A stretch of DNA of 64,000 bases from a virus: positions 1 through 64,000 of IMG/VR virus record IMGVR_UViG_3300046314_000148, one strand, 5' to 3'. A program made the position numbers and the translations under genes. A model generated the notes under the pieces. It was given only the letters and a program-made list of their open reading frames with translations, made no database searches and was not told the origin of the DNA. Below are positions 1 through 64,000 of this stretch, one piece after another (the first letter of the stretch is position 1; each line of letters starts with the position of its first letter).

Positions 1-519
1 ACTGGGAATTCTTTCAAGGAGACCTTGTCACACGACTCTGATTTCCGTAACGTTGGTTACACTTCGAACGGTCTAGAACTACAGTTCCAGCCAGACTTCG
101 GTGAAGTCCAGGTTGACCAGGTTCTTGACGTTGCAAAGCTTTACAAGCAGGGTATGCAGGTTAACCTGAATACTACATTTGCAGAGTCTACACTTGAGAA
201 CCTATTGTTCTCACTTGCAGGCAAGGATAGCGATCTATCTACTGTTGCAGGAAACCCTACACTAAACCTTTCAGCTGGTGACATTGGAGAATGTCCAGTT
301 GAGCGTGGTCTAGTTGCAGTTGGTCCTGGTACAGGTGACTGTGAAATTGGTAGCTCTCTAGAGCGTGTTTACGTTGCATACCGTGCACTTTCAATCGAAA
401 GCGTTACAGTATCAGCTAAGCGTGACGAAGCAACAATGTTTGAGGTCTCATTCAGACTCCTACCAAATGACTCAGCGTCATACGGTAAGATCGTAGACCG
501 CACCATCCCAGCTTCATAA
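1..519 (+). CDS. Major tail (tube) protein, 3' part; the gene begins before the window
   Basis: Frame is open from base 1; NVGYTSNGLELQFQP...FEVSFRLLP resembles actinophage tail tube proteins; lies upstream of the chaperones and tape measure. Confidence 0.8.
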   Translation, partial: TGNSFKETLSHDSDFRNVGYTSNGLELQFQPDFGEVQVDQVLDVAKLYKQGMQVNLNTTFAESTLENLLFSLAGKDSDLSTVAGNPTLNLSAGDIGECPVERGLVAVGPGTGDCEIGSSLERVYVAYRALSIESVTVSAKRDEATMFEVSFRLLPNDSASYGKIVDRTIPAS

Positions 520-540
520 AAACTAAATAACAATTTAATA

Positions 541-576
541 GCAAGCCGTCCAGTTTAAAAGCTGGGCGGTTTTGCA
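541..576 (+). terminator. Intrinsic terminator after the tail tube gene
   Basis: GCCGTCCAG...CTGGGCGGT hairpin followed by TTT. Confidence 0.7.
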
Positions 577-578
577 TT

Positions 579-587
579 TGGTATACT
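579..587 (+). promoter_or_regulatory. Extended -10 promoter (TGGTATACT) giving a leaderless mRNA
   Basis: TATACT is exactly 6 nt before ATG 594. Confidence 0.65.
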
Positions 588-593
588 TGTAGG

Positions 594-1277
594 ATGGCAA
601 CTAAAATATACGAATCAGAAATCATCTATACCATGGACAATACCCCTATATACATGACACCTCTAAAAATCAAATACCTACGACAATTCCTAGAAGAGTT
701 TGATAATGTCAAGAAGGCAAAAGATGATGATGAGGCAATCGAGAGATTAACTATCTGTGCAAAGATAGCAATGCAGCAGTATAGGCCAGACCTCAAGACC
801 GTTGAGGATGTAGAAGACAACTTCGACCTAAAGACAATATATAAAATAATTAATATAGCTGCTGGCATTAAGATAGATAGCGATGAAGAAGAGCAGCCAG
901 TTGCGAAGCAGGCAGAGGACAGCGGAGCCACTTGGGAATCTTTGGACCTAGCAAAGCTAGAGGCAGAGGTGTTTCTGCTTGGTATCTGGAAAGATTACGA
1001 AGAGCTAGAGAGCTCCCTTTCAATGTCAGAGCTAACCGCCACGCTCACTGCAAAAAGAGAAATAGATTATTCAGATAAAAAGTTTCAGGCATCGATTCAG
1101 GGCATCGATCTAGACAAGAACGTTGGAAAGAAAGATGCTTGGGAAGAGATGAAGGCTAGAGTGTTTAGCGGAGGGCAGACAGCAGATCCAAACGACGTAT
1201 TGTCATTCCAAGGGGTCAATGCACAAAAGGCAGGCTTCGGAATTGGCATGGGACTTAGCTACGAAAAAATAGACTAG
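594..1277 (+). CDS. Tail assembly chaperone, long (GT-like) form
   Basis: Between tail tube and tape measure; N-terminal half aligns by eye with the 1334-1642 product. Confidence 0.7.
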   Translation: MATKIYESEIIYTMDNTPIYMTPLKIKYLRQFLEEFDNVKKAKDDDEAIERLTICAKIAMQQYRPDLKTVEDVEDNFDLKTIYKIINIAAGIKIDSDEEEQPVAKQAEDSGATWESLDLAKLEAEVFLLGIWKDYEELESSLSMSELTATLTAKREIDYSDKKFQASIQGIDLDKNVGKKDAWEEMKARVFSGGQTADPNDVLSFQGVNAQKAGFGIGMGLSYEKID

Positions 1278-1293
1278 AACAGCCATCTTCGTA

Positions 1294-1302
1294 TGGTATA
1301 AT
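1294..1302 (+). promoter_or_regulatory. Extended -10 promoter (TGGTATAAT)
   Basis: Consensus TGnTATAAT in the intergenic gap. Confidence 0.65.
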
Positions 1303-1333
1303 TATCTAACCTACTAAAATGAAAGAGGAACAA

Positions 1334-1642
1334 ATGTCAATTACAATTAGCGAAGAGACTACTGTAAAGCTACTAGACGGAACAGAACTAAACCTTAGAC
1401 CACTAAAGCTCTCACTGCTTAGACCATTTCTAAAGAAGTTCGCTGAAATTCAAGAAGTAGCGGAAGATGACGACAAGTCAATGGACCTATTGCTTGACTG
1501 TGTGGTTATTGCTCTCGAGCAGTTTAGCCCAGAGCTTGCAAAGGACCGTGCCAAGTTGGAAGACATTCTAGATCTACCAACAGTTTACAAGATTGTTGGA
1601 GAGGCATCTGGAAACGCTGCACTCCTACCATCAAATAACTAA
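1334..1642 (+). CDS. Tail assembly chaperone, short (G-like) form
   Basis: SD AAGAGGA before ATG 1334; paralog of the N-terminal half of 594-1277; directly precedes the tape measure. Confidence 0.7.
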   Translation: MSITISEETTVKLLDGTELNLRPLKLSLLRPFLKKFAEIQEVAEDDDKSMDLLLDCVVIALEQFSPELAKDRAKLEDILDLPTVYKIVGEASGNAALLPSNN

Positions 1643-1668
1643 TAATTTAAAAAGGGAAGTGCTAGTTA

Positions 1669-4600
1669 ATGACTGAAAACGTACAGTCAGACATAATCAT
1701 AAATGTTGATACCTCCGTAGGTATCGCAGAGATTAAGCAACTACAAAGGCAGATATCTTCCCTAAATGCACAGCTCATGTCGAGCGGTGCAGCTCAAGCA
1801 AAATCAGCACAGAACGTACAGCGTAACCTATTAAACAATATTAACGCTACTGGAGATTTTGCAGCACGAGTAAAAACAATTGCTAGCACCACAGAAACAT
1901 TCACCACCAGGCTTGAGAAAAACAAGATGGGTATGGGTGAGTACTTCAGATATGCAGGTGCATCAAGCAAGACCTTTGGAAAGTTATTCAGAAATGAATT
2001 TGACACGATCGAAAAGGTTGCTCGTGAACGAGTAAAGACACTACAGACACAATATATAAAGCTAGGTCGAGACGCAAATGGTGCACTAAAAGCCATTTCG
2101 GTTCGGCCTTTAGCTTTAGACATGGAAAACCTAGCAACAAAGACTGCTATGGCTGCACAGAAGCAGCAGCTAATGAATCAGCTCTTGAAGCAGGGATCTA
2201 CAAACCTTCTAAACTTCGGTAAGAACACTCAGTGGGCTGGTAGACAGCTTATGGTTGGTTTCTCCATCCCATTGGCAATGCTTGGCTCCGCTGCTGCAAA
2301 GACATTCATGCAGATGGAAGAGCAAGCCATCAAGTTCAAGCGTGTTTACGGAGAAGCATTTACCTCGACCGCAGAAACAGACAAGATGCTTGACCAGGTC
2401 AAGAGGCTTGCTAACGAGTTTACAAAGTATGGTGTTGCAGTAGAAGATACCATGAAGATGGCTGCTAATGCTGCTGCTATGGGTAAGCAAGGTGCAGATC
2501 TTCTTGCACAGGTCAACGAAGCCGCCAGACTAGCAGTACTTGGTGGGGTAGAGCAAGAGCAGGCTCTAGAAACAACAATATCTCTTACCAATGCATTTGC
2601 TGTTTCCGCAGAAAATCTAGCTGGTAAGGTTAACTTCCTAAACGCAGTTGAAAACCAGACTGTAACCTCCATTGAGGATCTAACCATTGCCATTCCAAAG
2701 GCTGGTCCAGTTGTTCAGCAGCTTGGTGGAGACGTAGAAGACTTAGCCTTCTTCCTAACAGCGATGAAGGAAGGTGGAATCAACGCATCCGAAGGTGCTA
2801 ACGCACTTAAGTCAGGTCTTGCATCTTTGATCAACCCAACAAAGAAGGCATCAGAAATGCTTGGTGCCATGGGTATAAACATTACTGGAATTGTTGAGGC
2901 CAACAAGGGTGACGTTAAGGGAACTGTAGTTCAGTTCGCAAAAGCCCTAGACACACTAGACCCACTGAACCGTGCCCGAGCAATCGAGCAGCTATTTGGA
3001 AAGTTCCAGTTCTCTCGTCTATCGACTTTGTTCCAGAACGTTATTGCCGAGGGTAGCCAAGCGTCAAAGGTGCTAAGCCTCACTAACGCTACTACTCAAG
3101 AGCTAGCAATCCTATCAGAACGAGAACTGAAGCGTGTTCAAGATTCTCCAATGTACAAGTTTAAGAAGGTAGTAGAAGACCTTAAGGTATCTCTAGTACC
3201 ACTGGGAGAGGCATTCCTGAAGGCAATCACTCCGCTGGGAGAATTCGTAAAGGGCTTCCTAGATAAGTTTAACTCTATGGGCGATGGAGCCAAGCAGTTT
3301 GCAGTTATTGCAACTACTGTTGTTGCTGGTATCGGACCAGTACTACTTATGACCTTTGGTCTTATTGCTAACGGTGCAGCAAACTTAATTAAGCTATTCC
3401 TTGGTGTTGGTAAAATCTTCCAGAGAACTGGCAAGGGATCTCAGACGCTAGGCTCCCAGACAGAGTACATGACTCAGCAACAGCTCGAAGCAGCCGCTGT
3501 AGCAGCCTCACTCGACCAGACTCACGGAAGACTAATCCAAACATTCTCGTCGGAGACCAAGGCCGTTAATGCTTTGGCTACGGCATATGCCAGAGCAGTA
3601 GTCGCACAGTCTAATCTTGCTGGTGTGCCAATCGGTGCCGCTGCAGCAAAAACAAAGGGCACAAGAGCCAAGAAGTATGCTTCTGGAGTTGTATCTGTTC
3701 CAGGTCCAAAGGGTGCTGGCGACGTAGTCCCTGCAATGCTGTCACCTGGAGAGTCGGTAATTCCAGCAGACATGACCCAGAAGTATGCTCCACTAATCAG
3801 CGGCATGGTAAATGGGAAGATCCCAGGATTCGCTGAGGGAGTATTCAACTTTGGCGGTAAAGAATTTAAGGTTGCTTCTCAGGGAGGCGTGTACTCTCTA
3901 GAAAAGGCAGTGCAGCTTCTCCTATCTAAGAATATTCCGCAAGAATCAATCATGGAGAAGCTGGAATATTACCAAGAAAAGTCGATACTAAAAAATTCCG
4001 CAGAGCTAAATGCAAAAAATATTTTAAGAAAGTTTGGATTTAAGACTAATGGTGAAAAGGATACCAAGAGAGGATCTGGAAAGAGTGCCTCTACCGAACA
4101 GGTAAGACTCCTTGGCCAACCAGCACAAATAGAGTTCGATGAAGAAAGAAAGTATCTAAGGAAAAAGCTAAAAGAGCTTGGTCTCTCTTTAACTGATGAC
4201 CAGATAAAGAATCAGCTCCAGTTGCAGGCATCTCACATTAGAGAAGACTTGAATGCGGATGGATCTAAAAACTGGCAAAACATGAAAAACCTTATTCCAG
4301 ATCTGGGATATATAAACGGTTACATGAAAGACCTCAGCACTCCAGGCAACAAGTTTGTCCTAGAGCTAAGAAAGCTAGCTAAAGAAAATCCAAAGGCCCT
4401 TGCCGCCAAGGGCATTGACATAAAGCTTCTAGATAGACTCATTACCAATACTCACCCAACTACAAAAGCAGAAGTAGCCACCCTAAGAGCTATTGCACAA
4501 GAGCACGTAAGGTTCCTAGGACCTTCTGGAAAAAATATCTATAGACCTTTGATGGTTGACATGGGTCTAGAGTACCGTCAGCAGACTGGTCACTACAATA

Positions 4601-7600
4601 AGCCATCTAAAACATATCACGATAGACTACTTTCTGGTCAATTTAAGAATAGAAATCTTTTAAAGGCTGCTCAAGAGGCAGATGCTAAGAAGCCAAGCAA
4701 AAGACCGCAAGGTGTAACTCCTAGAGGAAAAGCTGCCCCAGTAAGTCAGACCGTAAAGAAGGCTCCAAAGCCAAAGGGCCACAGCCTACAACAAATCATA
4801 CAAACTCCAATTATGACAAGAGGGCGTATCAGGGGATACGCAGATGGAGTAGTTGAAGTCCCAGGTCCAAAGGGAGCTGGAGATGTAATACCTGCAATGC
4901 TTTCTCCAGGAGAGTCTGTCATTCCTGCCAAGATGGCAAAGAAGTATGCCCCACTTATTTCTGGAATGATTAAGGGCAACCTCCCTGGATTCTTCGGCGG
5001 CTTCGACGCCAACTATGACCCTAAGACAGATCCTATGAATGAGATGTCTGGCTACATGCTAGATGCTCCTCCAGGAAGCGACCCGTTTGACTCGAAGTCT
5101 GCCATTGGATCAAATGGAATGCTTTCAGCCCCTCCAGGATCAGATCCATTTGGAACCAGCGGATCCTTTGACGACTACGAAAAAGAAAACAAAAAGATGG
5201 GCGGCAAATTCGTAGATGGCATGAAGGAGAAGCTGGGCCCAGCAGCAAAACAGTTTGGTAAGAACGTAAGCTCTGAGATGGCATCTGGTGCCAAGGCTGT
5301 TGGTAAAAATATTTGGGATAGAGCTAAGAAGGGTGCTCAGGAAGCAGGTGCTAGAGCACTATCATCTACTACCCTTGGCCAGAAGATGTCTGGCGGAGCA
5401 GGCATTACCTCTCAATCTGGAAAGACTTATGTCGCTGGAGCAGAAGTTAGAACAGACAAAAACGGTGTTCAGTATGGATATATTCCAGGTGTAGGAAAAA
5501 CCTCTGTAGAAAAGGCCCAGGCTGCGTCTAAAGATCCAAACGCTGCAAAACAAAGTGCTAGAGATAAGTTCGGGGCCAAGGCTCAAAAGGTTGGAATGAT
5601 TGGTATGGCTGGCAGCATGGCCGTATCTGCAGCCACACTTCTACCAGGAGAAGCTGGAAAGACTGCAGGAGACTTAGCACCACTGTTGCTCGGTCTTTCA
5701 TCGCTGGCAATGATTGTTCAGGGTCCTATAAGTGCTGCATTTGCAACCCTTGCAGCTGCTGTTGCCCTACCGCTATACGCAATGTTTAAATCAAACGAAG
5801 CCTTTGATCAGGCACAGGAATCTGCCCTGGCACTTGGCGAAGCGATGGGTGTTGGCAGCGGTGCAATTGTAAAGTTTGCAGAGTTTGCTGGAAACGTAAC
5901 TTCTAAAGAAGTTATGGATAGACGTAGGTCCGAGGGCTTCAGCGGATTCCAAATAAAGAGTGGCAAGAATACTTTTGGAAAGTCATTCTTAGGGTCCGAT
6001 GCTGGCAAGGCATTGCTTGACAATACACAAAAGACAATTAAGTCTGGTGGGGACAAGGCTGCTATAAGTCAAACAACCGCCCAGATGGCTACAGCCATAA
6101 GCTCTGGAGCAATGTCAGCCGCACAGGCTAGATCTGTTGTCGCACAACTTGCAGAAGAAATGGGTGACTACAACTTCGGAATACAGGTAAATTCTGAGCT
6201 AATGTCTTTGATTGGCCCAGACGGAGAAAACCTACTTACCGATCCACTAGGCGTTCGACTTAAAATGCTAGATGCTAAGCAGGGAGACATCAAGGCATCA
6301 GTAGAGAACATGAACAAGATTGCCGAAAAGGGCTTCCAGGGAACTGGGGCAGCAATCGGTGGTGCAATCGCTGGCGGCCTTGCAGGTGCTGGTATTGGTG
6401 CCGCTATTGGTGCCGCCCTAGCTCCAGCTACTCTGGGCCTATCCGTTGGTATTGGTGCTGCTGTGGGTGGTCTTGTTGGAATTGTTTCTGGTGGGATCAC
6501 TGGTGCAATTGCAGGAAATGAAGAGCATATCAAGGATCTTGGTTTGGCTTCTGCTGCAACTGTTGCAATGCAAAAAATGGCACTAGAGCAACAGCAAGAA
6601 ATTTCAGACTCTCTCGAGATGGAATATGAAAAGAGAATTGCAGCCGCAGAGGCAGCAGGGGACCTTGTTAAAAAGGAAGAGCTTCTTGGAAAACTTGCAG
6701 CAGCAAGAGTAGCCATAATGAACAAGAATAAGGGTCTTAATGAGCAAATCATTGGCTCATACAAGAATGCAAAAGATGACGAGCTACGGTCAAAGATGCA
6801 GTCTGGTGCAGAAAAGGCAGTAAAGAATACGTATAAGGGTACTGCCATGGAAGACGTAGCAGCCTATGCACAAAATTCACTCATGGATAGCAACATTGCC
6901 CCAGAACAAAAGTATCTTCTTACACTAGACATGTCTACAGGGGCGATAAACCCAAGTCAGATGATTGACATTCTTAGCATGTCAGAAAAGTCAAGAAACA
7001 TCGTAATTGGTATAGCCACAACCTATGGCGGTGCCACTGCAGGAGAGGTTACAAGCCTAACCTCACTATTCGTTGACCCAGTCACGAAGAAGCCAATTGA
7101 AAGCATTCAGACAGACTTCTTGCTGAAGATTCAGCAGGCAAAGACTCCAGAAGAGTTTAAGGACACTATGGAATTCTACAAGAAGGTGTCTCAGTCTGGA
7201 GCTGTCCTCAATACTGCGGTAGTCACTGACTACCTATTGAAGAACCCAGATGCTGCAGAGCGTCTAGATACCATGTTCGACAAGCTGAGAGACACTAAGG
7301 GTAAGATAAATCTAAAAGTTCTTGCAGATGTAGTTGGTGCAAAAGAGATAGCGGCAATCAATAGTGATCTCACATACTTCGAGAAGCTGAGCGACGATGA
7401 AAAAAAGGTATATACTCAAGTCCTAGCTACTACCCTACAGACAACAACCATCGCAGATCCTAAGTTCAAGAATTGGCTAAGCTCTGCTGGATCTAAGTTT
7501 AAGAATGCTTCAGACGCAACTCAGCTACAAGCATACGGTACTTGGAATTCCAGGGCAGTAACCGACCAGGTAAAGGCAGATGGCAAGGTTGATGAATTCC

Positions 7601-9507
7601 TAAGCCCTACCCCAACACCAACTGGTGGAACCAAAGAAAAGAATCCGCTAGATGATATCCTGTCCAGACTAAAGATGGTTCGTGATGCAAGCATAAATGC
7701 AACAGGTGGAATCAAGGAACTTCTTCGAGTTGTTGGCAAGAAGGGTGAAAAGAATATTGCATCATTCACTGGTATAGAACAAAACCTAATTAAGCGAGAC
7801 AACGTGTCTAGCTCATTCATGGACTTCTACGACGGCCTAGACGAAAAAGCAAAGAAGACATACGTATCTATTTCTGGTAGCGGTGCCAAGGCTGTTGCTA
7901 GACTGACTGATGATGGTAGAAAGGTGCAGGCTGCTCTTCGTGAAATTTCTATTGGAGATTTCCAGAGTGGGCTAGTTAAGCAAAAGCAGGACCTGGTAAA
8001 TTCAGCAAGGGCCTTCAGCATGTTGAAGTCAGCTGGTATGACATCAGCCGATGCACTAGAGGTTTCTAGGGATGCAGAGTTGGCAAATGCTATTGCAACT
8101 AAGGCAAATGCTAAGGAAGTCCTAGACCTTGTTAATGCATATAAGGCACTAGCAAATGCAGCAACAGCAGCAGATAAGTTCCAGAAGGCATTCGACGAGG
8201 CTAATGCTGCTTGGGATGCAAAGAGAAACAAGATCGAGCTAGATTTTGAGATCAACACAGAGGCTCTCCAGCAGGCAGTTACAGATGCTCAGAATGAGAT
8301 TGCAAAAAAGACTAATGAGGCTGGTGGGTTAGATGACCTACAGGCTGGTCTTACAGAAATTGGCTGGGCAGAAGATGAGATTAACAAGAAGTATGATCTA
8401 AGATCTGAAGCTCTAGATAGAGTTGCAAAGGCTAATGACAAGATTCTTGCATCACAAAAGGGACAGCTTACTATTGCTGATGCACTTTCTCGTGGAGATA
8501 TTTCTGCTGCAGCAGTTGCTATACAGGACCAAAGAGCTCAAGAGTCACAGAATGCTATTCAGTCTCAAAGAGACCTCATGGACAACGCCCGTAAGGCAGA
8601 GCTTAGTGGAATCACTACAACAGTAAATGGTGTAAAGATGACTAGAAAAGATATCGAAGCAAAGATCCTTACAATTGAAAAGGAAATATTTGCAATTGAG
8701 GAGAAGCGTCTTGAGCCAGCAAATGAAAGCATTCGACTCAAGGAAGTTGACAAGGCAGTAGCACTAAAGTCTCTAGACCTGCAAGAGCGTGAGTGGAGAA
8801 TTCTACAAAGCGATATTGATCTAGCTGCAACCGCTGCTTGGGACTATGTTGCTGCACTGGCTGCTGCAAAGGGGCTAGCTGCTCAAGCAGTTATCGATGC
8901 TAAGGATCCACTAGCACCAGTTGGTGACTCGAGAAATGCCCCAGGGTCTAACGCATCAACCCCTACCACTACTAAGGCTCCAGTCACTAAGGCCCCTGCT
9001 GCTACAACTAAGGCTCCAGCTGCTAAGGCAAAAGCTACAACTACTACTGCAGCTGCTCCAAATCTTGCGGCTAATCAAACTTCATTCGTAGATGCTACTG
9101 GTAAAACTGTTATAGCAACAAAGACTGCTAGAAGAGGCACTGGAGTCTATAATGGATCACAGTTCGTTCCAGCAGTTTATGACACTGTATATACCTACAA
9201 GGCTAAGGGTGGAATGATTCAAAACTATCTTGCTAATGGCGGATCCCCACTTGCCAAGGGTACAGATACAGTTCCTGCCATGCTAACTCCTGGAGAGTTT
9301 GTAATGAGTAAATATGCTGTAGATAATTTTGGTGTAGAAAACATGAAGGCTATTAATAGCGGAGCTTCGATTGGCAGCACAGTGTATAATAGTTATGACC
9401 TAAATGTAAATGTACGCTCCGACGCAAATCCAAACGAAATTGCTAGAGCAGTAATGGCACAGATAAAGCAGGTAGATTCTCAAAGAATTAGAGGAGTAAG
9501 GCTATAA
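1669..9507 (+). CDS. Tape measure protein
   Basis: 2612 aa, Ala/Gly/Lys-rich and helical; TP901-type core (GINASEGANALKSGLASL); hydrophobic segments; position in the tail module. Confidence 0.95.
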   Translation: MTENVQSDIIINVDTSVGIAEIKQLQRQISSLNAQLMSSGAAQAKSAQNVQRNLLNNINATGDFAARVKTIASTTETFTTRLEKNKMGMGEYFRYAGASSKTFGKLFRNEFDTIEKVARERVKTLQTQYIKLGRDANGALKAISVRPLALDMENLATKTAMAAQKQQLMNQLLKQGSTNLLNFGKNTQWAGRQLMVGFSIPLAMLGSAAAKTFMQMEEQAIKFKRVYGEAFTSTAETDKMLDQVKRLANEFTKYGVAVEDTMKMAANAAAMGKQGADLLAQVNEAARLAVLGGVEQEQALETTISLTNAFAVSAENLAGKVNFLNAVENQTVTSIEDLTIAIPKAGPVVQQLGGDVEDLAFFLTAMKEGGINASEGANALKSGLASLINPTKKASEMLGAMGINITGIVEANKGDVKGTVVQFAKALDTLDPLNRARAIEQLFGKFQFSRLSTLFQNVIAEGSQASKVLSLTNATTQELAILSERELKRVQDSPMYKFKKVVEDLKVSLVPLGEAFLKAITPLGEFVKGFLDKFNSMGDGAKQFAVIATTVVAGIGPVLLMTFGLIANGAANLIKLFLGVGKIFQRTGKGSQTLGSQTEYMTQQQLEAAAVAASLDQTHGRLIQTFSSETKAVNALATAYARAVVAQSNLAGVPIGAAAAKTKGTRAKKYASGVVSVPGPKGAGDVVPAMLSPGESVIPADMTQKYAPLISGMVNGKIPGFAEGVFNFGGKEFKVASQGGVYSLEKAVQLLLSKNIPQESIMEKLEYYQEKSILKNSAELNAKNILRKFGFKTNGEKDTKRGSGKSASTEQVRLLGQPAQIEFDEERKYLRKKLKELGLSLTDDQIKNQLQLQASHIREDLNADGSKNWQNMKNLIPDLGYINGYMKDLSTPGNKFVLELRKLAKENPKALAAKGIDIKLLDRLITNTHPTTKAEVATLRAIAQEHVRFLGPSGKNIYRPLMVDMGLEYRQQTGHYNKPSKTYHDRLLSGQFKNRNLLKAAQEADAKKPSKRPQGVTPRGKAAPVSQTVKKAPKPKGHSLQQIIQTPIMTRGRIRGYADGVVEVPGPKGAGDVIPAMLSPGESVIPAKMAKKYAPLISGMIKGNLPGFFGGFDANYDPKTDPMNEMSGYMLDAPPGSDPFDSKSAIGSNGMLSAPPGSDPFGTSGSFDDYEKENKKMGGKFVDGMKEKLGPAAKQFGKNVSSEMASGAKAVGKNIWDRAKKGAQEAGARALSSTTLGQKMSGGAGITSQSGKTYVAGAEVRTDKNGVQYGYIPGVGKTSVEKAQAASKDPNAAKQSARDKFGAKAQKVGMIGMAGSMAVSAATLLPGEAGKTAGDLAPLLLGLSSLAMIVQGPISAAFATLAAAVALPLYAMFKSNEAFDQAQESALALGEAMGVGSGAIVKFAEFAGNVTSKEVMDRRRSEGFSGFQIKSGKNTFGKSFLGSDAGKALLDNTQKTIKSGGDKAAISQTTAQMATAISSGAMSAAQARSVVAQLAEEMGDYNFGIQVNSELMSLIGPDGENLLTDPLGVRLKMLDAKQGDIKASVENMNKIAEKGFQGTGAAIGGAIAGGLAGAGIGAAIGAALAPATLGLSVGIGAAVGGLVGIVSGGITGAIAGNEEHIKDLGLASAATVAMQKMALEQQQEISDSLEMEYEKRIAAAEAAGDLVKKEELLGKLAAARVAIMNKNKGLNEQIIGSYKNAKDDELRSKMQSGAEKAVKNTYKGTAMEDVAAYAQNSLMDSNIAPEQKYLLTLDMSTGAINPSQMIDILSMSEKSRNIVIGIATTYGGATAGEVTSLTSLFVDPVTKKPIESIQTDFLLKIQQAKTPEEFKDTMEFYKKVSQSGAVLNTAVVTDYLLKNPDAAERLDTMFDKLRDTKGKINLKVLADVVGAKEIAAINSDLTYFEKLSDDEKKVYTQVLATTLQTTTIADPKFKNWLSSAGSKFKNASDATQLQAYGTWNSRAVTDQVKADGKVDEFLSPTPTPTGGTKEKNPLDDILSRLKMVRDASINATGGIKELLRVVGKKGEKNIASFTGIEQNLIKRDNVSSSFMDFYDGLDEKAKKTYVSISGSGAKAVARLTDDGRKVQAALREISIGDFQSGLVKQKQDLVNSARAFSMLKSAGMTSADALEVSRDAELANAIATKANAKEVLDLVNAYKALANAATAADKFQKAFDEANAAWDAKRNKIELDFEINTEALQQAVTDAQNEIAKKTNEAGGLDDLQAGLTEIGWAEDEINKKYDLRSEALDRVAKANDKILASQKGQLTIADALSRGDISAAAVAIQDQRAQESQNAIQSQRDLMDNARKAELSGITTTVNGVKMTRKDIEAKILTIEKEIFAIEEKRLEPANESIRLKEVDKAVALKSLDLQEREWRILQSDIDLAATAAWDYVAALAAAKGLAAQAVIDAKDPLAPVGDSRNAPGSNASTPTTTKAPVTKAPAATTKAPAAKAKATTTTAAAPNLAANQTSFVDATGKTVIATKTARRGTGVYNGSQFVPAVYDTVYTYKAKGGMIQNYLANGGSPLAKGTDTVPAMLTPGEFVMSKYAVDNFGVENMKAINSGASIGSTVYNSYDLNVNVRSDANPNEIARAVMAQIKQVDSQRIRGVRL
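3676..5001 (+). repeat. Internal ~55-aa repeat in the tape measure (3676-3843 and 4837-5001; partial third copy ~9259-9306)
   Basis: YASGVVSVPGPKGAGDVVPAMLSPGESVIPA vs YADGVVEVPGPKGAGDVIPAMLSPGESVIPA vs GTDTVPAMLTPGEFVM. Confidence 0.9.
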
Positions 9508-10148
9508 TGGCAACCCAAGAATATTTGGACGGTAGAAAGAAGTACGCTCGTCCACAAGCCATGATGTGGTCTACCCAACCTCCACAGATACTAGATGGCA
9601 AGTATGTTCCGTATGGTCTAGAGGTAAATGATAATGTGGACTCAGTGTCCGATGAATCGCTTAAGGATCAGTTTCTCATTCTATCCGATGACAATCGAGA
9701 GTCCCTAGGTTTTTCTGTCGAAAGAATCGAGTCTCGCAAAAGAATGGTAAATGGGCAAATGCGTTCATACCACATTGCAGATAAGCTAAACATAGCCACA
9801 TCCTGGTCAATGCTACCTTCTAGAGGGTTTGCAACATACCCAAACTTTAATCTAACTACTGGGCAGCCTAACCCAGCACTGACTCAGCAGCAGATGGTAA
9901 CATCAGATGGCGGTGCAGGTGGGGTAGACATGCTGAGCTGGTATGAAAATCATAAAGGATCTTTTTGGGTTTACCTTTCATATGATAAGTATACAGAGTT
10001 TGAAAGAGATGGTAACCGCTACCTGAGATTAGCAGAATACCCACAGGCAATAGAGATGTTCATCTCATCATTTAGCTATGACGTTGTAAAGCGTGGAGGT
10101 CACAACCACGATCTCTGGAACATATCGCTTTCGCTGGAAGAGGTATAA
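9507..10148 (+). CDS. Minor tail (distal tail-like) protein
   Basis: Translationally coupled to the tape measure (TAATG); position. Confidence 0.6.
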   Translation: MATQEYLDGRKKYARPQAMMWSTQPPQILDGKYVPYGLEVNDNVDSVSDESLKDQFLILSDDNRESLGFSVERIESRKRMVNGQMRSYHIADKLNIATSWSMLPSRGFATYPNFNLTTGQPNPALTQQQMVTSDGGAGGVDMLSWYENHKGSFWVYLSYDKYTEFERDGNRYLRLAEYPQAIEMFISSFSYDVVKRGGHNHDLWNISLSLEEV

Positions 10149-13100
10149 TGTTTGGAGATAGCACCTTTCTCTCAGAGCTAAACTCATCATCTACGCTAGG
10201 GGTAGAGTCTAAGGTCTTTGCCGAGTGGAACATGAATATTCCAAGCAATTTTTTGTCAATAGGAAACTATCGATATAGACAGCAAGAACCATCCTCTCTA
10301 TATAATCTAGTTCCAGAAACATTCGATAGGTATGATTCTGGCAATTACTATACTGGAGCAACCGATGCTGACGTACTCATTGATGGAGGTTACGATGACT
10401 CTAATGAGGCACTGGCTTTCTCTTCTAAGCAAGAGCTGACCAAGATTCTTTTTTCGCTAGAAGACTGTTTTGGCAAATTCCGACCACGCTCTGGAATCAA
10501 TAAGGCGAAGATCCCATACGGACCAAACTCATATTTTCACTACTCAAACAAGGACATGGCTAAAAGACCTAGATACTATCTTGCCTCTAAGCATGACAAG
10601 TTTAAGTACTGGACATCAGATAGGTCTGAGAACGGCAAGCTTCGTGGAGTATCTTACCCACTAACATCCAGGGCATACGGAATTGACGACGTGGCCCCGT
10701 TTATCGTATATAGTAGCCCAGTTCCAGCCAATAGGATTGTCGTAAAAATGCAAACCCATGTTGGCTCAGATGACAAGGGGCAATTTTACGGCAATAATGG
10801 GTCAGCAATTGCAGATCCTTTTTACGGTTACCAAAATAGCAAGACTCCAACAAAGTGGAGAATCCAATATCTAGTTAATAATAACTGGGTAGATGCAGTC
10901 TCATTTCTACCATCAGATGTTAGATCAAGCGGAGAGCCCATCATTGGTGAAGATGGTACAGTAGAGGTTTACTATGGAATAAAGATTCCAGAAAAGTACA
11001 GCCAGATATTTAACTATAAGAAAACCTATCTAGTAGAGTCAATGATTCCGACAAGCCCAGATGTTGGATCAGCATACTTGGTGAAGCCAACTGAATCATC
11101 ACCTGGGGTATTCCACATATACACCGAGGACGGGTATGACACTTTTGACGCTGTTTATGGATGGTCCTTGCTCGACGGCGAGGTAGTTGACTATAGAAAC
11201 TCTCTGGATAAAGCTTCTAGCCCAGACTCATTCATAAATTCAGTGACTGGTAAAAAGCAATTCTCTAAGTTCGAGTATGTCTCTGGACTAAGAGTTGTTA
11301 TAGATCAGATGAATACAAATGCCAGCACCTTCGATCTCATAGAGCTTTCTCCAAGACTAGTGGCTGACATAACCGATAATGTCGAGAGCATTTCTGTAAC
11401 AAAGAGTGCATCCGATCTGGGTAATGCAGGAATGCCAGTGGGGCAACTACTGGCCTCTGTTGGAAAGTTAGAGCTATTCGATCACGACCAAGCCTTTAAT
11501 GAAAACAATGACAATAGCGTAATCGCAAAATACCTAGACCAGATTATAAAGTTCTATATTTACGAAGCAATCACTGTCCCATCAGGAGCAGTAACCCTAA
11601 TACCAATTAAAACGATGTACTCAGCTGAAAAGCCTAGCGTGTCAGCTAAGTCAAGAAGCGTATCTGTAGACTTAAGAGACCTGATGTTCATGCTAGAAAA
11701 TGTTTTAGCTCCAGAACTACTCTTGGTAGATGTGTCACTTAGCGTAGCTATATCTACGCTGTTAGACAGCATAGGCTTCACAAATTACAAGTTCTTGAGG
11801 ATCGATGGAGAAACAGACCTAATTATCCCCTATTTCTTTGTGGCACCAGATCAGTCTACTTTGCAAGTTCTAGAAGACTTGGCTGTATCATCACAGTCTG
11901 CTATGTTCTTTGACGAAGAGAACAACCTTATTATCATGAGCAAGAACTACATGATGCCATCGATTACCGACCGTGAGACTAGCACTGTCTTATCTGGTAA
12001 TAGAGATGCCAATAACTTCTCCAATATTGAGGCAATCTCTGCTCAGGATAACCATGTTTTTAATGACGGACAGATTTCGTATCGTGAGAGATATATCCAG
12101 AGATCATATGGATCAATCAAGCAATCGATGATGATAGATAGAGATAAGACCTGGATATACAAGCCTTCCCTCTTGTGGGAGGCATCAGGAAGCCTAAACA
12201 CAAAAACTCAAAATGGCCAGGTAACGGAGTCATCAGCATACTCTCTATCTGCAATTCCACTCAATTCTGCTTTATCCGCTGCTGTTCCGACAGTCGTGAA
12301 TGGCCAGGTGGTGAATAACATCATTGATTTCGGAGAAGGATCTTACTTCTTGTCAAGGTATGATGGTTACTTCTATGCAAACGGTGAAATTATTTACTAC
12401 GATGCAGTAGAGTACAGCATTCCAAACACAGTAGGTAATGTTTGGATTCAGAGCACCCAGGAGTACTCGGACTATTTCCAGAATGTCAAGTTTGCAAAGA
12501 GCATCTTCCCTACTGGACGAGTCAGAATCTACGCAGAGCCATTCTATGAAATCATAGATGGCGTTACTAGTTTTAAGAATGGTCCAGTTAGGATTCATGG
12601 TCGTGGCCAGTTTGGCACTCCAGTTATGGCCCACGAATCTGGAATATCCGATCAGTGGTCTAGCCAAACAGTGAACCCTACAAAGGGCTGCAAGGTGCCG
12701 CTATCAGGAATTATAGGCTCTGATCCAGAAACTGCAACTGCTTCTAGCAAGGCCGCAATTCTTGGAGAAGCTGGCGTGGCGGACTCTGTCGTGGTTTCTG
12801 CAACTAGAAACGGAGTCATCAAGAATGCTATTGGAGGAGTATCAAGAAGCGAGGCAAGCATCTTGGCTCTAAAGTCTGCAGAGATTGGAACTGTTCAATC
12901 ATCGGCTTTAGTATTCAATGGACCAGCATTTACATCAGATTTAACTGCAAGCGACTACATCTCTTATGTTCCTAAAAAATTAGAGAATTCATACTCTCAC
13001 TTTGGAACAAGGCTAAGACTGGTCGGTAGATATGAAGATGGAAAAACTAAGGTACAAACACCAGCTGGCTCAATGGGCTACTATGATAGTGGAAGAATTG

Positions 13101-14401
13101 GTGGTGCATCCGCAGGCCTAGCAGTCCTTCTGAATTCCGCAAACAATAACGGATACTACTTTGAGATAATGGCACTAACAAACGGAGAGTCATCGGAGAC
13201 AAGCTCCGAAGTCCTTAGCAACGTAATCTTCTATAAGATTAAGGGTAACTCTTCTAAGAATGCTGTACCAGTTAAGCTATGGTCTGGTCTAGCAAATATC
13301 CTGGTAGATTCAGGTGGATTTGTGGGGCAGTCTAGAGTATTCGGGGAAGAGAACCCAACAGTATACGACCTATCCGTAGAGTATCAAGACATCGGCACAA
13401 GCACTAGAAGATTCTATCTTTATATAAATAACAGGTGTGTGGCTATCGTTGATGATGGAGACAGGCTGCCAGTATATAACAATATGGCTCTTTTCATCCG
13501 AGGCACATCGAAGGCAATGTTTGAAAATGTGTTCGCAATTACAAAGAAGTACTCTCTGGACTCTAGAGCAACCCTAGGTACACCAATTAGCTCTGTATTT
13601 GGAGACAACGACGTAGATGTGTCCGAGTCGCTAAGAAAGTACTCCATGAGCGGTGCAGTTCAGAAAACATATCTATCCGACATAAGCTCGCAGAGTGGCT
13701 CTGGGTATGACATGTACTTTGAGGAATTCGGAACTATCATGAGAGAGGCTGCCTATTTTAATATAAAGTACGACAAGGCCTATCCAGCACTTTCTGCACA
13801 GATCTCTCCAACGTTCAATAAGATAAAGGGGTACACCGTTTCTGGTTTTATCCCTGGGGCTTATGGGGCAGAGTTTCTAATCTTTAATAATACTGATACT
13901 GTTATCAGTCTAGATGAAACTACAGGTAATTACCTAAGAATTCAGGGTGTAACTTTTACACAAAACTCAGACAAGGTTCTAACTCTAAATGATTTCTTTA
14001 ATGAGAATAGCAATCTATCAGATGTAGATAGGTTAGACAAGAATCCTCTAGAGTCTCCAGTTCGAGCAAAGAAGCAATACTTCGACATATCATCTAGCAG
14101 ATCTACATATGGAACTAATGCTTTTTCTATAGATGCAAAGTATATTCAAAATTCTGATGCAGCTAAGGAGCTTATGGGGTGGCTAATTGATAAAACCATA
14201 AAGCCTAGAAAATCAGTGGGTCTTAGCGTATTTGGAGGATCAATACTTCAGCTAGGTGACATTGTCCAAATATCAATGTCAGATTCATCTGGCATGGATT
14301 CATCAGTATCTTCAGATAAAAGATTCGTTGTATATAGCATAGAGTACAGCAGAAACTCCGAAGGTCCAGAAACAACAGTATTCGTAAGCGAGGTATTATA
14401 A
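10148..14401 (+). CDS. Large tail tip/hub protein
   Basis: 1417 aa, beta-rich; C-terminal LQLGDIVQI...FVVYSIEY hub-like motif; position. Confidence 0.65.
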   Translation: MFGDSTFLSELNSSSTLGVESKVFAEWNMNIPSNFLSIGNYRYRQQEPSSLYNLVPETFDRYDSGNYYTGATDADVLIDGGYDDSNEALAFSSKQELTKILFSLEDCFGKFRPRSGINKAKIPYGPNSYFHYSNKDMAKRPRYYLASKHDKFKYWTSDRSENGKLRGVSYPLTSRAYGIDDVAPFIVYSSPVPANRIVVKMQTHVGSDDKGQFYGNNGSAIADPFYGYQNSKTPTKWRIQYLVNNNWVDAVSFLPSDVRSSGEPIIGEDGTVEVYYGIKIPEKYSQIFNYKKTYLVESMIPTSPDVGSAYLVKPTESSPGVFHIYTEDGYDTFDAVYGWSLLDGEVVDYRNSLDKASSPDSFINSVTGKKQFSKFEYVSGLRVVIDQMNTNASTFDLIELSPRLVADITDNVESISVTKSASDLGNAGMPVGQLLASVGKLELFDHDQAFNENNDNSVIAKYLDQIIKFYIYEAITVPSGAVTLIPIKTMYSAEKPSVSAKSRSVSVDLRDLMFMLENVLAPELLLVDVSLSVAISTLLDSIGFTNYKFLRIDGETDLIIPYFFVAPDQSTLQVLEDLAVSSQSAMFFDEENNLIIMSKNYMMPSITDRETSTVLSGNRDANNFSNIEAISAQDNHVFNDGQISYRERYIQRSYGSIKQSMMIDRDKTWIYKPSLLWEASGSLNTKTQNGQVTESSAYSLSAIPLNSALSAAVPTVVNGQVVNNIIDFGEGSYFLSRYDGYFYANGEIIYYDAVEYSIPNTVGNVWIQSTQEYSDYFQNVKFAKSIFPTGRVRIYAEPFYEIIDGVTSFKNGPVRIHGRGQFGTPVMAHESGISDQWSSQTVNPTKGCKVPLSGIIGSDPETATASSKAAILGEAGVADSVVVSATRNGVIKNAIGGVSRSEASILALKSAEIGTVQSSALVFNGPAFTSDLTASDYISYVPKKLENSYSHFGTRLRLVGRYEDGKTKVQTPAGSMGYYDSGRIGGASAGLAVLLNSANNNGYYFEIMALTNGESSETSSEVLSNVIFYKIKGNSSKNAVPVKLWSGLANILVDSGGFVGQSRVFGEENPTVYDLSVEYQDIGTSTRRFYLYINNRCVAIVDDGDRLPVYNNMALFIRGTSKAMFENVFAITKKYSLDSRATLGTPISSVFGDNDVDVSESLRKYSMSGAVQKTYLSDISSQSGSGYDMYFEEFGTIMREAAYFNIKYDKAYPALSAQISPTFNKIKGYTVSGFIPGAYGAEFLIFNNTDTVISLDETTGNYLRIQGVTFTQNSDKVLTLNDFFNENSNLSDVDRLDKNPLESPVRAKKQYFDISSSRSTYGTNAFSIDAKYIQNSDAAKELMGWLIDKTIKPRKSVGLSVFGGSILQLGDIVQISMSDSSGMDSSVSSDKRFVVYSIEYSRNSEGPETTVFVSEVL

Positions 14402-15006
14402 TGACAGAGGTTCCACTAGGACATGGGTGGTTTGTAGATACAAATACTGGCAAGAGTTATGAAAAAACTGGTGGCGGTTACTTTGCAGGAGAAGCAGCTG
14501 CCGCAGAAGAGATAGCAAATAGGCAAATTGCTGCAGCTGCAGCTGCCCCTGCATCTAACCCACCAGCTACAGAGACTAAGCCACAGGTAAAAGCAGCAAC
14601 TCCAGACCTCATTCAGATAACTGAAGAGGGTATGTCAATAGAGGTAATTACCGACCTGCTATTTGAAGACATCGGAGGAACAGAGATTCTAAATATTGCC
14701 AGGCATGACCTAATCAATGGAGTTGATGTAAAGTATCAGCAAATATCTAACCTGTCCAAAATTCAAAGTACGTTTGGTGGGTCAAGCTTAATCAGTACAC
14801 AGAACCCAATAGAACAAATATTCAATAGATTTGCAGTAAAAAGGTATCAGTACATACCCTCAGAAACTGCAGATCCATCTGGACTCAACAATCACCTGTA
14901 TGTCGATTCTTCTGGAAACATCAACATAGAGCTAGATAATCTAGAAGAGAATATGCAAATTGAGATAGAGTTCAAGGCCGCAGACACTACTGATATAATA
15001 TATTAA
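14401..15006 (+). CDS. Putative minor tail protein
   Basis: Coupled ORF in the tail operon. Confidence 0.5.
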   Translation: MTEVPLGHGWFVDTNTGKSYEKTGGGYFAGEAAAAEEIANRQIAAAAAAPASNPPATETKPQVKAATPDLIQITEEGMSIEVITDLLFEDIGGTEILNIARHDLINGVDVKYQQISNLSKIQSTFGGSSLISTQNPIEQIFNRFAVKRYQYIPSETADPSGLNNHLYVDSSGNINIELDNLEENMQIEIEFKAADTTDIIY

Positions 15007-15013
15007 GGACATT

Positions 15014-16387
15014 ATGATTACTAATAAAGGGCAAGCCCTACTAACAAAATACCTGATTGGTCAGGCACCAGCTTATGCCTCTTATATTGGTGTAGGCTGT
15101 GGGCCTACGCCATATGCGTCATCAGATATTCCAACATCGGCAGAAATATCTTCACAAAGACTTAAAGAAAATCTAGACTTTGAGATGTTCAGGGTTCCAA
15201 TTACTTCTCGTGGATATGTAACAGAAGTTTCTGGAGCAGCCACAATTACTGGGGCATCTGTATCTGGATCATCGGTAACCTACACTGCTGCCAATAGCTT
15301 TGTTGCTGGAGACACTGTAACAATTACTGGTATCACACCATCTCAGTTCAATATTCACGAGGGAATTATCGTGTCAGCAAACTCAACTACTTTCACTATA
15401 ACAAATCCTATTACTGGGGCATACACCTCTGGAGGTCTGGCCAAGACATACTACACCAACATAGTTCTGACCGCAGAGCTTCCAACAGAAGAAAGATACG
15501 AGATCTCAGAGCTTGGGCTATTCTCTGCTCAGGCTAATCCAGATGCTGGCTCAAGGGGCAGCAGAATAATCTATTCTTTTTCTCAGAGCGAGAACTGGCA
15601 GAATCATGGCACAAGTCTAGAAAAAATTCCTGTAGTGTATACACCGCTAGATGCTGGTAATGAAGCAAATCAAATAGATGGAACCTACTTCGTTGACGGA
15701 GTTCAGAAAGACTGCAAGGTTCTTCATACAAATGCAGATAACACGGTTTTCTCTAACTCTGCAAGAATCGCCAGATATGAGACTCCAAGATTTTTAAATA
15801 ACTCTATTGCTATTCGTGGAAACCTATCAGATCTTGGGTACACAGCTGGAAGGCTTGTCTATAACTCTGGAGACCACATCCATTTAAACGGAGTATCCAT
15901 TAGCCTAGATAAAAACTCTCCATCAGATGAACTAAGGCTTGCGTTCTCTGTAGCAAATAGAAGGGGTGCAGAAGATGAGCACCCATCTGCCGTAAGAATA
16001 CTAATACAGTTCTCATCAGTAGACGCAATATCTGGAGGAGAGTCAGCCTCATTTGAGGTAAACCTGACAAGCTCTGACGTAGACTTTTCAGAAAACAGAT
16101 ACTTCGCAGTATCTAAGAAAATAAGCGAGCTAAAAACAACCTCAGCTTTTTCTTGGGCACGTGTTCAAAACGTTACCGTTCATGTCACTACCCTAGACTC
16201 TTCTGCTGCAGTTAGTGATAATTTCTATGTTCTTCTAGATGCACTTAGACTGGAGAATACCACAGTCGTAAGTCCGTTATATGGCATGTCTGGATACGCT
16301 ATTGCCAAAACTACTGGAGCTGCAACAATTAAAAAACTTGCAAACACAACTAGCTACGTAGAGTTTAGGTTTGGAATGGACGTATAA
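15014..16387 (+). CDS. Tail/baseplate-associated protein
   Basis: MITNKGQALL...YIGVGCG...ISELGLF N-terminus resembles tail fiber/collar proteins; small beta-rich insert. Confidence 0.6.
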   Translation: MITNKGQALLTKYLIGQAPAYASYIGVGCGPTPYASSDIPTSAEISSQRLKENLDFEMFRVPITSRGYVTEVSGAATITGASVSGSSVTYTAANSFVAGDTVTITGITPSQFNIHEGIIVSANSTTFTITNPITGAYTSGGLAKTYYTNIVLTAELPTEERYEISELGLFSAQANPDAGSRGSRIIYSFSQSENWQNHGTSLEKIPVVYTPLDAGNEANQIDGTYFVDGVQKDCKVLHTNADNTVFSNSARIARYETPRFLNNSIAIRGNLSDLGYTAGRLVYNSGDHIHLNGVSISLDKNSPSDELRLAFSVANRRGAEDEHPSAVRILIQFSSVDAISGGESASFEVNLTSSDVDFSENRYFAVSKKISELKTTSAFSWARVQNVTVHVTTLDSSAAVSDNFYVLLDALRLENTTVVSPLYGMSGYAIAKTTGAATIKKLANTTSYVEFRFGMDV

Positions 16388-16806
16388 TGGCAAATAGAAA
16401 AATAACAATTAATAAGTTATCTTTGCCATTGGTGAACTCAGATAACAAGTACTATCTTCGATACAGAATTATTCAGGATAAGACAAGAGATTCTGACTGG
16501 TCTCAAGTGGCCGCATTAGATGGCAAAGCAGTCTCAACAGTTACTGGAGTTATTAGCTTCACGACTACAGCTGAATCGAAGGTTGTTACCATAACTTGGG
16601 ACAAAGACAACAACTCCCCAACGTATGATATATTCATCGGATGGGACTCAGCTGGCTACGCATACGAAAAAAATGTTTCTTCTACAAGCCATAGCGTAAT
16701 TGCTCCTGCTGGAGCGACTAGCGTTCAGGTTTTGGTTCAGATTGGATCAGCCCAAAAGATAGTGTCCTCAGTCCTGAAGGTCTTTGAGGGAACCAAGACC
16801 TTATAG
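16387..16806 (+). CDS. Putative minor structural protein (FN3-like)
   Basis: YYLRYRI...SDWS pattern; coupled to the upstream gene. Confidence 0.45.
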   Translation: MANRKITINKLSLPLVNSDNKYYLRYRIIQDKTRDSDWSQVAALDGKAVSTVTGVISFTTTAESKVVTITWDKDNNSPTYDIFIGWDSAGYAYEKNVSSTSHSVIAPAGATSVQVLVQIGSAQKIVSSVLKVFEGTKTL

Positions 16807-16821
16807 TGGTATAATATACAG

Positions 16822-17268
16822 ATGAGCAATATAGTTAGAATACCAAACCCAGGCCAGCCAATTGACGCAACCTACATGTTTGAGCTAGCCAATGCAATCA
16901 ATAAGATTGCGACACAGCTATCGACATCCCCAACAGCACAGATCCTGACAGTAGATACCCCAACCGCTGGTAAGCAGTCTATTAAGACTTCAGAGGCTAG
17001 AGTTATTGGTGGCTACAAAGAAGTTCTTAGCAATAGCGTTTCTGCAGGTGCAGTTGTTTCTTGGACATATGATTTCCCAGCAGACTTTAAGTATCCACCT
17101 ATTGCAACAGCAACACCAATTAGCGTTGCAGGGTCAGATTCTGGAAAGCTAGTTTCCGTTATGATAAAGACCATTGGTCAGAACAGTATAACTGGTACTG
17201 CAACTTTTGCAGGATCTGGAGATCTTACCGTCGGTATCAACATAATTCTTATTGGAATACCAAACTAA
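16822..17268 (+). CDS. Putative minor tail/fiber-associated protein, leaderless
   Basis: FKYPPIATAT motif; TGGTATAAT-N6-ATG. Confidence 0.5.
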   Translation: MSNIVRIPNPGQPIDATYMFELANAINKIATQLSTSPTAQILTVDTPTAGKQSIKTSEARVIGGYKEVLSNSVSAGAVVSWTYDFPADFKYPPIATATPISVAGSDSGKLVSVMIKTIGQNSITGTATFAGSGDLTVGINIILIGIPN

Positions 17269-17270
17269 AA

Positions 17271-17816
17271 ATGAAGCAGCACAGACTTGGGGCCATGAGC
17301 CGTGAGGACTATAACAATTCTCCGATTATTTCAGGCAACAAGAAGGTGTGGTTTCTTAACGGGGACCTGGTAAGAGTCCACCATCTAAATAAGTCAAATG
17401 GAATAATGTCTGTATATAACATTATCCAGGATAGAATTGAAAGCTGTCTTATTAGTGATTTTAAGAAGAATCGTGAACGTGCCTTTACTGTAGGTGAGAC
17501 AGCCCAGCTAGTGAATCGTCACAAGAAGTACATGCCATCTCTGATGAGGAGAGAGGTTATCCCTAGACCAACTGGATCTCAGAAGGGTGGAGACACAGGC
17601 TGGCAAGTAAGAAGCTACTACTCCGAGTCCCAGGTATTTGAGATTCGTGATATACTTGCTTCTTACCACATTGGCAGACCGAGGTTTGATCGCCTAATAA
17701 CCAATAGCATAACTCCCACGAGACAGGAGTTGACAAGGCGTATTGGCGATGGTATACTGACTTATACAAGAACAGAAGACGGACGCTTCATTCCGATATG
17801 GTCGGAATCAATTTAA
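17271..17816 (+). CDS. DNA-binding protein (MerR-like HTH)
   Basis: FTVGETAQLVNRHKK...RSYYSESQV pattern. Confidence 0.55.
   Translation: MKQHRLGAMSREDYNNSPIISGNKKVWFLNGDLVRVHHLNKSNGIMSVYNIIQDRIESCLISDFKKNRERAFTVGETAQLVNRHKKYMPSLMRREVIPRPTGSQKGGDTGWQVRSYYSESQVFEIRDILASYHIGRPRFDRLITNSITPTRQELTRRIGDGILTYTRTEDGRFIPIWSESI
17730..17758 (+). promoter_or_regulatory. SigA-type promoter for the replication operon, inside the upstream CDS
   Basis: TTGACA-17-TATACT with extended TG. Confidence 0.7.
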
Positions 17817-17832
17817 TAGAAAGTTATAGGGT

Positions 17833-18036
17833 ATGAATAACGAAGAGACTAAAGTAAAGGTAGGATTGGGGTACACCCTCAACCTAGGCAATTTCCAATC
17901 ACTCCGCATTGACCTGGAAGTACAGGATAACAAGCGTGAGGGAGAAACCACTAGCGAAGCCTTTGAGCGTGTCTATGCTTTTGTTGAAGCAAAGCTAACG
18001 GAAAAGGTAAGCGAAGCTAAGTCTGAAGTAGACTAA
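17833..18036 (+). CDS. Hypothetical phage protein
   Basis: ORF with LGYTLNLGNFQSLRID motif; heads the replication operon. Confidence 0.6.
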   Translation: MNNEETKVKVGLGYTLNLGNFQSLRIDLEVQDNKREGETTSEAFERVYAFVEAKLTEKVSEAKSEVD

Positions 18037-18344
18037 TGGCTGAACGCAAAGACCGTATGGCTTTGCTAAGTAGGTACGCTAAGCTTCACAAGCAGCGTTT
18101 CGAAGAAAAGCCATTATTGAATTTAAATGTTGAGCAGTGGGCTTCTGATGCCCTAATAGAGTCGTACACTTTACAATTCTGCTACGATCTGCTAGAATAT
18201 TATTTCGAAGCAGCAGAGACCCCTAGTTGGAAGTACTTTGCTAACTACGCAGACAAAATTATCGATGCACGAAAAGAATACAAACGAGACTTAGAGGAGA
18301 GAGCAGAGCGACGCAAGTTAGCTATGCAGTGGTTGAATGAATAA
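18036..18344 (+). CDS. Hypothetical protein (possible helicase accessory factor)
   Basis: Coupled ORF overlapping the helicase start. Confidence 0.5.
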   Translation: MAERKDRMALLSRYAKLHKQRFEEKPLLNLNVEQWASDALIESYTLQFCYDLLEYYFEAAETPSWKYFANYADKIIDARKEYKRDLEERAERRKLAMQWLNE

Positions 18345-19557
18345 TACAGAGGCAAAATTAATCTCGGCAGTCCTTAAGGACAAGCAGGTCCACGTTCTCC
18401 TTCAGGCTAACGTAGACAACCTGTTGCGTACTCACAACGATGTCTGGGAGTTTATTCGCAAGTACGTAGAGACCAACCAGACTGTCCCACCAGCTGACCT
18501 CGTAGTAGACAAGTTCCGTGACTTTACCCCAGTAGATGGTGTTGGTGCTACCAAGTATCACCTAGAAGAGCTTCAGTCAGAGTACATGACAGATAGCCTA
18601 AAGAATATTATTCGAGAGGCTGCTGCCGATGTTCAGGCAGATAAGGGCCTCGATGCCCTAGAGGCAATCATCTCTAAGACATCAGAGCTTAGAAAAAATA
18701 CTGCTGCAATTCGAGACATCGATGCTACAGACCTGGACTCTGCAGTGGCCTACTTCGAGAACGTGAAGAAGCAGAATGAGCTAGGCATTTCTGGAATCAA
18801 GACTGGCCTCCCAGGCTTCGATAACTACCTTCCTGCTGGCATTATGCCAGGGCAGCTAGGAGTAATGCTTGCATATCCAGGTATTGGTAAGTCTTGGCTA
18901 TCACTATACTTTGCAGTACAGGCATGGAGACAGGGCAAGTCGCCAATGGTTATCTCGCTTGAAATGAGTGAGACAGAAGTGCGTAACCGTGTGTTTACTA
19001 TTATGGGCGATGGTCTTTGGTCACACCGAAAGATGAGTGCAGGTCTGATCGAGATTGATGACCTAAAGCACTGGCACGAGAAGAACCTTCAGGGCAAGCC
19101 AGAGTTCCACATTATTTCCAATGACTCTGGAGGAGATGTTACTCCTTCTGTTTTGCGTGGAAAGATTGACCAGTACAAGCCAGACTTCATTATCGTTGAT
19201 TACCTACAGCTAATGTCTCCTAACCAAAAGGCAGACAACGAAACTGTTCGTATGAAGAACCTGTCTCGTGAGCTCAAGCTGATGGCTATTAGTGAAGAGA
19301 TTCCTATCATTGCAATTTCATCTGCAACACCAGATGATGTTAATAAGCTAGACACTGTTCCTACACTTGGTCAAACTGCGTGGTCACGTCAGATTGCTTA
19401 CGATGCTGACTGGGTCTTGGCTCTTGGCCGTGGAAACAACTCCGACATCATCGAGTGCGTATTCCGAAAGAACCGCAATGGTTTTATGGGAGAGTTCCTA
19501 GTGCAGGCAGACTTCGACAAGGGCTACTACAAGTACAAGGACTTTGAGCAGAACTAA
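18337..19557 (+). CDS. dnaB: DnaB-like replicative helicase
   Basis: AYPGIGKS Walker A, SLEM, IIVDYLQLM, IAYDADWVL, KNRNG. Confidence 0.95.
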   Translation: MNNTEAKLISAVLKDKQVHVLLQANVDNLLRTHNDVWEFIRKYVETNQTVPPADLVVDKFRDFTPVDGVGATKYHLEELQSEYMTDSLKNIIREAAADVQADKGLDALEAIISKTSELRKNTAAIRDIDATDLDSAVAYFENVKKQNELGISGIKTGLPGFDNYLPAGIMPGQLGVMLAYPGIGKSWLSLYFAVQAWRQGKSPMVISLEMSETEVRNRVFTIMGDGLWSHRKMSAGLIEIDDLKHWHEKNLQGKPEFHIISNDSGGDVTPSVLRGKIDQYKPDFIIVDYLQLMSPNQKADNETVRMKNLSRELKLMAISEEIPIIAISSATPDDVNKLDTVPTLGQTAWSRQIAYDADWVLALGRGNNSDIIECVFRKNRNGFMGEFLVQADFDKGYYKYKDFEQN

Positions 19558-20474
19558 TGAGCGTATATACAGAAGAGCAAATCAAGAGGGTTCTTGCAGG
19601 TGCAGGGCAGACTATTCAGAATGAGGTCGATTCCGACTACATCATTTTTTGCCCATTCCACCCAAACAATAGAACACCTGCTGGAGAAGTGGACAAGAGA
19701 AGCGGAAAGTTTTTCTGCTTTTCCTGCCACCACATTGCAGATCTTGTAGAGCTAATCATGCATACAACTGGCAGGACCTACTTTGAATCAGTGCGTTTCA
19801 TTAAGACAAAGGAGCAGGCATCACTACTTACAGCAGACGTAGAGAGACAGTTGTACGTAAAGCCAGACTATACTCTTTTTGATAAGGCTCTAATCGCTAC
19901 ACTCAACGAAAGTGCTCTGTCTTCTAGCAGGGCAATGGCCTACTACAGGGGCAGATCAATTACTGAGGACAGCGTCAAAACTTTTCAGCTGGGATACTCT
20001 CAGAAGCAAGACATGGTAACCATTCCAGTACATGCTCCAGACGGTATGCCAGTTGGCTTCGTGGGCCGCTCTGTCGAGGGCAAGGACTTTAAGAATACTC
20101 CAGGCTTGCCAAAGGGAAAGGTGCTTTTTAACTTACACAGAGTAAAAGCATCTAGTAAGGTTTTTGTGGTAGAATCGTCATTCGATGCAATTCGTTTAAG
20201 CCAGGCTGGCTTGCCAGCGGTAGCAACACTCGGGTCAAACGTATCAAACACACAAATAGAATTGCTTCACAAGTATTTCAACAATGTAGTAATATTGCCA
20301 GATAACGATGAAGCAGGAAACAATATGACAGATAGGGTTACCAAGAAGCTTGGTAGTCGTGTATCGGTTGTAAAGCTAGATAGTAAGTATAAAGATATTG
20401 GAGACATGTCCGATGAAGAGATAAAAACTCTCGATGAATCATTTGACAAGTCAATAGTATCCATGCTACAATAA
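19557..20474 (+). CDS. dnaG: DNA primase (CHC2 zinc finger + TOPRIM)
   Basis: CPFH...CFSC; VVESSFDA; PDNDEAG. Confidence 0.92.
   Translation: MSVYTEEQIKRVLAGAGQTIQNEVDSDYIIFCPFHPNNRTPAGEVDKRSGKFFCFSCHHIADLVELIMHTTGRTYFESVRFIKTKEQASLLTADVERQLYVKPDYTLFDKALIATLNESALSSSRAMAYYRGRSITEDSVKTFQLGYSQKQDMVTIPVHAPDGMPVGFVGRSVEGKDFKNTPGLPKGKVLFNLHRVKASSKVFVVESSFDAIRLSQAGLPAVATLGSNVSNTQIELLHKYFNNVVILPDNDEAGNNMTDRVTKKLGSRVSVVKLDSKYKDIGDMSDEEIKTLDESFDKSIVSMLQ
20443..20472 (+). promoter_or_regulatory. Promoter for the SSB gene, inside the primase 3' end
   Basis: TTGACA-18-TACAAT with TG. Confidence 0.6.
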
Positions 20475-20499
20475 TAAAACAAACCAAACAAGGAGAAAA

Positions 20500-21156
20500 A
20501 TGAGTGTAATTAGAGGGCTAAAAGATATCGGTGCAATTCTCGATAAGCCAAAGTATGAATCAACAGGAGCAAAGGTACGCTGGGTTAAGCTTGCAGACGG
20601 ACAGTCAGCAAAGATCCGCTTCGTAGAAGAGCTAGACCAAGACTCAGCACACTACTCAGAGGCCCGTGGCCTATCTGTAGTAATCGCACAGCACACCAAT
20701 CCAAAGGACTACAAGCGTATGGCTGCTTGTACCCAGGACTCAGAGGGCCGTTGCTTTGCTTGTGAGATGGCTCGCAAGGAGCCAAAGGCTGGCTGGCGTT
20801 CAAAGCTACGCTTCTACTGCAACGTGCTAGTAGATGATGGCCTAGAGTCTCCATATGTTGCTGTATGGTCACAGGGTGTCACCAAGCAGTCTGCATTCAA
20901 CACCATCCGTGAGTATGCTCTAGAAACTGGAAGCATCTCAAACCTTCAGTGGAAGCTGAAGCGTAATGGTCAGGGAACCGAGACCAACTACACCTTGATC
21001 CCAACTGGCCCCGACGCAGAGCCATTCACCTGGGGTGACTACGAGTTCCACAACTTGGAGAAGGTAGTTCGTGAAGTTCCTTACTCAGAGCAGGAAGCAT
21101 TCTACTTCGGCTTCGACGGACCAACTTCAATCACCTCTACCAATACTGACTGGTAG
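20500..21156 (+). CDS. Single-stranded DNA-binding protein (gp32-like)
   Basis: KIRF...C..CFAC Zn site, KLKRNGQGTETNYTL; strong SD; replication context. Confidence 0.75.
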   Translation: MSVIRGLKDIGAILDKPKYESTGAKVRWVKLADGQSAKIRFVEELDQDSAHYSEARGLSVVIAQHTNPKDYKRMAACTQDSEGRCFACEMARKEPKAGWRSKLRFYCNVLVDDGLESPYVAVWSQGVTKQSAFNTIREYALETGSISNLQWKLKRNGQGTETNYTLIPTGPDAEPFTWGDYEFHNLEKVVREVPYSEQEAFYFGFDGPTSITSTNTDW

Positions 21157-21168
21157 TCGATAAAGCTT

Positions 21169-21195
21169 TGGGGGTATCTGCAAAAGGTACCCCCA
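21169..21195 (+). terminator. Hairpin terminator after SSB
   Basis: TGGGGGTATCT/AGGTACCCCCA stem. Confidence 0.6.
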
Positions 21196-21210
21196 TTCGC
21201 TTTACATGTC

Positions 21211-21239
21211 TTGACAACATGCAAAAAATATGTCATAAT
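21211..21239 (+). promoter_or_regulatory. Promoter for dnaE
   Basis: TTGACA-17-CATAAT with TG. Confidence 0.7.
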
Positions 21240-21273
21240 TTTTACACATTATTAAAATAACATTAAGGATAAT

Positions 21274-24200
21274 ATGAGTTACGCAGGGCTTCACGTTCAC
21301 ACGCACTACAGTTTGTTTGACGGAATCGCCACCCCACAGGAATATGTGGACCGTGCAGTACAGCTAGGCATGCCAGCTATTGCAATTACAGACCATGGAT
21401 CTCTATCTGGTCACCGTGAAATGTACCGTGCCGCAAAGGAGGCTGGCATCAAGCCAATTCTGGGCATCGAGGGATACATCACGAAGGATCGCTTTGATCA
21501 CACAGACAAGAAAGAGAAGAACGATCTTCTCGACCTAAACTACAACCACTTGATTATCTTGGCTAAGAATGCCAAGGGTCTTGAAAACCTAAACAAGCTT
21601 AATGAACTTGCCTGGACTGAGGGCTTCTACAAGAAGCCACGCATTGACTGGCAGATTCTAGAGCAGTACAAGGAAGGCCTAATCGTAACCTCTGGCTGCC
21701 TATCTGGATTCCTTGCAAAGGCTATCGAAGCAGATAACCTAGCTGTTGCTAAAGAGCACATCCAGTGGGCTAAGAAGACCTTTGGGGATGACTACTATAT
21801 CGAGGTTATGCCACACAACCCAGCAGAGGTTAACAAGCTCCTCCTAGACCTAGCCGATGAATTCGGGGTAAAGCCAGTTGTAACACCAGACTGCCACCAC
21901 TCAGACCCATCGCAGAAGGAAATCCAGGAGCTAAAGCTTATCCTAAACTCTTACTCTAACAAAGTAGAGAAGGAGTCAACCTACGAAGGCTCTCAGAAGC
22001 ACGAAGGCCTCATGGAAAAGCTAGACTACCTGTACGGTGCAGACCGCCAAATGTCGTTCAACAAGTTCGAGATTCACTTGCTTTCAGATGAAGAGATGCA
22101 CAACGCTATGAAGGCACAGGGCATTGATCGTGAAGACATGTACGAGTCAACCATTGAGATCGTTAATAAGATTGGTGACTATAAGATCAAGGACCACCAG
22201 GACCTACTTCCAGTACAGTACCAGAATCCAGACCAGGAACTTCGTGACCTTGCTATTGCAGGTCTAGAGAAGCGTGGCGTAAAGACTCAGGAATACCTAG
22301 ACAGACTAGACGAAGAGCTTAAGGTAATTAGCGACAAGAACTTTGGACCTTACTTCCTAGTTGTACGCTCCATGATTACATGGGCTAAAAAAGAGGGAAT
22401 CATGGTTGGACCAGGACGTGGTTCAGCAGCAGGTTCCTTGCTATGCTACGCCCTAGAGATTACAGACATTGACCCTATTGTTCACGGTCTACTATTCTTC
22501 CGCTTTATTAACCCAGAGCGTAATGACTTCCCAGATATCGATACAGATATCCAGGACTCACGTCGTGAAGAGGTCAAGGACTACCTGGTTCGTCAGTATA
22601 AGCACGTAGCGTCTATTGCTACATTCCTGCAGTTCCGTGGCAAGGGCATGGTGCGTGACATCGCACGTGTTCTAAACATTCCACTATCTGACGTAAACAA
22701 GGTTCTTAAGCTAGTTGACGATTGGGACGACTACTGTACCTCTAAGCAGACAGCATGGTTCCGTGAGAAGTATCCAGAGATTGAAACCTATGGAGACCTT
22801 CTACGTGGCCGTATTCGTGGTACTGGAATTCACGCTGCAGGTGTTGTAACATCTAAGCAGCCTATCTTTAAGTTTGCACCTCTAGAGACTCGAACCACTC
22901 CTGGCTCAAAGGACCGCATCCCAGTTGTTGCGGTAGACATGGAAGAAGCAGAGCGTATTGGTCTTATTAAGATCGATGCTTTGGGTCTAAAGACACTGTC
23001 TGTATTGCGAGACACGCTAGACATTATCGAAGAGCGTCACGGAAAAAAGATTAATCTTCTAGATGTTAAGACAGATGATGCCAATGTCTATAAAATGTTG
23101 TCAGAGGGATATACCAAGGGTGTGTTCCAGTGTGAAGCTACTCCATATACCAACTTGCTAGTCAAGATGGGTGTTAAGAACTTTGCTGAACTTGCTGCAT
23201 CTAACGCACTAGTTCGCCCAGGTGCCGCCAACACTATTGGTAAAGACTACATTGCCCGTAAGCACGGTAAGCAGAACATTGCCTACCACCACCAGGTGAT
23301 GAAGGCATTTACCGAGGAGACCTATGGATGTATTCTATACCAGGAGCAGGTCATGCAGGCCTGTACCGAACTTGGTGGAATGACCATGGCTGAAGCTGAC
23401 AAGGTTCGTAAGATTATTGGTAAGAAGAAAGACGCACGTGAATTTGACGCATATCGTGATCAGTTCGTAAAGGGTGCATCCCGATTCCTATCCCCTAACG
23501 TCGCTGAAGAGCTCTGGACGGACTTTGAGGCCCATGCTGGATACTCTTTTAATAAGTCTCACGCTGTGGCTTACTCGACCCTCTCATACTGGACCGCTTG
23601 GCTCAAGTATAACTATCCACTAGAGTTCATGTACTCATTGCTAAAGAATGAAAAGGATAAGGATGCTAGAACAGAGTATCTAATCGAGGCAAAGCGTATG
23701 GGAATCTCTGTCAAGTTACCACACATCAACGACTCTGGAATCGACTTCCAGATCGAGGGTAAGGGTATTCGATTTGGCCTAACTGCTATCAAGTACATCT
23801 CAGACAACATTGCTGCTAAGTACATGGAGCACCGTCCATTCAACTCTTACAAGGAGCTAGAAGAATTCACCTTTGCTAAGGGTAGCGGAGTAAACTCTCG
23901 TGCCCTACAGGCTTTGCGTGTTATTGGTGGTGCAACTTTCCCAGATAATCCTAGGAACGACCAAGAGATTAAAGAGAACCTATACGAGTACCTGAACCTA
24001 CCAGAATTCAACTTCTCGATTCCACAGCACTACTACGCATTCATCAATGACGTAGAAGAGTTCGAGGAAAAGGGTTCGTTCATCCTTATGGGCATGGTCA
24101 AGAGCATCAAGCGAGGTTCTGGTTGGAGCCGAGTGGAGATCCTAGATAAGACTGGTAGCGTGGGCATCTTTGACGAGGAGCAGACAACAATCGAGAGCGG

Positions 24201-24549
24201 AAAGACCTATCTTATTCTTGCTAGCGATAATAGAATTGTAGAGTCAATTCAGGTAGACGACATCGGAAAGGTAGACTCAGCTCTGACTAAGTATCTTAGT
24301 TACAAGACTTTGCCATACAAGGAGGATGAGTTGTTCGTGGTATCATTTAAGCCACGAGTGACAAAGGCTGGAAAGAAGATGGCCTCACTTACTTTGGCAG
24401 ATACATCCCGAGAGCTGCACCCAGTTACAGTCTTCCCTACTGCTTTTCCAAAGGCATATATGAAGATTCAAGCTGGTAACGCCTATAAGTTTGATCTTGG
24501 TAAGACAAAGGATGGCACAGTCATCATGGAAGATGTGGCAAATGTTTAA
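21274..24549 (+). CDS. dnaE: DNA polymerase III alpha subunit
   Basis: PHP motifs HVHTHYS and TDHG; GRGSAAGS; PDIDTD; KIDALGL; FNKSHAVAY. Confidence 0.97.
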   Translation: MSYAGLHVHTHYSLFDGIATPQEYVDRAVQLGMPAIAITDHGSLSGHREMYRAAKEAGIKPILGIEGYITKDRFDHTDKKEKNDLLDLNYNHLIILAKNAKGLENLNKLNELAWTEGFYKKPRIDWQILEQYKEGLIVTSGCLSGFLAKAIEADNLAVAKEHIQWAKKTFGDDYYIEVMPHNPAEVNKLLLDLADEFGVKPVVTPDCHHSDPSQKEIQELKLILNSYSNKVEKESTYEGSQKHEGLMEKLDYLYGADRQMSFNKFEIHLLSDEEMHNAMKAQGIDREDMYESTIEIVNKIGDYKIKDHQDLLPVQYQNPDQELRDLAIAGLEKRGVKTQEYLDRLDEELKVISDKNFGPYFLVVRSMITWAKKEGIMVGPGRGSAAGSLLCYALEITDIDPIVHGLLFFRFINPERNDFPDIDTDIQDSRREEVKDYLVRQYKHVASIATFLQFRGKGMVRDIARVLNIPLSDVNKVLKLVDDWDDYCTSKQTAWFREKYPEIETYGDLLRGRIRGTGIHAAGVVTSKQPIFKFAPLETRTTPGSKDRIPVVAVDMEEAERIGLIKIDALGLKTLSVLRDTLDIIEERHGKKINLLDVKTDDANVYKMLSEGYTKGVFQCEATPYTNLLVKMGVKNFAELAASNALVRPGAANTIGKDYIARKHGKQNIAYHHQVMKAFTEETYGCILYQEQVMQACTELGGMTMAEADKVRKIIGKKKDAREFDAYRDQFVKGASRFLSPNVAEELWTDFEAHAGYSFNKSHAVAYSTLSYWTAWLKYNYPLEFMYSLLKNEKDKDARTEYLIEAKRMGISVKLPHINDSGIDFQIEGKGIRFGLTAIKYISDNIAAKYMEHRPFNSYKELEEFTFAKGSGVNSRALQALRVIGGATFPDNPRNDQEIKENLYEYLNLPEFNFSIPQHYYAFINDVEEFEEKGSFILMGMVKSIKRGSGWSRVEILDKTGSVGIFDEEQTTIESGKTYLILASDNRIVESIQVDDIGKVDSALTKYLSYKTLPYKEDELFVVSFKPRVTKAGKKMASLTLADTSRELHPVTVFPTAFPKAYMKIQAGNAYKFDLGKTKDGTVIMEDVANV

Positions 24550-24573
24550 TAACGAAAATGGAGAAACTAGATA

Positions 24574-25587
24574 ATGGTAATGACAGTAGAAGATGTGCTA
24601 GCTCAACTAAACCCGAAGCTACGCAAGAATATTACAACTGGTGACATGGTAGCTGAAACAGAGTTCCAGGCCCTGCCTAGCTATGGGCTAAACCGTGCAC
24701 TAAACGGTGGACTACCATATGGCAGACAGGTTCTGATCTGGGGAAGCAAGTCTTCCGCAAAGTCTTCACTCTGCTTGCAGATGATTGGAGAGGCTCAGCA
24801 GGATGGCAAGGTTTGTGCTTGGATCGATGCAGAGATGTCATACGACAAGTCTTGGGCAGAAAAGCTTGGGGTAGACACCTCGAAGCTAATCGTATCTCAG
24901 GCACGAACCATCAACGAGATGGTGGATGTCGGGGTACAGCTAATGCATGCTGGAGTAGACCTAATTGTCGTAGACTCGATTACATCACTCCTACCTGCAA
25001 TCTATTTCGAGAAAGACTCTGACGAACTTAAGCAGCTAGAGAACACCAAGCAGATTGGTGCAGAATCTAGAGACTTCAGTAACGCAACCAAGATGCTTAA
25101 CTATGCCAACAACAAGGTTAAGCCAACTTTGCTAGTGTTTATTAGTCAGTCTAGAAATAACATTAATGCAATGTACACTCAGCAGCAGCCAACAGGCGGA
25201 CAGTCTATCAAGTTCTACTCGTCTACCGTAATCAAGCTGTTCTCTTCTGAGTCTGACAACCAGGCAATTAAGGGTAAGATTCACGTGGGAGACAAGCTTA
25301 TCGAGGAAAAGGTTGGTCGCAAGGTACGCTGGGAGGTTCAGTTCTCGAAGACTTCTCCTGCATTCCAGTCTGGGGAGTACGACTTCTACTTCCGAGGTGG
25401 CCTAATCGGCATAGACACCATCGGAGACCTAGTAGATACTGCAGAGATGATGGGCATTGTAGAGCGTACAGGAGCCTGGTACATCTTGCCAGATGGGTCT
25501 AAGGTCCAGGGTAGAGAAGCATTCGTTAACCGTGTAAGAGAAGATGTAGATCTTCAGGACTCAATTAAGGCTAAGATCAATGTCTAA
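24574..25587 (+). CDS. recA: RecA-like recombinase
   Basis: GGLPYGR, WIDAE, VVDSI, PTGGQSIKFYSS, GAWY. Confidence 0.93.
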   Translation: MVMTVEDVLAQLNPKLRKNITTGDMVAETEFQALPSYGLNRALNGGLPYGRQVLIWGSKSSAKSSLCLQMIGEAQQDGKVCAWIDAEMSYDKSWAEKLGVDTSKLIVSQARTINEMVDVGVQLMHAGVDLIVVDSITSLLPAIYFEKDSDELKQLENTKQIGAESRDFSNATKMLNYANNKVKPTLLVFISQSRNNINAMYTQQQPTGGQSIKFYSSTVIKLFSSESDNQAIKGKIHVGDKLIEEKVGRKVRWEVQFSKTSPAFQSGEYDFYFRGGLIGIDTIGDLVDTAEMMGIVERTGAWYILPDGSKVQGREAFVNRVREDVDLQDSIKAKINV

Positions 25588-25750
25588 GTATACAGTTTAT
25601 AATGGTAAGTTCTTGTGCCACACTTGCAAAGATCTAGTGACCAGCCTAAGATCATATCCAGAAACAAAAGAGCTAACCTGGATGTGCAAGGAGAAGCACA
25701 TGACCCGTATCGACCTAACAACCAAGAGAAGCAAAAAAGACTATGAGTGA
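25580..25750 (+). CDS. Small zinc-binding protein (56 aa; missing from the ORF track)
   Basis: MSKYTVYNGKFLCHTCK...WMCKEKH; overlaps the recA stop and the next start. Confidence 0.7.
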   Translation: MSKYTVYNGKFLCHTCKDLVTSLRSYPETKELTWMCKEKHMTRIDLTTKRSKKDYE

Positions 25751-26039
25751 GCGTGGAGAGGCTAGCAAGGTTGGTGCCAAGCAGCATAAGAATTCTGGTA
25801 GAAATACCAAGAAGGGCGACGCCACTTGGCACAACTTCACGGTTGACTTCAAGGAGTACCCAAAGGGGTTCACCGTAAATAAAGACAACTGGGCAAAGGC
25901 AGTAACCGATGCAATGAGAAACCACGCTGACCCAGCAATTTTCGTAGTGCTTGGAGAAGGAAACCAAAAGGTAAGGCTTGCTATAATAGAGGTGGGTATG
26001 CTAGAGCTATTGGTGGAGGGCCAAGTTGAAAATAGATAA
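25743..26039 (+). CDS. PD-(D/E)xK nuclease / Holliday resolvase-like protein
   Basis: NSGR...KGDA...VDFKE motif. Confidence 0.65.
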   Translation: MSERGEASKVGAKQHKNSGRNTKKGDATWHNFTVDFKEYPKGFTVNKDNWAKAVTDAMRNHADPAIFVVLGEGNQKVRLAIIEVGMLELLVEGQVENR

Positions 26040-26655
26040 AATAAGTAATGTACTTACTCAGGATCAGGTACAGAGGATTCTAGATAACATAAGCTATCAA
26101 ATCTCAATTCGCCCAAAAACTGAGCTAGGCACGACATCAGCAGAGACTTCTGTAGAGGCAGACGTAAAGTTCTATCGTGATCAAGGCAGAATGGACCTGG
26201 AAGAAATTGTACTAGACGAAGATATCCAGGCCGTTTTTGACAGCATAGCTTCCAGGTATAATGCAGATCTAAAGCTAATCCCCAATGGAGTAATGTACGC
26301 CAGATATGATGGTTCTATTGGGGATAACCCTTTTCTAGGGCCACACTATGATGGCGGTGATTGTGATTTTATGCTAGATTATCAGCTAGAATCTAATACG
26401 GATTGGGCAATAGGCCAAAACGAAGTTGTTACAGACATGGTAGACAACGAAGCCCTGACCCTATATCCACTATCCAAGCTTCACTACCGTCCAAAGAAGA
26501 CATTCTCCAAGAGCGATTTCGTTACGGCACTTTTCTTTAGATATACTGTTCGTAGCGGAAATGCCCCTGGTATCGAGAAGGATACGTCAGATGACCTAGA
26601 CAGCATTGTCCAGGACATATACAGTAACTATTACTCTGGGCTATACTTAAAGTAA
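26026..26655 (+). CDS. 2OG-Fe(II) oxygenase-like protein
   Basis: LGPHYD...HYRP facial-triad pattern. Confidence 0.7.
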   Translation: MKIDKISNVLTQDQVQRILDNISYQISIRPKTELGTTSAETSVEADVKFYRDQGRMDLEEIVLDEDIQAVFDSIASRYNADLKLIPNGVMYARYDGSIGDNPFLGPHYDGGDCDFMLDYQLESNTDWAIGQNEVVTDMVDNEALTLYPLSKLHYRPKKTFSKSDFVTALFFRYTVRSGNAPGIEKDTSDDLDSIVQDIYSNYYSGLYLK

Positions 26656-26732
26656 AGAAATACTCGTATACCTATTACAATTATCAGATTTTTATGCTAG
26701 AATTAGCTTGTTAAAAAAGATTAGGAAAAAAT

Positions 26733-27557
26733 ATGAACATAAACCCAATGACAGGTGCAATGCCACAGCCAGCAAAGATGCACGAGTATCTGACTGGCTT
26801 TGACAAGTACACACAAGAATTACCAATATATGTAGAGAAGCCATTCTCTGACGACCAGGTTGCTCAGCTTCGCTCAGTTATTGAAGCAAACAGAGCACTC
26901 ATGAACACTGGAGAAGACTACGAGGCTGTTCCTGGAAAGCAGGAGCAGTACTACGGGGCATCAAGATACCACCCTAAGAAGATCGTTCACATGTCACGAC
27001 TACTTATCGAGTTCGACTGTCCACCAGAAGTTCAGGCGGTAATGGATGATTACTGTAAGCCATTGCACAAGGACCCAGTGGTCCTGACACACTACAACTA
27101 CATCGATTACAATATGGAGTATGGAGAAGGCAAGCATGCTCCTGCGTTACCACCACATCTAGATGCAGACGAGAACCTTGTAACATTTAACTATATGATC
27201 GGTGGAAACGTCGATGACTGGACACTCTGGGTAGATGACAAGCCATACGATCTGAAGCTTAACGATGCTGTAATCTTTAGTGCTGTTAACCAGGTACACT
27301 GGAGATCAAAGCGAAACTGGAAGCCAGGAGAGTTCGTAGAGATTGTAAGCTTCGACTATTGCCCTACCACTAACTATAGATGGACTGGCCAAATGAACCC
27401 AATCGATCCTATGCAGCGTCATCAGGAGAGAGCAATCTATCAAGAGGCAGTAAACAACCATCCAAAAATGCAAGAAGCATGGAGCCTCTACAACGCTGAA
27501 GGAATTAAGGACGGGATTCCTCAGCACGAGATTGCAGGTTTTGCAGATGCAGAATAG
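26733..27557 (+). CDS. 2OG-Fe(II) oxygenase-like protein
   Basis: LPPHLD...VHWR pattern. Confidence 0.72.
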   Translation: MNINPMTGAMPQPAKMHEYLTGFDKYTQELPIYVEKPFSDDQVAQLRSVIEANRALMNTGEDYEAVPGKQEQYYGASRYHPKKIVHMSRLLIEFDCPPEVQAVMDDYCKPLHKDPVVLTHYNYIDYNMEYGEGKHAPALPPHLDADENLVTFNYMIGGNVDDWTLWVDDKPYDLKLNDAVIFSAVNQVHWRSKRNWKPGEFVEIVSFDYCPTTNYRWTGQMNPIDPMQRHQERAIYQEAVNNHPKMQEAWSLYNAEGIKDGIPQHEIAGFADAE

Positions 27558-27870
27558 CGATACAACAGGCCAGCAGCCAACCACGTTAGACATGATTAAT
27601 GGTCTTGCAGATATTGCAGACTACATGGATGACAAGGAGCTAACAGAAGCTCTAACCTTTATTGCTAAGATTATTATTAAACCAGACATTCCATTACAGG
27701 TTGCAACTATCGAGATCGTACGCCTGCAAGCAATTGCAGCAAAGATGTCTTTTAAGGCAACATGGATGGCAAACGTAGACAAGGGAGACAGAGCGAAGAA
27801 GAACTTATACTATACTGCTGCAGAATCAATCAATGCACTAGTATCAGCACTTAAGTACATTACTCGCTAA
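27547..27870 (+). CDS. Hypothetical phage protein
   Basis: Helical ORF overlapping the upstream stop. Confidence 0.6.
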   Translation: MQNSDTTGQQPTTLDMINGLADIADYMDDKELTEALTFIAKIIIKPDIPLQVATIEIVRLQAIAAKMSFKATWMANVDKGDRAKKNLYYTAAESINALVSALKYITR

Positions 27871-27876
27871 GGTTAT

Positions 27877-28689
27877 ATGATGGCTAAAAATTTACTAAGC
27901 CAGGTTATGCTAAAGAAGGTAGACAATAAGGTTGCCTCTTTTCTTAACACTGCAGAACTAATTGAAAAAATCAACAGCGGTTATACTATTAATCGTGTAG
28001 ATAAGTTTCAGACAAAGAAAACTTTTGCACCATCAACGATTGCATTTTCTCACGGAGAATGTGCCCGTTATTGGTACATTGCTTTCAGCGGTGCAAACTT
28101 TACTGATAATGCAGATGCCTACGGCGGTGCCAACATGACAGCTGGTACCAAGTCGCACGAGCGTATTCAGGAAGCTATGGGAAATGTCCCAGGATTTCTG
28201 GTGGATTCAGAGTTTAAGATTACATCAGAAGACCCTCCAATCTTTGGTTACGGCGACGTAATCCTGAATTGGGAAGGAGAAGACCTTCTAGGCGAAATTA
28301 AAACAATGCCAAGCGAAGGCTTCGAATACAGAAAGAATGTCGGTAAGCCAAAGCTTGGACACCTAGTCCAGCTACTTATCTACATGAAGATTTTAGGCAA
28401 GTCAAGGGCTGTCCTTATATATGAGAATAAGAACAATCACGAACTATTGATTCTGCCTATTGAGGTAACTAAAGATAGTTACCTAGTTGCGTGGGTAAAC
28501 CAGACATTTGAATGGATGAAGGATGTTCGAAAGGCTTGGGAAAATAAAACCTTGCCAGAGAAGGTCTATCGATCAAATTCAAAGATCTGCAAGACGTGTC
28601 CTGTTCAGGCTGCGTGTGCAGAGGCTGGTGCTGGAGTAATTAAACTCAAGTCCATGGAGCCTATAGATGAAGCATTGTCAATGGTGTGA
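27877..28689 (+). CDS. Cas4-like / PD-(D/E)xK exonuclease
   Basis: C...GTKSHE...GYGD...GEIKT...QLLIYM...CKTCPVQAAC Fe-S staple. Confidence 0.85.
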   Translation: MMAKNLLSQVMLKKVDNKVASFLNTAELIEKINSGYTINRVDKFQTKKTFAPSTIAFSHGECARYWYIAFSGANFTDNADAYGGANMTAGTKSHERIQEAMGNVPGFLVDSEFKITSEDPPIFGYGDVILNWEGEDLLGEIKTMPSEGFEYRKNVGKPKLGHLVQLLIYMKILGKSRAVLIYENKNNHELLILPIEVTKDSYLVAWVNQTFEWMKDVRKAWENKTLPEKVYRSNSKICKTCPVQAACAEAGAGVIKLKSMEPIDEALSMV

Positions 28690-28966
28690 TAGTAACTTCT
28701 CACCAAGAACTTCGTACCAGATCTACTGTTCTGTACCTTGCAGAGACTCTGCAACTAAAGAAAAGATAGCACTGAGATACGAACAAACTCGTAGAGAGCG
28801 TAGAAAGAACAAGGACCGTCGCTGTAGGTTATGCGACGAGTCCTTGTCTATCTATAATGATGAAAAGACCTGTGAAAAGTGTGTCGTAGACCCCAAAGAG
28901 GTAGACAGGGTTCTTAGACAGGTCAAGGGGATTGCTAATGGCAAAACTAAACTCTCTGACCAATAA
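28667..28966 (+). CDS. Zinc-finger protein
   Basis: CQWC, YCSVPC, CRLC, CEKC. Confidence 0.7.
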   Translation: MKHCQWCDSNFSPRTSYQIYCSVPCRDSATKEKIALRYEQTRRERRKNKDRRCRLCDESLSIYNDEKTCEKCVVDPKEVDRVLRQVKGIANGKTKLSDQ

Positions 28967-29516
28967 GCCTAGTAAGCTGCTGGCCATTGATGCCAGCACC
29001 AACAGCCTAGCCTTTGCCTTGTTTTACGGCAAAGAGCTTCAGTCGTTTGGAAAAATACTTTACTCTGGTGCCACAACCTACGACAAGGTACTAGACGCAG
29101 GCAGAAAGACCAAAGCCTTTCTAGATGTATATAAAGACATAGACGCCATAGTAATCGAGCATACGGTGTTTATGAACAGTCCAAAGACAGCTGCTGATCT
29201 TGCCCTTGTGCAGGGATCGCTACTGGGGGCAGCAGGCATGTGTGGTGTAGCTCAGGTAAAGGCAGTTGCACCAATCACCTGGCAAAACTTTATAAATAAT
29301 AAGAAGTTTACTAAAGAGGAAAAACTGCAAATAAAGCAGCAGTACCCAGACAAGTCTGACTCTTGGCTAAAGACTCATGAAAGAAATTTGAGAAAGCAAA
29401 AAACCATTAACTATATAAACATTCAGTATGATAAGATAGTTAACGATAATGACGTTGCAGATGCAATTGGCATCGGACACTACGCAATAAATAATTGGGA
29501 AAGATTGACAAGCTAA
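28938..29516 (+). CDS. ruvC: RuvC-like Holliday junction resolvase
   Basis: LAIDAST, IVIE, DVADAIGIG. Confidence 0.85.
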   Translation: MAKLNSLTNKPSKLLAIDASTNSLAFALFYGKELQSFGKILYSGATTYDKVLDAGRKTKAFLDVYKDIDAIVIEHTVFMNSPKTAADLALVQGSLLGAAGMCGVAQVKAVAPITWQNFINNKKFTKEEKLQIKQQYPDKSDSWLKTHERNLRKQKTINYINIQYDKIVNDNDVADAIGIGHYAINNWERLTS

Positions 29517-29668
29517 TGGCAAAACTGTATACTAGTGAAGCATGGTTAAAGAAGCGGTACTGGATCGACAAGAAGAGTCCAGAAGATATCGCTAAGGAAT
29601 GCGGAACAAGCGTAGAAACTATCTACGTTTATCTTGCTAAATTTAGACTAAGAAGGTCAAAGAGATAA
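29516..29668 (+). CDS. Small HTH DNA-binding protein (50 aa; missing from the ORF track)
   Basis: MAKLYTSEAWLKKRYWIDKKSPEDIAKECGTSVETIYVYLAKF; TAATG coupling at both ends. Confidence 0.75.
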   Translation: MAKLYTSEAWLKKRYWIDKKSPEDIAKECGTSVETIYVYLAKFRLRRSKR

Positions 29669-29925
29669 TGCCAAAACTAACATATAGCCCATCCTACATT
29701 ACCCCAGACGGCTTTGAGGTAAAGAAGGGTGACCTTATAAAGATTCATGGAGAGTATGGGGTACGGTTCAAGTTCCACTCCCTAACTGTAAACGAAGAGA
29801 GCAACTCTGAGTGGGTTGACTGCTTCGAGGTTTTCCGTGGTCAGGTCGGTGCCTTTAGATCATTCAGAACTAATAGGGTAAAGCGTATCCCTACAAGAGG
29901 AAAGAGAGCCAAGCGTGTCGTTTGA
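29668..29925 (+). CDS. Hypothetical protein (SH3-like)
   Basis: Coupled ORF; KKGDLIKIHG motif. Confidence 0.55.
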   Translation: MPKLTYSPSYITPDGFEVKKGDLIKIHGEYGVRFKFHSLTVNEESNSEWVDCFEVFRGQVGAFRSFRTNRVKRIPTRGKRAKRVV

Positions 29926-30451
29926 AGACTTAACAGTAGAACACCTTGACAGTGTAAATAAGGTAGTAGAAAAGTATCTGGCAGGTTCAGATGCTACCCA
30001 AATCTCCAAAGAGCTCTCTATGCCAAGACAGAAGGTTGTCGCCTACATCGACGAGTGGCGTGGCATGGCTGCAGACAATGCAGCTATCCGTGCTAGAGCT
30101 AAAGAGGCTCTCGTGGGTGCAGACACCCACTACTCAAAGCTAATTAGTAAAGCGTACGAGGTTATCGATGAAGCAACAACTGTGGCTAATCTGAATGCCA
30201 AGACTGCTGGCATCAAGCTTGTCATGGACCTAGAGAAGACCCGTATCGATATGCTTCAGAAGGCAGGGCTTCTAGAAAACAAAGAGCTTGCAGAAGAGAT
30301 GATCGAGATTGAGCGTAAACAGGAAGTGCTTGTTAATATACTTAAGGATATAGCAACGGAGCACCCAGAGGTACGAGACAAGATTATGCGTCGCCTATCT
30401 GACGTAGCGAAAGAGCGAGAGGTAATCACAATTGTCAACAATGTTCAATGA
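29915..30451 (+). CDS. Probable terminase small subunit
   Basis: N-terminal HTH plus coiled coil, directly upstream of the terminase large subunit. Confidence 0.65.
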   Translation: MSFEDLTVEHLDSVNKVVEKYLAGSDATQISKELSMPRQKVVAYIDEWRGMAADNAAIRARAKEALVGADTHYSKLISKAYEVIDEATTVANLNAKTAGIKLVMDLEKTRIDMLQKAGLLENKELAEEMIEIERKQEVLVNILKDIATEHPEVRDKIMRRLSDVAKEREVITIVNNVQ

Positions 30452-32216
30452 TTTTATCGATGCTCTAAAGTCCGATAACTTTGCAGAGATTCCTGTGGAC
30501 GCAAAAACATTTGTCGAGGGTGAAGCCTATCTAGGCCAGCCACCGCTATCTCAGGTTCAGTACGACATCGTAGAGGCCATGAGCCAGATATATAAGTTAG
30601 AAGACCTAGTTGATTTGCTGGGAGAGGAAGAGGGCAGACGCTATTATAAAAAGTATACTAAGAATGAGATCATTCTTCAGCTTGGCAAGGGATCGGGTAA
30701 GGACTTTACTTCTACTGTTGCTTGCTCCTATATTGTATATAAACTATTATGTCTTAAAGACCCTGCTAGGTATTTTGGTAAACCAAGCGGGGATGCTATT
30801 GATATCATTAACGTTGCGATTAACGCTCAACAAGCAAAGAACGTTTTCTTTAAGGGATTCAAGTCAAAGATTGAAAGATCTCCGTGGTTTGCTGGGAAAT
30901 TCAATGCCAAGGCGGAGAGTATTGAGTTTGACCATTCAATTACAGTCTATTCAGGACACTCTGAAAGAGAATCACATGAGGGCCTTAACCTTTTACTCGC
31001 AGTCCTTGATGAGATTTCTGGTTTTGCTCAGGAGATTGGAACAGGCAATGACCAGGGCAAGACTGCAGATAATATCTATAAAGCTTTCCGTGCGTCAGTA
31101 GATTCACGATTCCCAGACCTTGGTAAGGTTGCCCTACTATCTTTCCCCCGTTATCCTGGAGACTTTATTTCTACCAGATACGATGCAGTAATTGCAGAGA
31201 AAGAGGTTGTGACAAAGCATCACAAGTTTATTATGAATGAAGAGCTTCCAGAAGATTCTGCTGGAAACTCCCTAGAGATCGAGTGGGATGAGGATACTAT
31301 CCTTTCCTATAAGTTCCCAGGAATGTTTGCCCTAAAGCGACCAACCTGGGTAGTAAATCCTACTCGTAAAATCGATGACTTCAAGCTTGCATTCTACACA
31401 GACATCGGAGATGCCATGCAGCGTTTTGCATGTGTCCCAACGTTTGCATCCGATGCTTTCTTTAAGCAGCAGGAAAAAGTTCGTGCATGCATGACCATCC
31501 GTAATCCTATCGACAGTTCAAAGAGATTTGATCCATCGTTTACTCCAGATCCAGACAAGAAGTATTTCGTACACGCTGACCTTGCCCAGAGACACGATAA
31601 GTGTGCTGTTGCAATTGCTCACGTAGAAAAGTGGGTATCTGTCCAGGTAATGAAGGACTATGAGCAAGTAGTGCCAATGGTAGTCGTAGATGCTGTAGTA
31701 TATTGGGAGCCAAAGATTGAGGGCCCAGTAAATCTTTCAGAAGTTAAGCAGTGGATCCAGAACTTGCGTAGACAAGGGTTCGATGTTGGAATGGTCTCAT
31801 TTGACCGCTGGCAATCATTTGATATCCAGAATGAGCTTAAGGCTGTTGGTATTAGAACGGAAACCGTCTCTGTGGCCAAGAAGCACTATGAAGACATGGC
31901 CATGCTAATGTACGAAGAAAGACTCGCCCTCCCTGCTATAGAGCTCCTATTCGAAGAGCTAACAGAGCTAAAGATCATGAAGGGTAATCGAGTAGACCAC
32001 CCGAGAAAGTCTTCTAAGGACCTTGCAGACGCTGTCTGTGGAGCAATCTTCGGAGCCATAAGCCACACCCCAAAGAACAGCAACCTTGAAGTAGAGGTTC
32101 ATACTTTTAGGGATAGGCCAAAGCAAGCACTTGACACCGACCATGGCAATGTGATAAAATATAAGCCTATGCCCAAAGATGTGCAAGATTATCTACAAAG
32201 ATTTGATTTAATTTAA
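30441..32216 (+). CDS. terL: Terminase large subunit
   Basis: LGKGSGKD Walker A, AVLDE Walker B, HADLA nuclease motif, VDHP...KDLADAV. Confidence 0.92.
   Translation: MFNDFIDALKSDNFAEIPVDAKTFVEGEAYLGQPPLSQVQYDIVEAMSQIYKLEDLVDLLGEEEGRRYYKKYTKNEIILQLGKGSGKDFTSTVACSYIVYKLLCLKDPARYFGKPSGDAIDIINVAINAQQAKNVFFKGFKSKIERSPWFAGKFNAKAESIEFDHSITVYSGHSERESHEGLNLLLAVLDEISGFAQEIGTGNDQGKTADNIYKAFRASVDSRFPDLGKVALLSFPRYPGDFISTRYDAVIAEKEVVTKHHKFIMNEELPEDSAGNSLEIEWDEDTILSYKFPGMFALKRPTWVVNPTRKIDDFKLAFYTDIGDAMQRFACVPTFASDAFFKQQEKVRACMTIRNPIDSSKRFDPSFTPDPDKKYFVHADLAQRHDKCAVAIAHVEKWVSVQVMKDYEQVVPMVVVDAVVYWEPKIEGPVNLSEVKQWIQNLRRQGFDVGMVSFDRWQSFDIQNELKAVGIRTETVSVAKKHYEDMAMLMYEERLALPAIELLFEELTELKIMKGNRVDHPRKSSKDLADAVCGAIFGAISHTPKNSNLEVEVHTFRDRPKQALDTDHGNVIKYKPMPKDVQDYLQRFDLI
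32131..32160 (+). promoter_or_regulatory. Promoter inside the terL 3' end
   Basis: TTGACA-18-TAAAAT with TG. Confidence 0.6.
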
Positions 32217-32250
32217 TCAAATAAACAATATAGAAAAGGAAAATAAAAAT

Positions 32251-33189
32251 ATGACTTCACTAAAGAAGCCTCTAATCGCTATTGCAACTGCAGTAGTCCT
32301 TGCTACAACTGCTCTAGTAGCAGCTCCTGCTCTTGCAGTCGGTGCAACCTATGCACTAACTGTTGCAGGATCAGCACCAGCAACTGCTGGCACTACCGAA
32401 GCTGCTGCAATCGCACTTCCAGTTCCTGCAGATAACTCTGTAGACACTGCAGACACTCTAGACTTCGCCCTAACCAGCATCACAGCTGGCGAGGCAGTCA
32501 CCGTAGTAGCCACCGATGCAACTCTGATCGCTGCTGGAACCACTGGTACAATTACTGCATCTACTGGTGTAGCCCGTCTGGACATTGCTACTGGTACTGG
32601 TACCACGGCAGCTTTCAAGGTATATACCAAGACTACTAAGGTAGGCAAGGTTGTTGTTACCGTAGGTGCTGCTAACCCAGTAACTTACTACGTAAAGGGT
32701 ACTGCTGGTGCACTAAATGCCATCACCCTATCAGCACCAACTGCTGCTCTAGGAACTACTGCTAAGGTGACCGCTACTGGTACTGACGTATTCGGCAATG
32801 CTGTTTCTGGTGCAACTGTTGCCCTTCAGGTAATCAACGCTAAGGGAACCAACACCTACTCAGTAACCACTGCAGCTGACGGAACAGCCGTCAAGGACCT
32901 AACTGGTCTATCAGTAGACACCTATGACCTAATCGCAACTGCTACCGTAGCTGCTCAGGTTACTGGTCTTACTACTCCTGCTGGTTTTGTTCGTGGAACC
33001 CTAAAGGTGGTAGACCTAGCTGGTCTAGTTGCAACCAAGGATGCAGAGCTTGCTGTTGCAACCGCAACCATTGCTGACCTAAAGTTGCAGATTGCTGCAC
33101 TAAAGGCTGCAGAGATCAAGAAGTACAACACTCTTGCTGCTAAGTGGAACAAGAAGTTCCCAAAGGCTAAGGTTGTTCTTCGCAAGTAA
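32251..33189 (+). CDS. Exported Ala/Thr-rich surface protein with an Ig-like domain
   Basis: Sec signal peptide (KK + hydrophobic + ALA); DVFGNAVSGATV Big-like motif; basic coiled-coil C-terminus. Confidence 0.7.
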   Translation: MTSLKKPLIAIATAVVLATTALVAAPALAVGATYALTVAGSAPATAGTTEAAAIALPVPADNSVDTADTLDFALTSITAGEAVTVVATDATLIAAGTTGTITASTGVARLDIATGTGTTAAFKVYTKTTKVGKVVVTVGAANPVTYYVKGTAGALNAITLSAPTAALGTTAKVTATGTDVFGNAVSGATVALQVINAKGTNTYSVTTAADGTAVKDLTGLSVDTYDLIATATVAAQVTGLTTPAGFVRGTLKVVDLAGLVATKDAELAVATATIADLKLQIAALKAAEIKKYNTLAAKWNKKFPKAKVVLRK

Positions 33190-33206
33190 TTAAGATATAC
33201 TTGATT

Positions 33207-33235
33207 GGGGAAGGCTAAAAACCTTCCCCTTTCTT
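33207..33235 (+). terminator. Intrinsic terminator
   Basis: GGGGAAGG/CCTTCCCC stem + TTTCTT. Confidence 0.75.
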
Positions 33236-33267
33236 GTCTTCAAATGTAAAAAATGGAGTTAGAATAG

Positions 33268-33652
33268 ATGTCTATCCAAATCGTATACTTCTCAAATTAC
33301 TCAGAAAATACCAAGAGATTTGTAGAAAAGATAACAGGTTCAGCTGTTAGAATCCCCATCAAGGGGGACAGCCCAAGGGCTAGCAGGGAATATATTCTTT
33401 GCGTTCCAACCTACGGTGGTGGTAGTATTAAGTCTGCCATACCAAGACAGGTTAAAGAGTTTTTAAATGTCCCTGAGAATAGGGATCTCCTTCGTGGAGT
33501 TATAGGTTTAGGCAACACAAATTTTGGAGAAGACTACTGCAAGGCTGCAGAGTTAATCTCACAAAAAACTGGGGTACCAGTAATAGCCAAAGTGGAAATC
33601 TTTGGTACAGACGACGATGTAAATAAAGTAAAAGAAAGGCTAGGTCTGCTAT

Positions 33653-33660
<8 letters not shown>
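33268..33660 (+). CDS. nrdI: NrdI flavodoxin
   Basis: [25 protein letters not shown]. Confidence 0.95.
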
Positions 33661-36726
<3,066 letters not shown>

Positions 36727-36740
36727 GTCATAAAGCAGCG

Positions 36741-36766
36741 GAGGCATCCTACGGGGTGCCTCTTTT
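36741..36766 (+). terminator. Intrinsic terminator after nrdF
   Basis: GAGGCATCC-TACG-GGGTGCCTC + TTTT. Confidence 0.8.
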
Positions 36767-36826
36767 GCTGTTTAAACGATGATATAATTATCTTGTTAGT
36801 CATACCCCACTAACAAGGAGATCATC

Positions 36827-38611
36827 ATCAAAACCCCAAGACTGTTAGCAGCAATTTCTATGGCATTCCTGCCATTGTTTTTTGCTATGCCAGCTATGGC
36901 AGAAGACGTACCTGCAGAACCAGTTGTGGTTGTGGTTACAACTCCTGGAGGAGATGACTCATCCTACCAAGTACCCCTGACGACTACCGTAACCTTCGAT
37001 GGTGTTGTCTATGATCAGGTATTTGCTACAACTAACTCGGTAATTACTTTTGGTAGACCAGACGGAACTTACTGGGCATATCCAGCTACCCCATCAATTA
37101 GCCTTTACTCAATGGACTGGGTTGTATTCCCCTGGGCACGTCCAGACGAGCACCTGACCATCTCGGCATCTGATGGTGGCTTTCAGGTAGATATTTCTGC
37201 TAGACCTATCTGGCTACAGCAAGCCACAGAGCCAACAAATATCAATATCGTTGCTGCCATTAATACAGATGGAACAGTGTCAATATCTTATTCTTTAACT
37301 GGTCCAACCTACGAAGGTCAGACAAGAACTGGTGTTCGTCTTACAAATGGAGATGTAGTTACCCTAGAAGAGTATGGAGTCGTCCGTGTTGAGGAGCCGC
37401 CAGTACTTGAGCCAGAGCCAGTAGTTCCTACACCTACCCCATCACCAGAATCTACAGATGTTCCAGTAGATCCAACACCAACACCAACTCCAACTATTGA
37501 TCCTACACCAACCCCTATTCCAGAGCCTACAGTAGAGCCTACCCAGGAGCCAACCCCAGAGCCTATTCCAAGACCAGTTGTTCCAGAGGGGGCAACAATT
37601 ATATCAGAAGGTTCAAGCATTGAGGTGGTTGCTCCAGCAGGACAGAGAATTGTTAGCATAATGGCCTGGTATGGAGACCCAGATAATGCCACCCGAGGCA
37701 TTGACGTATCCTCTACATTGACACAGCTCGCTTCTGGGCAGACGTCAGTAACCATAGAGTCTTCCAATATGTATGGAGATCCAGCAGGAGGAACTGTAAA
37801 GGTGCTAATATTCCTGCCAACGTATGAGCAGATCCCAACCCCAGAACCAACTCCTACCCCAGAGCCAACACCTACAGTGCCACCAGTGGTAGTTTCAGAG
37901 CCAACACCTACGCCTGCTCCAACACCAGAACCTCGGCCTGCTCCTCAGCCTGCACCAGAACCAGCCCCTGCACCAAGCCCAGAGCCTGCTCCTCCAGTTG
38001 TAGAGCCAGAACCACCTGTTGCAGAACCAGAGCCTCCAGTCGTAACCCCAGAACCGCCAGTAGTAGAACCAGAACCACCTGTTGTAGAGCCAGAGCCACA
38101 ACCAAAGCCTCCTGCAGAGCCAGAGCCCCAGCCTGAGCCAGCACCAGAGCCTCCTGCAGAAGAATCGGCGGTAGCGGAGATTTCAAGTCTGGTAGAAACT
38201 GCACCAGAAGATCTAACAGACGCACAAATAGAACAGCTTGTAGAAGCAGCTATGGTTGTATTCGAAACAGCAGAGCAGGGCTCACCAGCCTATGAGCAAG
38301 CACTTGAAGCTCTGGTAGTAGCAGCAGAGGCAGACGATGCTGAGCTACCATCTGAGCTTGCAGCAATCCCACTACTTGGAGATGTTGCTGGAGCAGCCCT
38401 AGAAGTCTTTAATAATCTTGGTAACGTCGGTGCCGATATGGCACCTGCAGTCCGTGAGGAAGCAGAGAAGACAGTTATCGCATCCGTTATCGCAACTGGA
38501 GCAGCAGTGAATGCTGTTGCAGCAGCAGCTACGGCAGCATCTGGATCAGCAGGAGGGGCCTCATCTGGAGGATCTTCAGGTGGGTCAGGATCAACAAGGA
38601 GAAAAGAATAA
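36827..38611 (+). CDS. Exported Pro/Glu/Thr-rich protein with a C-terminal hydrophobic anchor; probable ATC start (first ATG 36860)
   Basis: Signal peptide; two globular domains; two long PEP/PTP tracts; C-terminal hydrophobic segment ending RRKE. Confidence 0.75.
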   Translation: MKTPRLLAAISMAFLPLFFAMPAMAEDVPAEPVVVVVTTPGGDDSSYQVPLTTTVTFDGVVYDQVFATTNSVITFGRPDGTYWAYPATPSISLYSMDWVVFPWARPDEHLTISASDGGFQVDISARPIWLQQATEPTNINIVAAINTDGTVSISYSLTGPTYEGQTRTGVRLTNGDVVTLEEYGVVRVEEPPVLEPEPVVPTPTPSPESTDVPVDPTPTPTPTIDPTPTPIPEPTVEPTQEPTPEPIPRPVVPEGATIISEGSSIEVVAPAGQRIVSIMAWYGDPDNATRGIDVSSTLTQLASGQTSVTIESSNMYGDPAGGTVKVLIFLPTYEQIPTPEPTPTPEPTPTVPPVVVSEPTPTPAPTPEPRPAPQPAPEPAPAPSPEPAPPVVEPEPPVAEPEPPVVTPEPPVVEPEPPVVEPEPQPKPPAEPEPQPEPAPEPPAEESAVAEISSLVETAPEDLTDAQIEQLVEAAMVVFETAEQGSPAYEQALEALVVAAEADDAELPSELAAIPLLGDVAGAALEVFNNLGNVGADMAPAVREEAEKTVIASVIATGAAVNAVAAAATAASGSAGGASSGGSSGGSGSTRRKE

Positions 38612-38612
38612 T

Positions 38613-38780
38613 ATGAAGAAATTCTTAAATGATATTCTAGGCCAGGCATGGACCCTATTGGGTATGTTTGTAGCCTGGGTGGTCCTCGAAGGGTCTGCAA
38701 AGACTATCGTGGGCTATTGCATCTTGGGAACGCTAGGCCTATGGGCGGTGACGTATCCCCTGAGAAAGGACGGTGAATAA
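38613..38780 (+). CDS. Small two-TM membrane protein
   Basis: MKKFLNDILGQAWTLLGMFVAWVVLEG; follows the Pro-rich gene. Confidence 0.7.
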   Translation: MKKFLNDILGQAWTLLGMFVAWVVLEGSAKTIVGYCILGTLGLWAVTYPLRKDGE

Positions 38781-38909
38781 TAATATGTATAAATATTATT
38801 TGACACTACAAGAAACAAATAGAAAGCTTGATAATTCAGCAGTGAGGTACCAAGCCAAGTAAAAGCAACAAACCATTTAGATTTAACCCCAAGTAGAAAG
38901 GAATCAAAA

Positions 38910-39185
38910 ATGGATGAATTAGAAACTGGTGTAGCAGGAGGACTTGCTACTATCAAAAACGTAATCTGGAGAATCCTGGCTGTATTTGCAGCTTCAGGTC
39001 TATCAGTTCTAGGTGCAGGTGCCGTAGTTGGCGTTCAGCTTCTAGATGCTGTCTTTATGGCAGGTATCCTTGGTGTGGCCACGGTAGTTGAGAAGCTAGC
39101 TAGAGCCTTCCTCGAGGATGGAAAGCTGACTCTGGATGAGATTAATGCTGCCTTTGCTAAGGTAGATAAGAACTCGGAGCAGTAA
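38910..39185 (+). CDS. Holin-like membrane protein
   Basis: Two TM segments + DGKLTLDEINAAF; SD AAGGA. Confidence 0.55.
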   Translation: MDELETGVAGGLATIKNVIWRILAVFAASGLSVLGAGAVVGVQLLDAVFMAGILGVATVVEKLARAFLEDGKLTLDEINAAFAKVDKNSEQ

Positions 39186-39214
39186 ACAAAGCCCTTAGTC
39201 CCAACCAACCCCCG

Positions 39215-39270
39215 AAGACCCCTTCTTTTTAGTGTATACTGTATGGAAACACTATAAAGGAGGGGTTTTT
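39215..39270 (+). terminator. Long hairpin / terminator
   Basis: AAGACCCCTTCTTT..TAGTGT pairs with ACACTA..AAAGGAGGGGTTTT. Confidence 0.55.
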
Positions 39271-39281
39271 TAAAATAATGC

Positions 39282-39310
39282 TTGACATCCACGTTTGAAG
39301 AGGGTAGAAT
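39282..39310 (+). promoter_or_regulatory. SigA-type promoter, leaderless start at 39317
   Basis: TTGACA-17-TAGAAT-N6-ATG. Confidence 0.7.
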
Positions 39311-39316
39311 ATATAC

Positions 39317-39505
39317 ATGAGCACAGATGAAAAAAATGTAAGACAAGAAGTCTGGGAATGGCTTCAGGTGGGCATAGATAAGGGCTGGGTTACCGAGCCT
39401 TTCTGCTACACACATGACGGAGATCCGTACATGTCCGAAGAAGAAGAAAAAGAATGGGAAGACGGCGGAGACCCGTGTGCCCCAGTAATCAAAATTCTAG
39501 CATAG
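39317..39505 (+). CDS. Small acidic phage protein
   Basis: WLQVGIDKGWV...FCYTHDG...GGDPC. Confidence 0.65.
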   Translation: MSTDEKNVRQEVWEWLQVGIDKGWVTEPFCYTHDGDPYMSEEEEKEWEDGGDPCAPVIKILA

Positions 39506-39516
39506 AAAATAAGGGT

Positions 39517-40290
39517 ATGAAAAAACTAATCATTGTACTATCAGCACTAGCACTATCAGCCACAGTTGTTCCAGCACAAGCAGAGACAAAATCTTTGGCA
39601 ATTATCGATTCCTACTTTGACAACGCAACTGTCTGCGTAGCCACAGCTGGATGCAACATCACACTGGCCTCTAAGCCAGCACTAATTTCTAACCCAGCAA
39701 ACCATGGCAATGGAATGGTAGAGGTTGCAAAGCGACAGAATCCATCCCTGAGCATCGTTACAGTTCGCTCAGCTAACACTACGGCTAAGGCCACTAATGA
39801 GATGACTACTGGAGACTTTATCCGTGCACTTGATTGGGTGAACAACAATTCATCTAGCATTGGTGCCGTGTCAATCTCTAGGGCTTTTAATGGAAACAAG
39901 GCTTGCTCTCCTAATACAGCAGGAACAGTAGAGTTCGGTGGTGCCGTAAAGGCAGACCTAAAGATCAAGGAACTGATTGCATCACTATCTGCCAAGGGTA
40001 TCCCAGTCTTTGCTGCAACTGGAAACAAGTTTAACGGTCCAGTAGACTACCCAGCATGTTTGCCACAGACTAACTCAGTTGGAGTAGGATCTTTGAACAA
40101 GGTAGGGGCACCAGTGAGTGCATATTCATTTAATGCAGATACAGACTACTTTGCATCAGCATCAGTCTATTCATTTAAGTCACCATTGTTTGGACTGATT
40201 CCAAACACGACATCAGCAGGTAACGTTGCCGTTGCTGCAAAGTATCTTACAGGAACGCTTGACAACAAGTTTGTAAATGTGATACCATAG
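39517..40290 (+). CDS. Secreted subtilisin-like (S8) peptidase
   Basis: Signal peptide; AIIDS (Asp), NHGNGM (His), AATGN oxyanion motif, YPAC, TTSAG (Ser). Confidence 0.75.
   Translation: MKKLIIVLSALALSATVVPAQAETKSLAIIDSYFDNATVCVATAGCNITLASKPALISNPANHGNGMVEVAKRQNPSLSIVTVRSANTTAKATNEMTTGDFIRALDWVNNNSSSIGAVSISRAFNGNKACSPNTAGTVEFGGAVKADLKIKELIASLSAKGIPVFAATGNKFNGPVDYPACLPQTNSVGVGSLNKVGAPVSAYSFNADTDYFASASVYSFKSPLFGLIPNTTSAGNVAVAAKYLTGTLDNKFVNVIP
40259..40288 (+). promoter_or_regulatory. Promoter for tRNA cluster 1
   Basis: TTGACA-18-TACCAT with TG, inside the S8 3' end. Confidence 0.55.
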
Positions 40291-40322
40291 TATCAAAGGA
40301 AGTCCATCCTTAAACGGACGAT

Positions 40323-40395
40323 TGGGACATAGCTCAGCTGGCAGAGCGTTCGACTGTTAATCGAAATGTCGCAGGTTCGATCCCTGCTGTCCCAG
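40323..40395 (+). tRNA. tRNA-Asn(GTT)
   Basis: Cloverleaf; TTCGA-CTGTTAA-TCGAA anticodon arm; GTTCGA T-loop. Confidence 0.95.
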
Positions 40396-40445
40396 CTAAT
40401 GGTTCCACTTGCACCACTCCTGGGTATGGGATAAAAGCAAGTAAT

Positions 40446-40516
40446 GCGGACGTTGCATAATGGTAGTGCCTCATCCTTCCAAGTTGAAGGTGCCAGTTCG
40501 ATTCTGGTCGTCCGCT
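40446..40516 (+). tRNA. tRNA-Gly(TCC)
   Basis: GCGGACG/CGTCCGC acceptor stem; CTTCCAA loop; U73. Confidence 0.93.
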
Positions 40517-40529
40517 CTATAGGCTAATC

Positions 40530-40678
40530 ACCTATACGCATGAGGAAGTCGTTAAATTTCTCGGTTCTAAGTGACTTTATACTTAGCGTGTAGGTAATCT
40601 CACGATATAGGTTCGGGGCTGGTCACCTGTCTTATGGAACGACTCAGGGATATAGATCTGATTAATCTGATATCCCCC
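40530..40678 (+). ncRNA. Candidate structured RNA between tRNA-Gly and tRNA-Asp
   Basis: 66-nt interrupted hairpin 40530-40595 plus two further stems; no convincing ORF. Confidence 0.45.
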
Positions 40679-40680
40679 CT

Positions 40681-40757
40681 GGCTTCATAGCTCAATTGGT
40701 TAGAGCACCGCCCTGTCACGGCGGAGGTTGACGGTTCAAGTCCGTTTGGAGTCGCCA
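40681..40757 (+). tRNA. tRNA-Asp(GTC), CCA encoded
   Basis: CCGCC-CTGTCAC-GGCGG anticodon arm. Confidence 0.95.
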
Positions 40758-40925
40758 TCAGAGTTTGCTACTCTGGGAAGGCTGATAGACCTTTTAAAAC
40801 GTCTATCCGTATATCTGGAGATCGTTAAGTATCAGGTGTCGCCACTACGGACCTTTGTAGAGGCAGTTGTTAGTGCTGGTCTCACTAACCAGCGGACAGA
40901 GGAAGTCGCTTTCCTTGTGTCCGCA
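40758..40925 (+). ncRNA. Candidate six-hairpin RNA between tRNA-Asp and tRNA-Thr
   Basis: Six consecutive stems fill the whole spacer. Confidence 0.5.
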
Positions 40926-40928
40926 CAT

Positions 40929-41004
40929 GCCGCCTTAGCTCATCTGGTAGAGCGACGCACTTGTAATGCGTAGGTGGTCGGTTCGAGTCCGACAGGTGGC
41001 TCCA
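40929..41004 (+). tRNA. tRNA-Thr(TGT), CCA encoded
   Basis: ACGCA-CTTGTAA-TGCGT anticodon arm. Confidence 0.95.
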
Positions 41005-41023
41005 AGCATTAAGGAAGTGTGTC

Positions 41024-41869
41024 ATGAACCAAGCGGTATTCACGTCATTTGACGAAAACTACTCTGACTATGCATTGGTAATGGTCAAGACATTTTGTGA
41101 AAATTATCACGGAGACCCTATAGATCTTTATTGCCTAGTCCCAGAAGACATCCAGCAGCTGCAGCAGGAATACATTGAAAAGTGTGGGAACCCAAATAAT
41201 GTTGTCATTCGTTTCGTAACTCTAGAGAAGCAGAAGCAGATTCAGGATAGGTTCTCTGACGATGATGTGTCTATATCCTACATTACGCTACAATGCTTTC
41301 ATCGAATATTTATTGCAGACTCGTTTCCAGATCTAGATGTTGCTATCTATATAGATCCAGATACAATCATTCTTAGAGATGTTCAGTCGCTGATAGATTA
41401 TCCATTAGCCTCTGTCATAGCTGCAAGATCGGAGAGCATAGATGACCACAAGATTTCTGTAGTTGGTGTGGACGGCATTTACTTTAACAATGGGGTATAT
41501 AAGACAGACTTAAATTTCTGGAGGTCAGAGCAGTTGGCAGATAAAATGCTCGATAGGCTTACTACTCATGGGATAACCCTGTATCCAGAACAAGACCTAA
41601 TGAATATCTTCCTAGCAGGCCACGTAGCAGAGCTGCCAATCAACTTTAACTTTTCATCTTGGCTAAGCACTATTGGATTTTTTAGTCACACGGTACCAAA
41701 CCCAATGATTCTGCACTTTGCAGGACCAGACAAGCCATGGAAAAACCATAGCCTGGAAAAGAATTGGACAGCTATCTGGAGAAGCAAATACGAAGAAATT
41801 TTTGGGGATAAGGCAGAGCATATCAAGGACTTTGAAAATCTTTACACATACGACATGGGGGACAAGTAA
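41024..41869 (+). CDS. Glycosyltransferase family 8
   Basis: IYIDPD, YFNNGV, PEQDLMN, ILHFAGPDKPW. Confidence 0.9.
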   Translation: MNQAVFTSFDENYSDYALVMVKTFCENYHGDPIDLYCLVPEDIQQLQQEYIEKCGNPNNVVIRFVTLEKQKQIQDRFSDDDVSISYITLQCFHRIFIADSFPDLDVAIYIDPDTIILRDVQSLIDYPLASVIAARSESIDDHKISVVGVDGIYFNNGVYKTDLNFWRSEQLADKMLDRLTTHGITLYPEQDLMNIFLAGHVAELPINFNFSSWLSTIGFFSHTVPNPMILHFAGPDKPWKNHSLEKNWTAIWRSKYEEIFGDKAEHIKDFENLYTYDMGDK

Positions 41870-42549
41870 TGGATAAGCCAGACATAACCACTAAAGAGGT
41901 AGGAAACTTTGGTATATGGTACGACACTATTGATCCAAACTTTACAGAGATATCTAGGATGTCAAATATTCCCCACCACTGGTTATCTTTTCAGGAAGTC
42001 CTTGCAGGTCCATATTCCGAATCAGTAATTAAACCAATAAACAAATATGTTCAAAGACTGGTTCCTCCGCCAACCCTAGTCAGTATATCAGATGGCCAGA
42101 TACGCCTCCGCCAGGGTAACCATGCAGAATTTTTTCTTTTGGAAAGCAGTGACGGAACCTTCACCCATAGAGATAGACCATGGCAGAGACAATACTATAA
42201 CACTAGCCAGGACGGTATCGTAGCTCCAGACAATACCTTTGAGACAGCATTTAAGTTCTATGTTCCATGGATTTTAGATGAGAACGTTCATGTAAAGATA
42301 GAGCAGGTCGATGGAAGTCCATTTACAATCTTGCCTACGGAGTTTAACTACTACAAAGTTCCCGAGCAGATCCAAAACATAGAGCCAAAGTTTGTCACTT
42401 TTTTCTTTAATCGTGTTGGCACCCACATGGTGTCCGACACCTTTGGGAAGATACCAAGACAGTCCCCAATGTTTGACATGGTTTTTTCTGCAAATGGTAT
42501 ACTTATAGATAAAGTTAGGAATTTTTATGAAGAAGCAGAACGTAATTAA
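41869..42549 (+). CDS. Hypothetical protein, distant relative of the next two genes
   Basis: FKFYVPW...SPFTILP...KIPRQSPMFDM echoes the downstream paralogs. Confidence 0.5.
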   Translation: MDKPDITTKEVGNFGIWYDTIDPNFTEISRMSNIPHHWLSFQEVLAGPYSESVIKPINKYVQRLVPPPTLVSISDGQIRLRQGNHAEFFLLESSDGTFTHRDRPWQRQYYNTSQDGIVAPDNTFETAFKFYVPWILDENVHVKIEQVDGSPFTILPTEFNYYKVPEQIQNIEPKFVTFFFNRVGTHMVSDTFGKIPRQSPMFDMVFSANGILIDKVRNFYEEAERN

Positions 42550-43261
42550 GTTTTATCCACTAAACGATAAGACAGCAGAGTTTTCCCCAGAGCCTAAGCC
42601 AGGGTCTAGGGCCTTACCAGAGTGGTACAAGCAGCAGCCAGGAAGCGTAGATAATGGAGAGCTTCTTGCACAGTTCGGTCAGCCTGCCAGCACGGTAAAG
42701 AAGTGCTTGCCAATATTTGACGTTATCACAGCTGGATATATCATAGTTGCCCCACTAGACATCTACATTGACGCAACCGATCCAGATAAGCTTAGTTATC
42801 AGATTCCAGCTGCAATGACTTTGTTTAAGGGGGATATCTTTGCAACTCACGATAGAAAGCAGTATGCAAACATGCCTATGGAGTCTGACCTATACCACCA
42901 AGACTTGCTGAGGATAATGCCATTTTGGATTGCATCAACTCCCCCAGGATTTAGTGCTCTGTTCCTAGACCCACTACACAAGGACCCAACTCCGCTGACA
43001 GCACTGCCAGGACTAATCGACACCGATGGCTACCCATCAGATGGGCATCTATCGTTTAAGGTTCAGAAGGGATTCAAGGGCGTAATCAAGCAGGGCACAC
43101 CTCTAGTCCAGGTTATTCCATTTAGAAGAGAAGACTGGAAGATGGAAGTCGTCGATGCATCAGAGTCTGAGTCATTCCTAAAGAGGCACAGAATGAATCT
43201 TAGAAGCACTTTTAATAATGGTTACAAGAATAAGTTTAGATCTCCCAAGGAATATAAGTGA
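42527..43261 (+). CDS. DUF6065-like protein (dUTPase-like fold)
   Basis: LPEWYK, TVKKCLPIFD..TAGY, TPPGFS, GLIDTD, IKQGTPLVQVIPFRR. Confidence 0.65.
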   Translation: MKKQNVIKFYPLNDKTAEFSPEPKPGSRALPEWYKQQPGSVDNGELLAQFGQPASTVKKCLPIFDVITAGYIIVAPLDIYIDATDPDKLSYQIPAAMTLFKGDIFATHDRKQYANMPMESDLYHQDLLRIMPFWIASTPPGFSALFLDPLHKDPTPLTALPGLIDTDGYPSDGHLSFKVQKGFKGVIKQGTPLVQVIPFRREDWKMEVVDASESESFLKRHRMNLRSTFNNGYKNKFRSPKEYK

Positions 43262-44037
43262 GCAATGAGCCACTCAAAATTAAATTTATTCCTCCGCACC
43301 AGCAGAGAGAAGATGGTTCTGGACCCAACTTTCCACCAGAGCCAGCAGTAAGGCATGTCCCAGAATGGTATCGTGCTCTCGCAAGATTCGATAAATCTAA
43401 TAACGACATCACTCTTAATCCTAAAAACAACATAGGCACCGATGGTGCCCAGGTATCTACAAAGATGTGCATGCCATACTTTGATGCCCTTACTGCAGGG
43501 TATAACTATTGCCTAGAGGATGACCTTTACGTCGATATGGATGAAGATGGCCACCCAATAATGTCCTGGGGTGGAGATGTTATGCTAGTGGATACTAGAC
43601 CAATCTTTGACGTACCTTTGCCAGATAACTGCCACCCAATACATTACGGTTGGAGAATGAACTGGTTCTACGAGACCCCACCAGGGTATTCTGTTCTTAT
43701 AACCCACCCGATGAATAGACATGATCTCCCGTTCTATACCCTATCTGGAATAGTGGAGTCTGACATTTGGGGGCTGCCAGTGTTTACGGCCTTTTTTCTT
43801 AAGAGAAATTTTCGTGGAATAATCCCAAAAGGAACTCCAATCTTTCAGATTATTCCGTTTAAGAGAGACAACTGGGAGCTAGAGGTTGATGATAGCCAAG
43901 AGGCTATTGACGAACACTGGTTCCGTGCAGAGAATAGACGGTCAATGCTTTATGGGTACTATAAGAAAATTGCCTGGAGAAAAAAGATTTTTGGAATTTT
44001 TGGGAAAAGGGAAAAAGAGGTAAACCACGATGACTAA
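43258..44037 (+). CDS. DUF6065-like protein (paralog of 42527-43261)
   Basis: VPEWYR, KMCMPYFDALTAGY, TPPGYS, GIVESD, IPKGTPIFQIIPFKR. Confidence 0.65.
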   Translation: MSNEPLKIKFIPPHQQREDGSGPNFPPEPAVRHVPEWYRALARFDKSNNDITLNPKNNIGTDGAQVSTKMCMPYFDALTAGYNYCLEDDLYVDMDEDGHPIMSWGGDVMLVDTRPIFDVPLPDNCHPIHYGWRMNWFYETPPGYSVLITHPMNRHDLPFYTLSGIVESDIWGLPVFTAFFLKRNFRGIIPKGTPIFQIIPFKRDNWELEVDDSQEAIDEHWFRAENRRSMLYGYYKKIAWRKKIFGIFGKREKEVNHDD

Positions 44038-44893
44038 TCTTCCTATAGCAATCATAGTCGTGGGCTATAAGGATAAGGGCATCCTAGATTTTGTAAAGCA
44101 CCTAAAGAGCGTTACTAGTTCTAAAAATATGGTGCTTGTCACCGATCAGCACCCACTAAAACACAAAGACGAGTTCTCGTCAGTAGATATGTGTAGCTAT
44201 GATCACGTTATCTGGGACTCAATAGATGGCCCAGCCAAGCATAGGTCAGAGAAGATATCTGATGCCGTATCATACGCAGATTATATCTGTATAGTTAGTC
44301 CAGACATATCCCTAAAGTATGGCTGGGACCTAGAATTGATCCATAAGATAGGCTCTGAACGCATAGTTCTATCTGGATCTGGAAGTATTTCTGTATCTAA
44401 CAAGGATATATTCTCGTTGTCACCCACATATACAGAATCTGAAGAATACAATACTACACAGTTTATAGATAGAAATTTCATATTTACAAAATCAGATGCA
44501 TTTTCAAAAATAGTCTTGCCAGACTTTCTTAAATATGACGGCGAGAATGAGTACCTGTCTCTAGCCATGCTATCAGCAGGATATGATATCGTCTCCGTAC
44601 CATCTGAAATCTATTCAGATTCACACATACGGTCCGTAGAGAATACCTACCATACCTTCTCGACAGAACACAACTACAACATCGTAGTGGATCTACTCAG
44701 CGGACTGGGGCTGACCGACTACGGAGTATCAGAAGAGGCACTATCAAAATTCTTAGACTTTCATGGCCTAGAGCTGGCTCCAGTTAAGAGGCTTCCTTAC
44801 TCGACAAATGATGTTATCTATGATCCATACAAGCTAAAGATGCATGGAGTCGATGCTCGCAGGTTCATTGCTGGCACAAAAGCAGTTTACTGA
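44030..44893 (+). CDS. GT-A glycosyltransferase, divergent GT60/GT2-like
   Basis: IIVVGYKD, DYICIVSPD...GWD.ELI, YDGENEYLSL..LSAGYDI. Confidence 0.55.
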   Translation: MTNLPIAIIVVGYKDKGILDFVKHLKSVTSSKNMVLVTDQHPLKHKDEFSSVDMCSYDHVIWDSIDGPAKHRSEKISDAVSYADYICIVSPDISLKYGWDLELIHKIGSERIVLSGSGSISVSNKDIFSLSPTYTESEEYNTTQFIDRNFIFTKSDAFSKIVLPDFLKYDGENEYLSLAMLSAGYDIVSVPSEIYSDSHIRSVENTYHTFSTEHNYNIVVDLLSGLGLTDYGVSEEALSKFLDFHGLELAPVKRLPYSTNDVIYDPYKLKMHGVDARRFIAGTKAVY

Positions 44894-44905
44894 TATAATA
44901 TTATT

Positions 44906-45505
44906 ATGCATAGAATAACCGTGATCGATAACTTTATTAGTCCAGAGGATGCAGCCATCCTAATGGAAGAGCAGGACAGGCCATCTGAGAGAAATCCCTA
45001 TCCAGAATATTATGCCAAAAGATTTGGTGGTACAGCCTTCCCTTATAATCAGCGTGTCATGGACATCCTGATAAAGTATGGACTGCTTTCAAACGATGTT
45101 CACAAAAAGGCTAATGGGTTTGTTAATCCAATATTTGTGTTTAAGAGCTTTGGCTCGGTATGGAAGCCAGTCAGCAAGGCTGGACTACACCTAGATGCCC
45201 AGGACCCAGAACCGTTTATTGAGTTCAGCACAATCATATACTTGAATAGCCCAGACGAATACGAGGGTGGGGTAATATATTTCCCAAACCAGGATTATGA
45301 ATATAAACCGAGACAATACTCTGCTGTTTTCTTTCCGTCAGCAGGCTCGGAATATATCCACGGAATAACATCAGTTACCAGTGGTACTAGAAGAACTGCT
45401 CTCTATATGCATACCAGTATCCCAGAGCATGCAGATCCAGATTTCCACTCGGCCGAGGAAACTGCAGTTTGGCAAGCTCAGACCCACCCAAACAACAAGA
45501 AGTAG
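44906..45505 (+). CDS. Prolyl-4-hydroxylase-like 2OG-Fe(II) oxygenase, leaderless
   Basis: LHLD, STIIYLN..YEGG..YFP, HGITSVTSGTR. Confidence 0.85.
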   Translation: MHRITVIDNFISPEDAAILMEEQDRPSERNPYPEYYAKRFGGTAFPYNQRVMDILIKYGLLSNDVHKKANGFVNPIFVFKSFGSVWKPVSKAGLHLDAQDPEPFIEFSTIIYLNSPDEYEGGVIYFPNQDYEYKPRQYSAVFFPSAGSEYIHGITSVTSGTRRTALYMHTSIPEHADPDFHSAEETAVWQAQTHPNNKK

Positions 45506-45512
45506 CCTAGAT

Positions 45513-46157
45513 ATGAATCACGAAATTCTTGATCTTGGCTTGGTGTACTATCGTGAAGTAATAGATAGTCCACAAACAATAATTGATTTAATCGAAGATG
45601 TTGATAGGCGGTTTAGGGCCAGTGAGCACGGAGCCAACGACACCATTGTGGCAGACTGGAAGCCTTGGACATACGATCACCTATTCTTTAATTATCAAAA
45701 GTTTTTCCCAGAGGCAGAGAATGTTCCAGCAAACGACTACTATGCAAAAGAGATGATAGAGATTGCAAATGCTCTATACCCGTCCCTGAATAAGGCATTT
45801 GATCACTACTCAAAGGTTGTCTATCCCTTCGCAGGAAGAAGTGTTAAGGCTAGAGAGTACAGCATCCATCTACTAAAATATGGAGTCGGTGGCCATCTCC
45901 CAGCTCACTCCGATCAGGGTATAAGTACTAGAGTTCTATCCTCAGTCATGTATCTGAACGATGACTACGAGGGTGGAGAGATCGAGTTTATAAATTCTGG
46001 GGTAAGGATTAAGCCGCAGGCTGGTAGCGTAATATTTTTTCCATCAAACTTCTTATATGTTCACGAGGTACATCCAATAACTGATGGCTTTAGGTATTCG
46101 ATGCCGCATTGGTATCACAATAGAAAAGATTTTATTGCATCAGACGGTACCGAGTAA
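45513..46157 (+). CDS. Prolyl-4-hydroxylase-like 2OG-Fe(II) oxygenase
   Basis: AHSD, SSVMYLNDDYEGGEIEF, HEVHPITDGFRY. Confidence 0.88.
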   Translation: MNHEILDLGLVYYREVIDSPQTIIDLIEDVDRRFRASEHGANDTIVADWKPWTYDHLFFNYQKFFPEAENVPANDYYAKEMIEIANALYPSLNKAFDHYSKVVYPFAGRSVKAREYSIHLLKYGVGGHLPAHSDQGISTRVLSSVMYLNDDYEGGEIEFINSGVRIKPQAGSVIFFPSNFLYVHEVHPITDGFRYSMPHWYHNRKDFIASDGTE

Positions 46158-46937
46158 CATCGGTTTAAAGTCTTTATAGACACTTCTCCACAGATCCGCA
46201 TAGATAGAGGCTGACTCGTCAGCCCAAGGCTTCTGATAGCCAGCAAAATGAACAATCAATGGGTCATCATATTCCTTAGCCATTAGCTTATTATTTCCAA
46301 TTATCCAGTCAAAGAAGTTAAAAGAGAATGGAAGTGGAGATAGGTGCTTAGCCAGAATGGCGTTTAGAGAGTCTTGTTCTGCAAATTGAGTGTCTGGGTT
46401 ATGTGTGATCCACTCGACTAGCTTATCTTCTATGCTGTTAGATCTCCAAAACTCTAAATCAGCTATAAATACACCAGAGTTAAAGCACGGGACATCAGAA
46501 TTATTAAATAAACGCTTGCTGTTATTGACAGTCTCCATTACCGCAAAGAATGTACCAGACCCAGAATAATCAAGTAGTGGCGAAATATCTCTAAGTATAA
46601 TTGTATCTGGGTCTATGTATATTGCAAAATCATATTCTGGGAAAAGTGAACCAATGAATATTCTTTGATAAGCATTGGGTGTAACGTGCTGAACCCCTCT
46701 GGCATACCCATCTTTGTCTAGCTTCAGAAACTTCTCAGATATCATAAACTTAATGCGTAGATTACCCTGAGCCACAGACATTCTATAGTCATCTTCTAGA
46801 TCCATGATTGATTCTGGAACTAGGCAGACGACATCTAGTGGGGCATCCCCATGGTAGTTCATACCCAATGACTTGATGGCTACACGAGAATACCCCATGT
46901 AGTTGCTGTCGAATGAGGTAACTACTACTTTTTTCAT
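46140..46937 (-). CDS. Glycosyltransferase family 8, leaderless
   Basis: IYIDPD, FNSGV, EQDSLN, VHFAGYQKPW; paralog of 41024-41869. Confidence 0.9.
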   Translation of the reverse strand: MKKVVVTSFDSNYMGYSRVAIKSLGMNYHGDAPLDVVCLVPESIMDLEDDYRMSVAQGNLRIKFMISEKFLKLDKDGYARGVQHVTPNAYQRIFIGSLFPEYDFAIYIDPDTIILRDISPLLDYSGSGTFFAVMETVNNSKRLFNNSDVPCFNSGVFIADLEFWRSNSIEDKLVEWITHNPDTQFAEQDSLNAILAKHLSPLPFSFNFFDWIIGNNKLMAKEYDDPLIVHFAGYQKPWADESASIYADLWRSVYKDFKPMLLGTV

Positions 46938-47035
46938 ACATCTATAATATCATGGTATGGTTTTGGTAAAAATTACTTTACTATTACCCCCCATTCTGAT
47001 ATAATTAAGCTAATATATAAAAGTAGGAGGCCACA

Positions 47036-47845
47036 ATGGCAAAAGCACAATTCCCAATAGACGGAAAGCTTGGAAAGGACTTTAAGGCAACTAGCCTTAT
47101 GGGTATGCGTATCCACCCAGTCACCAAGCAGAAGAAGCACCACAATGGTACCGACATCTGGTCACCACATGAGCCATGCTGGATCGAGGCACCTTACGAT
47201 GCAACAGTCCTAGAGGCAAAGAAGTCAACCTCCCCAGGCGGAGGGTTTGGAAACTATGTAATTCTTCTGCACAAGATTAATGGCAAGTTCTATACTACGC
47301 TTTATGCTCACATGCAGGATGGTTCGATAAAGGTTAAGAAGGGCCAGAAGATTACTGCTGGCACCCCACTTGGAAAGATGGGTACTACTGGCATGTCTAC
47401 TGGCAAGCACCTACACTGGGAGCTTCGTCTAGGCAAGGTCCACACTTGGGACGCAAACGGAAAGTTCTACATCGAGCCAATCGCATTCTTCAAGGCACTT
47501 ATTGCACAAGAGAAGATTATTGCAACCGCAGCAGACGTAGCAACAGATGACGATCCGATTGCAGAAGCACCAGAGCACAATGAAGCACAGGCAGCCAAGG
47601 TTGATGCAGTACTTGCAGAGAAGAAGGCAGTCGCAAAGCTTGTAAAGCCAGTCCTATCTGGTGAGCTAACCATTGGTTCAACTGGTGATGCTGTGAAGTA
47701 TCTTCAGGGCAAGCTTGGAGTTTCGGTAACTGGTGAATTTGATGAGGCAACTAAGCTTGCAGCAATTACATTCCAAAAGAAGCACAAGGAAATTACTAAG
47801 CCAGACGGCGTAGTGGGTCCACTATCTTGGAAGCTCTTGGGATAA
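47036..47845 (+). CDS. Endolysin: M23 peptidase + peptidoglycan-binding domain
   Basis: HNGTD, YAHM, STGKHLHWE; C-terminal GSTGDAVKYLQ...DGVVGPLSW. Confidence 0.9.
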   Translation: MAKAQFPIDGKLGKDFKATSLMGMRIHPVTKQKKHHNGTDIWSPHEPCWIEAPYDATVLEAKKSTSPGGGFGNYVILLHKINGKFYTTLYAHMQDGSIKVKKGQKITAGTPLGKMGTTGMSTGKHLHWELRLGKVHTWDANGKFYIEPIAFFKALIAQEKIIATAADVATDDDPIAEAPEHNEAQAAKVDAVLAEKKAVAKLVKPVLSGELTIGSTGDAVKYLQGKLGVSVTGEFDEATKLAAITFQKKHKEITKPDGVVGPLSWKLLG

Positions 47846-48048
47846 TGTCAGACTCTAAGAAGAAAACTTTTCTAAAAACAATTAGCTGGGAGACGTTTCA
47901 CCTTGTGGGTGTAGCAGGAGTAATCTACCTGTTTACTGGCGAATGGGAGTATGCAACCTGGGGAGCTCTTCTCTATATTGCATGGGAAGCTGTCGGATAT
48001 TTTGTTCACGAGCGATTGTGGACAAAGTTTGGAAAGAAAGTTAAGTAA
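47845..48048 (+). CDS. DUF2061-like membrane protein
   Basis: KTISWE...YFVHERLW. Confidence 0.7.
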   Translation: MSDSKKKTFLKTISWETFHLVGVAGVIYLFTGEWEYATWGALLYIAWEAVGYFVHERLWTKFGKKVK

Positions 48049-48224
48049 TGGCAACATATGAATATCAGTGCTTGGCATGTGAGACTAAGTTGTCTGTAAC
48101 TAGAAGCATATCTGATCCAGACCCTGGCTATTTCTGCGAGTCTTGTGGTAATAGGCTAAATAGGGTATACTCAATGAGTAACCCTGTTTTCAAGGGTAGT
48201 GGATTCTATAGAACGGATAAGTAG
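48048..48224 (+). CDS. FmdB-family zinc-ribbon protein (missing from the ORF track)
   Basis: MATYEYQCLAC...CESCG...VFKGSGFYRTD. Confidence 0.85.
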   Translation: MATYEYQCLACETKLSVTRSISDPDPGYFCESCGNRLNRVYSMSNPVFKGSGFYRTDK

Positions 48225-48457
48225 TGTCAGAGACAGTGGAGTGGGTACTCACTGCCAACGATCGTTGCGATAGTTGTGGAGCACAAGCGTATGTCCAGGT
48301 AACAGGAGTTACTGGAGACCTTGTGTTCTGCAACCATCACTATAACAAGATCATGGACAGTACCACGGGGTATGAAAAGATGATGAACTTTGCCTACAAC
48401 ATTCTTAACGAGAGAGAAAGACTTGTAGAGAATAGGTTAATAGGAAGCGACAGATGA
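48224..48457 (+). CDS. Small actinobacterial-type Zn-binding protein
   Basis: LTANDRCDSCGAQAYV...LVFCNHH. Confidence 0.7.
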   Translation: MSETVEWVLTANDRCDSCGAQAYVQVTGVTGDLVFCNHHYNKIMDSTTGYEKMMNFAYNILNERERLVENRLIGSDR

Positions 48458-49209
48458 TTATACAGATAATAGGACTACCAGGTAGTGGAAAGACCACCTT
48501 GGCTAAAGCTCTAAAGGAACGCACTAACGCTATCCACCTAAATGCAGACGAGGTACGTGCAGATATAAACTCTGACCTTGGATTTTCAGAGGCGGAAAGA
48601 GAAGAGCAGTCACGCAGACTGGGAGCAATGGCAAGGTTGTTGTCTAACCAGGGCTACGATGTGATTGTTGATTTTGTATGTCCTACTGCAGACACCAGAA
48701 CTGTTTTTGGTAGACCAGATATCCTTATTTGGATGAACACCATTAAGCAGGGAAGATTCCTAGATACAAACAAGTTGTGGCAAGATCCAGAGAATGCAGA
48801 CTACGTGTTCGAAGAGCAGATATCCGTAGATGACATGGCCTCTACAATCATAGAAGAGTTTGCACTTTTTGACTGGTCTGCACCAACGACACTAATGCTT
48901 GGAAGATACCAGCCATGGCACGAGGGCCACCAGATGCTCCGTGACCACGCTGCAGAACGAACAGATCAGATTCTAATTGGGGTTAGAAACACTTATAACA
49001 CTTCCGAAAAAGATCCATTGCCATACGACATGGTTGAAAAGCTTATTTATGATAAAAATTCTGGATATGTAAATCTTATTAAGAGGCTTCCAAACATTAC
49101 TAATATAGTTTACGGTCGTGATGTGGGGTACAAGATCGAGCAGATCGACTTGCCTGCTGAAATACAGGCCATCTCAGCTACTCAAAAACGTAAGGAGATG
49201 GGCATATGA
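48454..49209 (+). CDS. Adenylylsulfate kinase-like domain fused to an HxGH nucleotidyltransferase
   Basis: GLPGSGKTT, NADEVR...DLGFS...R; C-terminal GRYQPWHEGH. Confidence 0.8.
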   Translation: MIIQIIGLPGSGKTTLAKALKERTNAIHLNADEVRADINSDLGFSEAEREEQSRRLGAMARLLSNQGYDVIVDFVCPTADTRTVFGRPDILIWMNTIKQGRFLDTNKLWQDPENADYVFEEQISVDDMASTIIEEFALFDWSAPTTLMLGRYQPWHEGHQMLRDHAAERTDQILIGVRNTYNTSEKDPLPYDMVEKLIYDKNSGYVNLIKRLPNITNIVYGRDVGYKIEQIDLPAEIQAISATQKRKEMGI

Positions 49210-49415
49210 AAGAAACAAATAAAAGATCAATAGTCAAGGCGTTAACTTATAGATTTTGGCAAAGTCTAAACACATTCTTGATTTCTTTGGTTGTTACTGG
49301 TAAACTAGATATGGCTGCTGCTATTGTTAGTATTGAAGTTGTAGTAAAGATAGTTATTTACTTCTTCCATGAACGCATCTGGAGCAAAATTAAATGGGGT
49401 TTAAAAAATGTTTGA
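49206..49415 (+). CDS. DUF2061-like membrane protein
   Basis: RSIVKALTYR...YFFHERIWSKIKWG. Confidence 0.8.
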   Translation: MKETNKRSIVKALTYRFWQSLNTFLISLVVTGKLDMAAAIVSIEVVVKIVIYFFHERIWSKIKWGLKNV

Positions 49416-49812
49416 GTATTATGTAAAAGAAGTAACCAACGTAGTAGATGGAGATACCATTGACGTTGTAATCGATCTAGGGTTTGACATTAGCTTTAGT
49501 TCACGTGTTCGCCTGGCTGGTATTGATACCCCAGAGTCACGCACAACTGACAAGGCTGAGAAGGCCCTAGGCCTAGAGTCCAAGGAATATCTTAAGAAGG
49601 CCATCAAAGCTGCCAAGACTGTCGTAATCAAGACTGAGAAGATGGATTCCTCGGAGAAGTACGGTCGCATTCTTGGCTGGGTATATCTAGATGGATCTGG
49701 AAACTCTATCAATAACGAAATGATTGAGAAGGGCTACGCCTGGGGATACCTGGGTGACACCAAGGTAAAAGATTTTGATGCCCTAGCAAAGCAACGTGCA
49801 CTCCATAAGTAG
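49408..49812 (+). CDS. Thermonuclease (SNase-like)
   Basis: VVDGDTI, VRLAGIDTPE, KYGRILG. Confidence 0.9.
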   Translation: MFEYYVKEVTNVVDGDTIDVVIDLGFDISFSSRVRLAGIDTPESRTTDKAEKALGLESKEYLKKAIKAAKTVVIKTEKMDSSEKYGRILGWVYLDGSGNSINNEMIEKGYAWGYLGDTKVKDFDALAKQRALHK

Positions 49813-49824
49813 TATAATATATTT

Positions 49825-50262
49825 ATGGAATACGTTATAGGAGCAACGCTCACACTAATTACTGTTGCAGTCTGTAACATATTGCTTAGAAAAAATGTTT
49901 CTAGGTCTATAAAGGTAAACGTAAACTCTAGCCAGTCTAGAACATACCAGCTAATGAGACCATTAGTCTTCTTCGAAGACCTGCTTTCTTCTAAGCTAGA
50001 GCCGAGGATGCCAACACAAAGCAGTAGGCACCACGATAAGGTTCACGTCAAGGTTATCATTTCAGATACCGAAGCGTATTGGATTGCTAATAGTAAATTC
50101 TACGTTGCCGAGGTAAAAGACGAGATGATAGTTCAGGAAACAACCCGAGAGGTTGACACGATGGCCATGGATGATGTACAATTGAAAAAGATTATAGATA
50201 TCGTAGACATGTTAGGAGAAGAAAATGATCGTGGTAGTTCAGGGAACAAAGAGATTCGATGA
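49825..50262 (+). CDS. Hypothetical protein with an N-terminal TM segment, leaderless
   Basis: TATAAT-N6-ATG; hydrophobic N-terminus. Confidence 0.6.
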   Translation: MEYVIGATLTLITVAVCNILLRKNVSRSIKVNVNSSQSRTYQLMRPLVFFEDLLSSKLEPRMPTQSSRHHDKVHVKVIISDTEAYWIANSKFYVAEVKDEMIVQETTREVDTMAMDDVQLKKIIDIVDMLGEENDRGSSGNKEIR

Positions 50263-50575
50263 CTATTCAGTCTTCTTAACTGGCATGAGGTCTGCCCTAA
50301 TTAATCTAACAGACAATGATAAGTCATTCACAGTATTTAGTGCAGGACCAGCAAACATCAATGCTATGGCAATGGAGTTTGTGAATGTTACAGAGAGAAG
50401 CCTAAAGGCAAGAGGGATCAAGTCAAAGCTTGTCAAGGTTCCACCTAGCTGGATTGAAAATAATGTTGATGACATAGATCTGTTTGCATACTATGCATTG
50501 CCTAAAGAGCCAATTCCAGAGATGGTTACATCTGTAAGTAACAAAGGTGTAAACGTTCAGTTTTACAGATTTTAA
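50225..50575 (+). CDS. SLOG/YspA-like protein
   Basis: MIVVVQGTKRFDDY N-terminus. Confidence 0.45.
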   Translation: MIVVVQGTKRFDDYSVFLTGMRSALINLTDNDKSFTVFSAGPANINAMAMEFVNVTERSLKARGIKSKLVKVPPSWIENNVDDIDLFAYYALPKEPIPEMVTSVSNKGVNVQFYRF

Positions 50576-50650
50576 ATACTGACATAGAGGTATTTAAAAG
50601 TCCCGTAGATATTCGGGACACAAATAAACAAAATATAAGGAGAAGAGACG

Positions 50651-50863
50651 ATGAAAATCATTACGTCTCTAGAGCAAATGGACAAAATTGTCCGATCAGA
50701 AAAGTCTTTGCGTTGGAATGGCTGGGATGTAGAACATACAACCCCCAACCCAACTGCCTGGAGTAAGCCAAACGGTGTTTTTGTCAGGGGCAGATGGTAT
50801 GTGAAAGAAACATTTCCTATCACTGAGTCTGGGTGGGAGATCCCTGGCAAGTTTGTGAGGTAG
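50651..50863 (+). CDS. Hypothetical protein
   Basis: SD present; LRWNGWDV motif. Confidence 0.6.
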   Translation: MKIITSLEQMDKIVRSEKSLRWNGWDVEHTTPNPTAWSKPNGVFVRGRWYVKETFPITESGWEIPGKFVR

Positions 50864-50866
50864 CTC

Positions 50867-51157
50867 ATGGACATATCCAGAGATAAGTGGAAAGACGATG
50901 CCAAGTGCATTAAGTTTGACACAAATCTATTCTTCGATACATATGAAGAAGACCCAGAAATCAGAGCCGATGTAGATGAGATGTGCTTTGGCTGCCCCGT
51001 AGCAAGAAAATGTTTTGCTATCGGTGTTTCTCAGAAATCCTGGGGAGTATGGGGTGGCATATACTTGGAGGATGGCGAAATATCTAAAGAGTTTAACAGA
51101 CACAAGACAAAGGCTCAGTGGGGTAACACTTGGCAAAAGCTAACCAATGATAGATAG
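50867..51157 (+). CDS. whiB: WhiB-family transcription factor
   Basis: W...AKC, LFF, CFGCPVARKC, WGVWGG. Confidence 0.92.
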   Translation: MDISRDKWKDDAKCIKFDTNLFFDTYEEDPEIRADVDEMCFGCPVARKCFAIGVSQKSWGVWGGIYLEDGEISKEFNRHKTKAQWGNTWQKLTNDR

Positions 51158-51165
51158 GATGATTG

Positions 51166-51402
51166 ATGTATACAGACGCAATGAAAGTAGCATTCCATTC
51201 TATTCCAGCACCTAAAAACTTTGGAGTTCGCCTAGAAGACAATGACACGTTCCTAACCATTAGGGCAAAAGAAGACGTATTTATGAGACTATACGATGAC
51301 GAAAAGCGTCAGGCTGTGGAGTACATGATTCGACTGAAGAAGGCCCTAGAGGATAACGGAGCCATTGTGCTCATCGTTCGAGAAGGTGGCAAAGAAGAAT
51401 GA
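51166..51402 (+). CDS. Hypothetical phage protein
   Basis: ORF in the operon after whiB. Confidence 0.6.
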   Translation: MYTDAMKVAFHSIPAPKNFGVRLEDNDTFLTIRAKEDVFMRLYDDEKRQAVEYMIRLKKALEDNGAIVLIVREGGKEE

Positions 51403-51791
51403 TAAATTGGATAGATATTCTAGCCTTGATTCCGATGCTTGGATTAATATTTGTGGCATATCAGTATCTAGTCATAAAGAGACAAAACACGAATCTGGCA
51501 AAGATGTTTATGCAGTCTGAAGTAGACAAGAATCTACTTGGACAGCAGATCTTACAGATCAGAGAAGACAAGAGGCTGCTAGAGTCTGATGAGTTCATGA
51601 TGTTTTTAAACAATAGCCGTCAGGCAGCGTTTGACTACATCGAGGATGCACAGGCTGGAATTAAAAAGTTCGACGAGGATGTTCGTCTAATTCTTTTAGA
51701 AGAAAACTCATCTGCAGCCACGCTGGTAAAGATTCTAGAAGCTAATAAGCAGCTTCAAAAGCTATTGCCAGATAGTATAAATAAACAATAA
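51399..51791 (+). CDS. Membrane-anchored coiled-coil protein
   Basis: N-terminal TM; FLNNSRQAAFDYIE. Confidence 0.6.
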   Translation: MINWIDILALIPMLGLIFVAYQYLVIKRQNTNLAKMFMQSEVDKNLLGQQILQIREDKRLLESDEFMMFLNNSRQAAFDYIEDAQAGIKKFDEDVRLILLEENSSAATLVKILEANKQLQKLLPDSINKQ

Positions 51792-51801
51792 GGAGAAATA
51801 A

Positions 51802-52167
51802 ATGAATAAGCAACTAAAAGCAGCATCAGCATCGTACGCAAGATCAGTTCTTGCTGCAGCATCTGCCCTATACCTAGCTGGGGTAACTGACCCAGGACAG
51901 CTACTAAACGCACTAATCGCAGGTATCCTACCAGTAGCACTACGTGCATTAAACAAGAACGATCCAGCATTCGGTATAATCGAGAAGCTTGCACAGCCAC
52001 ACCTGGCAAAGCTATCGGATGGTGAGCCTGTAATCTCTAAGGAATATCTGGAGAAGAACAGGGAAGCCATCGAGAAGCTCGCTTCTGAATACCAGAAGGC
52101 TAGCAAGGCTCAGGCAGCTAAGGCAGCTGCTAAGCCAACCACTAAGCCAACACCGAAGAAGAAGTAA
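51802..52167 (+). CDS. Holin-like protein with a basic tail
   Basis: SYARSVLAAA...PVALRALN..DPAFG; strong SD. Confidence 0.65.
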   Translation: MNKQLKAASASYARSVLAAASALYLAGVTDPGQLLNALIAGILPVALRALNKNDPAFGIIEKLAQPHLAKLSDGEPVISKEYLEKNREAIEKLASEYQKASKAQAAKAAAKPTTKPTPKKK

Positions 52168-52183
52168 TTCTCTTAGTATAGAT

Positions 52184-52213
52184 AGGGGGGCCGCAGATGC
52201 GGTCCCTCTTTTC
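52184..52213 (+). terminator. Intrinsic terminator between convergent genes
   Basis: GGGGGGCCGC/GCGGTCCCTC stem + T-run. Confidence 0.75.
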
Positions 52214-52218
52214 TTATG

Positions 52219-52929
52219 CTAGTATACTATCCTATTGTCCCAGGCATAGCTCCAGGAGATTCTACCAAGGTCGCTAGACGAAGTATCTGGCCTCTTGCTG
52301 AAGTCCTTAAAGTTCGCTACGTGAGCCCCATCGTAATGATACTCTAGGGTGGTCTTGCCAGACTTGAGATCATCTATTGTGGTAAATGAACTGCCCATCT
52401 CCCCAATCCCGATCCTCTCCGTAGCCTGAGTGAACACCCTGCCCATCTGAGCAGTGCCACCTATGTATGCTGGGTCCTTGCCATACTCTCTAGCGTTATA
52501 TATGTTAGATAAGTTTATTATGCACTCTAGAATTTCTGGTTGTCTCGGCAGAGAATATATAACAGCATTCTGGATAATGCTTTTGTATTTAAATATCTTT
52601 TTTAGGGCATTGTCTCTAAATACGATGATGTCTTTTTCTAAAGCTATCTTATCTATAAATCTAATTCCCAGGTCAGAGTAGATGCCTCCATGAACATACA
52701 GGATGCACAGCCTGGCAAGGTCTGCCTTGTAAGCGTATGGCTTAACTGCATTGTAGGCCGTAAGGACAGATGGCCCAAAGTTGCTACTAATCAGATCCTT
52801 TATCATTCGGTCATCCCATATTCGGATATCCACACCCTGGGTGCTGGCAAAGGCCCCGATCTCATCTGAATATGTATCTAGATAAACATCTCGCATGGTT
52901 CCAAGGTATATAAGATGTCCTAGATTCAT
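52219..52929 (-). CDS. Glycosyltransferase family 32 (DXD sugar-binding), leaderless
   Basis: YAYKADLARLCILYVHGGIYSDL. Confidence 0.85.
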   Translation of the reverse strand: MNLGHLIYLGTMRDVYLDTYSDEIGAFASTQGVDIRIWDDRMIKDLISSNFGPSVLTAYNAVKPYAYKADLARLCILYVHGGIYSDLGIRFIDKIALEKDIIVFRDNALKKIFKYKSIIQNAVIYSLPRQPEILECIINLSNIYNAREYGKDPAYIGGTAQMGRVFTQATERIGIGEMGSSFTTIDDLKSGKTTLEYHYDGAHVANFKDFSKRPDTSSSDLGRISWSYAWDNRIVY

Positions 52930-52965
52930 GACTAAAGTATATCATAATGGTGATATACTAATACT

Positions 52966-53055
52966 GTCCCCCACATGGGCCTACGCTTAGGATGGATTAG
53001 TTACCTATTTATAAGACCGTGGCCATCGTGCTTGAATTGCCCGTGTGGGGGCTTT
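52966..53055 (+). ncRNA. Candidate ~90-nt small RNA with its own promoter
   Basis: TGATATACT-N6-G(+1); 13-bp terminal stem 52968-52980/53039-53051 followed by TTT. Confidence 0.65.
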
Positions 53056-53071
53056 ATGGTATACTTTTCAT

Positions 53072-53530
53072 ATGGAACAATTACTTATTCAGCTCAAGCA
53101 GCTACTGGCAGACAACATTGCCCTTGCATTTAAGGCACAGGGATACCACTGGAACGTAGAGAGCGACGATTTCCCACAGTTGCACGAATTCTTCGGAAAA
53201 ATATATGAAAACTTTGGTGGTGCAACAGACGGCTATGCAGAGTGGATGCGTATGCTTAAGGTCTACGCACCATATCGCCTAGTTGACTTCTTTGACCAGA
53301 CAACCGTAGGTGAGCCATATATTATCGGGGAGCCAGAGCCAATGCTCGCTGACCTATACACATCAATTGAAAAGCACATTGCAGATCTTGTCGTCGCAGG
53401 AAAGCTAGCTAACACATCTAGCGAATTCGGACTAGCAAACTTCTTTGCCGAGCGTCAGACAGCTTCTCAGAAGCTTTGCTGGCAACTACGTGCATCTATC
53501 GAGATAGAGGAACCAGACACCAATGAATAA
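53072..53530 (+). CDS. dps: Dps / ferritin-like protein, leaderless
   Basis: KAQGYHWNV...FPQLHEFF...D..AE; W.LRA. Confidence 0.88.
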   Translation: MEQLLIQLKQLLADNIALAFKAQGYHWNVESDDFPQLHEFFGKIYENFGGATDGYAEWMRMLKVYAPYRLVDFFDQTTVGEPYIIGEPEPMLADLYTSIEKHIADLVVAGKLANTSSEFGLANFFAERQTASQKLCWQLRASIEIEEPDTNE

Positions 53531-54068
53531 TGATTTAATCACAAAGCAATCACCTTGCTGGGACGGATACGTTCAGCGTGGCATGAAGCCAGGAGAAGGT
53601 GGGGCCATGGTTCCTAACTGCGTTCCTGCAGAAAAGGCAGACGACCTATTCGAAGACTCAGACGATGTCGAATACGATACAGACTCTATGGCAAAGGCCG
53701 AAGGCTATTCTCCTCCAGCTGGTGCAAGAGCAGCAGCACGTAGAGCTATCAAGTTTAAGGAAGATGGCAAGGCTAATGGGGCTGGAACATCTGTAGGCTG
53801 GACTCGTGCAGGGCAGCTGGCAAGAGGGGAGACCATCTCTCTTAGTACTGTTAAGCGTATGTACTCATACTTCTCACGCCACGAGGTAGACAAGAAGGGC
53901 AAGGACTGGGGAAACTCTGCTAACCCATCTAATGGATACATCATGTGGCTTGCCTGGGGTGGAGATGCAGGGTACTCTTGGTCACGTAAGATAGCCCAGA
54001 AGGCTTCGGACAAGGCCCTATTCTCTGACTTCGGCAAAGATTACACAAAGTCTTCTAAGATAGTTTAG
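53523..54068 (+). CDS. Phage protein, possibly head-associated
   Basis: CWDGY...VPNCVP motif plus GWTRAGQLA...VKRMYSYFSRH...WLAWGGDAG domain. Confidence 0.55.
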   Translation: MNNDLITKQSPCWDGYVQRGMKPGEGGAMVPNCVPAEKADDLFEDSDDVEYDTDSMAKAEGYSPPAGARAAARRAIKFKEDGKANGAGTSVGWTRAGQLARGETISLSTVKRMYSYFSRHEVDKKGKDWGNSANPSNGYIMWLAWGGDAGYSWSRKIAQKASDKALFSDFGKDYTKSSKIV

Positions 54069-54079
54069 GTAGCTATAGT

Positions 54080-55018
54080 ATGGGTCAGCCCACTATATTC
54101 ATAACCATACCAGCATACGAGGATCCTCAGCTCCTGGAGACCATAGAGGGGGCACTGGACAATGCCTTATATCCAGAAAGACTATTCTTTTGTATTGGTA
54201 TGCAATACAGAGTTCTGCCAGATATATCTAAATACCTAAGTAATCCAAATTTCAAATTTTTATTTTATGATGTAGATACTAGACCAGGTGTGTACCAGAT
54301 CAGAAAAGAGATGGCAGACGAGCACAGCGGCCAGGACTATTTTATGATGATCGACTCACACATGACATTTGTCAAGTATTGGGACTCTATGTTGGTAAAT
54401 GACTATAAAAATTTGGTGGCAACTCACGGAGAAAAGACCGTGATGTCTAAGCCAGTGACACACAAGATAGGCTTGACCCTAAACAATGGGCATATAAACG
54501 ATTATCCATGTTGGGAGATAAATCGCAATGTCAGCCCTAAAGAGATCAATAGGTTTTTAATTCCAGCAGTTCGCAACATCCCATGGAATGGTGATAGATT
54601 TATAAAGATATACTACGCCTGTAGCCATTTCTTTTTTACTAGCAAAAAGTTTCTAGAGGACCTTGGATTTTTCTCAGGTATAAGATTCTATTGCGAGGAA
54701 CTAATAACTAGCGTCCTAATTTACATATCTGGTTGGGACATATACATGAATCCATCTCATATATTAGTTGGCCACGATGATAAAAAAACCATGAGAAGCC
54801 TATACAATAGAGATAGCTACTCTCTGGCCGATGGCAAGACCTTTACGGCAATAGAAGATGACGGGGGTACCAAGTTGGAGATTGCAAGGTTTGTGCTAAC
54901 TGGAAAGTCTAAGCTCATAGATGTGAACGCTAGCAGATCAGTAGAAGATTATTACACGGTGTCTGGCCTAGCTGACGTATATCGTGAGCTAAAGGTCGAA
55001 AATCTAATATTAGATTAA
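54080..55018 (+). CDS. GT60-like (Skp1-hydroxyproline GlcNAc-transferase family) glycosyltransferase
   Basis: TIFITIPAYEDPQL..TI..A...A.YPERLFF; YFMMIDSHMTF...WD; FYCEE.......GWDIY. Confidence 0.78.
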   Translation: MGQPTIFITIPAYEDPQLLETIEGALDNALYPERLFFCIGMQYRVLPDISKYLSNPNFKFLFYDVDTRPGVYQIRKEMADEHSGQDYFMMIDSHMTFVKYWDSMLVNDYKNLVATHGEKTVMSKPVTHKIGLTLNNGHINDYPCWEINRNVSPKEINRFLIPAVRNIPWNGDRFIKIYYACSHFFFTSKKFLEDLGFFSGIRFYCEELITSVLIYISGWDIYMNPSHILVGHDDKKTMRSLYNRDSYSLADGKTFTAIEDDGGTKLEIARFVLTGKSKLIDVNASRSVEDYYTVSGLADVYRELKVENLILD

Positions 55019-55255
55019 GTCGTGCTCTCTTAGGTATGTTCTGGCTTTATGGCAGTTCGAGCAAACGACATCGCACTTTCTGACCTCTTTCCAGGCAGCG
55101 TCTCTACCAAACTTCTTTAGGACCCTGTATACTATGTCAACCTTCTTGACACCTGGACGATGATCAAACTCTAGGATGTAGTGGGGGTACTTAACCTTAC
55201 AGTCAAGGCAGCCCATCTTTTCCTTATGCGTCTGAAACTCAAGAAAGCTTGTCAT
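55010..55255 (-). CDS. Small HNH endonuclease
   Basis: CLDC...LEFDHR...KCDVVCSNCHKART. Confidence 0.85.
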   Translation of the reverse strand: MTSFLEFQTHKEKMGCLDCKVKYPHYILEFDHRPGVKKVDIVYRVLKKFGRDAAWKEVRKCDVVCSNCHKARTYLREHDLI

Positions 55256-55293
55256 CTATTAAATTATAACATTATTGGTTGTATAATTATTGT

Positions 55294-55521
55294 ATGGATT
55301 TGAACATTGAAAACATTGACGATATCGAGATGCGTTCTCGACAGCTATTGCAAAAGATAGATGATGTTACAGCAGACCTTTATAGCCTGGGTGGCCTAGA
55401 GGAGCGTCTTGTGTTTATGTCTAACCTTCGTAGCCTTATCGCAGAAAAAGATCTTATCGGTGATCAGTTGGCTGTAGATGTTTTAAATTGGGCTTGGCAA
55501 AGACTTGCGGAATCAGACTGA
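55294..55521 (+). CDS. Hypothetical protein, leaderless
   Basis: TATAAT-N6-ATG. Confidence 0.6.
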   Translation: MDLNIENIDDIEMRSRQLLQKIDDVTADLYSLGGLEERLVFMSNLRSLIAEKDLIGDQLAVDVLNWAWQRLAESD

Positions 55522-55549
55522 GTCTGCTAGAATAGTATAGCTAATAATC

Positions 55550-55622
55550 GGCCCCATCGTTTAGAGGCCTAGGACACCGCCCTTTCACGGCGGCAGCACG
55601 GGTTCGAATCCCGTTGGGGTCA
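55550..55622 (+). tRNA. tRNA-Glu(TTC)
   Basis: CCGCC-CTTTCAC-GGCGG arm; upstream TTGCGG-17-TAGAAT promoter. Confidence 0.95.
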
Positions 55623-55642
55623 CTCATAGAGAGAAGATCGGT

Positions 55643-56536
55643 ATGATACTAGTCACAGGTGGTGCAGGATTTATTGGATCCCATCTGGTCGATAAGCTAA
55701 TCAGTGATGGCTTCACCGTGCGAGTAATTGATAACGAGTCTGCCACAGAGAATGATGCCTTCTACTGGAACCCAGAGGCAGACAACCACAAGCTAGACGT
55801 GGCTAACTATGAAGCAACTAGGCATCTCTATGATGGAATAGAGGTTGTCTACCATCTGGCAGCAATCTCCAGAATACAGCCAGCAATTGCCAGCCCACAT
55901 TCTGTAGTAGAAACAAACATTGTTGGTACAGAAAATGTCCTTCGCTGTTCCGCAGAGGCAGGGGTGCAAAGGTTTGTATTCTCATCATCCTCATCTATTT
56001 ATGGTAATAACGATATTCCAAATGTGGAATCTCAGAATGCAGACTGCCTAAACGCATACTCATCAAGCAAGCTCTCTGGCGAGCTCATGTGCAATGCAAT
56101 GCATGGTGTATCTGGAATGGAAACAATCTCTCTTAGATTTTTTAATGTTTATGGTGAGCGTCAGCCGTTACGAGGTAAGTACGCAACAGTAATTGGCCTA
56201 TTCCTTCTCCAGGCCAAAAGAAATTTGCCGCTTACCATAGTGGGTGACGGGCATCAGACAAGAAGCTTTACTCATGTCTCGGATGTTGTAGATGCATGCT
56301 ACAGAGCAGGATTCTCTGTTCCCTGGGATGGGGCATTCGGGGATACCTATAACGTAGGCTATGAAACCTCGTACTCCATAAATGATGTTGCCAAAATGAT
56401 ATCAGATAACACTGCCAGCATCCCAGAAAGAATAGGGGAAGCTAGGCACACACTATCTGACTCCTCTAAGTTTAAGGATGTCTTTGGGTGGAAGCCAAAT
56501 GTATCTCTAGAGGATTGGGTAGCCCAGAATGTCTAA
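55643..56536 (+). CDS. NAD-dependent nucleotide-sugar epimerase/dehydratase
   Basis: VTGGAGFIGSH, HLAA, SSSSIYG, YSSSK, RFFNVYG. Confidence 0.93.
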   Translation: MILVTGGAGFIGSHLVDKLISDGFTVRVIDNESATENDAFYWNPEADNHKLDVANYEATRHLYDGIEVVYHLAAISRIQPAIASPHSVVETNIVGTENVLRCSAEAGVQRFVFSSSSSIYGNNDIPNVESQNADCLNAYSSSKLSGELMCNAMHGVSGMETISLRFFNVYGERQPLRGKYATVIGLFLLQAKRNLPLTIVGDGHQTRSFTHVSDVVDACYRAGFSVPWDGAFGDTYNVGYETSYSINDVAKMISDNTASIPERIGEARHTLSDSSKFKDVFGWKPNVSLEDWVAQNV

Positions 56537-57284
56537 CATGCTAATTATTGGCAAAGGAAAAGTAGGCCAGGCAACAGCAAGAAGCTTACCCTCAGCGACC
56601 ATAGACTTTCACGATCCATACATGGGTATGGTAATCGATGACCCAAGTAGCTATAGCCATGTGATTATCTGTGTAGATACTCTTCAGCAAGGGCCGAGAG
56701 ATTACAGAGATCTGGACTCTGTCCTAGAATATCTAAGCTCCTACAAGAACCTTGTGATAGTCAGAAGCACTATCGATCCAGATAAGGCCAGGGAGCTGGG
56801 CCACCTCTTTGGAGATAACCTAATTATTTTCCCAGAGTTCATGGACCATCATGACTTTAAAAATCAGCGTGACCCAGCCTCTAGGATTGTGCTAGGGGGA
56901 GCCATCAGCATGACTAATGCCTTCTTCGAATTGCTGGGAGATCTCGGGTATCCATGGATTAGAGACACGTTCTTCGTATCTCATGAAGAAGCATCAATAA
57001 TAAAACTATCATCTAACGCAGCATTAGCCACTAAGGTAATCATGTTTAATGCAATATACGAGATCTGCAATAATTATGGAGTACCCTACGATGAGGTCAG
57101 GAAGGCTATAGGTGCTGATTCTAGAATTGGTCTTGGACATACCCTGGTGCCAAGTCCAGATGATGGCCAGCTAGGGTTTGGTGGCCATTGCTTGCCAAAA
57201 GACATAAAGGCAATAGCAGACATTGACAGCCTTGGATTCTTTAGTTTCGTAAACAATTTAAATAAAAGGCTTGGCAGATCCTAA
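56529..57284 (+). CDS. UDP-glucose/GDP-mannose dehydrogenase-like protein lacking the C-terminal domain
   Basis: IIGKGKVG, VRST, FPEF, KLSSN, D.RIG, GFGGHCLPKD. Confidence 0.85.
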   Translation: MSNMLIIGKGKVGQATARSLPSATIDFHDPYMGMVIDDPSSYSHVIICVDTLQQGPRDYRDLDSVLEYLSSYKNLVIVRSTIDPDKARELGHLFGDNLIIFPEFMDHHDFKNQRDPASRIVLGGAISMTNAFFELLGDLGYPWIRDTFFVSHEEASIIKLSSNAALATKVIMFNAIYEICNNYGVPYDEVRKAIGADSRIGLGHTLVPSPDDGQLGFGGHCLPKDIKAIADIDSLGFFSFVNNLNKRLGRS

Positions 57285-57299
57285 ATTGTATGCTACAAT
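57271..57299 (+). promoter_or_regulatory. Promoter for tRNA cluster 2
   Basis: TTGGCA-17-TACAAT with TG. Confidence 0.6.
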
Positions 57300-57305
57300 A
57301 TATCC

Positions 57306-57407
57306 ATGGAGATAACTATGAAGTCAAACCAGCATCCGCATCAGCGATATAGCTTGGCCTACTCGTGGCAACAGCATGCCAGCCTCCAGAGCATTCGCTC
57401 ACTATAA
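57306..57407 (+). CDS. 33-codon leader ORF ahead of the tRNA cluster
   Basis: TACAAT-N6-ATG; also GGAG-N6-ATG at the second Met. Confidence 0.45.
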   Translation: MEITMKSNQHPHQRYSLAYSWQQHASLQSIRSL

Positions 57408-57439
57408 ATCAAACAATCTATAACTTAATAAACATATAA

Positions 57440-57510
57440 TCCTCACTGGTGTAGTGGTAGCACAACAGCTTCCAAACCTGTTGGTCTGAGTTCGATTCTT
57501 AGGTGGGGGG
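57440..57510 (+). tRNA. tRNA-Trp(CCA)
   Basis: Cloverleaf; loop TTCCAAA; C31-C39 mismatch. Confidence 0.85.
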
Positions 57511-57515
57511 CGTAA

Positions 57516-57587
57516 ACCAATATAGCTCAACGGAAGAGCATTTGCCTACGAAGCAAAGGGTTAAAGGTTCGAATCCTTTTATTGGTA
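57516..57587 (+). tRNA. tRNA-Arg(ACG)
   Basis: TTTGC-CTACGAA-GCAAA arm. Confidence 0.9.
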
Positions 57588-57612
57588 CTGATAACTAAAT
57601 ATAGAAATGCAA

Positions 57613-57695
57613 GGAAGTGCGTCGCAGTTGGAGAGGCGAGGCGGTCTGTAAAACCGTTGGGTGCACCTAAGTCAGTTCGAATCTGACCACTTCCA
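57613..57695 (+). tRNA. tRNA-Tyr(GTA)
   Basis: GCGGT-CTGTAAA-ACCGT arm; long variable arm. Confidence 0.9.
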
Positions 57696-57697
57696 CT

Positions 57698-57771
57698 GTG
57701 TACGTAGTTCAATGGTAGAACGCTTGGTTGTGGTCCAAGGAATGGGGGTTCAATTCCCCTCGTGCACCCCA
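57698..57771 (+). tRNA. tRNA-His(GTG), CCA encoded
   Basis: CTTGG-TTGTGGT-CCAAG arm; C73. Confidence 0.92.
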
Positions 57772-57844
57772 GCTCTTCTAGCCCAATGGCAGAGGCAACG
57801 GCTTCAAAACCCGTTTAGTGTAAGTTCGAATCTTACGAGGAGCA
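57772..57844 (+). tRNA. tRNA-Leu(CAA) with a short variable loop
   Basis: Leu-type D arm GCCCAATGGCAGAGGC; loop TTCAAAA; A73. Confidence 0.8.
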
Positions 57845-57846
57845 CA

Positions 57847-57939
57847 AGTTACATAGTATAGTAGGCAGTACGCCATAGTCTATAAACTGTATGCAGCAGA
57901 TGGCTAGGGGAAGCATGGGTTCGAGTCCCATTGTAACTA
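57847..57939 (+). ncRNA. tRNA-like RNA with an enlarged anticodon domain
   Basis: Perfect acceptor stem AGTTACA/TGTAACT, D arm and T arm, but 27 nt in place of the 7-nt anticodon loop. Confidence 0.7.
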
Positions 57940-57968
57940 GGTAAGGTAATGATCTGCCTTACCGATCT

Positions 57969-58040
57969 ACTCCTATGGTGTAATTGGCAACACTACGGTT
58001 TTTGGTACCGTCATTTTTGGTTCGAGTCCAGATAGGAGTG
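57969..58040 (+). tRNA. tRNA-Gln(TTG)
   Basis: ACGGT-TTTTGGT-ACCGT arm. Confidence 0.9.
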
Positions 58041-58123
58041 CTTTGTTACACAATTGTAATACAAATAAAAATATTCTATTAAACAAATCTGTATAATAGA
58101 TCTACAACTATAGAGGAGATAAT

Positions 58124-58345
58124 ATGACAACGGTTTATACTAAGCCAGCATGCGTCCAATGTGACCAGACAAAGAAGCTATTGGATAAGAACGGGGTAGA
58201 GTACACAACCATTGATATCTCTAAGGACCAGGAAGCATTCGACAAGATTGTTGCCATGGGATTCATGTCAGCACCAGTAGTTATTTCTGGAAATGATAGC
58301 TGGGCAGGGTTCCAGCCAGATAAAATTAATTCAATAACTGCTTGA
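58124..58345 (+). CDS. nrdH: NrdH redoxin
   Basis: VYTKPACVQC, SAPVV, WAGFQPDKI. Confidence 0.95.
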   Translation: MTTVYTKPACVQCDQTKKLLDKNGVEYTTIDISKDQEAFDKIVAMGFMSAPVVISGNDSWAGFQPDKINSITA

Positions 58346-58370
58346 CAACTAGCCTCCACCTAAGTATAAT
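58342..58370 (+). promoter_or_regulatory. Consensus SigA promoter
   Basis: TTGACA-17-TATAAT. Confidence 0.8.
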
Positions 58371-58398
58371 AGATATACAAAAGGTATGAGAGGACCCG

Positions 58399-58575
58399 AT
58401 GCACGAAGATATCCTAGGCGTAGTGTTTGGCATTGACCACATTATTGCAGAGTTCTTTTGGAATGCCATATTCGCAATAGCAGTATTTGCATTTTCAAAA
58501 GCCAAGGCTAAGCGTAGCCTACACAAATACATTGATGATAAGCACGGTGTAACACACCAGAAGGATGAGTACTAA
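58399..58575 (+). CDS. Small membrane protein (58 aa; missing from the ORF track)
   Basis: MHEDILGVVFGIDHIIAEFFWNAIF...IDDKHGVTH; SD GAGG. Confidence 0.65.
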   Translation: MHEDILGVVFGIDHIIAEFFWNAIFAIAVFAFSKAKAKRSLHKYIDDKHGVTHQKDEY

Positions 58576-58576
58576 T

Positions 58577-58867
58577 ATGAGCATTAGACCACTAGAAGAT
58601 AAGGTAGTCCTAGAGCTGCCAAAGGCAGAAGAAAAGACAACTCAGTTTGGCCTTATCATTGCAGGAACAGCAGATGAGAAGCCACAGGAGGCAATTGTAG
58701 TGGCTGTAGGTCCAGGAGCCAAGTTTGCAGACGGTAGTACCATGGAAATGGCAGTAGAGCCAGGAGATAAGGTTATCTTTTCTAAGTACCAGGGTACAGA
58801 GGTAGAACACGAAGGCAAGAAGTATCTAATCGTTGCCTACCGAGACATCTTTGCAGTGATTGGATAG
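58577..58867 (+). CDS. groES: GroES co-chaperonin
   Basis: IRPLEDKV, EKPQE..VVAVGPG, GDKVIFSKYQGTEV. Confidence 0.93.
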   Translation: MSIRPLEDKVVLELPKAEEKTTQFGLIIAGTADEKPQEAIVVAVGPGAKFADGSTMEMAVEPGDKVIFSKYQGTEVEHEGKKYLIVAYRDIFAVIG

Positions 58868-59069
58868 TATAATGGGAAGAATTCCAGACATCAACTACGC
58901 AGATGAATATGAGCGTGGTTATGAGGCTGCACTACACGCACTGCATGATGAATTTGAAAAGGAATACTTTAAGATTGCCGATGAAGATCCGTACTATGCG
59001 TACTACATCAAGCATGTTCTAAATGTTATTCGTAAAAAGATTAATCCACTTATCGCCATCGATGAGTAG
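58860..59069 (+). CDS. Hypothetical protein
   Basis: ORF in operon context. Confidence 0.5.
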   Translation: MDSIMGRIPDINYADEYERGYEAALHALHDEFEKEYFKIADEDPYYAYYIKHVLNVIRKKINPLIAIDE

Positions 59070-59241
59070 GCATAGAGCAACCAGCCACTGGTCCTACCTG
59101 TGGGGCATTCTTGATTACCCTATTCCAGTTTATAAGCATTGGCTTCTGAATAGCTGGAACTACTTTACAAAACCAAAGATATCTGCTAAGGTAGCAGAGT
59201 ACACAAAAAGACTTAGGAGACTCCATGACAGAGCCAATTGA
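59062..59241 (+). CDS. Hypothetical protein
   Basis: ATG overlapping the upstream gene end (MSRHRA...). Confidence 0.4.
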   Translation: MSRHRATSHWSYLWGILDYPIPVYKHWLLNSWNYFTKPKISAKVAEYTKRLRRLHDRAN

Positions 59242-59518
59242 GGGCCAGCTAAAAGGCATAGGACTTCGTTTAGACCCACAAGAGATACTAATCGCACCGC
59301 ATGAAGAAGGTGGTCTCAAGTGGGGCTATACGATTATTGATAAGACCCACATTCCTACCATGTATATGGGTGGTGAGTGGAAGAATGTTGTCCCAGAGGG
59401 TGTCTGGCTGCAAATGCTAGACAACTGGGATGCCATTGCCAAGACTGCAAAAGAAGTTTTGGCAGAATATCCAGAGTATCTAGAGTATCCAGAATTGAAG
59501 GCACTTGTAAATGACTAA
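59225..59518 (+). CDS. Hypothetical protein
   Basis: SD AGGAG; coupled to thyX. Confidence 0.6.
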   Translation: MTEPIEGQLKGIGLRLDPQEILIAPHEEGGLKWGYTIIDKTHIPTMYMGGEWKNVVPEGVWLQMLDNWDAIAKTAKEVLAEYPEYLEYPELKALVND

Positions 59519-60200
59519 TATTAAAGTTCTAGACGAAGGGTACGTAAGACTAGTAGACACTTTGGGTGACGATCTTTCAGTAGTAAATGCTGCTAGAGTA
59601 TCTTACGATAAAGAGTCATCAGAGTTTGAGCCACGTGATGAGAAGCTAATCAACTTCCTGGTACGTGAAGGTCATACCAGTCCATTCAGACACGCAGCAC
59701 TGACTTTCGAAGTCTATGCTCCGCTGTTCGTTGCACGTCAGTGGTGGAAGTATGCTGTTTCATCTAGTCACGTAGACGATCAGAACGGATGGAATGAATC
59801 ATCTCGCCGCTACATCACAGAAGATGAGCAGTTCTACATTCCTGGACCAGACGAGTGGCGTAGCAAGCCAGAGAATAGCAAGCAGGGTAGCGGTGAGCCA
59901 ATCAACGAAAATTTGGGGCAGTTCTACTTCAAGAAGCTAATCGAAACTGTAGCTAGCGGTACCAGCCTATATCACCAGGCAATGGATGACAACGTTGCTC
60001 CAGAGATTGCACGACTATTCTTGCCAGCATACGGAATGTATGTACGTTGGCGTTGGACCGCATCTCTACAGAGCGTAATGACTTTCCTAGACCAGCGACT
60101 CGGACATGATGCCCAGGTTGAAATCCAGGAGTATGCAAAGGCAGTAGAGAAGTTGACAGCAGAAGTATTCCCACAGACCATGAAGGCAGCAAGACAGTGA
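59511..60200 (+). CDS. thyX: Flavin-dependent thymidylate synthase
   Basis: VNAARVSY, GHTSPFRH, PLFVARQ, NESSRRY, PEIARLFLP, HDAQVEIQEYA. Confidence 0.92.
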   Translation: MTNIKVLDEGYVRLVDTLGDDLSVVNAARVSYDKESSEFEPRDEKLINFLVREGHTSPFRHAALTFEVYAPLFVARQWWKYAVSSSHVDDQNGWNESSRRYITEDEQFYIPGPDEWRSKPENSKQGSGEPINENLGQFYFKKLIETVASGTSLYHQAMDDNVAPEIARLFLPAYGMYVRWRWTASLQSVMTFLDQRLGHDAQVEIQEYAKAVEKLTAEVFPQTMKAARQ

Positions 60201-60736
60201 TTATTGGATTAAGCGGATATGCCCAGTCGGGCAAGGACACCGTTGCTGACTACCTAGTTAAGCAGCATGGCTTTACCAAGGTATCTTTTGCAGATCCTAT
60301 TAGACAGGCACTAATTCTTCTAGATCCAAAAGTAACTATCGCTGACATGCAGGGGGTTCCTTTATCTACTGCCGTTGCTGGCTTGGGTTGGGAGAATGTA
60401 AAGGTTGATAGTCCAGACGTTCGTGGCCTGATGCAGCGTATGGGCACAGAAGTTGGTCGCCAACTATTTGGTGAAAATTTCTGGGTTAATCAAGCTATGG
60501 CAAAAGCCGCAGAATACCCAAGAGTAGTTTTTGCAGATGTCCGCTTCGAGAACGAGGCAAAATCGATTCTCGAGGCATCTGGGGCCGTCTGGAGGGTATC
60601 TAAGCCAGGTGTTTATGCAGCAAATGGACACATATCGGAGACTTCTTTAGATAATTATTCATTTACTAAAGAGGTAAATAATATTGGTTCTTTGGAGGAC
60701 CTATATGAGACTGTAGATTATCTTATTAGTCATTAG
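60197..60736 (+). CDS. Deoxynucleoside monophosphate kinase
   Basis: GLSGYAQSGKDT, FADPIR, QRMGTEVGR, DVRFENE, HISE. Confidence 0.92.
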   Translation: MIIGLSGYAQSGKDTVADYLVKQHGFTKVSFADPIRQALILLDPKVTIADMQGVPLSTAVAGLGWENVKVDSPDVRGLMQRMGTEVGRQLFGENFWVNQAMAKAAEYPRVVFADVRFENEAKSILEASGAVWRVSKPGVYAANGHISETSLDNYSFTKEVNNIGSLEDLYETVDYLISH

Positions 60737-60741
60737 TCTTA

Positions 60742-60815
60742 GGGGTGTTAGCTCAGCTGGTTAGAGCAGCGGACTCATAATCCGTCGGTCGTGGGTTCAA
60801 GTCCCACACACCCCA
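60742..60815 (+). tRNA. tRNA with CAT anticodon, probably Ile2 (lysidine type)
   Basis: GCGGA-CTCATAA-TCCGT arm; lacks initiator features. Confidence 0.85.
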
Positions 60816-60819
60816 CTCT

Positions 60820-60893
60820 GCTCCAGTAGCTCAGTAGGTAAGAGCATCAGACTTATAAACTGAAGGCCGATGGTTCAATCCCATCCTGGAGTA
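60820..60893 (+). tRNA. tRNA-Ile(TAT)
   Basis: Loop CTTATAA; A31-A39 mismatch; A73. Confidence 0.85.
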
Positions 60894-60936
60894 CTTATGG
60901 TGTATTATAGTTATTAGACTATAGAAAGAAGAAGAT

Positions 60937-61464
60937 GTGGACATATCTATAAACAGTTTTCCAAGAAGTGGATCACAGTTTCTTAAGTTTAATCTAGATA
61001 ATATGATTGGACATCGAAGAGTTGCCAAAAATCCACCGAATCTTCATAAGATACTTAAAGATAGAAGCTACTTTCAGGTTGTTGTTGTCAGAAATCCGAG
61101 GGACACTGTAATATCCTGCATCGCTCATTCGGAATACCTTAGACACGGGAGCAGCAAGAACATAAAACAGGTGCTAGTAGACACCTTGCGAGAGTACTGT
61201 AATGCAATAGATAACTTTTTGGAAAATGTACAGCATATAAATCTTTACGATTTTGAATATCTGGATTGGGCAGTAATTGATATTGCAAACAAGGCAAAGA
61301 TTGATATTCCAGACAGCTTTGTCCTTACTCCAAAGCACTACAGTGTGAGCGACACAGATTTTTATCAGGACCTATTGGATGCAGACATAGATGACTCTTT
61401 ATTTGAAGAGGCAAATAAGAAGTACGAGTCAATCCTAAGCTTCTGCCAGAGACCTGCAGATTAA
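60937..61464 (+). CDS. Sulfotransferase-like protein
   Basis: SFPRSGSQFL 5'-PSB loop; VRNPRDTVIS 3'-PB motif. Confidence 0.75.
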   Translation: MDISINSFPRSGSQFLKFNLDNMIGHRRVAKNPPNLHKILKDRSYFQVVVVRNPRDTVISCIAHSEYLRHGSSKNIKQVLVDTLREYCNAIDNFLENVQHINLYDFEYLDWAVIDIANKAKIDIPDSFVLTPKHYSVSDTDFYQDLLDADIDDSLFEEANKKYESILSFCQRPAD

Positions 61465-62159
61465 TTAGAGCTAGCAGTACTTTCATATATAGATGGTTCT
61501 GGAAACATCTCCATCAGCATATCAAGAATCTTTTCAAACGAGCTGTCTTCTGTGGACAGGAAGTAGGATTCCCCACTCAGGAAGTCGTATGACCTAGAGC
61601 TCATCCTTCCCTTAGAGTATACCTTTACATCATTGCTTATCGATCCACCGATACCAAAGATGTTTCCATAGTTTGATCTTTCTAAGTATGGCATAGTGAG
61701 CACCTTGTCAAGCAGTATCTTATTCATGACCATCGGTACGTGGATGTCATAGTCTAGTGGATTTGGAATGCCAAGCTTAACCAGTCTCTTGTGAGTGCTT
61801 GCCAGCAGCCTAGTGTACACTGAGCTTGGGGTTAGCTTCTGATACAGGGACACACGATCTTCCAGCAGTCCACCATGCAGCACTGGAATAGAGTCTATCT
61901 TTTTAGTGATAAAGAAATCATCGTGCATTGAAACAAAGTCATCAGATATTTCATCGCTGCTCACTATGGCAGACATGCACTTCTTTATATTATCAAACTT
62001 ATACTGGGTATCTCGAATTGGAATAAAGTTTCCAGTGTACCACTTAGGCTTATAGCCAATGACCCATATGTTTCCAGGTGGTAGGTTTTCAACAACAGAT
62101 CGAATCGAGTATCGAAGCTCTTCGTTATCACCTTTACGACAGATGTAAACGTAATCCAT
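61461..62159 (-). CDS. Stealth-like sugar-phosphate transferase
   Basis: DNEELRYSIRSV and FVSMHDDFF resemble Stealth CR2. Confidence 0.6.
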   Translation of the reverse strand: MDYVYICRKGDNEELRYSIRSVVENLPPGNIWVIGYKPKWYTGNFIPIRDTQYKFDNIKKCMSAIVSSDEISDDFVSMHDDFFITKKIDSIPVLHGGLLEDRVSLYQKLTPSSVYTRLLASTHKRLVKLGIPNPLDYDIHVPMVMNKILLDKVLTMPYLERSNYGNIFGIGGSISNDVKVYSKGRMSSRSYDFLSGESYFLSTEDSSFEKILDMLMEMFPEPSIYESTASSN

Positions 62160-63193
62160 TATTCTCCGTGGTGATTAGGAAAAACCTTCGCAGTGTTCTC
62201 ACACATATCATCTACAAGATCAACGAAGGAACGCTTTCTAACCCATCCAAGCTTGGTAGAAGCCTTTGTGCAGTCTCCTAGAAGGGTCTCTACCTCTGCT
62301 GGTCTAAAGAACTTAGGGTTAATTCTAATAACAGTCTTGCCAGAAATGGTGTCAACACCAACCTCATCTAGGCCTTCACCCTGCCACTCGATCTTCATTC
62401 CGAAATAGTCTCCAGCCTTCTCAACAAACTCTCTGACCGAGTGCTGCTCTCCAGTAGAGATTACATAGTCATCGGGGGCATCCTGCTGTAGCATTAGCCA
62501 CATTGCGTATACGAAATCTTTTGCATGCCCCCAGTCTCGCATGGCATCTAGGTTGCCCAGCTCTAGGACATCCTGTCTTCCAACACTAATGTTGTTTAAA
62601 CCAAGAACGATTTTGCTTGTAACAAAGTTTACTCCACGTCTCGGGCTCTCGTGATTGAAGAGAATGCCGCTAGACGCATGCATACCGTAAGACTCTCTAT
62701 AGTTCTTGGTAATCCAGTGGCCATATAGCTTTGCTACACCGTAAGGAGAGCGAGGGTAGAAGTCTGTAGTTTCTTTCTGAGGTACTTCTTGGACAAGGCC
62801 AAACATCTCAGAGGTGCTTGCCTGATAGAAGCGAGTCTTATCCTTTAGTCCTAGAACTCGGATTGCCTCTAAGATTCTTAGTGGCCCAAGGGCATCTGTC
62901 TCAGCAGTAAACTCTGCGGTATCAAACGATACCTGGACATGGCTCTGAGCACCCAGGTTATAGACCTCATCTGGCTCAATGATCTTAATAAGATTAGTTA
63001 TTGACGCAGAGTCTGTCAAGTCTCCTTGGTGGAGAAATAGGCTGTCATTATCAAGAATGTTCTTGATTCGTGTAAAGTTATCAGTCGATGATCTACGAAC
63101 AAGTCCGTGTACTTCGTATCCGATGTTTAGCAGTAGTTCTGCCAAGTATGAACCATCTTGTCCAGTGATTCCCGTGATGAGAGCTTTCTTCAT
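62159..63193 (-). CDS. gmd: GDP-mannose 4,6-dehydratase
   Basis: [52 protein letters not shown]. Confidence 0.97.
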
Positions 63194-63260
63194 TTATAAT
63201 CCTATCTTATAAAAAGTATAGCATAAGAGACTATGGTACACTTGTTGTTAGGAGTTCACA

Positions 63261-64000
63261 TTGTCAAGAGTATTAGTATTATCTTCAACCCCAGACCCGT
63301 TCTCAGAAAATCATGGGGGTAAGCAGCGACTAGTAAAGTTACTGAGATCGCTTTCAACCAGGCATTCCGTCACCCTATTATCCCTTAGCTGGGAAGGGCA
63401 GGAGTTTCGCAAAGAGATATCCGAAAGACTTATCCACATATCAGTTGCAGTAGAGCCAGAGGTTATTCGTGCAGCCAGGGGAAGAACGACCCTTAAGAAG
63501 CCAAACAACGACACAAGAATTGCATACTTTAAAAGATACTTCAAGAGCTATAAGGCCAAGCTAAAGGACCTAGCAGAGGTTCACGACATCATTGTTGTAG
63601 ACCACTATGCAACAGCACCACTAGTTCATTCAGTCAAGACAGACATTCCAGTTTTCTATTCCTCTCAGAACTTTGAAACAGACCTTGCTAACCAGGTTTT
63701 CCCAAAAAGATCTGAAGATATCCGCATAGTAAATGAAACTGAGAAAGATATCATAGATCGATCATCTGCCATAGGATACTGTTCCGTAGATGACTTCGAG
63801 GCAATGAGGTCTCATTTCATTATTGATAAGCCAGCATATTACATTCCAAATGGAAATGATATGGTTCCTGGCATATCTGCTGGGGCAGGTCAGAAGTCAA
63901 AGAGAATTATCTTTATTGGAAGCGGTCACCCACCAAACATTATTGCAGCAGAAAGAGTTATAGAGTTGGCAAAGATGGTTCCAGACTATGACTTCGTAAT
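63261..64000 (+). CDS. GT4-like (GT-B) glycosyltransferase running off the window end (missing from the ORF track)
   Basis: SD AGGAG + TTG; SRVLVLS...HGGKQR...YIPNG...IIFIGSGHPPN. Confidence 0.75.
   Translation, partial: MSRVLVLSSTPDPFSENHGGKQRLVKLLRSLSTRHSVTLLSLSWEGQEFRKEISERLIHISVAVEPEVIRAARGRTTLKKPNNDTRIAYFKRYFKSYKAKLKDLAEVHDIIVVDHYATAPLVHSVKTDIPVFYSSQNFETDLANQVFPKRSEDIRIVNETEKDIIDRSSAIGYCSVDDFEAMRSHFIIDKPAYYIPNGNDMVPGISAGAGQKSKRIIFIGSGHPPNIIAAERVIELAKMVPDYDFV

Follow-up and report, generated by a model that had tools for sequence, protein, structure and literature searches.

The window analysed here is a stretch of 64,000 nucleotides from an uncultured phage genome of 112 kb. Since it encodes WhiB and a DnaE that is 56% identical to Streptomyces phages, the phage looks to be a lytic-type virus of an actinobacterial host; RNR is encoded as well, and no integrase was present among the proteins scanned. 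Each gene family named in the original prediction was recovered where it had been placed. Seven genes form a tightly packed array at 41024-46157, in which neighbouring genes overlap or are spaced by 7-12 nt. The first gene encodes a GT8 glycosyltransferase, GT8a (41024..41869, plus strand; Pfam PF01501, E 1.4e-31), whose stop overlaps the start of unkA (41869..42549, plus strand). The unkA protein is conserved in all four whole related genomes across which we compared gene presence and absence; it had zero matches to Pfam, PHROG and PDB profiles and only a weak likeness to the DUF6065 profile (hhalign probability 20%). The next two genes encode paralogous DUF6065/phrog_7084 proteins with a dUTPase-superfamily fold, at 42527..43261 (plus strand; phrog_7084 E 5e-42) and 43258..44037 (plus strand; AlphaFold model pLDDT 85). 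When the 43258 model was compared with solved structures by VIA-align, the top 22 chains were without exception members of the dUTPase-fold group, which comprises dUTPases, dCTP deaminases and viral dUTPase-related proteins; their Z-scores were 9.2-5.0, and unrelated folds scored below 3. DUF6065 homologues in haloviruses and cyanophage S-RIM4 adjoin ribonucleotide reductase genes, and no canonical PF00692 dUTPase was found in the genome. The two DUF6065 proteins probably serve nucleotide metabolism rather than glycosylation, and unkA, despite its membership of the array, more likely belongs with them.

The array ends with two P4H-like 2OG-Fe(II) oxygenases, Oxy1 (44906..45505, plus strand) and Oxy2 (45513..46157, plus strand, likely starting at the ATG at 45513), which had been recognised in the original prediction and which both exceed the PF13640 (2OG-FeII_Oxy_3) cut-off of 27 bits, with 32.8 and 62.4 bits, respectively. 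The catalytic H-x-D...H...R residues of Oxy1 are invariant across its family alignment, and its nearest solved chain is prolyl 3-hydroxylase 1 (P3H1). Oxy2 matched the Bacillus anthracis P4H (7e-5), and its family profile matched P3H1 (4e-11), bacterial P4H (1e-8), PHD2 (~1e-4) and Tet-like proteins (2.5e-4). Profile comparison of the oxygenases also retrieved PDB 5c5t, the PBCV-1 prolyl 4-hydroxylase, 3itq/5hv0, the B. anthracis P4H, and 4iw3, the bacterial prolyl hydroxylase PPHD, which like PHD2 is a detectable relative. Judged from these matches, the oxygenases are not specifically PhyA/PHD-like and are no nearer to PHD/PhyA than to collagen-type P3H/P4H. Two more P4H-type oxygenases, not listed in the original prediction, are located beyond the window (65673-66218 and 99787-100308), giving four in this genome, and one of the oxygenase genes lies within the fibre module.

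Such an assembly could also be read as DNA hypermodification, in which the dUTPase-fold proteins would shape the nucleotide pool, the oxygenases would oxidise a base and the GT-A enzymes would glycosylate it, on the model of T-even glucosylation, TET-glycosyltransferase phage systems or base J. The two dUTPase-fold proteins share the operon-like array with the transferase gene at 44030, to which dUTPase-fold genes are linked in all four genomes; genes for a T4-type dNMP kinase and for ThyX lie near the cassette; and Oxy2 shows a weak Tet_JBP match (E 3e-4). The P4H-type score is, however, far higher (62 versus 20 bits), the profile matches to P3H/P4H reach 1e-8 to 1e-11 versus 2.5e-4 for Tet-like proteins, and a ThyA-like hydroxymethylase was not found in the phage. 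Among characterised enzymes, those nearest to the transferases (GT60 and GT27) act on polypeptides, oxygenase number follows protein proline content (see below), and the multi-sugar, sulfation and carbamoylation toolkit exceeds the mono- or disaccharide DNA modifications known to us. We consider this reading very unlikely.

The protein at 54080..55018 (plus strand) had been called clearly GT60-like, and this is borne out by a score of 63.4 bits against PF11397 (the 'GlcNAc'/GT60 family; cut-off 21); D92 and H94 of its D-S-H motif are invariant in 29 homologues. The transferase at 44030..44893 (plus strand), described earlier as GT60/GT2-like, proved to be a divergent GT60/GT27-like GT-A enzyme by profile and fold, although it had no Pfam match. 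Its family profile aligned with the 54080 family (hhalign probability 94%, E 9e-8), its homologue P0090 carries a PF11397 match, and its AlphaFold model (pLDDT 84) matched the GT27 enzymes ppGalNAc-T2/T4/T12 (Foldseek E 2e-10) as well as viral 'Glycosyltransferase, GlcNAc' (PF11397) proteins. The canonical D-x-H of GT60 is absent from this protein and is replaced by S-P-D.

The P4H-like oxygenases appear to be functionally linked to the GT60-like transferases, as suggested by gene order and by a fusion. The 44030-type gene adjoins Oxy1 in G000, G001 and G002, with no adjacent oxygenase in G003, and copies of the 54080 protein that are 48-54% identical adjoin or neighbour oxygenases in relatives. 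At least eight related contigs have a 54080-type GT60 that follows the oxygenases at a distance of 0-2 genes, and in one of them, L008, it abuts Oxy1. The arrangement also recurs with other paralogues: L026 carries a separate divergent oxygenase/GT60 pair, a 65673-type oxygenase is followed by a 312-aa GT60 in G001 (105332/105996) and in L028-L031, and in G010 (55651/56225) a GT60 is followed by an oxygenase 35 nt on. Of the 14 GT60-like genes in the four whole related genomes, 5 are immediate neighbours of an oxygenase gene, versus 0.68 expected (permutation P 2.5e-4, with kinship between genomes ignored); many GT60-like paralogues adjoin none. In addition, the metagenomic protein P0254 (555 aa, a singleton from a 3-kb contig) has a GT60 domain (A5 profile E 2e-104; PF11397 E 1.5e-22) fused to an oxygenase domain (A7 profile E 4.8e-23; uncalled by Pfam), with the transferase first and the hydroxylase second.

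Across 52 distinct related loci, oxygenase genes are more numerous where the C-terminal repeat tail of the fibre-module protein is richer in proline (Mann-Whitney P 2.6e-7, n=52, kinship ignored). All 13 tails with at least 25% proline, which consist of (PFF)n repeats with 21-80 prolines, are accompanied within 4.5 kb by 2-4 oxygenase genes; among the remaining 39 tails, 19 have no oxygenase gene and 17 have one. The oxygenases near (PFF)n tails are Oxy2-like and Oxy3-like, and in other phages Oxy2-like genes flank (PFF)n-tailed fibre-module proteins. Because oxygenase number follows tail proline, the comparison points to peptidyl-proline as the substrate, as had been supposed. The best substrate candidates in this phage would be two fibre-module proteins beyond the window, at 98168-98890 and 90633-90980, both of which have C-terminal aromatic/proline repeat tails; the collagen-like protein at 87838-88539 is a further possibility.

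The substrate named in the original prediction, a proline-rich protein placed at 36827 (36860..38611, plus strand; 16.8% Pro, with hydrophobic N and C termini), is unlikely, as it appears to be exported and the enzymes are soluble. Its proline tracts are also not conserved: only the C-terminal ~100-150 residues are common to the homologues in G001, G002 and G004, the tracts are missing from the G001 homologue, and the highest-proline protein of G001 reaches 8.4% Pro.

The same loci bear on whether hydroxylation and glycosylation belong together. No GT60 gene was found within 5 kb of the fibre-module oxygenase loci, and any GT60 is present in just 4 of 30 larger related records; hydroxylation therefore does not in general entail glycosylation. 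Two independent systems could accordingly be imagined, one hydroxylating prolines of fibre tails or collagen-like proteins without glycosylation, and the other using GT60, GT8 and GT32 enzymes to build Ser/Thr O-glycans on virion proteins, in the manner of glycosylated mycobacteriophage virions or of the Thr-GlcNAc made by trypanosome GT60. Thr-directed enzymes do exist within GT60 (PMC6939170), and the fibre-module protein is Ser/Thr-rich. G003, whose tail is without proline and which is missing Oxy1, Oxy2 and Oxy3, still has a GT60 and a 44030-like gene. Against such a separation, oxygenase/GT60 adjacency recurs in several independent paralogue pairs and the P0254 fusion exists, and we judge it rather unlikely.

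The other glycan genes of the window are more variable. A second GT8 gene, GT8b (46140..46937, minus strand; PF01501 E 1.4e-32), is a paralogue of GT8a with 39% identity. Both assignments agree with the original prediction, but the Skp1 parallel is not supported here: the best solved relatives of GT8a are the bacterial GT8 3tzt, LgtC and GlyE (5gvv), and no glycogenin or Gat1 chain matched the GT8s at E <= 0.001. The predicted GT32-type (Gly_transf_sug, DXD) gene was recovered in a variable hot spot (52219..52929, minus strand; PF04488 E 7.5e-10) and occurs in L009, L022 and L026 but in none of the three whole relatives G001-G003. For sugar nucleotides, the predicted Gmd (62159..63193, minus strand) passed the NCBIfam equivalog TIGR01472 with 513.7 bits against a cut-off of 415. 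The predicted epimerase and UDP-sugar dehydrogenase were present as families, with slight amendments: the former is a generic SDR epimerase/dehydratase (55643..56536, plus strand; PF01370 E 6e-53) whose top NCBIfam match is GalE-like, below cut-off, with an Fcl match of just 47 bits, and the latter is a short protein (56529..57284, plus strand; PF00984, the UDP-glucose dehydrogenase central domain, E 9e-17) that spans positions 79-273 of 413 in TIGR03026, a short form kept in L028 and L029. Four genes were not listed in the original prediction. Possible sulfate activation is suggested by an APS-kinase-like P-loop domain with a weaker nucleotidyltransferase-like region (48454..49209, plus strand; PF01583 E 3e-17; TIGR00455 E 2e-18, below cut-off; weak CTP_transf_like match), a gene type missing from G001-G003. 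A sulfotransferase-like protein (60937..61464, plus strand; PF00685 E 6e-5) is barely above cut-off, and a weak Stealth_CR2-like protein (61461..62159, minus strand; PF11380 E 1.7e-4, below cut-off) is a possible hexose-1-phosphate transferase. Finally, a 642-aa protein (63261..65189, plus strand, extending past the window end at 64000) fuses a GT4-type GT-B domain (PF13692 E 1e-9) with a CAP59/Anp1-like (GT69-like) GT-A domain (PF11735 E 5e-11). The three whole relatives lack GT32, Gmd, UDPGDH, the sulfation genes and the GT4 fusion, and one lacks GT8.

This strong variation in gene content between relatives, the resemblance of GT8a to LPS/surface-glycan enzymes, and the presence of gene types that are typical of capsule or cell-wall loci (Stealth-like, sulfotransferase and sugar-nucleotide genes) would also suit a role in altering glycans of the host envelope, with teichoic-acid-like polymers, arabinogalactan or surface glycoproteins being modified so as to block superinfection or aid release. 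Among the scanned genes, however, we saw no membrane-bound transferase, flippase or polymerase, the phage looks lytic, and the hydroxylase linkage and the fusion would be left unexplained; we regard this possibility as quite unlikely.

With about even confidence, we favour a phage-encoded cytoplasmic system that hydroxylates and then glycosylates phage structural (fibre) proteins. The enzymes look cytoplasmic, with no signal or membrane segments in any of them. The P4H-type oxygenases (44906, 45513, 65673 and 99787) would hydroxylate prolines of structural proteins, and the GT60/GT27-like enzymes (44030 and 54080) would place the first sugar on the residue so hydroxylated or on a Ser/Thr close by. 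The two GT8s, GT32, the GT4+CAP59-like fusion and the sulfation genes may then extend and tailor the glycan, using sugar nucleotides partly made by the phage through Gmd, the SDR and the short dehydrogenase. Directly observed are the families and folds to which the proteins belong, the linkage of the genes, a single domain fusion and the relation of oxygenase number to tail proline; from them we infer which residue is hydroxylated (proline), where the glycan is attached (putatively hydroxyproline), which sugars are donated and which proteins are targeted. We found no report in the literature of a bacterial virus hydroxylating and glycosylating its own fibre proteins. Cytoplasmic enzymes encoded among early/middle metabolic genes, with PPHD and PHD2 among the oxygenase relatives, could instead act on a protein of the host cytoplasm, for instance a ribosomal protein or translation factor, by hydroxylation-dependent glycosylation in a true analogue of Skp1 regulation. 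This seems highly improbable, as the oxygenase/proline-tail association indicates phage proteins, one oxygenase is located within the fibre module, and fast glycan-gene turnover is more in keeping with a surface structure than with a regulatory mark.

In Dictyostelium and Toxoplasma, the Skp1 pathway comprises PhyA (P4H), Gnt1 (GT60), PgtA (GT2+GT74), Glt1 (GT32) and Gat1 (GT8) (PMC6939170). The phage system is similar in its cytoplasmic P4H-type oxygenase linked to a soluble PF11397/GT60 enzyme with D-x-H, and in having GT8-family, GT32-type and GDP-sugar (Gmd) genes. In contrast, the phage has no Skp1 target, GDP-fucose synthase or GT74 (the last as already noted in the original prediction), its GT8s are of the bacterial LgtC/GlyE type rather than glycogenin-like, its oxygenases are not PHD/PhyA-like in particular, several hydroxylase and GT60 paralogues occur per genome, and its likely targets are virion fibre-module proteins. 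Of the proposed hydroxyproline glycosylation, the P4H/GT60 linkage is supported and the full Skp1 parallel is not; with GT8 and GT32 varying among relatives, possession of nearly the same family set is largely coincidence.

Further parallels to parts of the system exist among other viruses and bacteria. As in giant viruses, viral 2OG hydroxylases and glycosyltransferases would modify viral structural proteins in the cytoplasm (predicted from genes for the phage), and both sides encode Gmd and collagen-like proteins. Chlorovirus PBCV-1 has a prolyl 4-hydroxylase and virus-encoded capsid glycosylation, and Mimivirus L230 is a lysyl hydroxylase-glycosyltransferase fusion acting on collagen-like proteins, comparable to P0254. 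The phage differs in its bacterial host, in a GT60-like rather than PLOD-type transferase, in the transferase-to-hydroxylase order of P0254 and in the aromatic/proline repeat tails of its candidate substrates. Mycobacteriophage virions are reportedly glycosylated by phage glycosyltransferases on Ser/Thr-type sites of capsid and tail-tube subunits (Freeman et al. 2023, Cell Host Microbe). This resembles our proposal in actinobacteriophage-encoded transferases for virion proteins and in variable glycan genes, and differs in its linkage and target proteins and in that, to our knowledge, no hydroxylase or GT60 participates. The glycans of BclA, the collagen-like exosporium glycoprotein of B. anthracis, are on Thr, and we know of no coupling to hydroxylation there, unlike the scheme favoured here; the two systems are similar in that a small bacterial-type P4H is among the closest solved relatives of the phage oxygenases and in the presumed substrates, which are surface fibre proteins rich in repeats.

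Pfam and NCBIfam assignment placed all of the families named in the original prediction at their positions in the window. GT8 genes were found at 41024 (GT8a) and 46140 (GT8b), P4H-type 2OG-FeII_Oxy_3 genes at 44906-45505 (Oxy1) and 45513-46157 (Oxy2), a GT32-type Gly_transf_sug gene at 52219, a GT60 gene at 54080, which exceeded the curated cut-off for PF11397 ('GlcNAc') and kept the D-x-H motif, and a true Gmd gene at 62159. The gene proposed as an epimerase encodes an SDR protein (55643), and the proposed UDP-sugar dehydrogenase (56529) matched the central domain of nucleotide-sugar dehydrogenases. Two further P4H-type oxygenase genes were located outside the window, at 65673-66218 and 99787-100308 (Oxy3). 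The phage also encodes sulfotransferase-like, APS-kinase-like and weak Stealth-like genes and a GT4+CAP59-like fusion. From GT8a to Oxy2, the genes form a seven-gene array with junctions that overlap or span 7-12 nt. The UDP-glucose-dehydrogenase-like protein (window 56529-57284) has just 251 aa, corresponding to positions 79-273 of a 413-position model; it is probably not the product of a broken gene, because the same short form is conserved beside the SDR gene in two related contigs (L028 and L029).

The window covers the initial 64 kb of a 112,245-bp IMG/VR viral record rated complete by CheckV. The phage encodes a 2,612-aa tape measure protein, DnaB, RecA, a large terminase, ribonucleotide reductase, ThyX and a T4-type dNMP kinase, and its DnaE-type polymerase is 56% identical to Streptomyces phage counterparts; a megablast search of the region against phage records returned no match. 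A WhiB-like regulator gene (window 50867-51157), an M23 peptidase with a peptidoglycan-binding domain (window 47036-47845) and an NlpC/P60 peptidase (genome 90973-91551) are markers that point to an actinobacterial, Gram-positive host. The G+C content of 42-47%, together with a lake metagenome bin as the recorded source of one relative, suggests that the hosts are freshwater actinobacteria.

To characterize the oxygenases, we compared them with known families. The four proteins scored 32.8, 62.4, 44.2 and 34.9 bits against PF13640 (cut-off 27) and kept the iron triad H-x-D...H and the basic 2OG-binding residue, with H132, D134, H184 and R194 being invariant. The phage oxygenase profile matched prolyl 3-hydroxylase 1 (P3H1; 4e-11), the B. 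anthracis P4H (1e-8), PKHD-type proteins (2e-8), the chlorovirus P4H (7.5e-5) and PHD2 (approximately 1e-4), and it scored Tet-like proteins (2.5e-4) and lysyl hydroxylase (1e-3) behind all of the prolyl-type matches. Placement in the PhyA/PHD subtype was not supported, as P3H1, the B. anthracis P4H and PKHD all outrank PHD2.

Oxy3 is situated in the tail-fibre module behind the gene for a 240-aa FN3-like protein (98168-98890), whose C-terminus is an aromatic repeat tail containing four prolines; genome 90633-90980 encodes another protein with this kind of tail. Related whole genomes were consistent with a link between the tail and the enzymes: Pro-containing tails and Oxy3 were both present in G001 and G002, whereas in G003 the tail consisted of Y/N/F repeats without proline, and Oxy1, Oxy2 and Oxy3 were all absent. 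We then surveyed tails more widely, fetching 80 of the more than 514 existing loci, which yielded 52 distinct tails with sufficient downstream DNA. Each of the 13 tails in which Pro made up 25% or more, all of them (PFF)n repeats with 21-80 prolines, had two to four oxygenase genes within 4.5 kb, while among the other 39 tails, 19 had no oxygenase gene and 17 had one. Two outliers with four oxygenase genes contained 38-51 prolines. The number of oxygenase genes rose with tail Pro (Mann-Whitney P 2.6e-7, Spearman rho 0.50 over the 52 tails, uncorrected for phylogeny), and the oxygenases beside the tail genes were Oxy2-like and Oxy3-like in roughly equal numbers. These results provide good comparative evidence for the predicted activity of this oxygenase family, the hydroxylation of proline in fibre-module tails. 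The link between the oxygenase array and (PFF)n tails also supplies a concrete candidate substrate for many unexplained '2OG-Fe(II) oxygenase' genes of aquatic phages.

Some additional features of this module were observed. The two tails of this phage (locus L004) are made of hydrophobic F-G-V-F-G-F units with occasional Pro and end in F-R. In orthologues elsewhere, the tail can be (PFF)n with as many as 80 prolines, a Cys-rich end or Y/N/F repeats, and some orthologues instead end in a C-E-P-Y-D...H-N domain that is Hint/intein-like in appearance. Between the tail protein and Oxy3, one to four tandem paralogues of a phrog_2696 protein with five invariant histidines are encoded (genome 98932-99606; L004:15932-16606), and their copy number drops as the number of oxygenases increases (rho -0.39). 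This protein had no match in Pfam or the PDB, and hhalign showed no relation to the oxygenase profile.

The product of 54080-55018 scored 63.4 bits against the PF11397 model (cut-off 21), and a six-frame search of the genome recovered PF11397 at the same position. D-x-H is the metal/nucleotide-sugar motif of GT60/GT27; in 54080 it reads D92-S-H94, and D92 and H94 are invariant across 29 homologues. By sequence, 54080 is a member of PF11397/CAZy GT60, and GlcNAc transfer is its predicted activity. Characterised GT60 members transfer alpha-linked GlcNAc from UDP-GlcNAc onto Hyp or Thr of polypeptides (PMC6939170). The gene at 44030-44893 was also proposed to be GT60/GT2-like; a relation to GT60 agreed with its profile and fold but not with Pfam, where it gave no hit, or with the canonical motif, as it reads S-P-D at the D-x-H positions, where P91 and D92 show no variation among 29 homologues. 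In particular, its family profile aligned with the 54080 family (hhalign probability 94%, E 9e-8), Foldseek of its AlphaFold model (pLDDT 84) retrieved GT27 polypeptide GalNAc-transferases (among them GalNAc-T2, E 2e-10, TM 0.6), and among the viral models of BFVD it was closest to proteins named 'Glycosyltransferase, GlcNAc'. We therefore grouped 44030 with the GT60/GT27 transferases. PDB profile searches with 44030 and the GT60 family gave nothing useful, tblastn of 44030 against phages gave no match, and a GT60 profile scan found no match with the patterns used in 185,579 species genomes and none in 14 control genomes either. Xanthomonas phage Xoo-sp13 (225561-226913) was the sole GenBank phage with a detectable 54080 relative (24% identity); there, the gene adjoins a carbamoyltransferase gene, a pairing also seen in relatives of this phage.

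The proposed coupling of P4H to GT60-like TRANSFERASES was supported by adjacency, by recurrent pairs and by one fusion. The array of unkA (41869-42549), DUF6065a (42527-43261), DUF6065b (43258-44037), 44030, Oxy1 and Oxy2 is conserved in at least eight related viral contigs, in which a 54080-type GT60 gene (48-54% identical) lies zero to two genes downstream of the oxygenases. It abuts Oxy1 in one contig (L008), and elsewhere either GT8b or a carbamoyltransferase gene plus an unknown gene lies in between; in this phage, the GT60 gene lies 8 kb further along in a second hot spot behind a ferritin gene. As synteny extends across the whole of these genomes, gene order by itself says little, and separate paralogue pairs weigh more. 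Such pairs were found repeatedly: an Oxy2-like gene and a gene for a 331-aa GT60 form a divergent pair in L026, a 65673-type oxygenase gene is directly followed by a gene for a 312-aa GT60 in G001 and L028-L031, and a GT60 gene is followed 35 nt later by an oxygenase gene in G010. Of the 14 GT60-like genes in four whole genomes, 5 lie directly next to an oxygenase gene, compared with 0.68 expected (P 2.5e-4, uncorrected for ancestry). The metagenomic protein P0254 (555 aa), encoded on a Logan contig of 3,071 bp, joins a GT60 domain at residues 1-324 to a P4H-like oxygenase domain (346-522) that keeps H-x-D...H...R; this protein is a singleton, and no second copy of the fusion was found in viral or metagenome contigs. 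In another protein (P0255), a GT60 domain is fused to a GT-B-like domain. The 312-aa GT60 paralogue is missing after the 65673-66218 oxygenase gene (L003:2673-3218) of this phage.

The same array contains two DUF6065 (phrog_7084) paralogues, at 42527 and 43258, which have a dUTPase-superfamily beta-barrel fold. In VIA-align, the top 22 chains all belonged to the dUTPase-fold group (Z 9.2-5.0), and unrelated folds scored below 3. The conserved TAGY, G-I/L-V/I-D-T/S-D and G-T-P-x-x-Q segments resemble dUTPase motifs I, III and IV, as judged by eye only, and canonical dUTPase (PF00692) had no hit anywhere in the phage genome. The family comprises 2,575 clusters at E <= 0.001, and its genes adjoin ribonucleotide reductase genes in haloviruses HF1/HF2 and cyanophage S-RIM4. 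On the simplest reading, the pair would serve nucleotide metabolism, feeding ThyX, and the proteins could represent viral dUTPase-like enzymes of a class not recognised before. With such a pair in the cassette, modification of DNA bases rather than proteins stays in consideration; we nevertheless regard it as unlikely, since the oxygenases are P4H-type, a search of the phage for a hydroxymethylase found none, the nearest characterised relatives of the transferases act on polypeptides, and the number of oxygenases tracks protein proline content. PDB profile searches with the DUF6065 proteins and unkA gave nothing useful; for unkA, the ESM Atlas gave nothing informative, and hhalign showed no relation to the oxygenase profile.

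The original prediction read these genes as a parallel to the protist Skp1 pathway acting on a Pro-rich protein; the link between P4H and GT60 was retained, but the full parallel and the substrate were not. The Skp1 enzyme list it used agrees with the published one (PMC6939170). A cytoplasmic P4H and a GT60 are common to both systems, whereas GT74 and GDP-fucose synthase are not found in the phage: no GT74-like match, and hence no PgtA-type GT2+GT74, occurred among the proteins scanned, as had been noted originally, and although Gmd is present, no GDP-fucose synthase passed (best 47 bits against the NCBIfam cut-off of 500). The Skp1 pathway contains the glycogenin-like GT8 Gat1, whereas the closest matches of the phage GT8s were bacterial GT8, LgtC and GlyE, which glycosylates adhesins, with no glycogenin or Gat1 chain among their structural relatives at E <= 0.001. 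GT8 and GT32 were also not conserved: G002 has no GT8, and G001-G003 all lack GT32 as well as Gmd, the short dehydrogenase, the genes for sulfation and the GT4 fusion. Equivalence of GT8 and GT32 to Gat1 and Glt1 was rejected on these grounds. Relatives instead encode a carbamoyltransferase, an NDP-hexose C-methyltransferase, O-methyltransferases and sulfotransferases, a pattern that fits a fast-changing surface glycan. GT60 was found in none of the fibre-module loci and in just 4 of 30 larger related records. Predicted hydroxylation is widespread in the phage group, and GT60 coupling is a feature of this subclade.

In the mechanism that we consider most likely, with roughly an even chance of being correct, the P4H-type oxygenases would hydroxylate prolines of fibre-module proteins in the cytoplasm, and in this subclade GT60-type glycosylation would be coupled to prolyl hydroxylation and followed by variable glycan extension. 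That hydroxyproline is itself the sugar attachment site is a more doubtful proposal. Equally tentative is the broader idea that freshwater actinophages carry the first prokaryotic or phage Hyp-linked O-glycosylation, with P4H-GT60 pairs, fused in one protein, placing a sugar on hydroxyproline within the aromatic/Pro tails of fibre-module proteins, and rapidly evolving GT8, GT32, GT4 and tailoring genes diversifying the glycan. To our knowledge, hydroxylation-dependent glycosylation has so far been associated with plants, algae, protists and giant viruses, and our literature search found no report of GT60 or hydroxyproline glycosylation in phages. If true, its use by bacterial viruses would add a further kind to the known virion surface modifications, with relevance to recognition of the host, to the stability of the particle and to shielding against immune or enzymatic attack. 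A simple two-enzyme system, once found as a single fused protein, would also become available for studying GT60 recognition of hydroxyproline. Under a Hyp-linked reading, the P4H-GT60 pair would be an ancient mobile two-enzyme module, common to the protist PhyA-Gnt1 step, and could bear on the origin of that module.

The originally suggested substrate, the Pro-rich protein at 36860, is hydrophobic at both its N and C terminus and is likely to be exported, whereas signal and membrane segments are lacking from every enzyme. The homologues found in G001, G002 and G004 resemble it only over the C-terminal ~100-150 residues, the Pro tract is not conserved, and the most Pro-rich protein of G001 reaches 8.4% Pro. 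For these reasons, it was not considered a conserved partner. Collagen-like proteins carrying Pro or Lys at position Y occur in all four genomes, G003 included, and are not orthologous; as specific cassette partners they were rejected, and they are possible but unspecific substrates. The one in this phage (genome 87838-88539) contains 13 G-X-Y triplets, including GPP, GLP, GVP and GPK. Between the Pro-rich protein and the cassette lies the gene for an exported 278-aa protein (window 39454-40290) with a signal peptide, an H-G-N-G motif and no Pfam match, which is 80-91% identical in relatives.
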